A stretch of 64,000 nt of DNA from an uncultured Nitrospiraceae bacterium (GTDB taxonomy: Bacteria > Nitrospirota > Thermodesulfovibrionia > Thermodesulfovibrionales > Dissulfurispiraceae): contig CAVPIW010000009.1 in NCBI GenBank assembly GCA_963705105.1, positions 1 through 64,000 of the forward strand, read 5' to 3'. The notes under the pieces are model-generated. The model searched no databases, was not told the DNA's origin, and was given only the letters and a program-made list of their open reading frames with translations. Shown here piece after piece: positions 1-64,000 of the stretch (position 1 is the stretch's first letter; every line of letters starts with the position of its first letter). The position numbers and the translations under genes were made by a program.

Positions 1-945
1 GCTCCGCGACCAACTCCGGAGGATCGTGGTGTGGATGGGCTGGGCGATGATGCCGTACGGCGCCAGGAACAGGAACCACCCGACCTGGTAGGCGACCACT
101 CCGCCCTCGACAGCGGCACCCACGATGATCGCTGCGCCGTACAGGAGTGCGGCGAACCCGTGCTGCACTGGCCACCCCGACAATCGCAGCAGCGGCCCGA
201 GCCCCTCGTGGTCGCGGCCAAGCGGGGCACGAGACGGAAGCCCGAGCGCCACACCGCGATCGTCGGCGCAGCCACGAAGGCGACGACACCCAGGGTGCCA
301 TCCGAGCCCAGGAGGACCTTCTCGCTCGTGGTCAGGTCGAGACCCGGTGCCGGTCCGGCGAGCATGCGGAAAGCGATCAGGAATGCCACCATCACCACGG
401 TGTTGCCGATGGGCGCCATGGCGGGCACGACGAAGCTGCGCCGTGCGTGCAGCACCGCGCTCGCGATGGCGCCGAGCCCGTAGAGCACGACCTGCGGGAT
501 GAAGAACCACAACAGGAACGTGGTCAGCTCCTGTTGCTGGCGGGCGATCGTCGGGTCGGCGACCGCGACGGTCAGCAGGTCGGCCAGCCAGGGGCGAGGA
601 GCATGCCGACCAGGCTCACCGCGCCCAGCACCACCACTGCGACGCCGAGCAGCTCTCCTGCCAGGTCTCTGCGCCGGCCTGGTCCCCACGGTCCAGGTGT
701 CCGACGAAGGTCGGCACCAGCACTGCGGACAGCGCCGCCGCCGCCAACAGCTCGAACAACAGGTTCGACACCGTGTTGGAGCTCTGGAACGTGTTGCCGA
801 GATAGGTGGTGCCGAGCACGGCGGCGATGACCAGGACGCGTCCACCACCCACTACACGGGACACGGCCGCCGCAGCGCCCATCCCGGTCGCTGACCGGAC
901 GACGGCGCTCGAGCCCCCGTCCGGTGTGGTCACGGCCCCTGCCAT
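1..945 (-). pseudogene. murJ: MurJ/MviN lipid II flippase, 5' part, frameshifted, runs off the window
   Basis: ORF 616..945 has SRVVGGGRVLVIAAVLGTTYLGNTFQSSNTVSNLLFELL, typical of the MurJ N-terminus; hydrophobic continuation in another frame. Confidence 0.75.
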
Positions 946-1955
946 GCGGGCAGGACGCCGTCGACGTCGGGGCCGTACCCGAAGCGACCGACGGTGCCCT
1001 CGCGGAGTGCGGACAACGCGAGCACCGTGGCCACCCGCCCGGCGATCAGCTCGAGGTCATCGACGGTGGAGAACTGCACCGAGCCCTCCTCCAACGCGCC
1101 GGCCACCAACACCCCCCGCTCGCTCGGCTGGTCGCCCGACGGCGGTGCCGTCACCTCGGCGAGGACCGAGGGCACTCCGGCCTCCGCGGCGGTCCGGACA
1201 GCTCGATCGCTGCGGTGCCGGACGCGCGAGCGCCGACGCCGTCCCGGTCACGCCGACCAGGAGCAGCTCACCGCCGTCGGCGGGCAGCTCGGCATCGATC
1301 GTCTGCAGCCGCACCAGACCGGCGTCGGCCAGCTCCGACAGGAGGGTCCCCTCGAACCGCAGCGTCGAGCCGGGGCGTTCGGTCGTGGTCGTGGACGACG
1401 GCGCCAGCGTGGTCGACCCGTCCGGCCCGACGGTCGTGGGAGCGGCACTCGTGGTCGTGGTGGTGGTGTCCCCGGGGTCGCGGTGTCCAGGAGCTGCTGC
1501 CAGACCGCGGCACGCACCTCGGCCGGCACCTTGCTCCCGGAGCCGACCGAGGTCGCCGCCGTGGTCAGGTCCTCGGGCTCGGCCAGGTCCCAGCGTGGCT
1601 CCAGCCACACGATGCCCTCGACGAGTGAACCCGACTCCCGCAACCGACGCACGAGGTCCTGCACACCGGTGTCGTCGACACCGGACTCGGCCACCACCAG
1701 CGACGACGTGCCCTCGAGCTCACCCTGCACGGCGAACGGGGCGGAGGCCTCGATGTAGCGCTCGAACTCGTCGATCTGCACGTTCTTGGCGTCCATCGCG
1801 GCGACCGTCTCGTCCAACGACGCCTCGACGCCGTCCAGACGGTCCTGCAGCCCGTCGGCGATGCGTCCGTCGAGCACGGACCCGACCAGCACGCCGACCG
1901 CGAGGGCCAGGAAGAACGCCACGGTGGACACGACATAGAAGCGGAAGGTGACCAC
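930..1955 (-). pseudogene. MctB/DUF3186-like copper transporter family protein, frameshifted
   Basis: N-terminus MVTFRFYVVSTVAFFLALAVGVLVGS; C-terminus FSTVDDLE...GRFGYG; pieces in three frames; usual position downstream of steA. Confidence 0.65.
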
Positions 1956-1956
1956 G

Positions 1957-3173
1957 TCAGGAGAACCGGCCTGTCAGTGAGTACCAGAGGTCCCGCAGGT
2001 CCAACCAGACCGTACGGAGCAACAACTGGAGCGAGTCGGACACGATCGCGACCGCCACGATGACCAGCAACGCAGCGGCGATCAGGAACACGATGTCGCG
2101 TCGTCGGACGCGACCCTTGTACAGCTGGCTGACACCCTTCGCGTCGATCAGCATCGGGCCCAGCCGGAGCCGGGTGAGGAACGTCGAGGACATGCCCGGG
2201 CGGCCCTTGTCGAGGAACTCGACCATCGTCGTGTGGGTCCCGACGGCGACGATCAGTTCGGCGCGACATTCGTAGGCCAGCAGCATCGCGGCGCCTCGCT
2301 GGTGCCCTCGACGACGAACTCCAGGTAGGGCAGTCCCTGCTCCTGCAACTCCTCGGGCCCGGCGCGCGCCCGTCGGGGTGCACGTGGTGGACCAGTTCCG
2401 CTCCGCAGTCCCACGCCCGCTGGGACAACGAGTCGAAGTCCCCGATGATCATGTCGGGCACGAGCTTCATGTCGAGCAGTGCATCGGCGCCGCCGTCGAC
2501 GGCAACGAGCACCGGGTGGTACTCGCCGATGTACGGACGCAGGGCCCGGAGGTCCTCCTTGTAGTCGTGACCACGCACGACGACCAGCACGTGACGTCCC
2601 TCGAAGCGCGTGCGCAGTTCGGGGATCTCGAGCGGCTCGAAGACCAGGCGGGCCTCCTTCTCGATGTACTCGAGGGTGTTGACCGCGAATCGCTCCAGCT
2701 CGTCGCCGATGAGTCCCCGCCGCCTCCATGCGGTCCAGGACGTCCTGTTGCCCGATCACCGTGCCCGAGGCGACCTCGCGCCCGTCGACGATCAGCTGAC
2801 CGTCCCGGATGGTGAGCTGGGCGCCGTCGGCGATGACGTCCATCACGTCGGGACCCGCGGCGTCGACCATCACGATCCCGGCGTCGGCCAGACGGACGGG
2901 GCCACCGTTGGGGTAGCGCCCCGAGATGAACGCCGAGGCGTTCACCACCGCGGCCACACCGCTGGCGGCCACCGACTCACCCCGACCCGGTCCAGGTCCA
3001 TGTGGTCGATCACGGCGATCTCCCCCGGCTGGAGCCGCTTGGCCAGGTCCTTCGTACGGCGCCCGACGCGGGCGGTCCCGGTGACCGTCACCGACGGGGC
3101 CTCGCTGAGCAGCTCACGGACGTCCCGGCCGCGTCAGCGGAGGGGTCGGGGGTGCGGGCGGGTGCTGGGACAT
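1957..3173 (-). pseudogene. steA: SteA-like (thiamine pyrophosphokinase-domain) membrane protein, frameshifted; start approximate
   Basis: Motifs ISGRYPNGGP, VVVRGHDYKEDL, VDGGADAL, IIGDFDS, EFLDKGRPGMSSTFLTRL split across ORFs 2253..2972, 1565..2590 and 1957..2286. Confidence 0.75.
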
Positions 3174-3234
3174 GGCGGCGTGGGTGGGCCCGACCGAGCG
3201 GTGGACCGGGGGACGATCGTAGTTCATGGGCCTC

Positions 3235-4083
3235 TCAACCCTCGGTGCGGCGACGCCCAGCCCGGTCGATCACCCGCAGCGGCGGCACTCGCTCGATCAC
3301 GCGGCTGAACGACACCCGTTCGCTGACCAGGTTCAACGCCAGCAGCACCACCAGCACCCAGTTCCGGGTCATCGGCGACACCGCGAGCACCGTGGCCAGC
3401 CCCAGCGTGGCGCCCAACGGGTTCGCCCCGGCGTCGCCGAGCATCATCCGCCGCGCAGGTCCGGCACCACCAGCGCGAGCGCAGCGCCGCACACGACGGC
3501 GAGCCCCAGCAGCTCCGGCGCCGCAGCGGTGGCCACGACGAGCCTGCTGCCGCAGCCAGGGAGACCTTCGCCACCCGGCCGGGTGCCCGGTCGAAGAGGT
3601 TCGCCAGGTTCGCTGCGAGCGCGACGACGGCGCCGTCGAGCAGCAGCCGGACCGCCGAGTCGTCCGCCACCGGTGCGACCACCAGGATCGCGACCGCCGG
3701 ACCGGCGACCATCTTGAGCGACCCGGCCGTCAGCTGACCGCGTACGAGGGCCATGACGTGACCGCGGTAGCCGGATGCCCCCTCGTCGAGCGCCACGTCG
3801 TCGAGCAGCCCCAGCAGCCCGAAGCCGAGCGTGGCGGTCACCGTCAGGGCCAACGCCGCCATCGTGGAGGGTTCCGGTCCCGACCCGAGCGTCGTCGCCA
3901 GCGTCAGCACCGCCGAGGTCGCGACCACGGCGAGCGGGATGACGATCCCCCGGCGGTCGGCAGCGTGACACCCCGGTAGTTCTGACGGGCGAACACCGGT
4001 CGGCCGAACACGGGCCGCAGTCCGGCCCAGATGGCGAGCGCTGCGCCACCTCCCATCACCAGCCCGACCAGCAACGTCATCAC
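3235..4083 (-). pseudogene. MraY/glycosyltransferase family 4-like membrane protein, frameshifted
   Basis: GLLGLLDD, NLANLFDRAPGR and MLGDAGANPLG motifs in different frames. Confidence 0.65.
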
Positions 4084-4804
4084 GACGTCGGACCGCGCCG
4101 GGCTCCGGCGACCGCCCCCAACAGCTCCTCGGCGTGACGCCGCGCCACCTCGCTGTCGGGCGAGCCGGACAACATGCGTGACAGCTCCACCACGCGGTCG
4201 TCGCCGTCGAGCACCCGGGCGGTCGTGACGGCGCCCTCGGCGTCCTGGGACTTGTGCACCCGTATCTGGGTGTCCGTGCAGGCCGCGACCTGGGCGAGGT
4301 GGGTCACCACGATCACCTGACGCCCCTGACCGAGCTCCGCGAGCGCTCGACCCACCGCCACCGCGGCCTCGCCACCGATGCCCGCGTCGACCTCGTCGAA
4401 GACCATCGTGGGTGGTCCCTCGGACAGCACCAGGCGCAGCGCGAGCATCACCCGGGAGAGCTCGCCCCCCGAGGCCACCCTGGAGAGGCTCGCCGGCGCG
4501 ACACCGGTGTTGGCGGCGAGTCGGAACTCGACGGCCTCCCCCGCGCCAGGGTGATCGGCGGAGTCCTGCACATCGACCTCCATGCGCGCGCCGGGCAGGG
4601 CCAACGCACCCAGGTGGGACGCGACCGCTGCGGCCAGCTCGGGGGCAACGGCTCGACGCGCCCGGGCCGAGCTCGGCGGAGGCCGCGGCCAGATCGCCCC
4701 GAGCCCGGCCCAGCTCGGCCAGTCGCCGCTCGTGGACCTCGTCGTGGGCGCCGAGCTCCTCGGCGCGCAGCGCCATCTCGTCACGGTGCGCGAGCACCTC
4801 GGCG
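4080..4804 (-). pseudogene. recN: DNA repair protein RecN, C-terminal fragment cut at the sequence junction
   Basis: ASGGELSRVMLAL, FDEVDAGIGG, VTHLAQVAA, RVVELSRMLSG; one internal frameshift. Confidence 0.9.
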
Positions 4805-4927
4805 TTTCCATGCAACAGATAAGGTTAATGTACATGCAATGACTGAGTTCGATGCCCGCGCGATTGAATCGATGGGTCACTGGAATATTAGACTGCGAAG
4901 GGAATGGCCCGCAGCGTACCGTCTGCC

Positions 4928-5380
4928 CTATTGCTGCGGATTCAGGAGATCTCTCACCTTCTGATTGACGATTTTCCCGTCGGCCAAACCCTTGATCTTC
5001 GGCATAAGGACCTGCATGACGCGACCGAGGTCTCCCGGTCCGGAAGCGCCGGATTCGCGGATGGCCGCAACAATCAACACATCAAGCTCCTCAGGTGAGA
5101 GCTGCCGCGGAAGGTATGTCTGGATGAGTGCAAACTCCTCTTCTTCCTTTGCGGCGAGGTCGGCACGACCGGCATTGCGGAATTGCTCGATCGACTCCCG
5201 TCTTTGCTTCGACAGGGACGAGAGGACGGAGAGCACGTCCTCATTGCTGAGCGTGCTCCCCTTTTCAATCTCTCTGTTCTTGAGCGAGGCCTTCATCATC
5301 CTGATCACCGACGTTCTCAGAGCATCCCGAGCCTTCATGGCCTGCCTGAGATCGTTGTCGATGGTTTCAAGGATGGGCAT
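4928..5380 (-). CDS. GatB/YqeY domain protein
   Basis: AMKARD, KQRRESIEQF...GRADL, YLPRQLS, DLGRVM; follows rpsU. Confidence 0.9.
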   Translation of the reverse strand: MPILETIDNDLRQAMKARDALRTSVIRMMKASLKNREIEKGSTLSNEDVLSVLSSLSKQRRESIEQFRNAGRADLAAKEEEEFALIQTYLPRQLSPEELDVLIVAAIRESGASGPGDLGRVMQVLMPKIKGLADGKIVNQKVRDLLNPQQ

Positions 5381-5382
5381 TC

Positions 5383-5583
5383 TTACCTCGCTGCGCGGAA
5401 CCTCATCCGTTTCACTGCTTTCTTGCGGGCGGCGATGATTTTCTTTTTCTTCTTGACGCTCGGCTTGTCATAGTGTTCACGTTTCTTGACCTCCGAAAGA
5501 ATCCCCTCGCGCTCGCACTTCTTCTTGAACTGTTTCAGGGCACCCTCGAACGATTCCGTATCTCGCACTTTAACTGAGGGCAA
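5383..5583 (-). CDS. rpsU: 30S ribosomal protein S21 (TTG start)
   Basis: [37 protein letters not shown]. Confidence 0.95.
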
Positions 5584-5804
5584 CTGCGGATCACCCCTCT
5601 CTTTATAAAATTTTTCAATATAATATAACAATTTATCGAAAAACCTGTCAAACACGGGGACGCATCCGCCTGCAGTGAGACAGGGAGATTGTGGAAATGA
5701 GGCGTGATGAATCATTATAACAGATCATGCGCTATCCTCGTGCCGGATTATTTTGGACACCGGTGATTCATATTCGGGGAACACAGAATGAGGAGGCAGT
5801 GCGT

Positions 5805-6173
5805 ATGTCCCGGAAAAACAGGAGCCGTTTTCTTTTCATCATCATGATCGCGTTCATGCTTCAGTCCTGTGCCGGCGTCGGCGTCTTCAGCGACGCACAG
5901 TCCGAATTCGACCGCGGCCTTGCCTTCTTCAACAGGGGACAGTATGCCGACGCGGTCCCCCACTTCCAGAAGTCGACGGAATACGATCCCAATTATGCCA
6001 GGGCCTATCTCTACCTCGGACGTTCCTACGTCAATATGAGGAAATGGCGCGAGGCGATCCCGCCGCTCAGAACGGCGTACAGGATCTCCCCCGAGGAGAC
6101 TCAGAAAGAAGTGATCGATATCCTCTTTGACGCCCTGCTCGGCGTCGGCCTGCAGGCCATCCCCGAAAAATGA
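5805..6173 (+). CDS. TPR-repeat lipoprotein
   Basis: Lipobox LQSC; TPR pattern GLAFFNRGQYADAV...DPNYARAYLYLG. Confidence 0.75.
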   Translation: MSRKNRSRFLFIIMIAFMLQSCAGVGVFSDAQSEFDRGLAFFNRGQYADAVPHFQKSTEYDPNYARAYLYLGRSYVNMRKWREAIPPLRTAYRISPEETQKEVIDILFDALLGVGLQAIPEK

Positions 6174-6362
6174 CAGTGTGAGTGTGAGTGACAGGGAGTG
6201 TTCCGCATGAAGTTTCCACGGACAGGGTAACGTTCCGTAGGCGGCGCCTAATCTGACTGAAGTTTTTTCTTTCTTTGCGCTCTTTGCGGCTTTGCGTGAA
6301 ACAAAATTTCGTGTGGTCGTGTCTGTGAAAGGATTTTTCTTTGTATCGGCTGTCTTCCTGAT

Positions 6363-6974
6363 TCACATTGCCTCATAGACCTCGAAAGCCTTCGTCAGGA
6401 ACTCCGTCAGGGCAGTCCCCGAGAGCTGTCCTTCCCGCGCGATCCGCTGCATCTCGATGTTCGTCGAGATGATGGACCGCACCTTCCTGCATACGGCAGG
6501 CTCCTCGCAGCCCTGCCAGGGCATACCGACGCTTCCCCGGAAAGTGATCCGGAAGAAAAGGTGGCTCTGCTTGTTGATCCTGAGATGAGGGGGATTGGCC
6601 CTGAAGCGGCTGTTTCCAAGAATCTCGAAAACGATGTGCGGATCGTTCCGGCTCGTCAGGTAGAGGGAGAACTCGGACTCCATTGTCCACGCCTCGACGG
6701 AACTGCTCAGCTTGCCACGGAAAAAGACCCGTTGCCGGTCCATGAGCCAGAAGGCAAGGAACCTCCTCATGCTCTGACCGTATTCGCCGGCGATTTGCGG
6801 ATTGCCGCCGGGGAAGTAATCGAAGTCGCTCATGACGATGCAGTGACAGATGTCATGCCAGAGCCGGTGCAGGAGGTTGTCGAGGTATCTCCTGACATCG
6901 GGCTTCTCGAGAATGATCAGGTCCCTGTTCCTGTCGGTCTTCGAGAGCTCATTGTCGACCCAGTCTGCTGTCAT
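6363..6974 (-). CDS. Hypothetical protein
   Basis: 203-aa ORF co-directional with suhB; no recognised motif. Confidence 0.6.
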   Translation of the reverse strand: MTADWVDNELSKTDRNRDLIILEKPDVRRYLDNLLHRLWHDICHCIVMSDFDYFPGGNPQIAGEYGQSMRRFLAFWLMDRQRVFFRGKLSSSVEAWTMESEFSLYLTSRNDPHIVFEILGNSRFRANPPHLRINKQSHLFFRITFRGSVGMPWQGCEEPAVCRKVRSIISTNIEMQRIAREGQLSGTALTEFLTKAFEVYEAM

Positions 6975-7030
6975 ACCTTTTCATTCCCCTGACGGACTCA
7001 CATCCCCGGCGCGTTATTTGTCCGAACCCG

Positions 7031-7843
7031 TCAACGGTCGACGGTTCCCCTGAATATCTCCCTGACCTCCCTGAGAATTTCGGCCTGCACCGGGGGAGCG
7101 CCGGCAACGGTGTTACCTGTGAGCAGATACTCCTTTCCACCGCCGAAATCGGAGATGACGCCTCCAGCCTCGGTGATCAGGATGCTGCCGGCGGCGATGT
7201 CCCAGGCGCTCAGGCCCAGTTCGAAAAAACCGTCGCATCGACCGCAGGCGACATAGGCGAGATCGAGGGCCGCCGAGCCGGCCCTCCTGAGATCGCTGAC
7301 ACGGAGAAAAAGCCTCCGGAAGAGCCTCAGGTAGTCATCGATGAATTGCTTCCGCCGGAAGGGAAAACCCGTCGTGACCAGGCTTTTTTCCATCGACGTC
7401 CCCGACGACACACGTATGGGCCTGTCATTCAGGAATGCCCCTCTCCCCTTTTCGGCATGGAAGAGCTCCCCGTTCACGGGGTTGTAAATGACACCTGTCA
7501 CGACTTCGCCACCCTCCTGCAGCGCGATGGACACGGAAAAGACCGGAAAGCCGTGGATGAAATTCGTCGTGCCGTCGAGAGGGTCGATGATCCAGCGGTA
7601 TGCGCCGCCCCTGGTATCACTGTATGACTCCTCGGCAAGGAAGAGATGGTCAGGGTAACGGTTCCGGATGGTCCCGATGATGACATCCTCCGATGCCCTG
7701 TCGACGGTGGTGACGAAGTCCGAGGCCTGCTTCAGATCGATGTCCTGATCGGTCAGCCTGCCGGCATTGGCCATGATGACCTCCCCGGCACGGCGGGCAG
7801 CGTCGATCGCCGTCGCCAGAAACCCGTTTTCATTCACATCCAT
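7031..7843 (-). CDS. suhB: Inositol monophosphatase family protein
   Basis: WIIDPLDGTTNF, RRAGSAALDL, WDIAAG. Confidence 0.9.
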   Translation of the reverse strand: MDVNENGFLATAIDAARRAGEVIMANAGRLTDQDIDLKQASDFVTTVDRASEDVIIGTIRNRYPDHLFLAEESYSDTRGGAYRWIIDPLDGTTNFIHGFPVFSVSIALQEGGEVVTGVIYNPVNGELFHAEKGRGAFLNDRPIRVSSGTSMEKSLVTTGFPFRRKQFIDDYLRLFRRLFLRVSDLRRAGSAALDLAYVACGRCDGFFELGLSAWDIAAGSILITEAGGVISDFGGGKEYLLTGNTVAGAPPVQAEILREVREIFRGTVDR

Positions 7844-7885
7844 CGCCTATGATAGCATGTGCCTGCACGGGTGTCCAAGGACAGC

Positions 7886-8203
7886 CTATGGCCCCCGCCT
7901 CCCCTTGTCAAACTCATCTGCTTGCCAGACCAGCCACTGGCCGATCGACCGGGCCACATCGGGCTGCATCATGAGACCCACGAGGGCCTCCCGTATGAAA
8001 TACGTCGTCTGGGGCTGCCTCGACACCTCCTGGGGCTGGTTGTTCTCGTCGATGCGGAAGACGATGCTCTCGGGGTTTTCCGCCTTTTCCACGAAAAGAT
8101 CGCAGTAGACCATGCCCTGAGGAGAAAGACCTCCCCAGGCGCCGGAAACGGGAATCTCCCTGTAGTCCTGACTCTTCTTGAAAAAAACCGTTATGTCACC
8201 CAT
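7886..8203 (-). CDS. Hypothetical protein (possibly DUF3467-like)
   Basis: 105-aa ORF preceded by an AGGGAGGAG RBS; GAWGGLSPQG. Confidence 0.6.
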   Translation of the reverse strand: MGDITVFFKKSQDYREIPVSGAWGGLSPQGMVYCDLFVEKAENPESIVFRIDENNQPQEVSRQPQTTYFIREALVGLMMQPDVARSIGQWLVWQADEFDKGRRGP

Positions 8204-8312
8204 TTTCTCCTCCCTGAAAAGACGTCAAGCCTTGAATTGTGAATCATGCTTTCCCAAGTTCCGATAGTTTCCTTCCCTCGTTTCGATTCATCGCCTTATG
8301 CGGCTCGGAGTC

Positions 8313-8588
8313 TCAACGATAGACATCATCATGACTGCCGATGTCGAGCAGGTGAACTTCTTTCTCGCTGATCAACACGGTCATGGTAATCCTGTAGTCG
8401 TCGAAAATACTCACGGCTTGTATACCCTTGTATCTTCCCCCGAGCTTGTGATACTCAAGGTGGGGCTGAAAAGGATCTCTTTCAAGATCGCAAAGGATGC
8501 TCGCGACCTTCTTCTTCAACTCGGGATGGCGCTTTGTAAACTTCTTCGCTTCTCGAATGAAATGGGATGTCCAGACGAGGGTATACAT
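8313..8588 (-). CDS. Type II toxin, RelE/YafQ-like mRNA interferase
   Basis: 91 aa; HKLGG, DYRI, LLDIGSHDDVY; directly after the antitoxin. Confidence 0.8.
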   Translation of the reverse strand: MYTLVWTSHFIREAKKFTKRHPELKKKVASILCDLERDPFQPHLEYHKLGGRYKGIQAVSIFDDYRITMTVLISEKEVHLLDIGSHDDVYR

Positions 8589-8590
8589 CC

Positions 8591-8854
8591 TCAGTCTTCC
8601 AGTTCAAGCTCCCGTATCAGTTCTTCCGCAGTCCCGCGTGTCACCCGCCCCGCTTTGACATCCTCAAGAGACTTGCGGACACGAGCGACGCAGGCCTCGT
8701 CCTCTGCCTCGATCAACTCACGATACCGGGCCTCGGTCAGCACCACATAGCGGAGTTGGTTGTTCTTGATTACATGGACCGGACCGGCCTTGAGCGCCTC
8801 ATCGACCGCCGAAATGCCTTTCCTCTTGATTTCGTGTGCTGCAATAGTATTCAT
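8591..8854 (-). CDS. Type II antitoxin, Phd/YefM-like
   Basis: 87 aa; GPVHVIKNNQLRYVVL; 2 bp upstream of the toxin. Confidence 0.75.
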   Translation of the reverse strand: MNTIAAHEIKRKGISAVDEALKAGPVHVIKNNQLRYVVLTEARYRELIEAEDEACVARVRKSLEDVKAGRVTRGTAEELIRELELED

Positions 8855-9034
8855 ATCTGGTACTCCTTAGGGTACTGAATTAGATACCCATATTGTACCA
8901 TACCGGCCGGTTCGCTGCAAAACGATGAAAATTCGAATCTCACCTCCGAATCTTCATATCAGTTCGGCCTGGAGTTCAGGGACAAGAGGAGTGATGGCGA
9001 TCCGTTCAGGACTTCTTTGGAGGTAAAAAAAAAG

Positions 9035-9108
9035 CGCGCCCAGGAGGATTCGAACCCCCGGCCTGCGGATTCGTAGTCCGACGCTCTATCCATCTGAGCT
9101 ATGGGCGC
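9035..9108 (-). tRNA. tRNA-Arg(ACG), CCA not encoded
   Basis: Minus strand reads GCGCCCATAGCTCAGATGGATAGAGCGTCGGACT-ACG-AATCCGCAGGCCGGGGGTTCGAATCCTCCTGGGCGCG, a full cloverleaf. Confidence 0.97.
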
Positions 9109-9216
9109 ACCGTGAATGGATTGTATCAAGGATGGACTCGATGAGTCAATTAAACCTCCATTTTTTTGTGTTGATAAGGTTGACAACGTCCCGGCCTGTC
9201 CTTAATATAGACAGAT

Positions 9217-10269
9217 ATGCGCAAGTTCGATATAACAAGCCTGGTGCGCGGCAACATCCTGGCCCTCCAGGCCTACCAGGCCAAGGACATCCCCTGCCGG
9301 GTGAAGCTCGATGCGAATGAGAGCCCCTATGGTCTTTCCCTGCAGGAGATCCTCGGACAAGAGGGGGCGACGGTCGACCTGAACCGCTACCCTGACCCGG
9401 AGGCGCGGAGACTGAGGGCCATCGTGGCCGATCATTTCGGTGTGGGCGGCGGCAACATCCTCTTCGGCAACGGCTCCGACGAGCTGATCACCTATCTCGT
9501 TCTCACCTTCGGCGGACCCGTGCTCTATCCCGTGCCGACCTTCTCGATGTACGGCATCATTTCAAAGGCCGTCGGCGAGCGGCCCATCGAGGTGCCCCTC
9601 GACGGCTCCTTCGACATCGATACGAAAAAGATGCTCGCCGCCGTCAGGGACGAGAACCCGAAGATCGTCTTCCTCAGTTCTCCGAACAACCCGACGGGCA
9701 ATGCTTTTTCCCGTGACAGGATGATGCAGATCGTCCGGGCCTGCCAAGGGATCGTCGTTATCGATGAGGCCTACCAGCCCTTCTCGCGGAAGAAAAGCCT
9801 CCTGCCCGTCATCAAGGAGCACCGGAACGCGGTGATCATGAAGACGGTGAGCAAGATCGGTTTCGCGGCCCTGCGCCTCGGGTTCCTCATCGCCGGCGAA
9901 GAGATCGTCAACGAGGTGAACAAGGTGCGGCTGCCCTACAACGTCAACTCCCTCTCCCAGCTCCTGGCGGCGGAGGCGTTCAACAGGGCGCCGCTGATCC
10001 AAAAGAGCGCCGGCAGCATCATGAAAGAACGGGAGCGCCTGTTCGCAGCATTAAGAAAAATGAGGGGCATTACGCCCTACCCCTCGGACGCCAATTTCAT
10101 CCTCTTTAAGGTGAGCAACGCCGGTGACTTTTATGCGAAACTCCTGGAATCGGGCATCCTGGTGCGAAACATGAGCGGCGTCATCAAAGATACGCTCAGG
10201 GTCACCGTCGGCACGCCCGCTGAAAACACCGCTTTTCTTGACGCAGCCCGGGACGCGCTGCGGCGTTAA
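9217..10269 (+). CDS. hisC: Histidinol-phosphate aminotransferase
   Basis: KLDANESPY, NRYPD, GNGSDELI, SPNNPTG, DEAY, KTVSK; upstream of hisB. Confidence 0.93.
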   Translation: MRKFDITSLVRGNILALQAYQAKDIPCRVKLDANESPYGLSLQEILGQEGATVDLNRYPDPEARRLRAIVADHFGVGGGNILFGNGSDELITYLVLTFGGPVLYPVPTFSMYGIISKAVGERPIEVPLDGSFDIDTKKMLAAVRDENPKIVFLSSPNNPTGNAFSRDRMMQIVRACQGIVVIDEAYQPFSRKKSLLPVIKEHRNAVIMKTVSKIGFAALRLGFLIAGEEIVNEVNKVRLPYNVNSLSQLLAAEAFNRAPLIQKSAGSIMKERERLFAALRKMRGITPYPSDANFILFKVSNAGDFYAKLLESGILVRNMSGVIKDTLRVTVGTPAENTAFLDAARDALRR

Positions 10270-10325
10270 GTCCCTGTCCGGCCACGGTCCTGCGGGGTCC
10301 CAATCACGTGAACAAGAAGGAGAAT

Positions 10326-10913
10326 ATGATGAGGAGAGTGAACATACAGCGGAAGACGAAGGAGACCGAGGTGTCCGTCGAGCTGAACCTGGACGGCAGC
10401 GGGAAGAACGACATCCAGACATCCATCCCCTTCCTCGACCACATGCTCGACCTCTTCAGCTTCCACGGCGGTTTCGACCTGAAGATCCAGGCGACGGGGG
10501 ACATTCAAATAGACTACCACCATCTCATGGAAGACCTCGGCATCACCATCGGCCAGGCATTGAAGCAGGCCCTCGGCGACAAGAAGGGGATCGAGCGGTA
10601 TGGGATTGCGACGGTACCCATGGACGAGAGCCTTGCCCGGGTCGTCATCGATCTGAGCGGCAGGCCGTACCTCGTCTACAATTTCGAACCTCCCAGGGGC
10701 GCGCTCCGGGATCTCGAGGTGTCCCTCTTCGAGGAATTCTTCCGGGCCCTGAGCAACCATGCCATGATGAACCTGCACATGACCGTCGAATACGGCAAGG
10801 ACCTTCACCACATGGTGGAGGCTCTCTTCAAAGCCTGCGGCAGGGCGCTGCGCCAGGCCGTCTCGCTCAACCCCGGCAGAAAGGGCGTCCCTACAACGAA
10901 GGGCAAGCTCTGA
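10326..10913 (+). CDS. hisB: Imidazoleglycerol-phosphate dehydratase
   Basis: RKTKET, FLDHML, DYHHLMED, PMDESL, HHMVEALFKA, PTTKG. Confidence 0.95.
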   Translation: MMRRVNIQRKTKETEVSVELNLDGSGKNDIQTSIPFLDHMLDLFSFHGGFDLKIQATGDIQIDYHHLMEDLGITIGQALKQALGDKKGIERYGIATVPMDESLARVVIDLSGRPYLVYNFEPPRGALRDLEVSLFEEFFRALSNHAMMNLHMTVEYGKDLHHMVEALFKACGRALRQAVSLNPGRKGVPTTKGKL

Positions 10914-10950
10914 AGTACTTTAACGGCGGGGCGAAGCCCACGCCACCGTA

Positions 10951-10995
10951 AAGTCATTAAGTCATTGAGTCATTAAGTCATTGTCAGTAGTCTGT
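10951..10995. repeat. Short tandem repeat (AAGTCATT)n
   Basis: aagtcatt aagtcatt gagtcatt aagtcatt gtcagt; related array at 58808-58851. Confidence 0.75.
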
Positions 10996-11008
10996 TGTCT
11001 ACATTATC

Positions 11009-11206
11009 GTTGCAATAAGACATCCGGAAAGGCGGGGCGAAGATGCCGAAAAGCCTTGGTGCTGCGAAACCTATGCCGTCCCATAAGGATCATTTCAGGC
11101 CTATGGTTGATCGCATAAAAGATGAGATCCCGAATGTCCCATTTCAAATAATCATGCTCGCTATCAGCAAGGCTTTGAGGCACTTTGTCCCGCCTTTGCA
11201 TGCAAC
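11009..11206 (+). repeat. Palindromic element copy R1 (type A core)
   Basis: GTTGCA...GGAAAGGCGGGGCG...TCCCGCCTTTGCA-TGCAAC; homologous to R2-R9. Confidence 0.85.
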
Positions 11207-11314
11207 AGAACGGTCTTCTTTGCGCTCTTTGCGGCTTTGCGTGAGACACCTGAGATGTCTTCCTTTCACTGACACTCACACTGACACTGTCACTATTTTT
11301 TAAGGAGGCTAACC

Positions 11315-12046
11315 ATGCCGACAGCGACTTTGAAGGTGCTCCTCCTCCGCCATACGCCCAATCCCGAGGAGACGATCTCCATGGCGGCCAAGCTGTGCTA
11401 CAGCCCGTCGGACATCGAACCACTCCGGGAAAAGATCGAGAAGAAAGACCAGCGCGCCTTCGTCGAGAGGCTCATGAAGATGGGCCACATGAGCCCCATC
11501 GAGCACTCATCCTTCACCTTCGCCATTGAGGGCATATCGCGGGCCTGTTCCCACCAGCTCGTGCGGCACCGCATCGCCTCTTACAGCCAGCAGTCCCAGC
11601 GCTATGTGAGCGAGGAGGCGGGGTTCGATTACGTCATCCCGCCTTCCATCGCCGACGACGCCAGGCTGAAAGAGGCTTTCGAGCGCTTCATGGAACAGGC
11701 CCAGGAGATGTACAACAGGCTTGTGAAGGGCCTCAACGACAGAGGACTCCAGGGCGAGTCGGCGAACCAGGACGCCCGGTTCGTCCTGCCCAATGCAGCC
11801 GAGACGAAGATCATCGTCACCATGAACGCCCGGGAGCTCCTCCACTTCTTCCGGCAGCGCTGCTGCAACAGGGCCCAGTGGGAGATCCGGCGCCTCGCCG
11901 AAGAGATGCTGAAACTCGTTAGGAAAGTCTCCCCCGTCGTCTTCGCCAGGGGAGGTCCGGGCTGCCTTTCCGGTCCCTGTCCTGAAGGCGAATATTCCTG
12001 CGGAAAGGCCCCGGAGGTGAGAAGCAGGTACGGTGTGAAGAAATAG
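11315..12046 (+). CDS. thyX: FAD-dependent thymidylate synthase
   Basis: GHMSPIEH, SHQLVRHRIASYSQQSQRY, ARFVLP, AQWEIR. Confidence 0.95.
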   Translation: MPTATLKVLLLRHTPNPEETISMAAKLCYSPSDIEPLREKIEKKDQRAFVERLMKMGHMSPIEHSSFTFAIEGISRACSHQLVRHRIASYSQQSQRYVSEEAGFDYVIPPSIADDARLKEAFERFMEQAQEMYNRLVKGLNDRGLQGESANQDARFVLPNAAETKIIVTMNARELLHFFRQRCCNRAQWEIRRLAEEMLKLVRKVSPVVFARGGPGCLSGPCPEGEYSCGKAPEVRSRYGVKK

Positions 12047-12083
12047 CCTTCGCCGCCGATAGAATTACTATGGGGGGCGCCGT

Positions 12084-13634
12084 ATGGAACAGAAGGTAAT
12101 GACCAAGCGGGAGCGGGTCCTTGCTCTCATCAGCGAGCACGAGGACTTTCCCGCCCTTTCGACGACGATCACCCTCATGAACGGAATGAACTCCTCCAAC
12201 GACGTCTCGGTGAACCATTTCTCGAACCTCATCCTTAAAGACTATGCCCTGACCTGCAAAATCATCCACATGGTCAATTCGACGGCCTATGCCCATTTCG
12301 GCGAAATCACGACGGTTTCGCGGGCTGTCTTCGTCATGGGTCTCGAAACGATCAAGAACATGGCCATTGCCCTCAAGATGTTCGATCATTTCCGGGACCG
12401 CGTCAACACGGACGAACTGAAAGACCTGATGCTCAAGGCGCTCGCCAGCGCCGTCATCGCAAGGCACGTCTCGGAAAGCACGGGAGTCGGCAATGAGGAG
12501 GAGGCATTCCTCTGCTCCCTTTTCCACACCTTTGGTACGGTCCTCGTCGCCTTCTATCTCCCCGACGATTACAGCGAGATCAGAAAGCTCATCCATGAAA
12601 ACGGGGCGACGGAGGAGTCGGCGTCCCGGTCCGTTCTCGGCATATCCCTCGTCGATATCGGCATGCATTTCGCGAAGCTCTGGCATTTTCCGGAGCGCAT
12701 GGTCCTGAGCATGAAACCGGCCAGGATCCCCCTGATCAGGGGTGAAACCCCGGAGGAACAGCTTACGATGCTCTCCATACTGTCCCACGGGATCACCGCC
12801 GCCATCACCGAAAAGAAGGACCATGACGACAAGAAAAAGGCGATCGAGAAACTCGTGAAGAGTTACCGGGGGTTTTCGGAGATTGAAGGGGAGAAGATCG
12901 AGGGGTTCCTCACCTCGTCGGTCTCGGAGATAGAAGAATACTCCAATATCTTCGACCTCAACATCACCGACAGCCCGTTCATGAAACATCTTGAAGTGTA
13001 TATCCGGCAGATCGACATGACGGACGAGGGTTCCAATGGATCGCAGGATGCCGGATCGGAGGCGTTGGTGAGCCTCGACAGCCCGAGGTGCGGGCAGGAA
13101 GAGAGCTCCGATTCGGTCTTCACACGGGGCATCCAGGAAGTGACGAACGCCCTCTTCGGCAGCTATGAGCTGAACGATATTCTCAGGATCGGCCTCGAAA
13201 CGATGTTCCGGGGCCTGAATTTCGCGCAGGTCCGGAACGTCATCTTTTTCATCAAAGACGTGCGGAGCCCCCATCTCTGCATCCGTTTCGGCTTCGGGAG
13301 CGATATCGACCACATGAAAATATGGTTCCGCATACCTCTTGTGGCAGAAAATGACATCTTCAGCCTGGCGACGACGAAACAGAAGGACCTGCTCATCAAG
13401 GACACCGAGGACGCCTCGATCAGGCAGTCTCTTCCCCAGTGGTACCGGAGCCGTGCAAGGGGACGGATGTTCCTCATCCTCCTGCCCATCACGATCCAGA
13501 TGAAGCCCATCGGACTCTTTTATATCGAGGGATCCAGGGACGGGTGCAGGCACGTCACGGAGAGTCATCTCAATTTTCTGAAGATCATCAGGGACCAGAC
13601 GGTCCAGGCCATCAAGCGGAAGATCGGCGGCTGA
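12084..13634 (+). CDS. HDOD-domain signalling protein with a GAF-like C-terminal region
   Basis: FPAL, ILKDYALT...VNS, ITTVSRAVFVMG, EEAFLCSLFH, AKLWHFP. Confidence 0.8.
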   Translation: MEQKVMTKRERVLALISEHEDFPALSTTITLMNGMNSSNDVSVNHFSNLILKDYALTCKIIHMVNSTAYAHFGEITTVSRAVFVMGLETIKNMAIALKMFDHFRDRVNTDELKDLMLKALASAVIARHVSESTGVGNEEEAFLCSLFHTFGTVLVAFYLPDDYSEIRKLIHENGATEESASRSVLGISLVDIGMHFAKLWHFPERMVLSMKPARIPLIRGETPEEQLTMLSILSHGITAAITEKKDHDDKKKAIEKLVKSYRGFSEIEGEKIEGFLTSSVSEIEEYSNIFDLNITDSPFMKHLEVYIRQIDMTDEGSNGSQDAGSEALVSLDSPRCGQEESSDSVFTRGIQEVTNALFGSYELNDILRIGLETMFRGLNFAQVRNVIFFIKDVRSPHLCIRFGFGSDIDHMKIWFRIPLVAENDIFSLATTKQKDLLIKDTEDASIRQSLPQWYRSRARGRMFLILLPITIQMKPIGLFYIEGSRDGCRHVTESHLNFLKIIRDQTVQAIKRKIGG

Positions 13635-14334
13635 CCTCCATCTTCGCATCGAGGACGACGGCTCCGCCGGGATAGAGGGAGACGGGATTCAGGTCGATCT
13701 CGGACGGCACACCCGTTGCCATCAGTTCCGATACGGTCACAATCACCCTCGCCAGTGCGTCCATGTCGATGGGGGGCCACCCCCTGAACCCCGCCAGGAG
13801 CCTTGACCCTTTCACACGGCCCACGAGACGGCGGGCTTCGGCGTCCGTGAGAGGCGCGAGGGCGAAGGCAACGTCCCTGTAAAGCTCCACGAAGACACCG
13901 CCGAGCCCGAACATCACGACGGGACCGAACTGGCTGTCGACGATACCGCCGACGATGACCTCCGTCCCCGGCGGGGCCGTCTCCTCGACGATCACACCCT
14001 CGGCGCCCTCGATGGCGAGGAGCTCCGCAACGGCTTTCCGCAGCTCTTCCGCACCGGCGATCCCCCGCCGGACGCCGCCGACGTCGCTCTTGGAAACGAT
14101 GCGCGCCGACGAGACCTTCGCCACAAGAGGGTACGCGAGCGGCGGAGGGGTCAGGGTCTGTCCCTTCCCGATGAAGACACCCCTCGGGACTGTGAGCCCG
14201 AGCCGCCCCAGCAGGCCCTTCACCTCATGCTCAAGAAACACGCTCCGGTCTCCCCGTTCTGCGAGGAACGAACGGAGTTCCCTGCCTGCTTCGGTCTGAT
14301 CTGCCCGGATGTCGTCGTGATCGATCCGGGTCAT
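13612..14334 (-). CDS. Acetate--CoA ligase (ADP-forming) beta subunit, ATP-grasp
   Basis: YPLVAKV, KSDVGGV, FGPVVMFGLGGVFVE, EIDLNP. Confidence 0.85.
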   Translation of the reverse strand: MTRIDHDDIRADQTEAGRELRSFLAERGDRSVFLEHEVKGLLGRLGLTVPRGVFIGKGQTLTPPPLAYPLVAKVSSARIVSKSDVGGVRRGIAGAEELRKAVAELLAIEGAEGVIVEETAPPGTEVIVGGIVDSQFGPVVMFGLGGVFVELYRDVAFALAPLTDAEARRLVGRVKGSRLLAGFRGWPPIDMDALARVIVTVSELMATGVPSEIDLNPVSLYPGGAVVLDAKMEVSRRSSA

Positions 14335-14335
14335 G

Positions 14336-15703
14336 TCAGTTTCCCTCCCTTTGGCCGGGGTGATCGGTCCCTCCGAGTAGAGCCTTCAAGCCCCTGACGG
14401 CGCGCTCCGGCGAGGGATAAACGGGAATGCCCTCCCGCTCGAGCGCCTTGCGGAGGTAGACACCCAGGGGGTTCAGCGTCGTCAGTCCGACGACGGGTTT
14501 GCCGCAGCGCTTCCTGAAATCGACGATCCGGCCGGCCAGGCTCTCGGAAATGCCCATGACACCCGCAAGGGCGATGACGATGAATCCGTCATAATCATCC
14601 CCGAGAAGATCGAGCACATACCGGTACTCCTCGTCCGTCACCTGGGCCGTCAGGTCGAGGGGATTGTGGATGCCATAGAAGGGAGGAAATCTGTCCCGGA
14701 GTTTCCGGGCTTTCTCCACAGGAAGGGGCGTCACCTCGAGACCGTTCCGCATGCATTCATCGGCGGCGAGGACGCCCGATCCCCCGCCGTTCGTGACGAT
14801 GCAAACACGGGACCCGGAGCGGCGGCGCTGATACGCCAGGGCCTTCACCGCGTCGATGAGCTCATCGAAATCAGACGCCTCATTCAAACCGAACTGCGCG
14901 AGGACGGACCGGAAGACCTCGTACCTGCCGGCAAGGCGGCCCGTGTGTGAAAAGGCGGCCGTCTGTCCGACCGACCCCTTGCCCGCTTTCAGGATCAGAA
15001 GGGGCTTCTTCTCATCGAGCCTTCGCGCCCTGTCGATGAACTTTCGCCCGTCGCCCACCGATTCGATGTAGGAGACGACGACATCCGTCGCCGCGTCATC
15101 GAGCAGATATTCGTAGAGGTCCGATTCGTCCACGTCGATGGCGTTCCCGTAGCCCACCGCCTTCGACACGCCGGCACGCCATCCTCCCATGTGCTCGAAG
15201 AGACAGTGCAGGATGGCGCCGCTCTGGGAGACGACGGCGACCCGTCCCCGGGCAGGCCGTTTCAGCCGCGACGGGGGAATGAAAAAAGTGTCGAGCCTCG
15301 CCGCCGTATTGACGAGACCCATGCAGTTGGGACCGAGCATCCTGATGCCAGCGGCCTTTCCAATGTCGCGCACCTCATCCTGGAGGTCCTGCCTGCCGAT
15401 TTCGGAAAAGCCGGAGCTTGCGATGACGACACATTTCGTCATCCCCGCGAGGGCCCGCATGATCTGGGGAACTTCGTCCGACGGCCTGAGGATGATGGCG
15501 AGATCGACGGGCCGGGGCAGATCCGGCACGGACCGGTATGAGCGGATACCCATGAGCTCGTCGTACTTCGGATTGACCGGGAAGATGTCGCCTCTGAATT
15601 TCAGGAGGTTTCTCAGCATGACGCCGCCGAGCTTGATCTCCGTGTGAGCGGCGCCGATCAGCGCAATCGACCCGGGCCGGAAGAAGGGATCGAGGGAACT
15701 CAT
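14336..15703 (-). CDS. Acetate--CoA ligase (ADP-forming) alpha subunit, CoA-binding
   Basis: PGSIALIGA, LGPNCMG, VSQSGA, SHTG phospho-His, TNGGGSGV, NPLDL. Confidence 0.88.
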   Translation of the reverse strand: MSSLDPFFRPGSIALIGAAHTEIKLGGVMLRNLLKFRGDIFPVNPKYDELMGIRSYRSVPDLPRPVDLAIILRPSDEVPQIMRALAGMTKCVVIASSGFSEIGRQDLQDEVRDIGKAAGIRMLGPNCMGLVNTAARLDTFFIPPSRLKRPARGRVAVVSQSGAILHCLFEHMGGWRAGVSKAVGYGNAIDVDESDLYEYLLDDAATDVVVSYIESVGDGRKFIDRARRLDEKKPLLILKAGKGSVGQTAAFSHTGRLAGRYEVFRSVLAQFGLNEASDFDELIDAVKALAYQRRRSGSRVCIVTNGGGSGVLAADECMRNGLEVTPLPVEKARKLRDRFPPFYGIHNPLDLTAQVTDEEYRYVLDLLGDDYDGFIVIALAGVMGISESLAGRIVDFRKRCGKPVVGLTTLNPLGVYLRKALEREGIPVYPSPERAVRGLKALLGGTDHPGQREGN

Positions 15704-16857
15704 GAACTCTCGATGAAGAGCAGGGCCGGGTCCTCGAGATAGCGGACGACCTTTGTCAGAAACCGGGCGGCATAGCCGCCGTCCGTTATCCGGTGATCAA
15801 AGGTGAGAGAGAGGGGCACGACCTTCCGGATCATGATCTGACCGTCCTTGACCCAGGGCTTGTCGGCGATCCTCCCGATGCCGAGGACCGCCACATCGGG
15901 GTAGTTGATGATGGGTGTGCCGAAGGTGCCGCCGAAAAGACCGTAATTCGTGATCGTGAAGGTGCTCCCCCTGATCTCGTCGAGGGAGATCTTCCTTTCC
16001 CGTGACTTGACACCCAGGTCCTGGAGTTCCCTGGCGAGATCGAGAATCGACTTTTTGTCCACATCCCTGATGACGGGCACGATGAGTCCTTCGGGCGTAT
16101 CGACGGCGATCCCGAAATGGTAGTACTTCTTGACAACGATCTCCTCTTTCTGCTCGTCCACGGAGGCGTTGAGGACGGGAAATTCTGCAAGGGCATGCTG
16201 CAGGGCTTTCACGAAAAAGGGAAGAACGGTGAGATGGACGCCTTTTTCCTCGAGAGCCGCCTTTTCCCTGTCCCGGAGGGACCAAAGGTCGGAGACGTCG
16301 GCCTCGTCCATGGCCGTCACAAAGGCCGTCATTTTCTGCGAGGCCAGGAGATTGCGGGCGATGATCCTCCTGAGACCCGTGACCGGCACCCGCTCTGTAG
16401 GGCCGAACTGATCCTCCGTCTTCCGGATCTTTTGGGACGCATCCATGACGTCGGCCTTCGTGATGCTCCCGCCCGGTCCCGAGCCTGTCACCGTCTCGAG
16501 CTTCACCCCCAGTTCCTTTGCGAGGGCCCGCACGGCCGGCGCGGCGAGAACCTCCCCTCCCCCTTCAGGAAGGACGCCGACAACCGTCACGGATTTCGGA
16601 TGCTCCTCAACGGGCTCTCCCTCTTCGGCGATCGTCATGAGCACCTCGCCGACTTTGGCGATCTCCCCCTCGGACTTGTGTATCTTCAGGACCCGCCCCT
16701 TCTTCGGGGAAGGCACCTCCATGATCGCCTTGTCCGTTTCGATCTCCAGGACGGTCTGGTGCTCCTCAACCTCGTCACCCTCTCGGACGATCCACTTCCT
16801 GATCTCGCCCTCCGTCATTCCCTCTCCCAGGTCGGGCAGCACAAAGTCATAGGGCAT
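15700..16857 (-). CDS. 2-oxo acid dehydrogenase E2 (dihydrolipoamide acyltransferase)
   Basis: LPDLGEG, lipoyl ETDKA, PAVRALAKE, GSGPGG, DHRITDG. Confidence 0.92.
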   Translation of the reverse strand: MPYDFVLPDLGEGMTEGEIRKWIVREGDEVEEHQTVLEIETDKAIMEVPSPKKGRVLKIHKSEGEIAKVGEVLMTIAEEGEPVEEHPKSVTVVGVLPEGGGEVLAAPAVRALAKELGVKLETVTGSGPGGSITKADVMDASQKIRKTEDQFGPTERVPVTGLRRIIARNLLASQKMTAFVTAMDEADVSDLWSLRDREKAALEEKGVHLTVLPFFVKALQHALAEFPVLNASVDEQKEEIVVKKYYHFGIAVDTPEGLIVPVIRDVDKKSILDLARELQDLGVKSRERKISLDEIRGSTFTITNYGLFGGTFGTPIINYPDVAVLGIGRIADKPWVKDGQIMIRKVVPLSLTFDHRITDGGYAARFLTKVVRYLEDPALLFIESS

Positions 16858-16941
16858 GGCACGCTCCTGTATGCGTCTGTATTGGGTTCTTTTGTAAAGG
16901 ATAGCATGCACCAGGGGGTTAGTCAATCGACGGCATCCTGA

Positions 16942-16979
16942 CAAAACAGAGAGGGGTCCGGCGCTTGCCGGACCCCTCT
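16942..16979 (-). terminator. Probable rho-independent terminator of the cytochrome operon
   Basis: 13-bp stem AGAGGGGTCCGGC-gctt-GCCGGACCCCTCT followed by a T-rich tail on the minus strand. Confidence 0.65.
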
Positions 16980-17071
16980 GCTGAGTCCTCAGTCTCCTGA
17001 GCACTCGTGACTGTCTGTTGTCCGTCCCGAGTCTTGTCTGTTATTTCTGTCTACTGTCTATTGTTTATTGC

Positions 17072-18328
17072 CTACTGTTTATGGCACTTCGCGCATTCCG
17101 TCACCGCCGTCGCCACCTGTCCGTTGTGGCAGGCGCCGCAGCTCTTGCCCTCGTACATGGGATCCATCTTCAGCTTCCCCACACTCTGCTTCGAAGCAAA
17201 AAGCTTCGGATGACACTCGGCACACCCGAAGGCCGCCGTGTGGAACTGGTGGCTGAACACCAACGCTCCCGCGCCCCCTCCGCCATAGGTCAGGTCTTTG
17301 CCGAATCCCGCCTTGAGGTCATGGCACTTTGCGCACTCCGACGACGCAAAGGCCATCTGCCCATTGTGACAGGTCCCGCAGATCTTGCCCTCATACATGG
17401 CTTCCATTTTCATCCTGCCGGCGCTCTTCTTCATCGCAAAGAGCTTCGGATGGCACTGGTCGCACCCGAAGGCGGCGACATGGAACTTGTGGCTGAAGGA
17501 TGCATCGGCGAACCCCTCGATGCGGTAGGTCAGCTCCCTGTTGAATTCTGTTATATCATGACATCTGGCACACTCTGACGGGGCAAAGGCCTGCTTCGCA
17601 TTGTGGCAGGTCCCGCACCATGTGCCCTTGTTTATTCCTTCCATGTTCATCATTCCGGCGGACTTCTTCAGACTGAACGTTTTCGGGTGACATTCCTGGC
17701 ATCCGAACAACGCTGTATGCATGGCATGGCTGAATTTCACCGACCCCACATTCCTGACCGAGTACTGCAGCTCCTTGCCGTAGGCCTTCATGTCGTGGCA
17801 TTTGACGCATTCGTTTACCCCGAAGGCCTGTTTCCCGTTGTGGCAGACGCCGCAGTTCTTTCCTTTCTCCATCTCAGCCATCGTTACCGCCGAGTGACCG
17901 CTCTTCATAAGGAAGGGCGCCGGATGACAGGCCCGGCAGGTCGACCTTTTGGCATGGCTGTCGTGGCTGAACTGCGACGGCTGTTTCCCCTTCTTAAAGG
18001 ATACGGATTTCAGCCCGTGGCACTTCCCGCAGATCGCCGACAGGTCGCTGACAAGCCTGTGCTTCTCCAGGTCATGACACTTGCTGCACTGCTTCGGAGA
18101 AGTCTTGCCGTGGATCTTATGAGAGTAAAGGCCTTTCCCCGTCTTTTCGTCGAACTGTTTGAAGTCATGACATGTAAAACAGGGCAGGCCGCCGACGGTC
18201 TGTTCCTGTTCGGCATCCCTTTTGTCTGACGCTGCCGGTTTTTCCTTTCCTCCTGCTCCGGAAGTGTATGCTATCGATAACACCGCCAACGCCAGCAGGG
18301 CAATAAAGATTTTCGCGACTTTTCTCAT
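17072..18328 (-). CDS. 15-heme c7-type polymeric cytochrome c
   Basis: 15 CxxCH counted, in five three-heme units (FSH..H....C..CH...M...G..CG.CHNG..AF....C..CH); signal peptide. Confidence 0.9.
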   Translation of the reverse strand: MRKVAKIFIALLALAVLSIAYTSGAGGKEKPAASDKRDAEQEQTVGGLPCFTCHDFKQFDEKTGKGLYSHKIHGKTSPKQCSKCHDLEKHRLVSDLSAICGKCHGLKSVSFKKGKQPSQFSHDSHAKRSTCRACHPAPFLMKSGHSAVTMAEMEKGKNCGVCHNGKQAFGVNECVKCHDMKAYGKELQYSVRNVGSVKFSHAMHTALFGCQECHPKTFSLKKSAGMMNMEGINKGTWCGTCHNAKQAFAPSECARCHDITEFNRELTYRIEGFADASFSHKFHVAAFGCDQCHPKLFAMKKSAGRMKMEAMYEGKICGTCHNGQMAFASSECAKCHDLKAGFGKDLTYGGGGAGALVFSHQFHTAAFGCAECHPKLFASKQSVGKLKMDPMYEGKSCGACHNGQVATAVTECAKCHKQ

Positions 18329-18493
18329 ACGACTTCCCCCCGGTCGTCCCGATCGTCAGCCCAAAAGCTATGTGCTTCCATGAAACCTCCTCATCGGGGA
18401 ATTTGGAAGGCTCGATCCGGCCCCTCTCTCTGAGTCCTCAGTCCTGAGTCCTTTCTTTTCTGAGTCCTGCGTCCTGAGCACTCGTGACTGCCT

Positions 18494-19507
18494 TTACTGT
18501 TTGTGGCACTTCGCGCAGTCCGTCACCGCCGATGCCACCTGCCCGTTGTGGCAGGCCCCGCAGCTCTTGCCCTCATACATCGGGTCCATCTTCAGCGCGC
18601 CGCTCTTCTTTGACGCAAACAGCTTCGGATGACAGTCGCCACATCCAAAGGCAGCCGTGTGGAACTGGTGGCTGAACACCACCGCTCCCGCTCCCCCTCC
18701 CTCATACTTCACGTCCTTGCCGAATCCCGCCTTCAGGTCATGACATTTGGCGCACTCCGTCGATGCAAAGGCCATCTGCCCGTTATGACAGGCCCCGCAG
18801 CTCTTGCCCCCGTACATGGGCTCCATCTTCAGCTTGCCGCTCTTCTTCATGGCAAACAGTTTCGGATGGCACTGGTCACACCCAAAGGCCGCCGTGTGAA
18901 ACGTGTGGCCGAACACCACCGCTCCCGCTCCCCCTCCGGCGTATTTCACATCCTTGCTGTATCCACTCTTGAGGTCATGGCACTTGGCGCACTCTTTCGT
19001 CCCAAAGGCCTTCCTGCCGTTGTGGCACTGCCCGCAGTTCTTCCCTTTGTCCATCTCCTCCATGGTGATGACGCTGCTGCCCGCCTTCATGGGGAAGATC
19101 TTCGGGTGGCATTCCCGGCACCTCTGCCTCTTGGCATGAGCCTCATGGTTGAAGGCAGACGGCAATGAGCTCCGCTGGAATGTCAGGCCCTGCAGTGTGT
19201 GGCATTTCCCGCAGACGCCGTGGATGTCCGCACTGAGTTTGTGGGCTTTGAGGTCATGGCACTGGTTGCAGTGATACCCCGTCTTTGCATGGATGGTGTG
19301 GGAGAAGCTCCCTTTGCCCGCTCCCGCTGTGTAGTCCTTGTATTCATGGCATTTGAAGCAGGGCAGTTCGCTGACGGCTTCGTCTTTGCTGATGATGCGC
19401 TCCACGGGCGCCGCCGCTTTCTTGTCCTTGTCCTTGTCCCCCGCTCCGGGGACGCAGCCCGTGATGACGATCATCAGTCCCGCAAGGAGCACCCGGATCG
19501 CCTTCAT
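18494..19507 (-). CDS. 12-heme c7-type lipoprotein cytochrome c (CbcC-like)
   Basis: 12 CxxCH in four units; lipobox ITGC. Confidence 0.88.
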   Translation of the reverse strand: MKAIRVLLAGLMIVITGCVPGAGDKDKDKKAAAPVERIISKDEAVSELPCFKCHEYKDYTAGAGKGSFSHTIHAKTGYHCNQCHDLKAHKLSADIHGVCGKCHTLQGLTFQRSSLPSAFNHEAHAKRQRCRECHPKIFPMKAGSSVITMEEMDKGKNCGQCHNGRKAFGTKECAKCHDLKSGYSKDVKYAGGGAGAVVFGHTFHTAAFGCDQCHPKLFAMKKSGKLKMEPMYGGKSCGACHNGQMAFASTECAKCHDLKAGFGKDVKYEGGGAGAVVFSHQFHTAAFGCGDCHPKLFASKKSGALKMDPMYEGKSCGACHNGQVASAVTDCAKCHKQ

Positions 19508-20226
19508 TCCTTGCCCCCTTCTTTCTTGCCGTATTCAATCTCGTATTCCAACGGATGCTCGTGTTTCATCTCCTGCAGGCTGATCCGCCCCGTCAGCCAC
19601 GCCATGCTCATGGGAAATTTCTCAAACCGCAGGTGTTCGTTGTAAAAGTGAAAAAAGAAAATAAACACGATGGCCAGAAGCGCTTCGTCTCCGTGCATGA
19701 TGAACAGCACTTCCCAGATCCACTCCAATGTCCACTTCGGAAACAGGTGGGAGGCCTGCACGGGAAAGGCCAGAAACAGCCCCGACAGTCCGATGATGCC
19801 CATGCCCCAGAACACGGCCCAGTAGTCAAATTTGTGGACGTAGGTGAACCGCCCGAATTGCGGCTTCTCCCTGCTCAGCCCCAAAAAGTACTTGAAGTTC
19901 TGTGCCGCGTCGGTCAGATCTTTGGGAACAGGCACAATGGTGGTGTCCGGGTGAAACCGCATGCGGCCCGTCAGGATCCGGTAGGCCATGTACAGCACAT
20001 GCCACACAAAGTCGCTCACCATGATGACGCCCGAGACGACGTGAATGGTGTGGGCGTTCTTGGGTCCCCCCCAGATGCCGATCCACCATCTCGACTGCTC
20101 CATCTCCGGGTATTTCAAGGCCCACCCGCTGAAGGCAAGCAGTAAGAAGGTCACAAACAAGATCCCGTGCTGCAGCCTCTCGATGAGGTTGAACCGCTGG
20201 TATTCCCCTTGTATCTGCTCACTCAT
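19504..20226 (-). CDS. Membrane di-heme cytochrome b (CbcB/FdnI-like)
   Basis: RFNLIERLQH, FGRFTYVHKFDYWAVFWG, HGDEALLAI; 4 TM segments. Confidence 0.85.
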   Translation of the reverse strand: MSEQIQGEYQRFNLIERLQHGILFVTFLLLAFSGWALKYPEMEQSRWWIGIWGGPKNAHTIHVVSGVIMVSDFVWHVLYMAYRILTGRMRFHPDTTIVPVPKDLTDAAQNFKYFLGLSREKPQFGRFTYVHKFDYWAVFWGMGIIGLSGLFLAFPVQASHLFPKWTLEWIWEVLFIMHGDEALLAIVFIFFFHFYNEHLRFEKFPMSMAWLTGRISLQEMKHEHPLEYEIEYGKKEGGKE

Positions 20227-21175
20227 GGCCGCCCCCTTTCCGGAATATCCAGTCCCGGATGTCCGCATAGACGTTGAGGATCACGTGGATGAAGATAAAC
20301 AAAAAGGTCCCCAGGACCAGAACGATCAGTCCTTTCTCCGTATAGTGCGCAACCGCTCCCGCCGGTTTGTGGGTGACAGACCCGACAAATTTGTCCGTCG
20401 CCCCGGGATGGCACCGCCCGCAGGTCTCTTTCCTCTTGTCCACAGACATGGGTGACTGCGGGTCCGTCCACTTCCACACGCCGTGGTAGCCGTGGCAGCT
20501 CGCGCAGGTGGGCACTTCCTTCTGCCCCAGCTTGTGCTTCTTGCCGTGGAAGCTCTCTTTGTATCTCTTCAGGATCTCCTCACTGTAGCCGTACCGCTTC
20601 AGGATCTCCGGGTCTTCGTGACACCGGCCGCAGGTCTCGACGACTTCGCTCCAGTGGACTTTCGATTCCCTCACTCCCTTGGGCTGTATGTAGTGCGCAG
20701 CGCCGTGGCAGTCCGTGCAGATGGCCCCGTCTTTGCTGCCCTTGTCAATGACGTTTTTGGCATGGACGCTCTGCAGCCACTGCGTGTAGGCCCCTTTGTG
20801 GCATTCGATGCAGGCAGCGTAGGCGACGGGTTCCAGTTTGGCCTTGCCTTTGATCTTCTTGGCCAGTGAGGCGATCTCCGCCGGCACCTCGGCCGCCCCG
20901 GCAGGTCCGTGCCCTCCCCCACTGAAGTTCCTGTGGCAGGCCGTGCAGTCCAGCTCGCCGTGCACCGCCTTGCCGTACCGGCCCGCGTCAATGTGCACGT
21001 CGATCATCACCCCCTCGGCCGTCTTCACCCTGCCCTTCATCGCATCGTGACAGACAAGACAGTCCGATGTGTCGGCAGCCATTGCGGGAGATATCAGAAA
21101 CGGCAACAAAAGCAAGAATACCAGGAATGTGTTTCCCACAACCCCTCCTTTACCGTCAATAGTAAAAAGGCGCAT
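20219..21175 (-). CDS. 7-heme cytochrome c with C-terminal membrane anchor (CbcA-like)
   Basis: 7 CxxCH counted; C-terminal TM with His. Confidence 0.85.
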   Translation of the reverse strand: MRLFTIDGKGGVVGNTFLVFLLLLPFLISPAMAADTSDCLVCHDAMKGRVKTAEGVMIDVHIDAGRYGKAVHGELDCTACHRNFSGGGHGPAGAAEVPAEIASLAKKIKGKAKLEPVAYAACIECHKGAYTQWLQSVHAKNVIDKGSKDGAICTDCHGAAHYIQPKGVRESKVHWSEVVETCGRCHEDPEILKRYGYSEEILKRYKESFHGKKHKLGQKEVPTCASCHGYHGVWKWTDPQSPMSVDKRKETCGRCHPGATDKFVGSVTHKPAGAVAHYTEKGLIVLVLGTFLFIFIHVILNVYADIRDWIFRKGGGHE

Positions 21176-21366
21176 TATTATACCAGAGGGCCTGGCCGAT
21201 GTAAAACGAAGAAGCCCTGTTCGGACGGAAGCCCCAGCCTCTGAAACTCACACCGACACTGACACTATTCCCTGCCCCGTTTGTGCCGCCACTTCCATAT
21301 TTGGTATATTTAATAAGGCGGTACCATCGTTCTCAGGCACCTCATGCCGAAGGAGTTTTACCATCC

Positions 21367-23403
21367 ATGAAAGGCTATTTTCTCATTATAGGGACTCTTG
21401 TCGTCGTCATCTCGGCGCTCATCACCCTCAATATTTTTTTCCAGCAATCACTCCAGATGGAGATGGCGGAGCAGTTCAACAAACAGCAGCTCCTGCTGTC
21501 ACGGTCCGTCACCGAAAATATGCGGGCCTACATCCACTTTCTCAAGGAGAAGGTCGTTTCGGACGCCCAGGTGCTTTCGAAGGTCGAACTCCGTGACAGT
21601 CGTGATTTCTCCCGGTTCTCCGGTGAGATTCTGCGACACGGCGGCGTCATCCCGCAGGCCTTCGGAATAATCGGCACCGATGGGTCTATCAGATTTTTTG
21701 AAGGTGACAGTGAGGTGGCCTCCACCCTGACGCAGCACATCGTCAAGTCCGCTCAGGCCGCATCGGGCGAGCAGAGCGGGGCCGTCGAGACGGTATCGCA
21801 TCTCGCCATCTTCGCCCCCCTTCAAACCGGAAAAGAGACACGGGACATCGTATTTATCACCATCAGAATCCAGGACATCGCAAACCACTTCATCGGGAAC
21901 ATCAAGTCGGGAAGCAGGGGATACGCCTGGATGATGGACAAGCAGGGAAACCTCCTCTACCACCCGACCCAGCCGGGGATGGTCGGCAGAAACCTTTATA
22001 GCAACGACGCCACATGTTTCCGCTGCCATGTCAGCTTCGACCTTGAAAAGAGGATCATAGAAGGCAAGGCGAGCAATTACGGTCGATACATTTCGCCTTC
22101 GGGCGAGGACAAGGTTATCGCCTTCTCCACCATGGCGATCGAAGGCCTCACATGGGTCGTCGCCGTTTCCGCCCCTTTTTCTGAAGTGACCCATGCGATC
22201 AAACAGAGCATGCGTCTGTACGCGTACCTGATCATATCCATATTCCTCACGGCGAGCATCGGGTCGGTCGTGCTCATCATCCTGAACAAGAAAAGAATCC
22301 AGGCCGTTGAGACGGTCAAACACAAGGAGGAGCTCGAGCAATATGCCCTCGAGCTCGAAAAGAAGGTCATGGAGAGGACGTCTGAGCTTACGGGCGAAAA
22401 GGAGAAACTCAACACGATCGTCAGCGCCATCGGCGGCGGCATCATCCTCATCGACAAGCACGGCGTCATCCAATGGACGAATGACAAGATAAGGGACATG
22501 GCGGGGAAGGACGTGACAGGCGTTTCCTGCGAGGAAGTCTGCGTGGACTGCAAGGTAACGGGGATGTATACAAAGGATGACATCGACACGATCATCATGT
22601 CGAATCTCTTCGGGCAGGCGGGCAGGCATTTCCAGGTGACGACCGCCCCGATCCAGGGTGAGGACGGGGTGAACCACGGCTACATCAGGCTTGTGCAGGA
22701 CATAACGGAGATGAAGAAGATGGAAGAGCAGATCATGCACTCCGAAAAGCTCGCATCCATCGGGCGTCTCGCCGCCGGCATCGCCCACGAGATCGGCAAC
22801 CCCCTGACGTCCATCTTCTCTTTCGTCCAGATCCTCCGTGAAATGGAGGAGGACCCCTTCAAGAAAGACAGCCTCGAGACCATCTATTTCCATGTCAACA
22901 GGATATCGGAGACGCTGAAGCAGCTTTCGGGATTCACGAAGATGCCCAAGGAAGAGCTCAAACAATGTCACGTCAATGAGATCCTCGGCACGTCCATCAA
23001 CCTCATGCAGTATGACAAGAAGGCGAAAAATATCATCTTCGAGAAAGACCTCGCAGCCGATATTCCCGATATCGTCTGTGACGGCGACCAGCTCTCGCAG
23101 GTCTTCGTGAACCTGACCCTTAACGCCGTCGACGCAATGCCAGATGGCGGCACGCTCAGCGTGTCGAGCGCCCTCATGAACGGTTCGATCGTCATCGGGT
23201 TCGCCGACACCGGCTCGGGCATCCCTGCATCGGACCTGCCGAAGATCTTCGATCCCTTCTACACGACCAAGGAAAAGGGAACGGGACTGGGGCTCGCCGT
23301 GAGTTACAGCATCATCAAGAAGATGAACGGAGTCATGACCGTCGACAGCGAAATCGGCAAGGGCACGACGTTTACGATAACCATACCCGTATTTTCGACG
23401 TAA
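21367..23403 (+). CDS. Sensor histidine kinase (Cache + PAS, CxxCH in the extracytoplasmic domain)
   Basis: AHEIGNPL, QVFVNLTLNA, DTGSG, GTGLGL; TCFRCH between the two TM helices. Confidence 0.9.
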   Translation: MKGYFLIIGTLVVVISALITLNIFFQQSLQMEMAEQFNKQQLLLSRSVTENMRAYIHFLKEKVVSDAQVLSKVELRDSRDFSRFSGEILRHGGVIPQAFGIIGTDGSIRFFEGDSEVASTLTQHIVKSAQAASGEQSGAVETVSHLAIFAPLQTGKETRDIVFITIRIQDIANHFIGNIKSGSRGYAWMMDKQGNLLYHPTQPGMVGRNLYSNDATCFRCHVSFDLEKRIIEGKASNYGRYISPSGEDKVIAFSTMAIEGLTWVVAVSAPFSEVTHAIKQSMRLYAYLIISIFLTASIGSVVLIILNKKRIQAVETVKHKEELEQYALELEKKVMERTSELTGEKEKLNTIVSAIGGGIILIDKHGVIQWTNDKIRDMAGKDVTGVSCEEVCVDCKVTGMYTKDDIDTIIMSNLFGQAGRHFQVTTAPIQGEDGVNHGYIRLVQDITEMKKMEEQIMHSEKLASIGRLAAGIAHEIGNPLTSIFSFVQILREMEEDPFKKDSLETIYFHVNRISETLKQLSGFTKMPKEELKQCHVNEILGTSINLMQYDKKAKNIIFEKDLAADIPDIVCDGDQLSQVFVNLTLNAVDAMPDGGTLSVSSALMNGSIVIGFADTGSGIPASDLPKIFDPFYTTKEKGTGLGLAVSYSIIKKMNGVMTVDSEIGKGTTFTITIPVFST

Positions 23404-23412
23404 GGGGACAGC

Positions 23413-24774
23413 ATGACAGCAAATATACTGATCGTCGACGATGAACCGGACATTTGCAAGGCCCTTGAATTTCTGCTCAAACGTGAAGGCTACACGGTCA
23501 AGTCCGTGAACAGCGGCGAAACAGCGATCGAGCGGCTGAAGGAGGAGAAGTTCGACATCGTCCTGACGGACCTCAAGATGGGAAAGACGGACGGCATGGC
23601 CGTCATTGAGAGGGCGAAGGAGATCGATCCCGGGACTTCGGTGATCATGATGACCGCCTTCGCTTCCATCGACTCGGCTGTAGAGGCGCTCAAAAAGGGA
23701 GCGACCGACTATATCGTCAAGCCCTTCCACAACGAGGAGATCAAGCTCACCATCAGGAAGACGCTGGAGCAGAAAAAGCTCGTCCAGGAGAACATGGCCC
23801 TCAAGCAGCAGATCAGTCAGCGCACGGCCTGCAGGAACTTCGTCGCGAATTCCGACGCCATGGTGAGGATCATCGAGACCCTCGAAAAGGTCATCCCGAC
23901 GAAGAGCAACATCCTTATCCTCGGCGAGAGCGGTACCGGCAAGGGTCTCCTGGCTGAACTCATCCACTGCAACAGTCCCCGGAGGGACAAGCCCTTCATC
24001 TCCATCAACTGCTCCGCTATCCCGGAGGGGCTCCTCGAATCGGAGCTCTTCGGGTACAAAAAGGGCGCCTTCACCGGCGCCGTCCTCGACAAGCTCGGCC
24101 TTATTCCCCTTGCTGATCAGGGCACCCTCTTTCTCGACGAGATCGGCGATATGCCCGTCAATCTCCAGGCAAAACTCCTCAAGGTCCTCGAAACAGGTGA
24201 GGTCTATCCCCTCGGCGAGACGAAATCACGGACCGTCGACGTGAGAATCATCTCGGCGACCAATGTGGATATCGACAAGCGCATCGCCGAGGGAAAATTC
24301 AGGGAAGACCTCTACTGGCGGCTTAACGTGATCGATATCGAAATCCCCCCGCTGCGGCAGCGGAAAGACGACATCGAGATGCTCGTCAAGCATTTCATCC
24401 AGGGATATGCTGAAGAACACAAGAAAAAGCTGAAGGGGGTCGACGCGGAGGCGCTCGGGCTCCTCATGAAATATTCCTGGCCCGGCAATGTGAGAGAGTT
24501 GAGGAATATCATCGAGCGGGCTGTCATCCTCTCGGACGGTGAATACATTACGGCAGGTCAACTGCCCGAGAAGATAAGCAGGTCCGTCGAGGAACCTGAC
24601 ACGTCCGATATCCAGTCGTCCCTGAAGGCGTGCCTGAGCGATTACGAAAGGGACCTCCTCATGAAGACGTACGTCGCCCATGGCAGGAACAAGGAAGAGA
24701 CGGCCAAAACCCTCGGGATCGACCTGGCGACGCTCTACCGCAAATTCAAGAAGTACGGTATCGACGGGGAATGA
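23413..24774 (+). CDS. Sigma-54-dependent NtrC-family response regulator
   Basis: REC domain; GESGTGK, GAFTGA, LFLDEIG, WPGNVREL; Fis-type HTH. Confidence 0.95.
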   Translation: MTANILIVDDEPDICKALEFLLKREGYTVKSVNSGETAIERLKEEKFDIVLTDLKMGKTDGMAVIERAKEIDPGTSVIMMTAFASIDSAVEALKKGATDYIVKPFHNEEIKLTIRKTLEQKKLVQENMALKQQISQRTACRNFVANSDAMVRIIETLEKVIPTKSNILILGESGTGKGLLAELIHCNSPRRDKPFISINCSAIPEGLLESELFGYKKGAFTGAVLDKLGLIPLADQGTLFLDEIGDMPVNLQAKLLKVLETGEVYPLGETKSRTVDVRIISATNVDIDKRIAEGKFREDLYWRLNVIDIEIPPLRQRKDDIEMLVKHFIQGYAEEHKKKLKGVDAEALGLLMKYSWPGNVRELRNIIERAVILSDGEYITAGQLPEKISRSVEEPDTSDIQSSLKACLSDYERDLLMKTYVAHGRNKEETAKTLGIDLATLYRKFKKYGIDGE

Positions 24775-25061
24775 AAAAGGCCGTCGTCGTCGGCATGATC
24801 ATCGGGGCAATGACGGGCATTCTCATCGCCCTCAGCATGGACCTCCTGCTCGGCGACAGCCTCGGCGGCGGGTGGAAGGAAGCAATGGCAAAGGACCTCA
24901 ACCGCCTCTTCAAGACGGCACTCCCGCCGGACCATGTGGTCGTCTATCTCGGCGTTTTCGTCGTCATCTCCATTATCGGCCTCTTCGGCGCCTTTTTCGG
25001 GGCCTTTTTCGGCCTCATTGCCGGGCAGATATTCAACATGCTCAAAGATAAGGAAGACTGA
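24771..25061 (+). CDS. Small membrane protein
   Basis: ATG overlaps the regulator stop codon; two hydrophobic segments. Confidence 0.65.
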   Translation: MKKAVVVGMIIGAMTGILIALSMDLLLGDSLGGGWKEAMAKDLNRLFKTALPPDHVVVYLGVFVVISIIGLFGAFFGAFFGLIAGQIFNMLKDKED

Positions 25062-25066
25062 TACAA

Positions 25067-25444
25067 CTATTCTCCCTGTCCGAGCACCGTCATGATCGTC
25101 CCTTTCAACTCATCGAGAAGAAAGGGCTTTTCGAGCACCATAGCCACGTCGAGGGACCGAAGCCGGTCTGCAGCATCGGCGTCGACGTCGGCGGACGTGA
25201 CGATAACAGGAATGTCAGGAAAAACCTCCCTCAGATACGAAATGAGCTCGAACCCGTGCATATCGGGCATCCTGAGGTCTGTTACGACCAGGTCGACGCT
25301 ATGTGATTTGAGAAACCCGATCGCCCCGGCACAGGTGTCGGCCGTGGAAACTTCGAGAAACGGCTGGCGTGCGAAATAAAGGGTGACTATTTCGAGGAAG
25401 AAGTGTTCGTCGTCAACGATCAGGATTTTTTTTGTCCCGCCCAT
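25067..25444 (-). CDS. Single-domain response regulator
   Basis: ILIVDDE, TDLRMPDMHG, KPF. Confidence 0.9.
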   Translation of the reverse strand: MGGTKKILIVDDEHFFLEIVTLYFARQPFLEVSTADTCAGAIGFLKSHSVDLVVTDLRMPDMHGFELISYLREVFPDIPVIVTSADVDADAADRLRSLDVAMVLEKPFLLDELKGTIMTVLGQGE

Positions 25445-25474
25445 CAGGCCTCAGCGATGCTCCCGGAGGAGCGA

Positions 25475-25957
25475 TTACGAAATGTTGACGATCTCCGCTT
25501 CCATGGTCGAGAGATCGAGGACCGCCGCAGTCGGTGTTCCCGTCAGCCATCCGCAGACCTCCCCGGGATTCACGACGAGAGTTTTTCCCGCCCTTCTGAT
25601 AAGCGGTTCATGGGTGTGGCCGTACACGACGAGGTCGAAATGGGCGCTGTCGGCGAGGGCGTCGACGATGAAGTGCTCATGGATTAGGGCGATGCGCCTG
25701 TCCAGCAGTGAGAACAGGTAGGGTTGGGCGTGAATGCTCTTGCCGAAGGTCTTCTTGAGCATCACCCTGTCGCCGTCGTTGTTCCCGAAAATGGCGGTCA
25801 GGCTACCCGCAACGTCCTTCAGGACCCTCCACGTGAACGGAGAGGTGAAATCCCCGGCATGAATGATGTGTTCCACGTTCCGCCGCGAAAAGATCTCCAG
25901 CGCAGTCCGCAGATGCCCCAGGTGGTCATGCGTATCCGACATGATGCCGATAATCAT
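25475..25957 (-). CDS. YfcE-family metallophosphoesterase
   Basis: SDTHD, HAGD, GNND, YGHTH, VNPG. Confidence 0.9.
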   Translation of the reverse strand: MIIGIMSDTHDHLGHLRTALEIFSRRNVEHIIHAGDFTSPFTWRVLKDVAGSLTAIFGNNDGDRVMLKKTFGKSIHAQPYLFSLLDRRIALIHEHFIVDALADSAHFDLVVYGHTHEPLIRRAGKTLVVNPGEVCGWLTGTPTAAVLDLSTMEAEIVNIS

Positions 25958-26014
25958 CCGTTCCTCTCCCGGCGCGCCTTATCAAAAAAGCAAAGCCCGA
26001 CCCTTATAAGCCCC

Positions 26015-26188
26015 GCAAAGGCGGGACAAATGCGCCGAAAAACCTCGGTGCTGCGTAACCTTTGCCTTCACAAAAGAGACGGCTCAGCCCTATGGTCGAC
26101 GACACAAAGGGTGAAATTCTGAAAACCAATTATAAAATAATCATCCTCGCTATCAGCGAGGCTTTGAGGCGCTTTGTCCCGCCTTTGC
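26015..26188 (+). repeat. Palindromic element copy R2 (type A core)
   Basis: GCAAAGGCGGGACAAAtGCGCC...GGCGCTTTGTCCCGCCTTTGC. Confidence 0.85.
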
Positions 26189-26201
26189 ATACACGGTATG
26201 C

Positions 26202-28815
<2,614 letters not shown>

Positions 28816-28837
28816 TCAACACGATCCGGGCAGCGAC

Positions 28838-30610
28838 TTAGAGGAAGTAGGCCTTCAGCACATACTCCTGCATCATCCTCTGGGTGTTGAAGAAGGAGCC
28901 GTTGAGGGCGACGCAGCTCTTCATGACGTCGATGAACCGCTTCCGGTCGTTGTAATAGAGGGGAATGATGGTGTGTTCAAGCTTGTCATAGAGGGAGCGC
29001 GAGTCGTCAACGGTGCCGTCAGGCTCGCCCGCGCCCTTGGACCTGTCGCCGACGGACCACCCCGTCACCCCCTCGATGTGGCCCTCCACCCACCAGCCGT
29101 CCAGCACGCTCAGGCTGGGGACGGCGTTCAGTGCGGCCTTCATGCCGCTCGTCCCCGAGGCCTCCATCGGCGGCTGCGGGGTGTTCAGCCAGAGATCGAC
29201 ACCGGCCGTTATCATCCTGGCGAGCGCTATGTCATAGTTGAGGAGAAAGACGATTTTTATCTCCTCTTTCAGGATGTCCCTGTGTCTCAGGATATCCCTG
29301 ATGAGCTGTTTGCCGCCTTCGTCCCTGGGATGAGCCTTTCCCGCGTAAATAATTTGAAGGGGACCGGCCTTCGACGCTATGCCCCTGATCCGCTCAATGT
29401 CATGAAACAGGAGATCCCACCTTTTATACGTCGTCGCCCTGCGCGCAAAGCCGATCGTGAAAACATCATCGTTCATGCCGGCATTCTCTTCCCTGTTGAC
29501 CTGATTGCACAGCAACCGCTTTGCAAGATGGTGGGCCGCCCATACATCTTCGCCCGGTATGCCGAGCGCATAGCGGAGGCTGAAGTTGTTCTCCCTCCAG
29601 CCGGGGATCAGGCGGTCATAGAGTTTCTGAAAGGGCTCGGAGACCCAGGAAGCGGCATGGACCCCGTTTGTGATTGCGTCGATCGGGTACCCGGCAAACA
29701 TGAGCCTCGACTGTTCCCCGTGCTTCTTCGCCACCCCGTTCACATAGTGGCTCATCGTGAGGGCGAGATAGGTCATATTCAGGAGGTCATCGCAGCAGAA
29801 GATGTCTTTTCGCAGGGAAAAGATGTTCTCGGAGCCTATGACACGGTTGACCAGGTCCGTCGGGAACTTATCAAAACCGGCGTCAACGGGTGTGTGGGTC
29901 GTGAAAACGCACCTCTCCCTCACCCTGTCGATGTCCTCCTGGTCAAGGGCCTCCGTCTGTCCCCCCTTCATCTCCTCATGGAGGAGTTCAAGGACAAGCA
30001 GACTCGAATGCCCCTCGTTCATATGAAACCTCTCGATCTGGTCATGTCCGAGGGATCTGAGCATCCTCACGCCGCCGATGCCGAGAATGACCTCCTGGCA
30101 GAGCCTGTACCGCTGGTCACCGCCGTACAGCACGTGCGTCAGCGACCTGTCCTCCGGGGCATTGTCGGGCATGTCGGCATCGAGGAAATAGACCGGTATG
30201 CAGTAGCCTCCCGAGCCGACCACTTCATAGCGCCAGGCCCTGAGGCGGACTGTCCTGCCTTCAATAGTGACGGACGTCCTCACCGGCATTTCCGTCAGAT
30301 AATCCTCGACGATCCACTCTACGGGCTCCTCTGCCTGCAATCCCGCATCGTCGATTCTCTGATAGAAGTAGCCTTTCCGGTAGAGGATGCTCATGCCGAC
30401 CATCGGCACGCGCAGATCAGCAGCGGACCGGACGGTATCACCGGCGAGCACGCCCAGGCCTCCGCTGTAGAGCGGCATGCCGGGCTCCAGAGCGAACTCC
30501 ATGGAAAAATAGGCGATACTGCGACGGTCATTCACAAAGTCACCTCTTGCCGCCGAAGACAACGAAGATCCCGTTCTTATAATAGCAATCGACTTCGGCA
30601 TATCCGGCAT
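28838..30610 (-). CDS. glgP: Alpha-glucan phosphorylase (start uncertain)
   Basis: [38 protein letters not shown]. Confidence 0.92.
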
Positions 30611-30613
30611 CCC

Positions 30614-31268
30614 TCAGCGCAGCGAAGTCTGATCATCAAGAGGATCGGGTCTGTTCATGCTCGACGGGTCCTTATACCGGCCTATCACGGCGTCGGGGTC
30701 AACCATGCCCCCTCCCGCCCGGCGGGAAGCGGCAATCATCCATTCTTTCCATAGTTTACCATACCACCCGTCCAGCTCCTCCGAGGGGGGCCGCACCACG
30801 TCGATATTGACGAAACGGCCGTCCCTCTTTCAGGTGCCTGAAGACCCATCCATAGAGCGAAGCCTTTTCGGTCATGTCGAGGTGGTGGATCGCAAGAGAG
30901 GAGACGCAGAGACCGAACGTGTCGACGCCGACCCTTCCTTCTGACATGTCCTGCAGGCTCGCCCGGATGAAACGTAGATGCCCGAATCGCCGGAGTCTTT
31001 CCCTGGCCCTTTCAAGCATCGTCTCTGACCCGTCGACCAGCGTCGCCCGGATCGTGGGGTCCGCCGAGAGCAGCTCCCCCGTCAGCACCCCGTCGCCGCA
31101 CCCGAGGTCGAGGAGGTCGATAACTCCCCTGCCCCGGAAGAAATGAGTGTAGATGGACGCCACCAGCCGGAACATCCTCCTGCGCTCGACGATGTAGATG
31201 TCCGCGTTGTCGAGGTAGTTCTCCGAAAATTCCTCTTTAGCCCATGGTGAGTCGTCGAAAGTATCCAT
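30614..31268 (-). pseudogene. Class I SAM-dependent methyltransferase with a frameshift near 30820
   Basis: LLDLGCGDG, SSLAIHH; frame changes at LKEG/GRFVNIDVV and continues in ORF 30614..30799. Confidence 0.75.
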
Positions 31269-31566
31269 CGTGTGCGCCTCTCACTGATTATACCTCAGGA
31301 CAGCGGTGTCACAAACAGTGTGCAGCAAGTCGCCCATCCCCGCCCGGAGAGGAGGGGGTGACGCATACAGTTCCATTGTGAGACCATACAAACAGGAATC
31401 GAGGCGGGCGGGCGTCATGGGACCAAGCCCATGACCACGACGCTTCTTATCCTGCGGCCTCCATAGCTTCCCTCACAACCAGCTCGATGTCCGGCCGGTC
31501 GGAGTCAATCACAAAAACTGCTACAATATGCCGAGCGGGTCCGGGGAATTGCATCCGGTACGACCG

Positions 31567-31713
31567 AAAACCCGCCTGGGCGACTATGGCATTGGCCGTG
31601 AGAGTCCGGAAACAATCATTGCCCAATTAGAGCAGCACGGCATGACGAGCCTTGGTGAGCATGATAGTGTCACGCTTGAGCAGAGCCGCACTGTGCCGGA
31701 ATCGAGCCCCTAA
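31567..31713 (+). pseudogene. C-terminal remnant of a YqhD-like iron-containing alcohol dehydrogenase
   Basis: KTRLGDYGI...QLEQHGMTSLGEHDSVTLEQSR resembles the YqhD C-terminus as I recall it. Confidence 0.55.
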
Positions 31714-31737
31714 CAGGACATTCTGGAGGTTGACATT

Positions 31738-32820
31738 ATGAAATATTTTATCTCATTACTGCTGTTAAGCCTTTTTCCCCTTCTGGCAGGCTGTGCCCCG
31801 ACAAAGCTGGTCAAGCCGTCATCCACATCCCTGGTGGAGGTCGCTCGCAGCGACCGCCAGTGGACCGGGATCGCCGTCGCCCGTGACGGCCGCATCTTCG
31901 TCAACTACCCCCGTTGGTCGGACAACGTTCCCTTCTCCGTCGGGGAGTTGAAGCCAGACGGCAGCGTAACCCCCTATCCCACGATGGAGATGAACAGGTG
32001 GGTACCGGGCTCAGACCCGGCCAACACGTTTGTCTGCGTCCAGAGCGTTGTCGTGGATGGGGATGGTTTTCTCTGGATACTCGACGCAGCCAACCCCAAA
32101 TTCAAGGGGGTGGTGGCAGGCGGTCCTAAACTTCTGAAAGTCGATCTCGCCGGGAACCGCATCATCCGGACCGTCCGTTTCACGGAACCGGTCATCCAGG
32201 CCGGGAGCTATCTGAACGACATGCGCATCGACACCCGACGACAGATCGCCTACCTCACCGACTCCGGTAGCGGTGCCATCGTGGTGACAGACCTCGCCAC
32301 CGGTGCAAGCCGGCGGCTCCTTACGAACCATCCATCCACCCGCGCGGAGGCGGTAACCCTGACCATCGAAGACCGGCCGTGGATGAGGCCCGACGGCACT
32401 GTTCCACAAGTGCATGCAGACGGCATCGCCCTTGATGCTGCGGGTGAATATCTTTACTACCAGGCCCTCACCGGCCGCACACTCTATCGCATCGAAACCC
32501 GCTGGCTGCGCGATTCCCGCTTGTCAGAGCAGGAAGTGGCAGCAAAGGTGGAATCCATGGGGCAGACCGGCGCTGCGGACGGCCTGCTTTTCGGCCCTGA
32601 CAACCGAATCTATATTTCGTCCCTGGAAGAAAACGCCATAAAGGCTGTCACCCCCGGCGGCAAGGCCGAAATCGTGGTGCAGAGCCCGGCACTGGCCTGG
32701 CCGGACAGTTTTGCCCTCGGTCCCGACGGGAGTATCTACGTCACGACTTCCCAGATCCACCGGGGCCCGAATCCACCGGAACCTTACAAAATTTTCAAGT
32801 TGGAGAAATACTTTCGATAG
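31738..32820 (+). CDS. Major royal jelly/yellow-family beta-propeller lipoprotein
   Basis: Lipobox LAGC; GRIFVNYPRW, CVQSV, LWILD, YLNDMRID, AWPDSF. Confidence 0.8.
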   Translation: MKYFISLLLLSLFPLLAGCAPTKLVKPSSTSLVEVARSDRQWTGIAVARDGRIFVNYPRWSDNVPFSVGELKPDGSVTPYPTMEMNRWVPGSDPANTFVCVQSVVVDGDGFLWILDAANPKFKGVVAGGPKLLKVDLAGNRIIRTVRFTEPVIQAGSYLNDMRIDTRRQIAYLTDSGSGAIVVTDLATGASRRLLTNHPSTRAEAVTLTIEDRPWMRPDGTVPQVHADGIALDAAGEYLYYQALTGRTLYRIETRWLRDSRLSEQEVAAKVESMGQTGAADGLLFGPDNRIYISSLEENAIKAVTPGGKAEIVVQSPALAWPDSFALGPDGSIYVTTSQIHRGPNPPEPYKIFKLEKYFR

Positions 32821-32902
32821 TGGAATGAGCTGACGACTTTCAGAAGTGACGATCACAGGAAGGCGGCCGACTGGTCGTCTCAAAAAAATTTATGGTATTC
32901 AA

Positions 32903-32968
32903 GTTCAACTGCTCCGGGCGTGCGCGGGGCCGCGTTCTGCGGCCTCCTGCACCAAGCCCTTGTCGGGC
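32903..32968 (-). other. Degenerate attC site after the isochorismatase cassette
   Basis: Minus strand: stop, GCCCGAC (R'', one mismatch to the cassette start GTTGGGC), central palindrome, GTTGAAC (R'). Confidence 0.6.
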
Positions 32969-33484
32969 CTATATTGCATCTTTTGAAGGCACAAGAGATA
33001 CACGGGTTGAGACCGCATGTAAGGCAATTTTGTGCAGCATTTCATTCACTGTGGTGCAGCAATCCGGCAGAATGCTTACCTTGTATTTCTCTGCAGACTT
33101 CGAGATGGCCGTGTGCGTCACGCAGTTTTGAGTCATCATTCCGCACACAAGCAGCTCATCGACTCCCAGCCCGGTGAGGATCTCTTCGAGCTTCGTCTTC
33201 ACGAAGCTGTCAGCGTACTCTTTGATCACAATCGGAGCATCGGGAGCAGCTTCAAGAATACGCGAATGAATTTTCGCTCCGTCAGTGCCCTGATTGAAGA
33301 ACGGCGCAATCCCCATCCCGAGATTTGCGATGTGTTGTATGTGGATAATGGGGATGTTTTTAAATTTCGCTGCTTCAATCGCCTGTTCAATGTTGCTGAG
33401 CGTGACATCAGTATTCCAAAGTGGGAACTTTCCTCCGGGGAAATAATCATTCTGCAGGTCAATTAGCAGCAGCGCCTTCTTCAT
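32969..33484 (-). CDS. Isochorismatase/cysteine hydrolase family (cassette)
   Basis: ALLLIDLQNDYF, KEYADSF, CGMMTQNCV. Confidence 0.88.
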   Translation of the reverse strand: MKKALLLIDLQNDYFPGGKFPLWNTDVTLSNIEQAIEAAKFKNIPIIHIQHIANLGMGIAPFFNQGTDGAKIHSRILEAAPDAPIVIKEYADSFVKTKLEEILTGLGVDELLVCGMMTQNCVTHTAISKSAEKYKVSILPDCCTTVNEMLHKIALHAVSTRVSLVPSKDAI

Positions 33485-33508
33485 GGATTCTCCTTTGCCT
33501 TTTGTTGT

Positions 33509-33569
33509 GCCCAACGGCAGCCATGTGCGGATAGAGCGCAGCGACAGCCGAACCATCGTCTTGTTGCCG
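33509..33569 (-). other. Degenerate attC site
   Basis: Minus strand: CGGCAAC ... GTTGGGC, 61 bp, between two co-oriented genes. Confidence 0.55.
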
Positions 33570-33580
33570 AGTCCTCCGCC

Positions 33581-33941
33581 TCAGTGGTTGAAGGCGTACT
33601 TCAGCGACAGCCTCCGGCCGTGACCGCCGACGGTTCATAGATGATCTTTGCCTCGTCGGAATACCAGTCCCCGTCCCATCGGAATTGAACCTTCCCTGAC
33701 AGACGCTCTCGCTTATATGGCTCTCCATTGAGGACCAGAGTGATGGTTGCATCCCTTCGAGTTCGCCCTGGCCAACAATAGACAACGAATAGACAGGGCC
33801 ACCCCCAGGGGCATTTCTTAAAGTAATGGTCTCGGGCCTCGTGACGTCCTTTACGTCATAAGTCATCCTCGTGAAGCCACACGAGCAAAGACTGCAAATG
33901 ATCATCCCGGTGAGCAGGACGATCGTGTATTTTTTCGTCAT
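33581..33941 (-). pseudogene. Small lipoprotein-like cassette gene with two apparent frameshifts
   Basis: MTKKYTIVLL...CSC; continues in shifted frames (DATITLVLNGEPY...WDGDWYSD...KYAFNH*). Confidence 0.55.
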
Positions 33942-33946
33942 GTTAT

Positions 33947-34036
33947 CGCCAACGAGACGGCTCACTTGCCGTGGCAACCGGCTTTACTGAAAAATGATCA
34001 AGGCTATTCCGGGTCAAGTGAAGCCAGTTGTTCGCC
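33947..34036 (-). other. attC site (best preserved)
   Basis: Minus strand: GGCGAAC-aactgg-CTTCACTTG ... CAAGTGAG-ccgtctc-GTTGGCG; L boxes with one extrahelical base. Confidence 0.78.
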
Positions 34037-34336
34037 GTTTTTTTCATTTGTGTCTGTTATGTGCCTACCAAGTCTTTCATAGTATATTGCAGAAAGCACT
34101 GTGAAAATCACAGCATCAAAGATAGTTGTTTCATCTCCCGAAGGTGCGTGATATTCCTTAACAACGTAAATAAAGATACCGACCGGGATTACGATTATAA
34201 TGTGTCGTACAGCGACGACCCAACCCAAGACTATGAATTTTTGAATAATGTCGTATCCGCTATTGCCGCCATTCTTTCTATAGACGTATAAGACGCCAAG
34301 AAGTGTCACTATCACATGTAATATTGTCTCTATTAT

Positions 34337-35648
34337 GGTTCATCCGACAAGAGCGTACTTTGACTGATGAAGAGCCATGATCTTAAGTTTGAAGAACTCG
34401 ATATCTCTGAAGCCGTATGCCTGTCTTTTCATTGTCACAATCTTGTTGTTTGTGCCCTCCAGAGGGCCAGTTGAAATGGGATGATCATACCATGCCAGAA
34501 TCCCCCAGCGATGGGCATGGAGCGTCTCCGCAAATGACTGCAGCATCCGTATTCCTGATGCCTTGGCCCGCGCAATCCAGTCATCCAGAAAGCGCTCTGC
34601 CGATCCTTTGCCCGGGTAGTTCCAAAGCGTTCGCAAGTCTTCTTTCATGTAATAGACCGTTGCCAGAGGGGCGTTCATCTGCAATGCTTCCTGAAGCCTT
34701 TGCTGTTCGTTCTTTTCTGCGTCGAGGTTTTCGGGGTTCTTCAGCAGGAGCCAGCGGGTCCCCTTCAGCACAATCCTGTCTGACTGGCTGGTGAGCTTAT
34801 GGTACAGGTCACGACGATAATCGGAGAGCTTGTCGTTGAACAACTTGACGATATGAAAACGGTCAAAGACAACGGCTGCCTCCGGCACGTTGTCAGACAC
34901 AGCAGCGATGTATGCAGGGGACATGTCGATCGCCACGGCCTGTATTGTGGCGCCCGAGCGCAACAGCCTTCTCCAAAAAGGCTTCAACGCATCAGTCCCC
35001 TTGCCGTCGCCAACATGGACCACAGCTCCACTATCAAGATCCAAGACGACCGTCACATACCTGTGCCCTTTGCCGATGGAAATCTCGTCGATGGCGAGGC
35101 GCCTCAGATGACCCAGTTTCGGTCGGGAGAACTTTCTGTGGAGGGACCGCTTCTGGATGTCTTTGATCACGTCCCAGCTGACGCCCACATGTCGCGCAAC
35201 GTCCTGGATCGTCATGCGCCGGGAAAGCTCCAATGCATACCGTTCAAAGGCCCTCGTATAGCGGACTCGGTCCTCGGCAAACTTCAGTCTCACCTGACGC
35301 ACCACAGCGCACACCAGGCACCATACCCTCTGCACGGCAATACGCATAAACGCTCTCTTGCGACCGATCGGCACCGTCTGCAGCGCTCGCATAGTGACTC
35401 CCTTACAGACGATATCCCGCCCGTTGCACTCAGGGCACCGCAGGGTCAATCGATCTTGTGTGATCGTGAAAATAATCGCCCCTTCCTGATATCTGGTCGA
35501 TTGATACCGGTATCCTCGTATACCAAATGCGTGATACAATAAGCTTGTCGACATGTTGTTGCCTCCTTCTGAGAATCCTTGGTCGGAATCTCTTAGAGTA
35601 ACAACATGTCGCATTTTTTCAATCAAGTACGCTTAAACCGGAAGAACC
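34337..35648 (-). mobile_element. ISL3-family insertion sequence, 1312 bp
   Basis: Ends GGTTCATCCG / CGGAAGAACC; 8-bp TSD TCTATTAT at 34329-34336 and 35649-35656. Confidence 0.92.
34340..35554 (-). CDS. ISL3-family transposase
   Basis: CPEC zinc finger, AIDE, IDMSPAY, FDRFHIVK, EGTNNKI, RQAYGFRD. Confidence 0.95.
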   Translation of the reverse strand: MSTSLLYHAFGIRGYRYQSTRYQEGAIIFTITQDRLTLRCPECNGRDIVCKGVTMRALQTVPIGRKRAFMRIAVQRVWCLVCAVVRQVRLKFAEDRVRYTRAFERYALELSRRMTIQDVARHVGVSWDVIKDIQKRSLHRKFSRPKLGHLRRLAIDEISIGKGHRYVTVVLDLDSGAVVHVGDGKGTDALKPFWRRLLRSGATIQAVAIDMSPAYIAAVSDNVPEAAVVFDRFHIVKLFNDKLSDYRRDLYHKLTSQSDRIVLKGTRWLLLKNPENLDAEKNEQQRLQEALQMNAPLATVYYMKEDLRTLWNYPGKGSAERFLDDWIARAKASGIRMLQSFAETLHAHRWGILAWYDHPISTGPLEGTNNKIVTMKRQAYGFRDIEFFKLKIMALHQSKYALVG

Positions 35649-36074
35649 TCTATTATGTCCCATTTATTCATTTCGGATGCGGCAGGCAGAGAGAGAGCAA
35701 TGGCTTCAAACGCACAAAAAAAAGAAGGTAAGGCAAAGCCTCACGATCGGAGACAGATCGCTTCTTCAGACGATCCTTCAGTGGTTGATATCTAATCCAA
35801 TACATAGCGGCGTTCCTCTACAATTGTCTTTATTTCAGTATTTATTATTTTTCGGCGAAGTCTTGAGGTCAAGGGAGACGGGGCATTTCCCGCCGATCAT
35901 GTAGTTTTCGTTCTATTCCTTCATTTTTGCAATAGGCTGAGTTTCACCGAGATGCTCCGGAGTATAATATTCACCCAGATCGACCCCAAGTGCTTTAGAC
36001 TGGTCAAAATGTTTAGCACCTCCTGCTTCTTACCTGTGGCCTGATAAGCTCTTGCCCTTATGCACAGTGCCTTA

Positions 36075-36138
36075 CCGCGACGGGTACCCACCAGCAGCGA
36101 TAGTGGGCGGTCCGGTTCACGCGGGGGTTAGGCCTCAC
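36075..36138 (-). other. Truncated attC (R''/L'' half only)
   Basis: Minus strand: GTGAG-GCCTAAC-ccccgc-GTGAACCGG... with no recognisable L'/R' half. Confidence 0.5.
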
Positions 36139-36151
36139 TGCACCTCGCAGG

Positions 36152-36562
36152 TCACTTGGCCCGCATGCGGTTGTTCTTGGCGTTGTGCTCCAGCTCGCAG
36201 AGCCCCAGCTCTTCCATCAGTGGCGGGACATAGACACCGAACCTTCCGCGAAGCCCCTTCTTCAGCCCATACCAGCCGCCCACTGGATTGCTAGGCGACC
36301 TTCCCCAGGCCTCCACCGTGCCTTCCTTCGCTGGCTTCTGCTCATCCGCACCGCCAAGCTCGACCCAATCCCCTGCCTTCTTGAGCATCGCGTGCAGGTC
36401 ATCCACACAACGCGCGTCGTAGTGCAGCACCGTGCTGCCGACCGTGCAGACCAGGATCTTCTTACCGTCCTTCTCGTCGACGTGCATCGTGAACTCAGCA
36501 GTCCCAGGCGGGGTCTTCAGCTTCCACGGGTTGTCCTTTGCTCGATTCAGAGCTGTCATCAT
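36152..36562 (-). CDS. Conserved hypothetical protein (DUF6855-like), cassette, copy 1
   Basis: PWKLKTPPG, TVEAWGRS..NPVGGWYGLKKGLRGRF; family name recalled, not searched. Confidence 0.7.
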   Translation of the reverse strand: MMTALNRAKDNPWKLKTPPGTAEFTMHVDEKDGKKILVCTVGSTVLHYDARCVDDLHAMLKKAGDWVELGGADEQKPAKEGTVEAWGRSPSNPVGGWYGLKKGLRGRFGVYVPPLMEELGLCELEHNAKNNRMRAK

Positions 36563-36604
36563 GGGGCTCCTTTCGTTGCGCCGAAACTGCGCGGCTGGTT
36601 CGTC

Positions 36605-36665
36605 GTGAGGCCAAAAAGCTCACCCGCCTGCGCTTGAGCAGGTCGGGTGCAGCGACGGGTTATGC
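36605..36665 (-). other. attC of the toxin-antitoxin cassette with R' core lost (copy 1; copy 2 at 38133-38193)
   Basis: Minus strand: GCATAAC-ccgtc-GCTGCAC...GTGAGC-ttttt-GGCCTCAC, where GTTAGGCCTCAC is expected. Confidence 0.65.
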
Positions 36666-36956
36666 CTTAATTTCATCAACCGGCAAGATCTGCTTTCCGT
36701 GCCTAACAGTAAGCACTGAAATCCTCTTCTCTTCAAGCCGGTAAATCAGTCGGTAGTTTCCGAATGTCATCTCTCTTATGGCTTTGTTTTCGGTTTCAGG
36801 TACGACCCTGCCGCTTTCAGGGAAGTCCTTTAGGTCTTCCACCTTCCGAAAAACCGTGTCTACCCACTTTTCTGCAGCAGTGGGATTCTCTTGGGCGATG
36901 TATGCGGCTATCTCTGAGACCCTGTCTATTGCGAGAGGAGACCAGATAATTTTCAT
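36660..36956 (-). CDS. RelE/ParE-family toxin, copy 1
   Basis: MKIIWSPLA..., FPESGR, YRLIYR, VLTVRHG. Confidence 0.9.
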   Translation of the reverse strand: MKIIWSPLAIDRVSEIAAYIAQENPTAAEKWVDTVFRKVEDLKDFPESGRVVPETENKAIREMTFGNYRLIYRLEEKRISVLTVRHGKQILPVDEIKA

Positions 36957-37234
36957 TTCCTGATCCGGTTTAATACAGTTCTTTTCGCCTGGCCATGGTC
37001 CGCTCCCTGGCCAGCCTCAATCTGACCGATGGATGTCTGTATGTCCTGGAGCAACTCTATTCTCTCCTGCATTGCCTCATATTCGCCTGCATCGAGCAGA
37101 ACGGCCACTCCTTTGCCATGTTGTGTGATGATCAAGGGACGTTTTGTGTCGTGTATTTGTTTAAGGAAGGAGGCAATACCGGTGCGAAACTCCGACATTG
37201 ATCTGATATCTTCGTTGACTCTAACTCTTTTCAT
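36953..37234 (-). CDS. Phd/YefM-family antitoxin, copy 1
   Basis: SEFR, RPLIITQHGKGVAVLL; overlaps the toxin start by 4 bp. Confidence 0.9.
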   Translation of the reverse strand: MKRVRVNEDIRSMSEFRTGIASFLKQIHDTKRPLIITQHGKGVAVLLDAGEYEAMQERIELLQDIQTSIGQIEAGQGADHGQAKRTVLNRIRK

Positions 37235-37252
37235 ATGACACCTCACATAAAT

Positions 37253-37289
37253 AATGTACATTATAACGTACTTTAAATATGTCAGTCAA
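37253..37289 (-). promoter_or_regulatory. Sigma-70 promoter and palindromic operator of the TA cassette (copy 2 at +1528)
   Basis: TTGACT-18 bp-TATAAT overlapping the palindrome AATGTACATT. Confidence 0.65.
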
Positions 37290-37426
37290 TATTCTTTTCA
37301 GGGCATACCATATATTTTAGCTGCCGACTGTCTTTTTTCAATCATAACGGACAAACGGGGGTTAGTCGAGCAAAATAACGGAAAAAACGGCGGTTTTCGG
37401 CCGTAAGAAGCTGTGTTATCCTTATC

Positions 37427-37615
37427 GTTGCACTACACTCCCGGGAAAGGCGGGGCGTATGCGCCGAAAACCTTGCTGCGGCGACACCATAACCCTCACA
37501 GAAGACAACCGTTCAAGCCAATGCAAAGAGTGGAGTCCTGAAAGATAAACCTGACGAGGCTTATCGTCGCCTTCAGCAAGGCTTTGAGGCGCTTCGCCCC
37601 GCCTTTCTGTGCAAC
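37427..37615 (+). repeat. Palindromic element copy R3 (type A' core)
   Basis: GTTGCAC...GAAAGGCGGGGCG...CGCCCCGCCTTTC-tGTGCAAC. Confidence 0.85.
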
Positions 37616-37679
37616 TATAGAGTTATATTGCCGGTAACGATGTTATGCAGCCACTGGTACAAAAATGAGAATGCGTTAT

Positions 37680-38090
37680 TCACTTGGCCCGCATGCGGTT
37701 GTTCTTGGCGTTGTGCTCCAGCTCGCAGAGCCCCAGCTCTTCCATCAGTGGCGGGACATAGACACCGAACCTTCCGCGAAGCCCCTTCTTCAGCCCATAC
37801 CAGCCGCCCACTGGATTGCTAGGCGACCTTCCCCAGGCCTCCACCGTGCCTTCCTTCGCTGGCTTCTGCTCATCCGCACCGCCAAGCTCGACCCAATCCC
37901 CTGCCTTCTTGAGCATCGCGTGCAGGTCATCCACACAACGCGCGTCGTAGTGCAGCACCGTGCTGCCGACCGTGCAGACCAGGATCTTCTTACCGTCCTT
38001 CTCGTCGACGTGCATCGTGAACTCAGCAGTCCCAGGCGGGGTCTTCAGCTTCCACGGGTTGTCTTTTGCTCGATTCAGAGCTGTCATCAC
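37680..38090 (-). CDS. Conserved hypothetical protein (DUF6855-like), copy 2
   Basis: Same protein as copy 1; first codon GTG instead of ATG. Confidence 0.7.
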   Translation of the reverse strand: MMTALNRAKDNPWKLKTPPGTAEFTMHVDEKDGKKILVCTVGSTVLHYDARCVDDLHAMLKKAGDWVELGGADEQKPAKEGTVEAWGRSPSNPVGGWYGLKKGLRGRFGVYVPPLMEELGLCELEHNAKNNRMRAK

Positions 38091-38187
38091 GGGGTTCCTT
38101 TCGTTGCGCCGAAACTGCGCGGCTGGTTCGTCGTGAGGCCAAAAAGCTCACCCGCCTGCGCTTGAGCAGGTCGGGTGCAGCGACGGG

Positions 38188-38484
38188 TTATGCCTTAATT
38201 TCATCAACCGGCAAGATCTGCTTTCCGTGCCTAACAGTAAGCACTGAAATCCTCTTCTCTTCAGGCCGGTAAATCAGTCGGTAGTTTCCGAATGTCATCT
38301 CTCTTATGGCTTTGTTTTCGGTTTCAGGTACGACCCTGCCGCTTTCAGGGAAGTCCTTTAGGTCTTCCACCTTCCGAAAAACCGTGTCTACCCACTTTTC
38401 TGCAGCAGTGGGATTCTCTTGGGCGATGTATGCGGCTATCTCTGAGACCCTGTCTATTGCGAGAGGAGACCAGATAATTTTCAT
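38188..38484 (-). CDS. RelE/ParE-family toxin, copy 2 (L/P difference)
   Basis: YRPEEK versus YRLEEK in copy 1. Confidence 0.88.
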   Translation of the reverse strand: MKIIWSPLAIDRVSEIAAYIAQENPTAAEKWVDTVFRKVEDLKDFPESGRVVPETENKAIREMTFGNYRLIYRPEEKRISVLTVRHGKQILPVDEIKA

Positions 38485-38762
38485 TTCCTGATCCGGTTTA
38501 ATACAGTTCTTTTCGCCTGGCCATGGTCCGCTCCCTGGCCAGCCTCAATCTGACCGATGGATGTCTGTATGTCCTGGAGCAACTCTATTCTCTCCTGCAT
38601 TGCCTCATATTCGCCTGCATCGAGCAGAACGGCCACTCCTTTGCCATGTTGTGTGATGATCAAGGGACGTTTTGTGTCGTGTATTTGTTTAAGGAAGGAA
38701 GCAATACCGGTGCGAAACTCCGACATTGATCTGATATCTTCGTTGACTCTAACTCTTTTCAT
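38481..38762 (-). CDS. Phd/YefM-family antitoxin, copy 2
   Basis: Same protein as copy 1. Confidence 0.88.
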   Translation of the reverse strand: MKRVRVNEDIRSMSEFRTGIASFLKQIHDTKRPLIITQHGKGVAVLLDAGEYEAMQERIELLQDIQTSIGQIEAGQGADHGQAKRTVLNRIRK

Positions 38763-38954
38763 ATGACACCTCACATAAATAATGTACATTATAACGTACT
38801 TGAAATATGTCAGTCAATATTCTTTTCAGGGCATACCATATATTTTAGCTGCCGACTGTCTTTTTTCAATCATAACGGACAAACGGGGGTTAGTCGAGCA
38901 AAATAACGGAAAAAACGGCGGTTTTCGGCCGTAAGAAGCTGTGTTATCCTTATC

Positions 38955-39143
38955 GTTGCACTACACTCCCGGGAAAGGCGGGGCGTATGCGCCGAAAACC
39001 TTGCTGCGGCGACACCATAACCCTCACAGAAGACAACCGTTCAAGCCAATGCAAAGAGTGGAGTCCTGAAAGATAAACCTGACGAGGCTTATCGTCGCCT
39101 TCAGCAAGGCTTTGAGGCGCTTCGCCCCGCCTTTCTGTGCAAC
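38955..39143 (+). repeat. Palindromic element copy R4 (duplicate of R3)
   Basis: Matches R3; lies inside the tandem duplication. Confidence 0.85.
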
Positions 39144-39204
39144 TATAGAGTTATATTGCCGGTAACGATGTTATGCAGCCACTGGTACAAAAATGAGAAT
39201 GCGT

Positions 39205-39300
39205 TATTCAAGGACTTCCAGGAGTTCCTCTCAAGAAAGCACCCTGTCCCCGAGAAGCGGTTACCCTATTATCTCCGGTGGTTGAGTCGCTTTCGTGACA
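39205..39300 (+). pseudogene. intI: N-terminal remnant of an integron integrase
   Basis: LFKDFQEFLSRKHPVPEKRLPYYLRWLSRF resembles the extended N-terminus of long-form IntI; divergent from the attC array; no catalytic domain follows. Confidence 0.55.
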
Positions 39301-39386
39301 GGATTGACCAATCGCTACTCTTTGCGCAAGACGAACTTGGGCCGTGTTCCTTTCACCGACACTCACCCGGCAGTCCTTCTCAATGC

Positions 39387-40010
39387 TTACCCTTCCCGGT
39401 ACATCCTGATGAGGTGTGCCAGGGCCTTGCCGAATTCCAGCTTTTCAGGCGTGCGGCCGTGCGTGAGATATATCCGCATGATGTCGACCTTGTTCGCCTT
39501 CTGATCGCCGGCATCCTTCACGGTGGTCTCGTCGATGCACCCGCGCTGTCCATCACACCGCACCTCGATAACCATCACGTCAACGCTCGTGTTCTGGTAC
39601 ACACTTCCCGGGTCGAGGTCCCTGACATGCACCCTGTAGCTGCGCCTGTCCTTTTTGTCGGCTCCTCCGGACAGGGAGACGTCGTACGACAATATGCCAT
39701 CCGCGCCGACGGCAAATTTGTCCGTCTCCATGTTCACATCGCCGGACCAGTTGCCGCTGCCATGCCTGCTCATGATGTCGGAGAGGAACGACAGGGTCTC
39801 AATTTTGGATTCGCCTCCAGAGAATAATGCAGATGTCTTCGCCCTCGGCTGACCACCCAAAGCAGCTCCCGACGACGGCTGCCCGTCCTCTTTCTGAGCC
39901 TGGGATGACGCAGCCGGCCCCTGAGGCGGAGTTTCCGCCTTCTGACAGGACAAAAGAAACCCGCCTATGACAAGAACAATTGCAGTGAAACGGAAAAGCG
40001 ACGATTTCAT
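39387..40010 (-). CDS. Hypothetical lipoprotein
   Basis: GAGG RBS; lipobox LLSC. Confidence 0.7.
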   Translation of the reverse strand: MKSSLFRFTAIVLVIGGFLLSCQKAETPPQGPAASSQAQKEDGQPSSGAALGGQPRAKTSALFSGGESKIETLSFLSDIMSRHGSGNWSGDVNMETDKFAVGADGILSYDVSLSGGADKKDRRSYRVHVRDLDPGSVYQNTSVDVMVIEVRCDGQRGCIDETTVKDAGDQKANKVDIMRIYLTHGRTPEKLEFGKALAHLIRMYREG

Positions 40011-40135
40011 GGGAACCTCCTCTTTCGCAACCGGTCCGTACGCCTGAAGACAGATCGGGCGACAGCATGCTACCAATTTTATCGTGATTATCCTGACTGT
40101 CTGAAACAACGGAAAGTTCCCGCGCATACGCCCGC

Positions 40136-40390
40136 CGGAAAGGTGGGGTAAATGCGCCGAAAAGCATCGGTGCTGCGAAACCTTTGCCGTCCCTTGCAGA
40201 GCATGGAAGCACGACTATTGATGATACAAAGGATGAAATCTTCAAAACCCAATAATAAACAATCATGCTCGCTATCAGCGAGGCTTTGAGGCGCTTTGCC
40301 CCGCTTTTCCGTGCATCCGCCAAAATTATCATCATCATCGCATTGGAAAGGCTTTGAACCATATCGGCCTTCACGGCAGAGTAACGCAAC
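40136..40390 (+). repeat. Palindromic element copy R5 (type A core followed by the right arm of module B)
   Basis: CGGAAAGGTGGGGTAAA...TTTGCCCCGCTTTTCCG, then CATCATCGCATTGGAAAGGCTTTGAACCATATC.GCCTTC, ending GCAAC. Confidence 0.8.
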
Positions 40391-40401
40391 TGTAAGGTAA
40401 T

Positions 40402-41415
40402 TCAAAGGGGCAGGTATGCCTTGGGGTTGAGATCGGCGGGAGCGTAATCGCCCCTCACGGCATGGTGATAGCCCGCCGCGGCGATCATCGCTGCGTTGTC
40501 GGTGCAAAAGGGCAGGGACGGCAGGTAGAGTTCGATGCCGCGTTCATCGGCCATCTCCTGCATTTTCCTCCTCAGGGCGCTGTTTGCCGCCACGCCTCCC
40601 GAAAGGGTCACTCTGCCGATGCCCTTCCTGACGATGGCCCATTCGACCTTGCGGACGAGGACATCGACGACGGAGGACTGGAACGAGGCGGCAATGTCAG
40701 CAATGACATCACCATCCGGTTGTGCGCCGTGATCCGTCAGGCCCAGTTCCCTGAGTTTCACCTTGACGGCCGTCTTCAGGCCGCTGAAACTGAAGTCAAA
40801 CGATTCCGGCACATAGGCCCGGGGAAATTTGAAGGCCCCGGGGTTTCCCCTCCCGGCGAGCCTGTCGATGACGGGACCTCCCGGATACCCGATGCCGAGG
40901 AGCTTCGCGACCTTGTCATAGGCCTCCCCTGCCGCGTCGTCACGGGTCCTGCCGAGTTCTTCGTAAGCGCCGAACCCCCTGACGATATGGAGACTCGTAT
41001 GGCCTCCCGAGGCGATGAGGGAGAGGAAGGGAAAGTCGGGCTTCCGTTCTTCGAGGAAAACGGAGAAGATATGCCCTTCGAGGTGGTTGACGGCGACGAG
41101 GGGAATGCCCCTGACATATCCGACGGCCTTGGCAAAGCCGCACCCGACGAGCAGCGATCCGATCAGGCCGGGCCCGTGACACACGGCGACGGCGTCAATC
41201 CCGTCGAGGCTCTGCCCGGAAGCACTGAGAGCCTCGGTGACGACGGGCCAGATCATCTCGATGTGGCGTCTCGACGCGAGCTCGGGGACGATGCCGCCGT
41301 ACTTCGCGTGGATGGCGGTCTGTGAGGAGACGATGTTGGAGAGAATCAGATGGCCGTCTGCGACGACGGCCGCAGAGGTGTCGTCACAGGACGTATCGAT
41401 GCCGAGAATAAACAT
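40402..41415 (-). CDS. tsaD: tRNA N6-adenosine threonylcarbamoyltransferase
   Basis: GIDTSCDDT, GGIVPELASRRH, NHLEGH, DDAAGEAYDK, FSFSGLKT, CTDNAAMI. Confidence 0.96.
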   Translation of the reverse strand: MFILGIDTSCDDTSAAVVADGHLILSNIVSSQTAIHAKYGGIVPELASRRHIEMIWPVVTEALSASGQSLDGIDAVAVCHGPGLIGSLLVGCGFAKAVGYVRGIPLVAVNHLEGHIFSVFLEERKPDFPFLSLIASGGHTSLHIVRGFGAYEELGRTRDDAAGEAYDKVAKLLGIGYPGGPVIDRLAGRGNPGAFKFPRAYVPESFDFSFSGLKTAVKVKLRELGLTDHGAQPDGDVIADIAASFQSSVVDVLVRKVEWAIVRKGIGRVTLSGGVAANSALRRKMQEMADERGIELYLPSLPFCTDNAAMIAAAGYHHAVRGDYAPADLNPKAYLPL

Positions 41416-41474
41416 ACGGGTTTCAGGTCTCAGGACAAAGGACTCAGGACTGAGGCGGCAGTCTCAACCCTGCA

Positions 41475-41817
41475 GTTGCATGAAAAGGCGGGGCAAAGCG
41501 CCTCAAGGCCTCGCTGATCGCGACAATGATTATTGCAGGGTCTGCTCCCCGAGCAGACCGCTTCCTCGTCTTCATTCCATGCACTGTTCTGCCGGGAAGG
41601 CAAATATGGTACAAAGCCTTTCCAACGCGATGATGAGACATCTCAAGGTGTTCAGCGCCTGTTGCCTGACGGGCTTTTGTCATCAACAGACACGGCATAG
41701 GGTGGTCTGGGGACAAACAAGGTATCTCAGCGGAAAGGCTTTTCACCACATCAGCCTTCCCGTCGGGCGTTCTTATGATGGCGCCTTCGCCCCGCCTTTC
41801 GGTCGGGCGCATGCAAC
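41475..41817 (-). repeat. Palindromic element copy R6 (module B nested in the outer arms), inverted
   Basis: GTTGCA...TGCAAC ends; reverse complement aligns with R7/R8. Confidence 0.85.
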
Positions 41818-41827
41818 ATCACGCCTT

Positions 41828-42913
41828 CTACATGCCTCCGTAGGAATGGAGACCGCTCAGGAGCAGGTTGACGCCGAGATAGGTGAAAATAGTGCAGGCG
41901 AAACCGATGACGGCCACGAAGGCGATCTTCGCGCCTCTCCATCCCCTGAGGAAACGGGCATGGAGATAAAAGGCATAGACGAACCAGGTGATGAGGGACC
42001 ATGTCTCTTTCGGGTCCCAGCCCCAGTACTTTCCCCAGGCCTGGTCCGCCCAGATTGCCCCGAAGATGAGGCCGCCGAGGGTAAAGACGGGAAAACCGAT
42101 GGCAATGCTCTTGTACGTGAGTTCCTCGAGCATGTCGCCGGAGAGTGAAAACGACGAGATCAGCTTCTTCAGCAGGTATCCGAACCTCCAGAAGACAAAG
42201 AGGAGCCCCGCCGCCGCCAGGGTGCTGAGGGCGACAACAATGCCGGAATCGCTCCGGAACGTCGCCTTGAAAAGGTAGCTCTTGATGAAGGCCTCGGGCC
42301 TCGAGGCGACGACCTTGAAGGCGAGGAGGTCGATGACCATGGCGACGAGGATGATGGCGAAGAGCCCCAGCGTGATGGTCCAGAAGGCATAGGACGCACC
42401 CTTCCGGTCCTCGGAGGTGACGGCGAGATACATGATCGCCGTCGAGAAGGAAATGGCGAAAGTCGCGTAGGCCAGGAAGCTCATCGTCACGTGCGCCAGG
42501 AGCCAGTTGCTCTGGAGAGCGGGGATGAGGGGGTGGATGTCCTTGGACATGCCCGAAATATCGATAAAGGCGAGGGCCATGCCTGCGATAGGCGTGATGA
42601 AGGCGCCGAAAGAGCGGTTCTTGTACATGAACTCGATGATGAGGTACCCCAGCATGAGGCACCAGACGAAAAAGATGAGCGACTCGTAGAGGTTCGTCAG
42701 GGGTATGGACCTGAGCACCCCCATCCTGCCGATATCGTAGAACTCCTTCCAGCGCATGAAAAAGGCGACCGTATGAGAGACGAAGCCGATGACGGTCAGC
42801 GAGGTCGCAACGATGCCGACGGTCGAATTCCTGATGACGAGATAGGAGATGTACGCCACCATGGCGAGTATATATGCAATGCTTGAGATGCCGAAGAATT
42901 GGGAACTGTCCAT
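41828..42913 (-). CDS. ccsB: Cytochrome c biogenesis protein CcsB/ResC (system II)
   Basis: NLYES, PALQSNWL..HV, WADQAWGKYWGWDPKETWSLITW, GLHSY. Confidence 0.92.
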   Translation of the reverse strand: MDSSQFFGISSIAYILAMVAYISYLVIRNSTVGIVATSLTVIGFVSHTVAFFMRWKEFYDIGRMGVLRSIPLTNLYESLIFFVWCLMLGYLIIEFMYKNRSFGAFITPIAGMALAFIDISGMSKDIHPLIPALQSNWLLAHVTMSFLAYATFAISFSTAIMYLAVTSEDRKGASYAFWTITLGLFAIILVAMVIDLLAFKVVASRPEAFIKSYLFKATFRSDSGIVVALSTLAAAGLLFVFWRFGYLLKKLISSFSLSGDMLEELTYKSIAIGFPVFTLGGLIFGAIWADQAWGKYWGWDPKETWSLITWFVYAFYLHARFLRGWRGAKIAFVAVIGFACTIFTYLGVNLLLSGLHSYGGM

Positions 42914-42959
42914 TTATGCCCTCCCTGGAATTCTGCCCTGCCGTTTGCGCCGTCTCATG

Positions 42960-44384
42960 CTATTTCTGTCCGGCTGCGTCCTTCATGATCGAGTCTATCT
43001 TCTGCTCGAAGGATATCCTATTCTTCGTAACCGATCCCGCGAGGTTGACCTTCGTCCCTCCCTTTTCCTCCCGGAGCATCACCCAGACCCTCTCGTGCCT
43101 CATGAAGAAGCAGGCGTACAATCCCACTGACATGAGCAGGCAACCGAGATAGACGAGCCAGACGCCGGGGTCCTTCCGCACCTGCAGTCCCGTGTACTGG
43201 GCGCCCCAGAGGTCCCTGAATTCGACGGTCCCGTCCTGGACGGTCCAGGTCTGCGGATACCTCCGGAGAATCCACTGGCTGTATTTGGGCTTCCCCTGTT
43301 CGGAAAATTCGACAAAGACGGCGGGGTTGTTCATCATTTCGGCATACGTGAAAGGCCTGCCCGCTTCGTCGATCCCGAGGGCGGGTGTGAAGTCCGCCAC
43401 CTTTCCCGCCACCTCGGTGCCGGGTATCGTGAAGGATTCTCCGAACTTGAGCTGCACGTCTTCCCTCTTGCCGCCTTTCGACGTCACGGAGAACCGGAAG
43501 AGCGAGTCGCGGTTGGGATTGAAACCGTAGCTCGACTGGTAGAATGTGATGCCGCGGTACGTGAGGGGGGTGTTGACCTCGATCTCCTGTTTCATCACTT
43601 CCCGGCCGTTCTCGATGATGGTCAGTATGCTCATGTACGTTTTCGGCGTATCGGAGCCCTCGTAAAAACTGACGTCGAAGTCGTCGCACCGGACCATGAA
43701 GCCCAGGGGGACTTCCTTCCCGGGCCCCTCATAGGCGACGGCGGATATCATACCCTCCAGCAGGTTCAGACGGGCGTTGAAGCCGAAGAAGATGCCCACG
43801 ACGGCCCCGATCAGGATCAGCAGGACGCTCAGGTGCGTGACGTAGACGCCGAGCCTGCTGTACCGGAACCGCTCCGCATAGAGCTGAAGCGTTCCTCCTT
43901 CCTGGTGTAACGCCGGCTTGTACCCACCCTTCTTCAGGGCCGCCTCGACCTTCTCCCTCGCCTGATCGGCCTTGCCCTTTATGACGGCCTCTCTCCGGAG
44001 CCGCAAGCCCTTCAGCCTTTCCTCGGTGATCGGCTGGACCGGATCCTTCACCAGCTTCCAGATTTTCGGGAGCCTCTCGAGGCTGCAGACGATGAGGTTC
44101 ATCGCAAAGAGGAAAAGGAGAGAGATGAACCACCAGGAGTGGTACATGTCCGTGAACCCCAGGGCATCGACGACGCGGAAGATGGAGGGGGCCGACGATT
44201 CGCCGAAGAGCTTCGCCAGGAGCTTCAGGTTCCTCTGGGGGTCCGCCTGCTGCTCGATGACCGTCCCGACGATCGAACTGAGCGAAATGACCGTGAAGAC
44301 GACGATCGCGAGGGTTATCGAGGAGAAAAAATTCCAGATCCTGTCTATGATGGACACCTGCTGTACGGTCGTATCCTGCCCCAC
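42960..44384 (-). CDS. resB: Cytochrome c biogenesis protein ResB/Ccs1
   Basis: GTVIEQ, DMYHSWWF, VNTPLTYRGITFYQSSY, TGLQVRKDPGV. Confidence 0.9.
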   Translation of the reverse strand: MGQDTTVQQVSIIDRIWNFFSSITLAIVVFTVISLSSIVGTVIEQQADPQRNLKLLAKLFGESSAPSIFRVVDALGFTDMYHSWWFISLLFLFAMNLIVCSLERLPKIWKLVKDPVQPITEERLKGLRLRREAVIKGKADQAREKVEAALKKGGYKPALHQEGGTLQLYAERFRYSRLGVYVTHLSVLLILIGAVVGIFFGFNARLNLLEGMISAVAYEGPGKEVPLGFMVRCDDFDVSFYEGSDTPKTYMSILTIIENGREVMKQEIEVNTPLTYRGITFYQSSYGFNPNRDSLFRFSVTSKGGKREDVQLKFGESFTIPGTEVAGKVADFTPALGIDEAGRPFTYAEMMNNPAVFVEFSEQGKPKYSQWILRRYPQTWTVQDGTVEFRDLWGAQYTGLQVRKDPGVWLVYLGCLLMSVGLYACFFMRHERVWVMLREEKGGTKVNLAGSVTKNRISFEQKIDSIMKDAAGQK

Positions 44385-44563
44385 ACCGCTCTCCTCTTTA
44401 ACATCATTAATGGATTTATTTAAAAAATTTATTTTACTGAATCACCGGCCAGAAAAGCAACGATCTTCGGAGTGTCGCGTCTCAGACCGCTTCGAAGATT
44501 TCCGGGAGGCGAGGGCCGACTGATGCCGATTTTGTGAGTCAGGCCCCGGCGGCGGGGAGCGTC

Positions 44564-45223
44564 TCAGGAGTGGTTGATCTTGATGATCCCCTTTTGTATG
44601 GCGAACTTGATCAGCGCCGCACGGGAATGAATGGCCAGTTTCTCCGACAGATTCGTCTGGTGGGTGATGACGGTTTTGACGCTTATATTCAGGCAGGTCG
44701 CTATTTCCTTGTGGCTGAGCCCCTCGGCGAGCAGCTTGAGCACCTGTTTTTCCCGGTCCGTCAGCCGGTCGTACGGGTCTTCCACTGTTATCTTCTTTTT
44801 GTCGAGATACCCGTCGATGACACTTGATGCGATGGTCGGATAGAGATAGCATTCCCCCCGGGCCACAGCCTTTATCGCGGCAATAAGATCGGTCCCGACG
44901 GCATGTTTCAGGATATATCCCGATACTCCCGCTTTCAGGAGACGGGAGACATACTCCTTGTCGTCGTACTGACTGAGAATCAGCACGCGTGTCTTCGGGG
45001 AGAGTTTCTTGATCTCAACCGTCGCCTCGATCCCCCCAAGGCCCGGCATGGCGATATCCATAAGCACGATATCAGGATCCAGGCGCAGGGTCTTTTCAAC
45101 CGCCTCCTTTCCGTTCGATGCCTCACCGACAACCTCGATCGTATCGTAACAACGGATCAGCGCCGATATGCCCTCTCTGACCAGGGCATGATCGTCGGCA
45201 ATCAGGATCTTTATCTTCGACAT
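44564..45223 (-). CDS. NarL/LuxR-family response regulator
   Basis: IADDHALVREG, MDIAMP, LTDREKQVL HTH. Confidence 0.93.
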   Translation of the reverse strand: MSKIKILIADDHALVREGISALIRCYDTIEVVGEASNGKEAVEKTLRLDPDIVLMDIAMPGLGGIEATVEIKKLSPKTRVLILSQYDDKEYVSRLLKAGVSGYILKHAVGTDLIAAIKAVARGECYLYPTIASSVIDGYLDKKKITVEDPYDRLTDREKQVLKLLAEGLSHKEIATCLNISVKTVITHQTNLSEKLAIHSRAALIKFAIQKGIIKINHS

Positions 45224-45277
45224 ATTGACCTCGGGCAATCCTCGCGTTGACTGTGTACGGAATTCTCCTGCTCCCCC

Positions 45278-47098
45278 CTAAACCGGGACGTATGCACTGA
45301 TCTGTGTTCCTCCTCCGGGGGTCGAGCAGATCGTCAGCCGTCCGTCGAGAAGGGAGATGCGCTCCTTCATCCCGATGAGGCCGAAGCCGGAATCGAGCGC
45401 CGAGAGCACCTTTTTGGCGTCGAACCCGACACCGTCGTCCTCGATTTCGACTTCGATATAGGACCCCCTGAAAATGAGCGACACGAACACGTTTTCGGCG
45501 TGGGCATACTTGCTTATATTGATGACCGCCTCCTGGATGACCCTGAAGAGGATCAACTCGATCTCCCTGCAGTTGAAGATCCCCAGGTCCTCGTCCCGCA
45601 GGTTGCAGCTTCCCTGCAGCCTGAAATGGCAATTCACGCCCCTTTCGCCGAGATGACGGTCCATGACCCATCGGATGGCAGACTCGAGACCGAGATCGTC
45701 GAGAACGGGAGGACGGAGATCCTTGATCATCTGGTGAAGACCATGGAGGGTCGCTGTGCAGTATTCTCTCACTCTCCTGATATCCCCGCTCATTTCCAGG
45801 TTTCCGCTCAGAGACAGGCTGAGTGTGTCGAGGCTGATCAAGATCGCATTGAGGGCCTGACTCGTCTCGTCGTGCAATTCCCTGGCTATCCGCTTCCGCT
45901 CCTCCTCCTGGGCGCTGATTACCTTCAAAAGGAGAAGCGACAGCTTTTCCCTGCTTTCCTGAAGGTCCTGAGTCCGCTCCGTGACCCTGTTTTCGAGGTC
46001 CGCGGCGTGTTTTATAATGCTCTCGCGCGAGCCGAGGAGTTTCGTCCTCATGTCCTCGAAGCTCCGCGCAAGCGTCCCGATTTCGTCGGAACTTCTGACG
46101 GCGACGGGTTCGGCGAGATTTCCCTTACCGATCCTCTGGGCCGCTTCGCTGAGGGCATGAATCGGTTTCACGATGCTTCTGCTGAGCCCCACCCAGAGGA
46201 GAAAGGCCGTAAGAACGGAAATCAGGATCATCGCAAAAAATCCCTTTTTCAGCATCGCCGTCGGCTGAAAGACCCTTTCCTCGGCCTCCCTGATCGCAAC
46301 ACCCCAGGGAGCAGTGGCAAGGGGGGCGAAAGCGAGGACGTCCCGGGTCCTTTGACGCATCTCCTGCCGTCCTTCGGCGTGACAGCGGTGGCAGGTGTTG
46401 ACGGAGCTCTTCTTTCGCGCAATGAGACTGCTCAGAAAATGATTGTGGTCGCTGCTCGTCAGGATCCTTTTTGAATCGTTCGATGCGATGACGATACCCT
46501 GCCCGTCCACAAGTTCCAGGTTCATATCGGTCTCTTCGGGGATCGCTTTCATGACGCGGCTGAAGACATAGTCTGCGGGATTGATTTCACCGGCCGCCGC
46601 TCCGACGACCTCGCCGTTGCCGTCCTTCAGGGGGACGAGGACGAATATGACCTTTCTCTTCGTCCGTTCGATCGTAAACACGTCGGAAATGACGGGTTTT
46701 CTTTCCGCGAGGGTCTTGCCCACATGGGGAATGGAGAGCAGGTTCACCTGGATGCCGTCACGGTGCGGATAGGACACAAGGACATTTCCGCCCCTGTCGA
46801 GCAGGTAGACCCCGTCGGTAAAGATGGAATACTCGTAGGCGGCCTTCAGGGCCCTCTTTTCCGGTTCCCAGTCCCCGTCATGGAAATCTATCCTGCTGGC
46901 GAGAGAAATGTCATACAGACGTGTAATGTTGTTTTCAAGAATGTAATCGATGTGCTTTCCGAGGATGTCCGCCAGTGCAAGACGGCTCTCCATGGAGCGG
47001 TTGATGCTGTCCTCGACGCTCAGGTAGCTGAGCACCCCGAGGCTGACGAGTATGATCACCATGCTCAGGATGACGGCAAAGATGATTCGTCTATGCAT
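45278..47098 (-). CDS. HisKA_3 sensor kinase (Cache + HAMP) with extracytoplasmic CxxCH
   Basis: ERKRIARELHD, LRPPVLDDLGL, DDGVGF, GFGLIGMKER; TCHRCH before TM2. Confidence 0.92.
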   Translation of the reverse strand: MHRRIIFAVILSMVIILVSLGVLSYLSVEDSINRSMESRLALADILGKHIDYILENNITRLYDISLASRIDFHDGDWEPEKRALKAAYEYSIFTDGVYLLDRGGNVLVSYPHRDGIQVNLLSIPHVGKTLAERKPVISDVFTIERTKRKVIFVLVPLKDGNGEVVGAAAGEINPADYVFSRVMKAIPEETDMNLELVDGQGIVIASNDSKRILTSSDHNHFLSSLIARKKSSVNTCHRCHAEGRQEMRQRTRDVLAFAPLATAPWGVAIREAEERVFQPTAMLKKGFFAMILISVLTAFLLWVGLSRSIVKPIHALSEAAQRIGKGNLAEPVAVRSSDEIGTLARSFEDMRTKLLGSRESIIKHAADLENRVTERTQDLQESREKLSLLLLKVISAQEEERKRIARELHDETSQALNAILISLDTLSLSLSGNLEMSGDIRRVREYCTATLHGLHQMIKDLRPPVLDDLGLESAIRWVMDRHLGERGVNCHFRLQGSCNLRDEDLGIFNCREIELILFRVIQEAVINISKYAHAENVFVSLIFRGSYIEVEIEDDGVGFDAKKVLSALDSGFGLIGMKERISLLDGRLTICSTPGGGTQISAYVPV

Positions 47099-47278
47099 GG
47101 TTCATGGGCGGACTTTCGATTTGTTTCACCGGGCTTCAGATCTCTTTTGTATTATATCATTCCTCCGAAAAGGCAGTCAGCAGTCTTCACCCTGCAGCTG
47201 CTTGAAACGGCTGGACAAAGATACTGTCCTTTGCTTTTTTCGGCTGCCGACCGGGAACTGCTGACTGCTGTCAGCCCA

Positions 47279-48076
47279 TCACGGCGCCAGCATGGTGCCG
47301 TCTCCTTCATGGATCCGGGAAATGGTCTCACTTTCGGTGCTGATGAGCTCATCGACGCTGACGCCCTCTCTCCTGGCAAGCTCAATCGGGTGCTCCCTGA
47401 TCATCCGTTCGCGCGACAGATAGCCGGTGAAAATGGATGCATCGAGGGGAAAAACCTCGGGGCTGAAAATGGAGTCATAAATGTGCCATATGGCGATGAT
47501 GAGGAAAAGAAGCATTGATTCATTCGTGTGCAGGGCCTTGGCCGCCGGAATGATTTCGCCCGGCAGATACCGCGCGACAAACGCCGGAAACCAGAGCACG
47601 AGTCCCGACAGGATCATGATGACTCCTCCGCTGAGAATGCCCCAGTATTCGAACTTCTGCTTGTATGAATACCTGTCGCAAAGCGCATACCGTTGCTCCA
47701 TGCCTATGTAATACCTGATGTTCCGGACCGCGTCACTGAAATCCTTCCTGCTGATCATCATCGTGGGCTGCCACCTGCCGAAGACGAGACCACAGAAGGC
47801 AACGGCGATATGAACGATGATCTCGGCGGAAAACATCAGCCCCGTGAAGCGGTGGATCAGGCGGATCATATCGATGCCGCCCGCCTTCATGATGATCCAG
47901 ACCGACGCGTCGAGCTCATGAAATTTTTGTGACAGGCCCGTCACGATGAGGACGCCTGCAGTCATCATAAGTATGGCGTGCTCGGCGATCCTCAGGGGAT
48001 GAAACCGTCTCACCCGGCTGTTCCTGTTTTTTGCTGCGGTGCCCATAAATGTCTCCTTTTCATCTGTTGACGGCAT
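47279..48076 (-). CDS. Membrane cytochrome b (FdnI/CbcB-like)
   Basis: RF..LRIAEH, IHRF, RYSYKQKFEYW, LHTNE, WHIY. Confidence 0.85.
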   Translation of the reverse strand: MPSTDEKETFMGTAAKNRNSRVRRFHPLRIAEHAILMMTAGVLIVTGLSQKFHELDASVWIIMKAGGIDMIRLIHRFTGLMFSAEIIVHIAVAFCGLVFGRWQPTMMISRKDFSDAVRNIRYYIGMEQRYALCDRYSYKQKFEYWGILSGGVIMILSGLVLWFPAFVARYLPGEIIPAAKALHTNESMLLFLIIAIWHIYDSIFSPEVFPLDASIFTGYLSRERMIREHPIELARREGVSVDELISTESETISRIHEGDGTMLAP

Positions 48077-49493
48077 AACGCCATATATGGAGCAGGATCT
48101 GCAGGAGCATGCCCACGACCATCACGGGGATGAGGAACCGGTAGACCGCGTTGATGACAAACACGAGCGGGGCATGCCGCAGATCGGGCTTGTAATGGGA
48201 GAGCCAGGCATCGGGGAAGTTTTCGGCAGCGTCGGCATGACACTTCCTGCAACTCTTGACGAGGTTCTGCCGCATGACATTTGCGTTCGGCTCCACAGAG
48301 CTCGTGATGTTATGCGTGCCGTGGCAATCGGTGCAGACGGCGATCGCACGGCCCCTCTGGTCGAACTGTTCCTTCTGTTTCTTGTAGAAACTGAGCGTGA
48401 TGCCATGAAAATCAGACAGGTACGTTTTGACGACATCAGTCGACAGGCCGTACTTGCCCACGATCGATTCGTCGGAGTGACAACGGCCGCACATCTCGAC
48501 GATCCGCTCATGATATTCGAGCGTCAGAGGGCTTTTCACAGCATGGGCGCGGTGACAGTCCCTGCAGACGGGCACATCCCTGTTGCCCTCCTGAAACAGC
48601 GCCTTTCCATGCACGCTTTTGGCATACGTGTCATACACTGCTTGGTGGCAGGTCCCGCACTTCTTTGCACTTGCGGTCCTGTCCCTGCCCACGGGAAGAA
48701 TGGCATGGGAGCCATGACAGTCGACGCAGACCGGCGCACGCATGTTCCCGCGGCTGAGGGCGGAGAAGTGGATGCTTTCGAGGGTCTTCGTGTATTTGTC
48801 GAAATGGCAGCGCCTGCAGCTCTCCGACAGAGCGACGGTGAAGTCCTTTCGCGTCCTGAAATTCCGTTTCGGGTGCTCCTCCGAGGAAAAACCGAAGTGG
48901 CAGTCCGAACATCCCAGTTTTCCGTGAACGGATGCCTGGTGCTGAGCCACGTTCACCTGAACACTCATCGAACCGCCGTCCGCAAAGGCCATGCGGATGT
49001 CGCGCTGGTGGCAGCCCATGCAGTACTCACGGTCACTCCGGATGACCCGGCCGCCGCGTGCAGGTTTCATGGCATGGGGCTCGTGGCAGTGCGTGCAGGC
49101 CATCGGGCCTGATGCACCCTCGCGGGCGAAGAGCGTCTCGTGCTGGGGCTTTTCGCGGAGGGTCTCCTCGGTATGACAGCGCCGGCAGACCTGCGAGGAT
49201 TTTACGGCATACTGTTCCCTGCTCTTGAATTGCCTCTTCGGATGGTTTTCGGAGGAAAACTCGTAGTGGCAGTCGGAACAGGCGAGTTCGCGGTGGACGG
49301 AATACTGATATTTTTTCGCATCGATATATGTCGAGACCCAATCGTTGTTCTGAAATTTTACGATCCCCCCCCGCTTCCCGTGACACTCGAGACACGCCAG
49401 CGATGCCTCAGGAACCTTTGCGGCACCCTCACAGACCGTCAGGAAGACAAGACAGAAAGCGAGCGTGACAAGACCCCATTTCCGTCCATTCAT
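48060..49493 (-). CDS. 13-heme cytochrome c with C-terminal membrane anchor
   Basis: 13 CxxCH counted; signal peptide; C-terminal TM with His. Confidence 0.88.
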   Translation of the reverse strand: MNGRKWGLVTLAFCLVFLTVCEGAAKVPEASLACLECHGKRGGIVKFQNNDWVSTYIDAKKYQYSVHRELACSDCHYEFSSENHPKRQFKSREQYAVKSSQVCRRCHTEETLREKPQHETLFAREGASGPMACTHCHEPHAMKPARGGRVIRSDREYCMGCHQRDIRMAFADGGSMSVQVNVAQHQASVHGKLGCSDCHFGFSSEEHPKRNFRTRKDFTVALSESCRRCHFDKYTKTLESIHFSALSRGNMRAPVCVDCHGSHAILPVGRDRTASAKKCGTCHQAVYDTYAKSVHGKALFQEGNRDVPVCRDCHRAHAVKSPLTLEYHERIVEMCGRCHSDESIVGKYGLSTDVVKTYLSDFHGITLSFYKKQKEQFDQRGRAIAVCTDCHGTHNITSSVEPNANVMRQNLVKSCRKCHADAAENFPDAWLSHYKPDLRHAPLVFVINAVYRFLIPVMVVGMLLQILLHIWRYAVNR

Positions 49494-49511
49494 GGGACAC
49501 CCCCGCTCCCC

Positions 49512-50741
49512 TCACTCCTCGGGTTCCCGCAGAACCGGCATCCTGTTCAGTATCCACCGGAACACGAGAATGTGTATCGTCGTGAGCGTGAGAGCCATGA
49601 CAGACTCCCGCCACGGCGGGATAATGTGATGGAGGTGATCGGGCAGAAACCAGTTAAATGTGATGACCGACAGGTTAAGCCTGTTCAGGATGACCCCCAC
49701 AAGGGCCATGACGGCGGCAAACCGGACGATGCGGGCACTCTTCTGCTTGACGCCATGGGTCATGATAATTCCCGGCAGGAGAATGAAACCCAGTATCTCG
49801 ACAAGGAACCAGTAACCGTAAGGAGAGGCCAGAAGCGCCCAATTGTCGTCATGGGCGACGCCGATGACCCGAAGGGCAAAGAGCACGTACATGGCGACAC
49901 ATGCGGCCTTCCCCATCCCGACGGTCAGGCCGTCGAGGTCGCCGAGGAAATGATGATCGGCCCTGTGCGGTAAAAACCGGGCGCACAGGGTGCTCACGAC
50001 GATGACCATGCACAGTCCCGCGTAGATGCTCGACATGAAATGAAACACGGGGATGAAGGCGGAATACCAGAGCGGATGGATCTTTCCAGGCGCGAGGAGA
50101 AAGAGGGCGCCCAGGGCCGACTGGTGAAGCGTCGAGAGCATGACGCCCGCGACGGTCATGCCGATTGTGATCATGAGCGCCCATTTCCGCGCCCGCCTCG
50201 CCCGGACCCATTCGAAGATGGCGGGGCTGAACTCGAGCAACTGAACGGTGAGATAGAGGGCCACATGCCAGGCGACAAGGAAAAGCACGGACAGCGGCCC
50301 GTACGTCACCGTCATGGGATAGTAAATCCTCCACGGCCTGCCCAGGTCCGTCAGGAGGTAGATGACGGCGAAGAGATACCCGAGAAAACCCGTGAGCACG
50401 GCGAGCCTCACGAGGGGGTGATATTTTTCGAATCCAAAGATGTACACGGCCGTCGCCAGCACGTATCCCGTCGCCGAGAGCGGGACGGCCGAAAAGAGTC
50501 CGAAGCCGAGAAGCAAACCCCAGGGGTAATCGTTCGAGGCGTGTGTCGCGAAGGCGAGGCCTTCGGCAAAGCGGATAACGATGACCGGTATGCCAACCGC
50601 GAGGATGGCGGCTGCGATCAGATTGAAAGGTGTAATCAGGTTTCTTGAGTATTCCGACCAGGACATGCCCATGAGCAGCCTGTCCATGAACCAGGACCGG
50701 AAATTCTCTCCCGTCCTGACGACAGAGTCATCCCTATTCAT
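49512..50741 (-). CDS. NrfD/HybB/HmcC-family membrane subunit
   Basis: YPWGL, DLGRPWR, LSTLHQSALG, IHPLWYS. Confidence 0.88.
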   Translation of the reverse strand: MNRDDSVVRTGENFRSWFMDRLLMGMSWSEYSRNLITPFNLIAAAILAVGIPVIVIRFAEGLAFATHASNDYPWGLLLGFGLFSAVPLSATGYVLATAVYIFGFEKYHPLVRLAVLTGFLGYLFAVIYLLTDLGRPWRIYYPMTVTYGPLSVLFLVAWHVALYLTVQLLEFSPAIFEWVRARRARKWALMITIGMTVAGVMLSTLHQSALGALFLLAPGKIHPLWYSAFIPVFHFMSSIYAGLCMVIVVSTLCARFLPHRADHHFLGDLDGLTVGMGKAACVAMYVLFALRVIGVAHDDNWALLASPYGYWFLVEILGFILLPGIIMTHGVKQKSARIVRFAAVMALVGVILNRLNLSVITFNWFLPDHLHHIIPPWRESVMALTLTTIHILVFRWILNRMPVLREPEE

Positions 50742-51732
50742 GTTTGTCCTCCTCTCTGTGTCCTCCCGGCTTTCCTCCGCCCTCTTCATCCCTGTTTTTC
50801 GTCGCTGCGTAGCAGAGCCCGAGTAGTGCGGGCCAGATGGTCAGCACAAGGGGGACGGCGGAGAGAAACCCCTTGGTGTTCTCGACGAGCGGGTCCTTCT
50901 GCGTGTACTTCGGAAAGCCGAGATTTTCGAAAGGCACTCCCCCGATATACATCCAGCTTGTGCCGCCGAATTCGTGCTCCCCGAAGATGTGATGAACATA
51001 ACGGTCGGGGTGCTTCATGATCTTTTCCCGGCCCAGAGCGATCAGGTCCCTCCTTCTGCCGAATGTGACCGCACCGGTCGGACAGGCCTCGGCGCAGGCC
51101 GTCGGTCTGCCCTTCGAGATCCTGTGGTGGCACATGGTGCACTTGACGATCTTCGGCTCCAGGGCGCTTTCGTAATCGTAGGCCGGGACATAAAAGGGGC
51201 ATGCGACCATGCAATACCGGCAGCCGAAGCATTTGTCAGGATCATACAGGACGGCGCCTTCCTTTGTCTTCGTGTACGCGTGGAGCGGGCAGGCCGAGAA
51301 GCAGGCCGGCTCGTTGCAGTGATTGCACTGGACCTTCCGGTAGATGAACTCGTCTTTTTTCTTCGGATCGGGAAACCTGTTCACGACCGTGTACGCTGAA
51401 GCGGTCGGTCTCCGCTGTTCCGAAAACACTCCCTTGCTGTCAAAGGGCATATCAGGCCTCGGGAGCCCGTTTTCCTCATTGCACGCCTTTTCGCAGCTCC
51501 TGCACCCCACGCAGAGCGTCAGGTCCGTGAGCAGGCCGTAGCTGTTCGGCCAGCCCTCCAGTTCCCTGGCGCGGACATCGCGGGAACTGCCGATCAGGGC
51601 TGTTCCGCCGACCGTCGCCAGAGCTCCCAGGAAATGTCTCCTGCTGATCATGGCGCCTCCTGACTTTCCGCCGTCGTCCCGACGGGGAAGGTCTTCACCT
51701 TCAAATGGTTTATTCCCTCTCTTTGCGGACAT
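50734..51732 (-). CDS. Tat-exported 4Fe-4S dicluster protein (HybA/HmcB-like)
   Basis: SRRHFL; CVGCRSCEKAC, CNHCNEPAC, CFGCRYCMVACP, KCTMC; C-terminal TM. Confidence 0.9.
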   Translation of the reverse strand: MSAKRGNKPFEGEDLPRRDDGGKSGGAMISRRHFLGALATVGGTALIGSSRDVRARELEGWPNSYGLLTDLTLCVGCRSCEKACNEENGLPRPDMPFDSKGVFSEQRRPTASAYTVVNRFPDPKKKDEFIYRKVQCNHCNEPACFSACPLHAYTKTKEGAVLYDPDKCFGCRYCMVACPFYVPAYDYESALEPKIVKCTMCHHRISKGRPTACAEACPTGAVTFGRRRDLIALGREKIMKHPDRYVHHIFGEHEFGGTSWMYIGGVPFENLGFPKYTQKDPLVENTKGFLSAVPLVLTIWPALLGLCYAATKNRDEEGGGKPGGHREEDKHE

Positions 51733-51772
51733 GAAATCCTCCTCACTCCTCTTCTGCTCGTTCCATACATAT

Positions 51773-52264
51773 TCATTTCCGGACGCTTGCCTGCTGCTTC
51801 CCATGCTGGGCCTGCCAGTGGCACAGCTCGGTGCATCCCTTCGGGTCCTGCCCGACATTCGCTATACCCCTGTGACATTGGAGGCAGGCCCTGTGGTAGG
51901 CGACCTTCAGGCCCGGCATGCTGGGGTGTTCGGGGTTAAAAGTCCCGTGGCACTTCCCGCAGGGCAGAAAGCCTTTTTCCGCCGTCTGCCTGAAATCCCT
52001 GACGCCGAGGGTGTGGCATTCCCTACAAACCGGAGTTTCGTAGTTCCCGTGCTCGTGGTGACACATCGAGCACCGTCCCGCCACCGATACATGTTTTTCG
52101 TGATGAAAGATCACACCGCCGTATCGGTCGGCGAGACTGTCGATGAGCACGACTCTCGGCGCCCCTTTTTTGGTCCTCTCGACCGTCCCCGTTTCGGCGA
52201 CGACGGACGAGAGGGTTGCCGTGTAAATCCCGATGATGATCAGTATCATGAACGCGTGTTTCAT
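51773..52264 (-). CDS. Cytochrome c3-family multiheme protein
   Basis: 4 CxxCH plus CTELCH; FHHEKH; PGLKVAYH. Confidence 0.85.
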   Translation of the reverse strand: MKHAFMILIIIGIYTATLSSVVAETGTVERTKKGAPRVVLIDSLADRYGGVIFHHEKHVSVAGRCSMCHHEHGNYETPVCRECHTLGVRDFRQTAEKGFLPCGKCHGTFNPEHPSMPGLKVAYHRACLQCHRGIANVGQDPKGCTELCHWQAQHGKQQASVRK

Positions 52265-52292
52265 ACGCCACTCCTCCTTCGGTTACCGGGTG

Positions 52293-52700
52293 TCACTCCT
52301 TCTTGTCCTCGCCGGTATCGTCCTTCTTCTCCTCTTCCTGCTTCTTGCCGGAGAAGTATGCCTCGGAAGGTCTCCATCCGAATGAGGCATGGTGCGTGAA
52401 GAGCCTGGCGACGCCGCTGACCAGCGCCGGCACAATGGCGAAGAGGAAACCGAAGGGCAGCATGACGATGTACAGCAGCCCGATGAAGGGCGCCGCCAGG
52501 ACCCGCCCGACCGTCTTCATCGTCGAATCGGTCCCCGCCTTCCTGAGATGCTCCAGGTCCTCTCCGCCCTCTTCGATGAGTTTCTTGAAGGGCTTCGGCT
52601 TCAGGATCTCATTGTAGATAATGTAGCCGGCGATGAAGAATACGGCCAGAAAATACTCGACTCCCTTGACATGGGTGAGAAAATCTACGACTGTGTTCAT
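52293..52700 (-). CDS. Small membrane protein with HmcD-like N-terminus
   Basis: DFLTHVKGVEY; APFIGLLYIVMLPF; FGWRPSEAY. Confidence 0.65.
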   Translation of the reverse strand: MNTVVDFLTHVKGVEYFLAVFFIAGYIIYNEILKPKPFKKLIEEGGEDLEHLRKAGTDSTMKTVGRVLAAPFIGLLYIVMLPFGFLFAIVPALVSGVARLFTHHASFGWRPSEAYFSGKKQEEEKKDDTGEDKKE

Positions 52701-52745
52701 TGTGTCCTCCTTTTCCGGTCATCCTGCGTGCATGCAGGACCGTCT

Positions 52746-53093
52746 TCACTTCTTGTCCGGACCGTCTTCCTTTTTCTTCTTCCCCGCGAGATAGGACTCG
52801 CTGGGTCTCCATCCGAACGATACGAGATTCTTGATCAGACTGACACCCAGCCCGACTCCCTTCCGGGCGATCGCCGCCATGATGGTCGCGATGCCGATAA
52901 AGGGAAGGCAGATCACATAGGCGAGTCCGATGAAGGGACCCATGATCACCATGACAGCCGGTGATAAACGGTAATAACTCGATTTGTCGTCACCCGGCAG
53001 AGTGCCGTCACGGTCCACATCGAGCCTCATCCCGTCGGCTGCGCTCCAGTACGTCCCTCTTCCTACCTTCTGTCCTCCATGAAAGATCAACAT
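52746..53093 (-). CDS. Small membrane protein, partial paralogue of 52293..52700
   Basis: GPFIGLAYVICLPF; FGWRPSESY. Confidence 0.65.
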   Translation of the reverse strand: MLIFHGGQKVGRGTYWSAADGMRLDVDRDGTLPGDDKSSYYRLSPAVMVIMGPFIGLAYVICLPFIGIATIMAAIARKGVGLGVSLIKNLVSFGWRPSESYLAGKKKKEDGPDKK

Positions 53094-53297
53094 TGGTGTT
53101 CACCTCCTTTTATGGAACCCTCTTCGATCTTCATGATTTAAGTCTAACGGACATTCGGTCAAAATATAATGAGAAGAACCTCTTACGGGAGTCGGAAAAA
53201 GTTCTTAGACGGCGGGGTTTTTTTGCTTGAGTTGAATGGAGAGGAAGGCCCGATCCGGCCTGAGGACTCAGCACTTCTCAGGAGAAGGCGGGGCTGG

Positions 53298-53825
53298 TTA
53301 TCTGATCATGCTCTCGGCTATGCGGATGACCTCTGCGGGCGTCGACCGCATGCTGACACGCATATGGTATGGCCCTTCACGCCATTCCACGCGGCTGCAG
53401 ATCCCCGTTCCCCCGCATTCCCCGGTCTCGAGGAGCGCGTCTTTCTCCCGCAACTTGTAGGAAAGGCGCTCTTTCACGGGCCGGATTCTTATCTTTTCGG
53501 AAGGAGGAAAATCAGCGGAGGCGGCTTGCGTAATCACGACAGCGGTTTCACCCTGCAGCTCGTTTCTGAATTCCAGCACGACGGCTACATAGGGCCTGGT
53601 CTGAGCCATTATTTCGGTGGGCGGCCAGGACAGGTTCTGTGGTATATAAGCGGGCACGTGGAGGTCCCTGATCTTTAATTTTTCTCTCATCTCCTCGATC
53701 GTCCCGTACCTCTTCATCGACCCTTCCTGCAGCACCTGGGGCAGCCAGTTGGTGATCGAGAGGAATATGACGACAAACGCCACACCGAAAAGAAAGAGGA
53801 GAGTCCCTATGAGATTCCTTTTCAT
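53298..53825 (-). CDS. Hypothetical membrane-anchored protein
   Basis: N-terminal TM; VPAYIPQNLSWPP. Confidence 0.6.
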   Translation of the reverse strand: MKRNLIGTLLFLFGVAFVVIFLSITNWLPQVLQEGSMKRYGTIEEMREKLKIRDLHVPAYIPQNLSWPPTEIMAQTRPYVAVVLEFRNELQGETAVVITQAASADFPPSEKIRIRPVKERLSYKLREKDALLETGECGGTGICSRVEWREGPYHMRVSMRSTPAEVIRIAESMIR

Positions 53826-53892
53826 ATGCTTCCGTCCGCAACTGGTACAAAAGGTACCCCGCCGCATAAAGCGATGTCAAGAAGGGCCGGGA

Positions 53893-54882
53893 TCATACGA
53901 CGAAAAAATTCAGCACCACAACTGCCAGGAGCGTCAGCACCCAGGGGTACCATGCCCCCTCCTCTCTTCCCGCCCGGTCGTCTCCGAGCCTGCTGATCCT
54001 GCTCTCGATCTGCAGGTTGTGGCTGTATTGGATAAGTTTCTCTCCCGAGTCGACCTTGTTGCCTTCTTTGCCCGTTTCACCACCCGGCATGTGGTAGAAC
54101 TTCTTCAGCACCCCGGCGAGCGCCTCAGGCTTCCCGGTGACGGCGACGGCGGCATCGTCGCAGATTTTTTCCTCAAGTTGGACGATTCTCCTGAATTCGA
54201 GCAGGACGACGGGATTGAAAAACATGAGGACGCGCAGGAAGAACACGACCATAAGAACGGGCCGCTTGTTCCGGTCTATATGGGCGAGTTCATGCACGAG
54301 GGCAGCCTTGAGCTGGTCCTCTGTCAAATCATGCACAAGCCCTGACGAGATAACGACCGCCGTCTCCCCTTTTGTGTTCGAATAGAGAAACATCTCGTCG
54401 CTTTCGACGACATGTACAGCGGGCAGAGGTCCGGGAAGGGCAGTGCGTACCCGCTGCAACAGCTGATCGTCCGCCCCGTTCGGCGACGTGGAAGGCGGGG
54501 CCGATCCGCCGGCGTGCTTCACGATCGGGATGAGCTCCTGAAAGACGAAGACCGCTGTGGTGATGGCGAGAACGGCGAGCAGGAGCGTTGCTGCGAGGGG
54601 CACGGCGCCCCACAGATCGATTGTCAGCCAGCGGTTGCTGTCAAAGAGGGCGTTAATCCTGAACGACACGGAACCCCTCGACGGGAACAGTGCCTGATAG
54701 AGCGGGAAAGAGAGGACCGGGAGGGTTATGACGAGCAGGGCGAAGCGCTGACGGGCAAGGGGGTTCTCGATCGCCCAGACCCTGATGGCCATCTCTGCAA
54801 GGAGGAGAGCAACGAGAGAGTGGCAGCATGCCTGGACTATGAACATGCCCGGATAGGATGCGAAAAAGCTCGACAGGCTCAT
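53893..54882 (-). CDS. M56/M48-like membrane zinc metallopeptidase (BlaR1-like)
   Basis: HELAH, FFNPV, EKICDDAA; TM helices. Confidence 0.8.
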   Translation of the reverse strand: MSLSSFFASYPGMFIVQACCHSLVALLLAEMAIRVWAIENPLARQRFALLVITLPVLSFPLYQALFPSRGSVSFRINALFDSNRWLTIDLWGAVPLAATLLLAVLAITTAVFVFQELIPIVKHAGGSAPPSTSPNGADDQLLQRVRTALPGPLPAVHVVESDEMFLYSNTKGETAVVISSGLVHDLTEDQLKAALVHELAHIDRNKRPVLMVVFFLRVLMFFNPVVLLEFRRIVQLEEKICDDAAVAVTGKPEALAGVLKKFYHMPGGETGKEGNKVDSGEKLIQYSHNLQIESRISRLGDDRAGREEGAWYPWVLTLLAVVVLNFFVV

Positions 54883-54913
54883 CGGTTTTCGGTGCCGGGC
54901 AGGTGAGCGCCGG

Positions 54914-56686
54914 TTAGCCCATGGACAGGGTCACCGGCAGCTCTATCGTGCAGACCGTTCCCTCGCCGGGACTGGTCGTCACATCCATAGGCATCCCCAT
55001 CATCGCCGAAAGTTCGCGGGCAATGACGATGCCGGCAGGTTCATGATCCGAATTGCCCCCTCCGCCCGCATCTGCAACGATCACTTCGGCGGACTCCCTT
55101 CCGTCCCGGACGAGCAGTGTCGCGAGGCAGGTGACCGTGCCGGCGGCGGCGGACAGGGCGGCGCTTCTCAGCAGGCTGACGATGATCCTCCTCAGGCATT
55201 CCTTGTCAGCCTCAATGTTGCGGTCGTGAAAGACCTCGTGGCAATCCACGATGAGATCCCCTTCCCCGGCGTCCATGGCTCCCCGGAGGGCCTCCTCGAT
55301 TTCGGACAGGAGGATGCAGAGATTGAACTGGCCGGGAGCAATCGATGCCTCGCCTCTCTTCAGCCTGACGAGGAAGGACAGGTCATCGAGGACTTGGCGG
55401 AGACCGGCGGCAGCCTCACGGGCCCGGAGAAGCGGCACCGTGTCCTTCGCCGCTATGCCCTTTTTCTCAAATGCCGCGGAAATACCGACAGCGATGTCAT
55501 CAAGAAAAGGCGCCGCAAGAGCGGGGAGATGCTCGATGGGCTGCTGCACCGTCAGATCCTGAACGATCCCTTCCGTCCCGGCCTCCTCTGCACGCTTCTC
55601 TGCTGACGCCCCGAGAGACCTGATGGCCGACCGCAGGGCCAGCATCTCTCCCTTGTATGTCTCCTGGAAGTCCGTCATTTTGCCGCCTTCCGTGGCGATC
55701 CAGAGCGCCGATTGCAGCTCCGCGGCAGGTCTCGTGATGAGACGACCTGAACGCGCTGCAAGGACGACGAGGAAAAGCAGCAAAAGCATGCCGAAGCCAC
55801 CATAGGCGATGACGACCGGCAACGGCGGCAGGGCGATGCCGGAGGGTCCCGCATTGTAGATGAGATGAAAGGGCGCGTTCCGGAGGTTCAGCGAGGCGAA
55901 GGTGCTGTCGTCCTTCCTGTAGGGAACTCCGTCCCTGTTATGGGGTTCCAGCAGGCGTATACTCTTCGCGGGAATACCCTCACGCGTCATGATGACGGCA
56001 TAGGTCCTGTCGGTGAGCACGACGCCCTCCTGACCGGTCCTTCCCTCGAAACCGAGAAGCCCTTTCAGGTCGCCCGGATCGGCAAGGGTATAGAGGAGAG
56101 CGACCCGCTCATGGGTCGCATTGAGGATCGGCGTGACGAGAAGGATCCCGTAGTCCGCATCGCCGAACTGCTCCATGCCCAGCACCTCCGTCGTTTTCAG
56201 CTCCTCCGTTTCCTTCCTGAAGAAGGGCTTTTCAGACCAGTCGTCGCCGGCGAAGTCGGGATTGCTGCTCGACAGCACCCTGCCGTCCTTCGAAAGGAGG
56301 ACAAAAAGGCGGTACCTCCCCGACGATGCCTTGTCCCGCAGGCATTCCGTGATGATGAGCTGAGACAACGAGAGCCCGCCCCGGCGGTTGACTCCAGGAC
56401 TGTTCACTTGCCCGGACGGTGTGCCGAGGAGCATGAGGAGGTTTCCCCTGAGGACGCTCATGCGGGAAAAATTCTCGATGTCGTTTTTCAGAAAGGCGAA
56501 CCACGAATCGACGGCAAGCCTCTTTTCGAAGATCACCCTGCCGGCCCGGACGTCCGACTCATGGGCCGGATACAGGCTGGTCCAGGCGACGTAGGCTATC
56601 CCGCAGGAGAGGTAGAGAAGAAAAAGGATGCCCAGGGGGATGACGGCCAGCCGGGAGCCGAGGCGACTGAAAAAACCCGTCTTCAT
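54914..56686 (-). CDS. Cache-domain membrane sensor with a degenerate histidine kinase region
   Basis: 2 TM + Cache-like region; HATPase-like remnants (VADAGGG, SPGEGT) without H or N boxes. Confidence 0.6.
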   Translation of the reverse strand: MKTGFFSRLGSRLAVIPLGILFLLYLSCGIAYVAWTSLYPAHESDVRAGRVIFEKRLAVDSWFAFLKNDIENFSRMSVLRGNLLMLLGTPSGQVNSPGVNRRGGLSLSQLIITECLRDKASSGRYRLFVLLSKDGRVLSSSNPDFAGDDWSEKPFFRKETEELKTTEVLGMEQFGDADYGILLVTPILNATHERVALLYTLADPGDLKGLLGFEGRTGQEGVVLTDRTYAVIMTREGIPAKSIRLLEPHNRDGVPYRKDDSTFASLNLRNAPFHLIYNAGPSGIALPPLPVVIAYGGFGMLLLLFLVVLAARSGRLITRPAAELQSALWIATEGGKMTDFQETYKGEMLALRSAIRSLGASAEKRAEEAGTEGIVQDLTVQQPIEHLPALAAPFLDDIAVGISAAFEKKGIAAKDTVPLLRAREAAAGLRQVLDDLSFLVRLKRGEASIAPGQFNLCILLSEIEEALRGAMDAGEGDLIVDCHEVFHDRNIEADKECLRRIIVSLLRSAALSAAAGTVTCLATLLVRDGRESAEVIVADAGGGGNSDHEPAGIVIARELSAMMGMPMDVTTSPGEGTVCTIELPVTLSMG

Positions 56687-58227
56687 GCGCCCCTGCCCCG
56701 GCGATCGAGGGTCCGCACCGTTTTCAGGAGGGCCTCGGCCTTTCTCAGGGTCTCATAGTACTCCCGCTCGGGATCGGAATCGGCGACGATGCCCGCGCCG
56801 ACCTGGACGTAGGCGAAGCCGTCCCGGACCATGAAAGTCCTGATGATGATGTTCAGATCCATGTCGCCGGAGAAGCCGACATATCCGAGTGAACCGGTGT
56901 AAACGCCACGCCGGACGGGCTCGAGCTCATCGATGATCTCCATGCACCGTACCTTCGGCACGCCCGTGATCGTGCCTCCCGGAAAGGTGGCCCTGATGAG
57001 GTCGTAACAGGTCTTCCCCTCCCGGAGCTCCCCCCTGACGTTGGAAACGATATGGATCACGTGCGAATAATCCTCGGTGATCATAAGCTCATCGACGAAA
57101 ACGGTCCCGAAGGCGGAGACCCTGCCGATGTCGTTCCGCTCCAGATCGATGAGCATGATGTGCTCGGCCCGCTCTTTCTCGTTGAGGAGGAGCTCGGACC
57201 TCATGAATTCGTCCTCCGAGACATCCCGGCCCCTCGGCCGCGTTCCCGCAATGGGCCGCGTGTCGATGACCCCCTTCCGGAGCCTTACGAGACGCTCCGG
57301 AGAGGAGCTCACGATCCGGTAATCGCCGAAGTCGACATACCCGGCAAAGGGTGACGGGTTGACAGTCCTCAGGACCCGGTAGATTTCCCAGGGATCCAGC
57401 GACCCGATCGAGACGGCGATGCGCTGGGACAGGTTCGCCTGGAAGATGTCGCCGGCGGCGATATACTCCTTGGCCCGCCTGACCATATCCATGTAATGCT
57501 CTTTCTTCATCTCGTAGATGATGTCGAGAGCCTGCCCCGTGGGAGTTTCAGGGGAAAGGGCGCCGTCCTCTTCGGCGGACAGGACAACCGTGCAGATATC
57601 ATGGAGCGCCTCCTCTGCCTCGTCATACGCTGCAGCCCAGTCGATGGTCGTGATGTCACGGAACCCCAGGTCCGTCTGCCGTGCGCCGGGCGCGACGATG
57701 ATCCAGGCCCTGTGCTGCATGTGGTCGAAGGCGATGACCTTGTCGACGAGGAGAAAGTGCGCGTCCGGCGTGCCGAGATCGTCCAGGGAGTTCGCCGGGA
57801 TGTCCTCTATGTAGCGGACGAAATCGTAGGAGAGCATGCCGATGGCGCCGCCCTGGAAGGGAGGAAGATCGGGCGACGGCTTCTGGGGATAGACACTCAG
57901 CAACTCGCCGAGACGGTCGAGGGGATCTCTGAAGGAGACGGTCTCCCTTCCGCCGGGCAGGGAGATCGTCCTGACTTCCCCACCCTTGACGCGGAATTCC
58001 ATGTAGGGATCGAAGGCAATAATGGAATGGACGGCGATCTTGTCGTTTCCCTTGAGGCTCTCGAAGATGACGGACCTGTCCGCAGATCCCCTTGAGCGGA
58101 CGATGGACCGGTAGAGCAGGTGAGGATCACAATACGGAATTTCAGCGGCCAGGGGAGGAACCCGTCCCGCTTTCACATCCTCAAGGAAAAGCCGCTTCTT
58201 TGCGTTTCCCTCAATGGGACGGTTCAT
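56683..58227 (-). CDS. Anthranilate/aminodeoxychorismate synthase component I (TrpE/PabB family)
   Basis: PFQGG, GDIFQANLS, SSPER, PIAGTRPRG, KERAEHIMLIDLERND, PGGTITGVPK. Confidence 0.9.
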   Translation of the reverse strand: MNRPIEGNAKKRLFLEDVKAGRVPPLAAEIPYCDPHLLYRSIVRSRGSADRSVIFESLKGNDKIAVHSIIAFDPYMEFRVKGGEVRTISLPGGRETVSFRDPLDRLGELLSVYPQKPSPDLPPFQGGAIGMLSYDFVRYIEDIPANSLDDLGTPDAHFLLVDKVIAFDHMQHRAWIIVAPGARQTDLGFRDITTIDWAAAYDEAEEALHDICTVVLSAEEDGALSPETPTGQALDIIYEMKKEHYMDMVRRAKEYIAAGDIFQANLSQRIAVSIGSLDPWEIYRVLRTVNPSPFAGYVDFGDYRIVSSSPERLVRLRKGVIDTRPIAGTRPRGRDVSEDEFMRSELLLNEKERAEHIMLIDLERNDIGRVSAFGTVFVDELMITEDYSHVIHIVSNVRGELREGKTCYDLIRATFPGGTITGVPKVRCMEIIDELEPVRRGVYTGSLGYVGFSGDMDLNIIIRTFMVRDGFAYVQVGAGIVADSDPEREYYETLRKAEALLKTVRTLDRRGRGA

Positions 58228-58232
58228 GCCGC

Positions 58233-58781
58233 TCAGAGCCTCGGGAGGGTGATGCCGCGCTGGGCCTGATACTTTCCCGCCTTGTCGCGGTAAGAGATCC
58301 CGCAGACCTCCGACGCCTGGAGAAAGATGAGCTGGGCGATGCCCTCGTTGGCGTAGATCCTGGCCGGCAGGGGCGTGGTATTGGAGATCTCGACGGTCAC
58401 GTGACCCTCCCACTCCGGCTCAAGGGGCGTCACGGTGACGACGATGCCGCACCGCGCATAGGTCGATTTCCCGAGACAGATGACGAGCACATCCCGGGGG
58501 ATCCTGAAATACTCGATCGAGCTGGCAAGGGCGAAGGAGTTGGGGGGGATGAGGCAGACAGGCCCCTTGTGGTCGACGAAGCTCCGGGGATCGAAGCCCT
58601 TGGGATCCACGACGGTGCTGTTGATGTTCGTGAATATCTTGAACTCGTCACCGATCCTCATATCAAATCCGTAGGAGCTTACACCGTAGGATATGACACC
58701 TTCCCGCACCTGGCTCTCCTGAAAGGGCTCGATCATCCCCTTCCTGGCCATCTCCGTGATCCACCGGTCGTTTTTTACCAT
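58233..58781 (-). CDS. dcd: dCTP deaminase
   Basis: [34 protein letters not shown]. Confidence 0.95.
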
Positions 58782-58807
58782 ACTATCCTCATCAGTTATT
58801 AAGGCAC

Positions 58808-58851
58808 TAAGTCAGTAGTCACTAGTCATTAGTCACTAAGTCATTCAGTCA
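58808..58851. repeat. Short tandem repeat (TAGTCAY-like)n
   Basis: taagtcag tagtcac tagtcat tagtcac taagtcat tcagtca. Confidence 0.7.
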
Positions 58852-58896
58852 ACAGCCGGAACCGTGCCACAAATACCCGGGAGACATCGCTGAATC

Positions 58897-59139
58897 TCAT
58901 TCCAAGGAACCGTCATCGTCGTACGCAGCGGCCATCTGCCGGAGCAGTTTGAGCGTCTCCTGGGCCGCTTCCTCGTCGAGGCTATGAATGGCGAAACCGG
59001 CGTGGACGAGCACGTAATCGCCGATCTTCGGCTCCTCCGGCAGCAGGAGCAGGCTCACCTTCTTCCTGGCCCCCGAAATGTCGACGGTGGCGACAAGGTC
59101 TTCGATCTCGATGATCCGTGACGGGATGGCAAGGCACAT
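58897..59139 (-). CDS. hypC: Hydrogenase maturation chaperone HypC
   Basis: MCLAIP, GDYVLVHAGFAI. Confidence 0.95.
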   Translation of the reverse strand: MCLAIPSRIIEIEDLVATVDISGARKKVSLLLLPEEPKIGDYVLVHAGFAIHSLDEEAAQETLKLLRQMAAAYDDDGSLE

Positions 59140-59269
59140 GGGCGGTTCCTTCCTCTTCTCCGGTGTGATAATACCTGAAATCCTACTATTTTCGCACGTC
59201 CGTCCTCGTGCCTGTCAATACCCCGGCCATTGGCGGCAATGAATAAGCCTATCAGCGTCAACTCCCTCC

Positions 59270-59848
59270 GGAAAGGCGGGGCGTATGCGCCATTCAAACA
59301 GCAGACATCTGATCAAAACCGCCCTGACGGGAAGGCTGATGTGGTGAAAAGCCTTTCCGCTAAGATACCTTGTTCATCCCCAGACCACACCTTGCCGTGT
59401 CGATCGATACCACAAGCCCGTCAGGCAACAGGCGCGGAACACCCGGAGATGTCTCATCATCGCATTGGAAAGGCCTTGAACCATATCTGCCTTCCCGGAG
59501 GGGGAGCAGACATCAGCAGGGCTTTGAGACGCTTCGCTCCGCCTTTCCACCGAGACGCGAACGCCTTCCGGAAAGGCGGGGTGGATGCGCCATTCCAACA
59601 GCAGACATCTGATCAAAACCGCCCTGACGGGAAGGCTGATGTGGTGAAAAGCCTTTCCGCTAAGATACCTTGTTCATCCCCAGACCACACCTTGCCGTGT
59701 CGATGGATACCACAAGCCCGTCAGGCAACAGGCGCGGAACACCCGGAGATGTCTCATCATCGCATTGGAAAGGCCTTGAACCATATCTGCCTTCCCGGAG
59801 GGGGAGCAGACATCAGCAGGGCTTTGAGACGCTTCGCCCCGCCTTTCC
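59270..59848 (+). repeat. Palindromic element copies R7 (59270-59548) and R8 (59570-59848), tandem with a 300-bp period, module B nested
   Basis: GGAAAGGCGGGG...C(T/C)CCGCCTTTCC; about 5 substitutions between the copies. Confidence 0.9.
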
Positions 59849-59865
59849 ACCGAGGATTGAACGGG

Positions 59866-60333
59866 TCAGCCTTTTCCCCGGCGTTCCCGGAAAAACCGCG
59901 TCAGCAGGGACGCGCATTCCTCACCGAGCACTCCCCTCTCGACAGCGACCTGGTGGTTCAGTCGAGGATCGGAGAGGATCCGGTAGAGGCTCACGACAGC
60001 TCCACCCTTCGGGTCGTCGCAGCCGTAGACCAACCTGCCGAGCCGCGCGTTGACCATCGTGCCGGCGCACATGACACAGGGTTCCTTCGTCACATAGACC
60101 GTGGCCCCGGTGAGCCTCCATGTGCCGAGGGACAACGCTGCCGAGCGCATGACGAGGACCTCCGCGTGGGCCGTCGGGTCGGAGGTCTTCTCTCTCTGGT
60201 TATGAGACGATGCGACGACGACACCATTCATGACAAGAACGGCCCCGACAGGGACGTCACCGTTCCGCAGCGCCTCTTCGGCCTCGCGGAGGGCGAGCGT
60301 CATGAATGCTTCGTCAGAAGCCAGTCCACCCAC
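59866..60333 (-). CDS. tadA: tRNA adenosine(34) deaminase
   Basis: VPVGAV, DPTAHAE, EPCVMCAG, RLNH. Confidence 0.92.
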   Translation of the reverse strand: MGGLASDEAFMTLALREAEEALRNGDVPVGAVLVMNGVVVASSHNQREKTSDPTAHAEVLVMRSAALSLGTWRLTGATVYVTKEPCVMCAGTMVNARLGRLVYGCDDPKGGAVVSLYRILSDPRLNHQVAVERGVLGEECASLLTRFFRERRGKG

Positions 60334-60944
60334 CGGTCGACGCCCTCTCCGGTCCTGCAGGAGACCTCGAAAATCGCAGCGGAGGGATTCAGTGAAAGAA
60401 CGTCACTCCTGATCTTTCCGACATCCACGTCGATATAGGGCATCAGGTCGATCTTGTTCAGGATGACGGCCGACGACTCCTGGAACATGCGGGGATATTT
60501 GAGGGGTTTGTCGTGCCCCTCCGTCAGGCTCAGGATCATCGCCTTCATGTCTTCACCAACGGCGAATTCGGCGGGGCAGACCAGGTTGCCCACATTCTCG
60601 ATGAAGAGCAGGTCCAGTTCCCGCAGGGGCAGGTCCGGAAGCACGGCGTAGATCATGTTCGCATCGAGATGGCAGGCGCCGCCGGTGTTGATCTGGACGA
60701 CGGGCACACCGAGCCGCTCTATCCGCAGCGCGTCATCGGTGCCGGTGATATCGCCCTCTATGACGCCGACCCTCCTCCTGTCCCTCAATCCGCCGATCGT
60801 CCGCTCCAGGAGTGATGTCTTGCCCGCGCCGGGCGAACTCATAAGATTGATCACGCAGACCCCGGATTCCCTGAAGAGCCTCCTGTTTTCCCCGGCGATC
60901 CTCTCGTTCGCATCGAGAATCCGGCTTGCAAGGCTGACCTTCAT
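60300..60944 (-). CDS. hypB: Hydrogenase nickel incorporation GTPase HypB
   Basis: SSPGAGKT, TGGACHLDA, ENVGNLVCPA, DKPLKYP, NKID. Confidence 0.96.
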   Translation of the reverse strand: MKVSLASRILDANERIAGENRRLFRESGVCVINLMSSPGAGKTSLLERTIGGLRDRRRVGVIEGDITGTDDALRIERLGVPVVQINTGGACHLDANMIYAVLPDLPLRELDLLFIENVGNLVCPAEFAVGEDMKAMILSLTEGHDKPLKYPRMFQESSAVILNKIDLMPYIDVDVGKIRSDVLSLNPSAAIFEVSCRTGEGVDRWVDWLLTKHS

Positions 60945-61288
60945 TCATCGACCTCCATTTCCACGATATCGAGCTCCCGGCCCGTCAGAATGTCGTAGGA
61001 CGTGCCCTCACAAAGCGGACACTGCAGAATATATTTTTCTTCTACGGTGAAACGGCCGCCGCAGGCCCGGCATGCGCCGGTCAGGGGGACCTCGTCGATC
61101 AGGAGCGCCGCGCCCCGGGCGATCGTCTGCTCCTTGAGGGCGTCGAAGGCAAAAAGGAGAGCCTCTGGCAACACGCCAGAGGCCCTGCCGATCCTGACTG
61201 TAATGCTCTCTATCCTCTGAAATCCCCTCTCCCTGCACTCCCGGACGGCCGTGTCGAGGAGGCTTTCAGCAATGGAGACCTCATGCAC
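60941..61288 (-). CDS. hypA: Hydrogenase nickel metallochaperone HypA
   Basis: MHE, CRAC, CPLC, GREL. Confidence 0.95.
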   Translation of the reverse strand: MHEVSIAESLLDTAVRECRERGFQRIESITVRIGRASGVLPEALLFAFDALKEQTIARGAALLIDEVPLTGACRACGGRFTVEEKYILQCPLCEGTSYDILTGRELDIVEMEVDE

Positions 61289-61290
61289 CG

Positions 61291-61593
61291 TTACTTCTGG
61301 ACTTCCTTTTCGTAAGCCTGTTTGCCGGCGTCGAGGGCCGAGGTGAGCGCCGACTTCTGCTCTTCCAGGACTTCCTTGCCCTTGTCGATCGTCTGGGACA
61401 CCTTTTCCTTCGCCTGGCTCACGTACCCCGTCGTCTTCTCGGTCACATCGTCCGCCAGTTCACGTATCTTTTTCCGTGTCTCGGGGCCCGACTGCGGCGC
61501 GAGCAGGAATGCCAGACCGGCGCCGACGAGTCCGCCCAGCAGGAACGAGAGCAACACCGAGCCTGCGTTGAAACCACCTTCTTCGTGATGCAT
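61291..61593 (-). CDS. YtxH-domain protein
   Basis: FLLGGLVGAGLAFLLAPQSGPETRKKI. Confidence 0.85.
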   Translation of the reverse strand: MHHEEGGFNAGSVLLSFLLGGLVGAGLAFLLAPQSGPETRKKIRELADDVTEKTTGYVSQAKEKVSQTIDKGKEVLEEQKSALTSALDAGKQAYEKEVQK

Positions 61594-61597
61594 GCTA

Positions 61598-62005
61598 TCA
61601 CCTCCTGTGCTTGATTTGTTTCATGAACACGTCGACGGCCGTCCCGACACCGGCTTTCAGACCCAGCACCCGGAGGGACAGGCCTTCCCTCACCTCCGTG
61701 ACGAGAAGACTGAGGGCGTTCACGTTCGTCACGATGTCCGAGAGCGCCGACGAGAGGTTTCTCGCCTCGCCGGAGACCGTCGCGACATCATCGCTGATCC
61801 TTTTGATGTTTTTAAGCGCCTGCTCCGCCTCGACGAGGGCGGGGGTCATCTTCTCTTCCGCAGCTTTCAAAAAATCCTTTGCGCCGGCGACGACCTTCCT
61901 CACTTCGAGGGCTACAAAAATAAGGAAAAAGATTGCCGCAAGCAGAACGATAATCATGACGAAAAGGCCGCCGGTCAGGATGACGAGAAAGGGCTGGCTG
62001 ATCAT
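61598..62005 (-). CDS. DUF948-like membrane protein
   Basis: N-terminal TM plus coiled coil; usual partner of YtxH. Confidence 0.65.
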   Translation of the reverse strand: MISQPFLVILTGGLFVMIIVLLAAIFFLIFVALEVRKVVAGAKDFLKAAEEKMTPALVEAEQALKNIKRISDDVATVSGEARNLSSALSDIVTNVNALSLLVTEVREGLSLRVLGLKAGVGTAVDVFMKQIKHRR

Positions 62006-62031
62006 GTCTCCTCCTTCTTGTATTAAGTATA

Positions 62032-62622
62032 TCACATCCGCTCCCCTTGCCCGCCGCGGCGGGCCGTCTCCCTGAAAACGTGGAAAATACGATGGATGAC
62101 CGTCAGATGGCTCAGGACCAGGAGAATGACGAGGACCGGGATGATCCATCCGCTCATGCATCCCGCCGCTATGAGGACCACCCGCTCAGGACGCTCCATG
62201 AGCCCGACGTGACAGGAGATGCCGAGCCCCTCTGCCCTCGCCCTGACATAGCTGATCAGCAGGGCGCCCACAAGGCAGCCGAGGGTCAGGATCAGGCCGG
62301 CCTGGTCCTGCATCCTGAAGAAGTACCAGGCAAGGGCGATGAAGATGCACGAATCGGAGTACCTGTCGAGTGTCGAATCGAGAAAGGCCCCGAACTTCGT
62401 CCGCTGCTCGTTTATCCGCGCAACGATGCCGTCGAGGATGTCGAAGAGCCCCCCGAGGAGGATGAGAAGACCGCCTGCCATGATATGAAAGGGCAGGACC
62501 ACGGAGGCGGCAAGGGTGATGACAAAGCCGATGACGGAGATGACGTTCGGACTGAGCGGTATCTTTCGTGCGATCGGGGCAAGCGGTTTATCGAGAAAAT
62601 GTCCGAGTTTCGCACTCAGCAA
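62032..62622 (-). CDS. CDP-alcohol phosphatidyltransferase (PI-phosphate synthase-like)
   Basis: DILDGIVAR...GAFLDSTLDRYSD; SYVRARAE; GLMERPER. Confidence 0.88.
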   Translation of the reverse strand: MLSAKLGHFLDKPLAPIARKIPLSPNVISVIGFVITLAASVVLPFHIMAGGLLILLGGLFDILDGIVARINEQRTKFGAFLDSTLDRYSDSCIFIALAWYFFRMQDQAGLILTLGCLVGALLISYVRARAEGLGISCHVGLMERPERVVLIAAGCMSGWIIPVLVILLVLSHLTVIHRIFHVFRETARRGGQGERM

Positions 62623-63726
62623 CTACCTCTCCCTGGAGCCGGCGATGAACTCCTCGACCCTGCTGTGGGCCTCTTCGTCTGTGCACTGCGTTTTCGGGTG
62701 TTTCATAAAGTATGCCGACGGTGACAGGAGAAGGCCCTCCGTCCCCCTGTCGCGCGCGATCCTGCAGCACCGGATGGCGTCGATGACGACACCGGCGCTG
62801 TTCGGTGAATCCTCGACGGAGAGCCTGAGCTCAAAGTGCATCGGCATGTTGCCGAAACCGGCCCCTTCGATGCGGATGAAGCAGACCTTGTTGTCATTGA
62901 GCCAGGGGACATAGTCCGACGGGCCGATATGTATGTTTTCATTCATGAGCTGGTGGGTGATCTGGGAGTGAACGGCTTCTGTCTTCGATATCTTCTTGGA
63001 TTTCAGCCTCTGGTTGTTGAGCATGTTCAGGAAATCCGTGTTTCCTCCCACATTGAGCTGGTAGGTATGGTTCACTGTGACTCCGCGGTCCATGAAGAGC
63101 TTCGCCAGGGTCCGGTGTATGATCGTCGCGCCGATCTGGGACTTCACGTCATCGCCGATGAGCTGGAGCCCCTTTTCTTCGAAGCGGCGGATCCATTCGT
63201 CGTCGGAGGCGATGAAGACGGGGATGCAGTTGATGAAGGCCACGCCCGCTTCAAGACACGCATTGGCATAAAACCGCGTCGCCTGCTCGGACCCGACGGG
63301 CAGGTAGTTCAGGAGCATCTCGGCGCCGCTGTCCCGCAGCACCTGCGCCACGTCGCAGGGTTTCTCCTTCGCCTCGATGAACCTCCTGTCTTCAGGATAA
63401 TCCGCCATGTGCGGCGAAATGCCGTCGAGCACCTCACCCATCATGACCGTCACGGGATAGTCGGGCAGGCCGGGGAAAAAGACCTTGGTGCAGTTCGGCT
63501 TCGAAAAGACCGCCTCCCGTAAAGGTCTCCCCACCTTCCTGGCGTCCACGTCGAATGCCGCGACGACCTCTATGTCTTCAGGCCTGTATCCGCCGAGATC
63601 GTAGTGCATGAGACCGGGAGGCCGGTCGTTCCGGCCCGTCTGCCGCGACCGGTAGTATTCGATGCCCTGGATCAGAGAACTGGCGCAATTCCCGATACCG
63701 GCTATCGCAATGCGTATGGCGCCCAT
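62623..63726 (-). CDS. ino1: Inositol-3-phosphate synthase
   Basis: [43 protein letters not shown]. Confidence 0.95.
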
Positions 63727-63786
63727 CGTTGCATTATCTCCTTGTCACCTTCGTTATATCCGCTCTATCACTGCATGAACCTTATC

Positions 63787-63985
63787 GATGCAATACACTC
63801 CCGGGAAGGGAGGGGTGTATGCGCCGAAAACCTTGCTGCGGCGACACCGTAACCCTCACGGAAGACAACCTTTCAAGCCAATGGTCGATCAAACAAAAAG
63901 CAGAATCCTGAAAAACAAACCTAACGAGGCTTATCGTCGCCTTCAGCAAGGCTTTGAGGCGCTTCGCCCCTCCCTTCTATGCAAC
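63787..63985 (+). repeat. Palindromic element copy R9 (type A' core)
   Basis: GATGCA...GAAGGGAGGGG...CCCCTCCCTTC-taTGCAAC; close to R3/R4 with an extra 10 bp. Confidence 0.85.
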
Positions 63986-64000
63986 AAGGTGAAGAGGCTG

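Follow-up and report, generated by a model that had tools for sequence, protein, structure and literature searches.

The dispersed palindromic elements of this genome (G000) are very probably copies of a 212-bp MITE that is moved by an IS1380-type transposase and whose arms have stayed matched at least partly by template switching, based on comparisons of their sequences. The elements are short, dispersed and of high copy number, with a modal length of 212 bp and no transposase of their own, and they occupy 664–684 loci (about 670), or 3.1% of the genome. This agrees with the preliminary description, which had proposed a non-autonomous, structured, high-copy element with an enzyme encoded elsewhere, and the element can now be assigned as a MITE with IS1380-type ends. 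Counts of the end motif across genomes are bursty, with 296 in G000, 256, 194 and 164 in three other genomes, and single figures in most of 390. Pattern scans and a protein scan of viral contigs found nothing, and a metagenome scan gave 35 loci, of which at most about a dozen are real cores, the others lying inside genes, and no parent IS. A loose pattern gave 80 loci among the matches listed for the genome collection; all were chance matches and none was matched by the family HMM.

Termini, target duplications and the IS1380 family

The MITE has terminal inverted repeats, its ends being CCTTATCGTTGCA / CCTTGCAGTTGCAT. The boundaries given previously, GTTGCA...TGCAAC, fall short, as the true ends are 7 nt further outward, at CCTTATCGTTGCA...TGCAACnnnAAGG. 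The earlier view that there is no consistent target-site duplication is contradicted by the whole genome, in which the 4-bp flanks are identical in 148 of 287 end pairs (shuffle mean 16, maximum 30). With double counts removed, a 4-bp target duplication is present in 136/268 end-paired copies, a perfect duplication being absent from half of them. The duplication is fixed in length and variable in sequence, with the pattern TNNA (124 of the 153 pairs with TNNA at both sides are duplicated vs. 18.7 when shuffled). Among the 287 end pairs there was no signal at 2, 3, 6, 7, or 8 bp and only six cases at 5 bp. A gap-free empty homologue exists elsewhere in the genome for 18 of the 136 duplicated copies, R3/R4 included (Table 1), and two copies that are identical over 212 bp have unrelated flanks, each with its own duplication, such identity being indicative of recent movement. 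No clean empty orthologous site was found in 7 DNA read runs of related strains, in which contigs break at repeats. Integron attC core sites have the constant form RYYYAAC...GTTRRRY. An attC or tyrosine-recombinase core site was considered for the MITE and rejected, as its AAC/GTT look-alike is composed of the variable duplication plus the terminal C/G.

Relatives carry IS1380-family ISs whose ends are near-identical to those of the MITE and which have 4-bp duplications. The six complete ISs are 1520–1541 bp in length, four of them with a perfect 4-bp duplication (TTTA, TTAT, AAAA, and TTAA). One IS end, CCCTATCGTTGCA (L335), matches the MITE end at 12 of 13 bases, and three others, CCTTGTAGTTGCAT, CCTTCCAGTTGCAT, and CTTTGCAGTTGCAT (L336–L338), match at 13 of 14 bases each. 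The transposases of these ISs score 227–234 bits, which exceeds the NCBIfam IS1380 cut-off of 180. In G039 an IS (L339) is found together with at least 40 full 214-bp MITEs that share the L339 ends and the core, with a perfect duplication in 6 of the 12 inspected. The MITE and the IS1380-family ISs have their ends in common, and duplication length and target are also the same. Based on the terminal repeats, the variable 4-bp duplication and the matching IS1380 ends, a DDE transposase is indicated, and the IS1380-family ISs of relatives are the likely driver.

No cognate transposase was found in G000, an assembly that is 99.4% complete in 19 contigs (no match to PF13701; best tblastn E 0.068). 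Among five other burst genomes searched, fragments of the IS subgroup (52–65% identity) were present in only G257; the IS1380 relatives present in G093 and G078 are all distant, and G034 and G126 have none. The MITE interior has no homology to the parent ISs and is not that of an internal-deletion derivative.

The MITE could conceivably be driven by another DDE transposase resident in the genome (IS1634, IS1182, IS4, and ISH3 types), since such ISs are present, some as near-identical copies, and the element of IS1182 type contains GTTGC in its end and is flanked by a duplicated TCAA. However, MITE ends occur at none of the 15 DDE_Tnp_1 loci, and the IS1380 ends of relatives match at 12/13 or 13/14 bases, and we consider a resident driver very unlikely. 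Two IS1182-type ISs likewise gave no end match.

Staggered DDE cuts would leave a variable 4-bp duplication and a symmetric target, as HUH strand transfer would not. A REPIN/REP-like element mobilized by a RAYT or another HUH enzyme was among the suggestions of the preliminary description, and the genome does have four Y1 genes, with one of two tested Y1 proteins above the cut-off for REP-associated tyrosine transposases; the MITE also forms hairpins and shows a weak replication-strand bias. However, the Y1 genes have inverted repeats unlike those of the MITE and no adjacent copy: the nearest lie about 0.8–1.4 kb away, and the fourth gene has none within 3 kb. The duplication and the symmetric TNNA target are also unlike HUH strand transfer and the ends match IS1380; the REPIN/RAYT route is largely refuted and we regard it as extremely improbable.

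For the preferred MITE reading, we propose that an IS1380 transposase would bind both MITE ends and synapse them, and that insertion would follow from a cut staggered by 4 nt at T-W-W-A sites, most of them intergenic. Successive bursts would have produced the MITE subfamilies, and template switching during replication would account, at least in part, for the lasting complementarity of the arms, as inferred from double changes.

Copies in the 64-kb window

The nine elements reported in the window, which is the whole 64,000-nt stretch of DNA that was analyzed, are all present and correctly placed, and a covariance model found exactly nine copies of the fold-back core there (E 3e-32 to 2e-21; five of the nine were in its training set). 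The arm pairs quoted previously proved exact, as did the spacing of 115 nt from GCCGAAAA to GCTATCAGC in R1, R2, and R5. The count of nine copies does not equate to nine insertions, however: there are only seven, as R3/R4 lie within one tandem duplication and R7/R8 within another, R4 and R8 being the products (Table 1). R6–R8 are composites in which outer arms surround a second, homologous core (“B”). R1 differs by ≤1.5% from C12:265732-265943, and R3 has an empty paralogue with a single TTAT at C12:263283-263350. The right terminal repeat of R6 is intact at 41468 and the left is eroded. The outer stem of R9 has two compensatory changes, each found in only 2–3 copies.

Table 1. Elements and target duplications in the window.
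Feature	Position	Strand	Description	4-bp flanks
R1	11002..11213	+	Full-length 212-bp MITE, subfamily A3, between hisB and thyX	TCTA/TCTT, imperfect (3/4 matching)
R2	26005..26197	+	Fold-back core, terminal repeats eroded	
R3 duplication, left copy	37416..37419	+	Target duplication	TTAT
R3	37420..37622	+	A1/A2-group MITE, 203 bp, short internal deletion	TTAT
R3 duplication, right copy	37623..37626	+	Target duplication	TTAT
R4	38948..39150	+	Copy of R3 via 1528-bp tandem duplication 36152-39210, no separate insertion	TTAT
R5	40126..40397	+	Core 40127-40319, B-core right arm 40332-40380, right terminal repeat to 40397	
R6	41468..41824	-	Composite, outer arms and nested B core 41581-41776, between ccsB and tsaD	
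R7	59270..59548	+	Outer arms around B core 59314-59509, without terminal repeats	
R8	59570..59848	+	Tandem duplicate of R7 (300-bp duplication, 96% identity), with B core at 59614-59809	
R9	63780..63989	+	MITE, 3-nt deletion in right terminal repeat	TGAA, both sides

The fold-back core and its covariation

Inside the ends is a core of ~190 nt, whose arms pair as a stem of ~33–40 bp around a variable loop of ~85 nt. The folds of R3 and R6 are far more stable than those of shuffled sequences (z -6.8 and -5.7), and consensus RNA folds range from -67 to -84 kcal/mol. The covariation noted in the preliminary description is real (19 of 33 pairs), but its conclusion that the element is selected on structure is less secure, as much of the covariation can arise mutationally via arm-to-arm copying. 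Rare compensatory double changes number 24 among 297 copies, where independent mutation would give about 1.1, an excess that points to template switching between the arms, a mechanism as in PMC8794818. As template switching can explain these double changes, covariation alone is no proof of selection. We think it likely that template switching between the arms during replication has, in part at least, preserved their complementarity. In inserted copies stem and loop decay at similar rates in four of five subfamilies, indicating that any constraint is mainly on founders. Changes in the stem yield top-strand G.T more often than A.C (76/7449 vs. 47/7644, p 0.006), and the loop shows no excess of this kind.

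The core might alternatively be kept as an RNA structure, which would be co-transcribed and either processed at its stem (RNase III-type) or serve to make the insert harmless to mRNA, and there is precedent for this in Correia/NEMIS and ERIC (PMC3184786). Consistent with this, by crude gene calls, the genes on either side of a scored copy are co-oriented in 259 of 383 cases, and an overlap with a called gene was seen for only 5 copies out of 419; the stem is long, its RNA folds are stable, and the G.T over A.C asymmetry also fits. However, orientation relative to the flanking genes is unbiased (120 vs. 139), stems in inserted copies decay near-neutrally, R1 has no convincing promoter or terminator, and the Rfam check advised earlier found no family for the element (the sole match from the window and six copies was a tRNA, and the element had none at E≤5). 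We consider a role as RNA improbable.

The core was not found in the IS1380-type ISs and recurs phylum-wide. Several end types flank it, two further types matching other IS1380 ends. Comparison between genera, orders and classes shows the core and a total length of 210–216 bp to be retained, with loop identity falling to about 0.4–0.6. In G034 the same ends enclose an unrelated interior, again with long fold-back arms, and G008 and G039 contain copies of only 39–92 bp. A tandem G.A motif, present in eight of eight consensuses, was rejected as invariant since G039 has ordinary pairs there. Swapping of ends between cores is only suggested, as the core tree is compatible with type I ends forming a single clade (p-AU 0.154).

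As a supplement to the MITE reading and not a replacement, the core fold may itself be needed for mobility, with a folded single strand bringing the two ends together and helping the IS1380 transposase to act on an element of 212 bp, for example at a replication fork. The conserved core and length beside a diverging loop, the arms of G034, a constraint that would act mainly on founders, and the excess of G.T changes in the stem are all consistent with this, as is the more frequent position of the top strand on the G-poor strand (215:133 and 62:28). However, this bias weakens at stricter thresholds (17:11 and 4:5), both strands fold about equally well by energy, parent ISs without such arms move, the 39–92-bp copies exist, and template switching could hold the arms matched without selection. 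That the fold plays a part in transposition is in our view possible, if rather unlikely. Somewhat less likely again is that the phylum-wide core, which no autonomous IS checked contains, serves IS1380 transposases as a portable module for mobility, taking its ends from at least three IS1380 subgroups (only ~23% identity between their transposases), holding the element at 210–216 bp and folding one strand so that the ends meet. If true, such a module would be a structure-assisted DDE transposition route for miniature elements.

Relation to known repeats and significance

IS1380-family ends have the form CC...GG, which we observed in L276 and L336–L340. The family (IS1380, IS1247, ISEcp1) resembles the MITE in these ends and in a 4–5-bp duplication, which is 4 bp for L276/L302 and 5 bp for IS1247 (PMC3281130). 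The MITE differs in having no transposase, a length of 212 bp vs. 1.5 kb, and long subterminal fold-back arms, which the ISs lack. Other bacterial MITEs (Correia/NEMIS, ERIC, RUP, Nezha, Chunjie, QMITE2) are likewise short, non-coding and intergenic, with terminal inverted repeats, target duplication, hundreds of copies (up to 711 for ERIC in Photorhabdus; PMC10969869) and a stable predicted fold, and Nezha, like the present MITE, shares its ends with an intact IS (PMC3184786; PMC10969869). Unlike these, the present element has IS1380-type ends and duplication, and its interior is no parental deletion product and is conserved across the phylum. The bcr1 repeat of the Bacillus cereus group is also mobile (~155 bp), with flanking direct repeats and compensatory changes in its fold-back structure; however, its repeat is 5 bp, it forms a cruciform with two stem-loops, and no transposase is named where PMC3184786 describes it, while the MITE has one long stem, a 4-bp duplication of variable sequence and an IS family with matching ends. 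REP/REPIN elements are similarly dispersed, high-copy extragenic palindromes, but the MITE does not flank a RAYT and has terminal repeats and a variable target duplication.

The element is undescribed in the literature searched, with no full-text match to its end motif, and the supplement of a MITE survey (PMC11602168) may list relatives. No description of a MITE driven by IS1380 was found in the portions of the literature covered; none is named in the available text of the reviews PMC3184786 and PMC10969869, and in that of the latter IS1380 does not occur.

What is new here is the likely IS1380 driver, the phylum-wide core that is absent from the ISs, and the double changes pointing to template switching. 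A repeat that fills 3% of a genome becomes a testable element-enzyme pair, the L339 or L335 transposase with a 212-bp substrate, and about 300 aligned copies make it possible to ask, as a natural experiment, why MITEs of bacteria fold. The compensatory pairs that arise in one step are a warning that covariation in repeats is no proof of functional RNA.

Copies, ends and insertion sites

All nine palindromic elements of the preliminary description (R1–R9) were found in place, and for R1, R2 and R5 the stated spacing of 115 nt holds exactly. However, they amount to only seven insertions, because R3 and R4 lie within one tandem duplication (see table) and R7 and R8 within another, of 300 bp. Genome-wide in the genome under study (G000), this MITE family has 684 loci by BLAST, 664 with an HMM of full-length copies and 676 with two HMMs (131,758 bp, 3.1% of the genome); the reversed genome gave 0 hits with the two HMMs. 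Rfam, suggested earlier as a check, gave no match to the element.

In an alignment of 241 copies, conservation extends beyond GTTGCA...TGCAAC: the left end is CCTTATCGTTGCA, the right end TGCAACnnnARGG, and the modal length 211–213 bp. The earlier view that there is no consistent target-site duplication did not survive. Of 287 end pairs, 148 have the same four bases on either flank, compared with a shuffled mean of 16 (maximum 30); there is no excess at lengths 2, 3, 6, 7 or 8, and length 5 accounts for only 6 of the 287. Among the 153 end pairs that have TNNA on both sides, 124 have identical 4-base flanks (vs. 18.7). With double counts removed, 136 of 268 copies have a 4-bp duplication; joining the flanks of these 136 gives, in 18 cases, a sequence with an uninterrupted homologue elsewhere in G000. 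The empty site of R3/R4, on contig C12 (C12:263283-263350), has a single TTAT, and two copies without a difference along their 212 bp stand between different flanks with their own duplications, TACA and TTTA. Such ends, duplications and empty sites are the established footprint of a DDE transposase.

Features of the window and other loci noted beside the family
Feature	Position or locus	Remarks
Tandem duplication	window 36152-39210	1528 bp, 99.6% identity; includes R3/R4
phd-family antitoxin gene	window 36953-37261	inside the 1528-bp duplication, with two other small ORFs
Genes with 237-nt internal repeats	window 17070-21070	repeats with many CxxCH-type codons; by eye, resemble multiheme cytochromes
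Near-identical segment	window 18498-21069	99% identical to C6:128082-130657
1.3-kb element	window 34331-35654	contains a ~430-aa frame; C6 and C12 carry copies of 98-100% identity
Short tandem-repeat modules	window 10960-11000, 11215-11300, 6166-6197	
Y1/RAYT-like genes	L001-L004	three with GGGGTCAG...TGACCCC bounds; one with GGGACAGCGCCC inverted repeats and a partial duplicate upstream
IS, presumably IS1634-like from its ends and size	G000:C10:240577-243138	inside a composite MITE copy
LpxC gene	L275, C11:31177-31980	present in G000; speaks against a Chloroflexota affiliation

Source of the transposase

The REPIN/RAYT route proposed at first found no backing, as none of the four Y1 genes in G000 is flanked by the element. 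Resident DDE ISs were likewise rejected as the driver, 0 of 15 in G000 having its ends. A screen of transposase loci across 61 genomes of the bacterial family turned up one IS1380 gene; it belongs to G238 and ends in TTATGCAACGTAAGG followed by TAAA. Its relatives across the class are ISs of 1520–1541 bp, for which CCTTGTAGTTGCAT exemplifies the left end and CCCTATCGTTGCAT the right end; a perfect 4-bp duplication is present in four of six complete ISs of this subgroup, and all four proteins tested passed the NCBIfam IS1380 cut-off. In a genome of another order (G039), an IS of this kind whose frame is open occurs alongside at least 40 full 214-bp MITEs that share these ends and the core.

In most of 390 genomes of the class, the MITE end motif does not rise above background; a few show bursts (296 in G000; 256, 194, 164, 55, 55, and 53 in others). 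Counting against an IS1380 driver, no IS1380 transposase and no copies of this subgroup were found in G000, though some MITE copies look recent, and G257 alone among five other burst genomes has subgroup fragments. Nevertheless, we consider it very probable that a transient or unassembled IS supplies a transposase of the IS1380 family, which would bind both terminal repeats and, cutting with a stagger of 4 nt, insert the 212-bp element at TWWA sites; we infer the action of the enzyme from the observed ends, duplication and matching IS.

A burst in G034 (L406–L412) has the same IS1380-type ends and fold-back arms around an unrelated interior. Minimal 29–92-bp hairpin derivatives, scarcely more than two ends, occur in G008 (L253, L254, L256) and G039 (L373, L380, L392).

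The fold-back core and its upkeep

Inside the ends lies a core of ~190 nt with a stem of ~33–40 pairs, an inner helix (GCGAT/ATCGC) and a loop that varies; conservation is seen in the arms rather than in the loop. Single-stranded DNA folds of R3 and R6 have z-scores of -6.8 and -5.7, and eight subfamily consensuses (G000 and relatives), 192–196 long, retain the stem in differing sequence. A set of 30 sequences drawn from several genera has 87.3% of its cells paired (76.8 shuffled, 37–46 in slid registers) and 19 of 33 pairs are changed on both sides (14.6 shuffled; 6/500 shuffles equally high), but with the register picked from the same alignment and the sequences related these figures are not probabilities.

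The covariation reported earlier stands, but does not by itself prove structural selection, because one-step copying of an arm can also yield double changes. Rare compensatory double changes number 24 in 297 copies selected by loop, where mutations arising independently at 1.2% per site would give ~1.1; an anchor-chosen set has 77 against 30, and of its 42 classes 30 are found in one copy each. The altered outer stem of R9 is one such change. Replication template switching, in which one arm is copied from the other in one step, is the known source of such changes (PMC8794818). We infer that arm-to-arm switching lies behind them in this element, and the fold-back would be kept up at least partly in this way.

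Stem decay in inserted copies resembles loop decay in four of five subfamilies; the fifth has the slower stem decay (p 0.006). Evidence of real strand-specific folding persists: stem changes that create G.T outnumber those that create A.C (1.0 vs. 0.6%, p 0.006), with no such excess in the loop. The top strand is more often on the G-poor strand (215:133); a second count of 62:28 fades to 17:11 and 4:5 at stricter thresholds. For IS1380 ISs, PMC3971601 reports no such strand bias. Folding might serve synapsis, which we regard as unlikely, or act in RNA, which seems less likely again; orientation relative to neighboring genes is unbiased (120 vs. 139).

Spread of the core and related systems

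Within the bacterial family, a right-arm pattern matches 12 of 53 other genomes; outside, it matches 3 of 247. A covariance model matches 12 of 151 phylum genomes, two of these in other classes. Public record BLAB01000001.1, presumably Nitrospirota, carries the same core. Comparison of the parent IS1380 ISs with the core gave no match. The core also occurs with other ends: with CCATAATCCGTAA, where duplications are 6-bp in 6/13 or 5-bp in 1/13; in G068, where the end resembles that of IS1380 element L291 (pattern match, 0 mismatches), whose protein is above the IS1380 cut-off; in G033, at most two mismatches from L297, a partial IS1380-like element below the cut-off; and with two further end types in G492 and G026. 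Since a single clade of type I ends is not rejected on the core tree, end swapping is not proven.

The B module nested within the outer arms of R6–R8 is a homologue of the core. Of the 96 full B cores in G000, 52 lie between two outer arms, 81 have an outer arm on one side or more, and 30 have both terminal repeats; in many mosaic forms B stands in place of the A interior. The tandem-repeat modules (62 AGTCATT-type, 241 ACTGACACT-type and 25 GCGCTCTTTGCGG-type hits across G000) also fill the spacers between outer arm and B core, in many different combinations.

Within the literature covered, including PMC11602168 and PMC3281130 and with ISfinder outside the search, we found neither a description of the element nor an IS1380-driven MITE with a conserved core. 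The element belongs among the MITEs and behaves like Nezha or Chunjie; of mobile repeats known to have compensatory changes, bcr1 comes closest to it (PMC3184786, PMC10969869).
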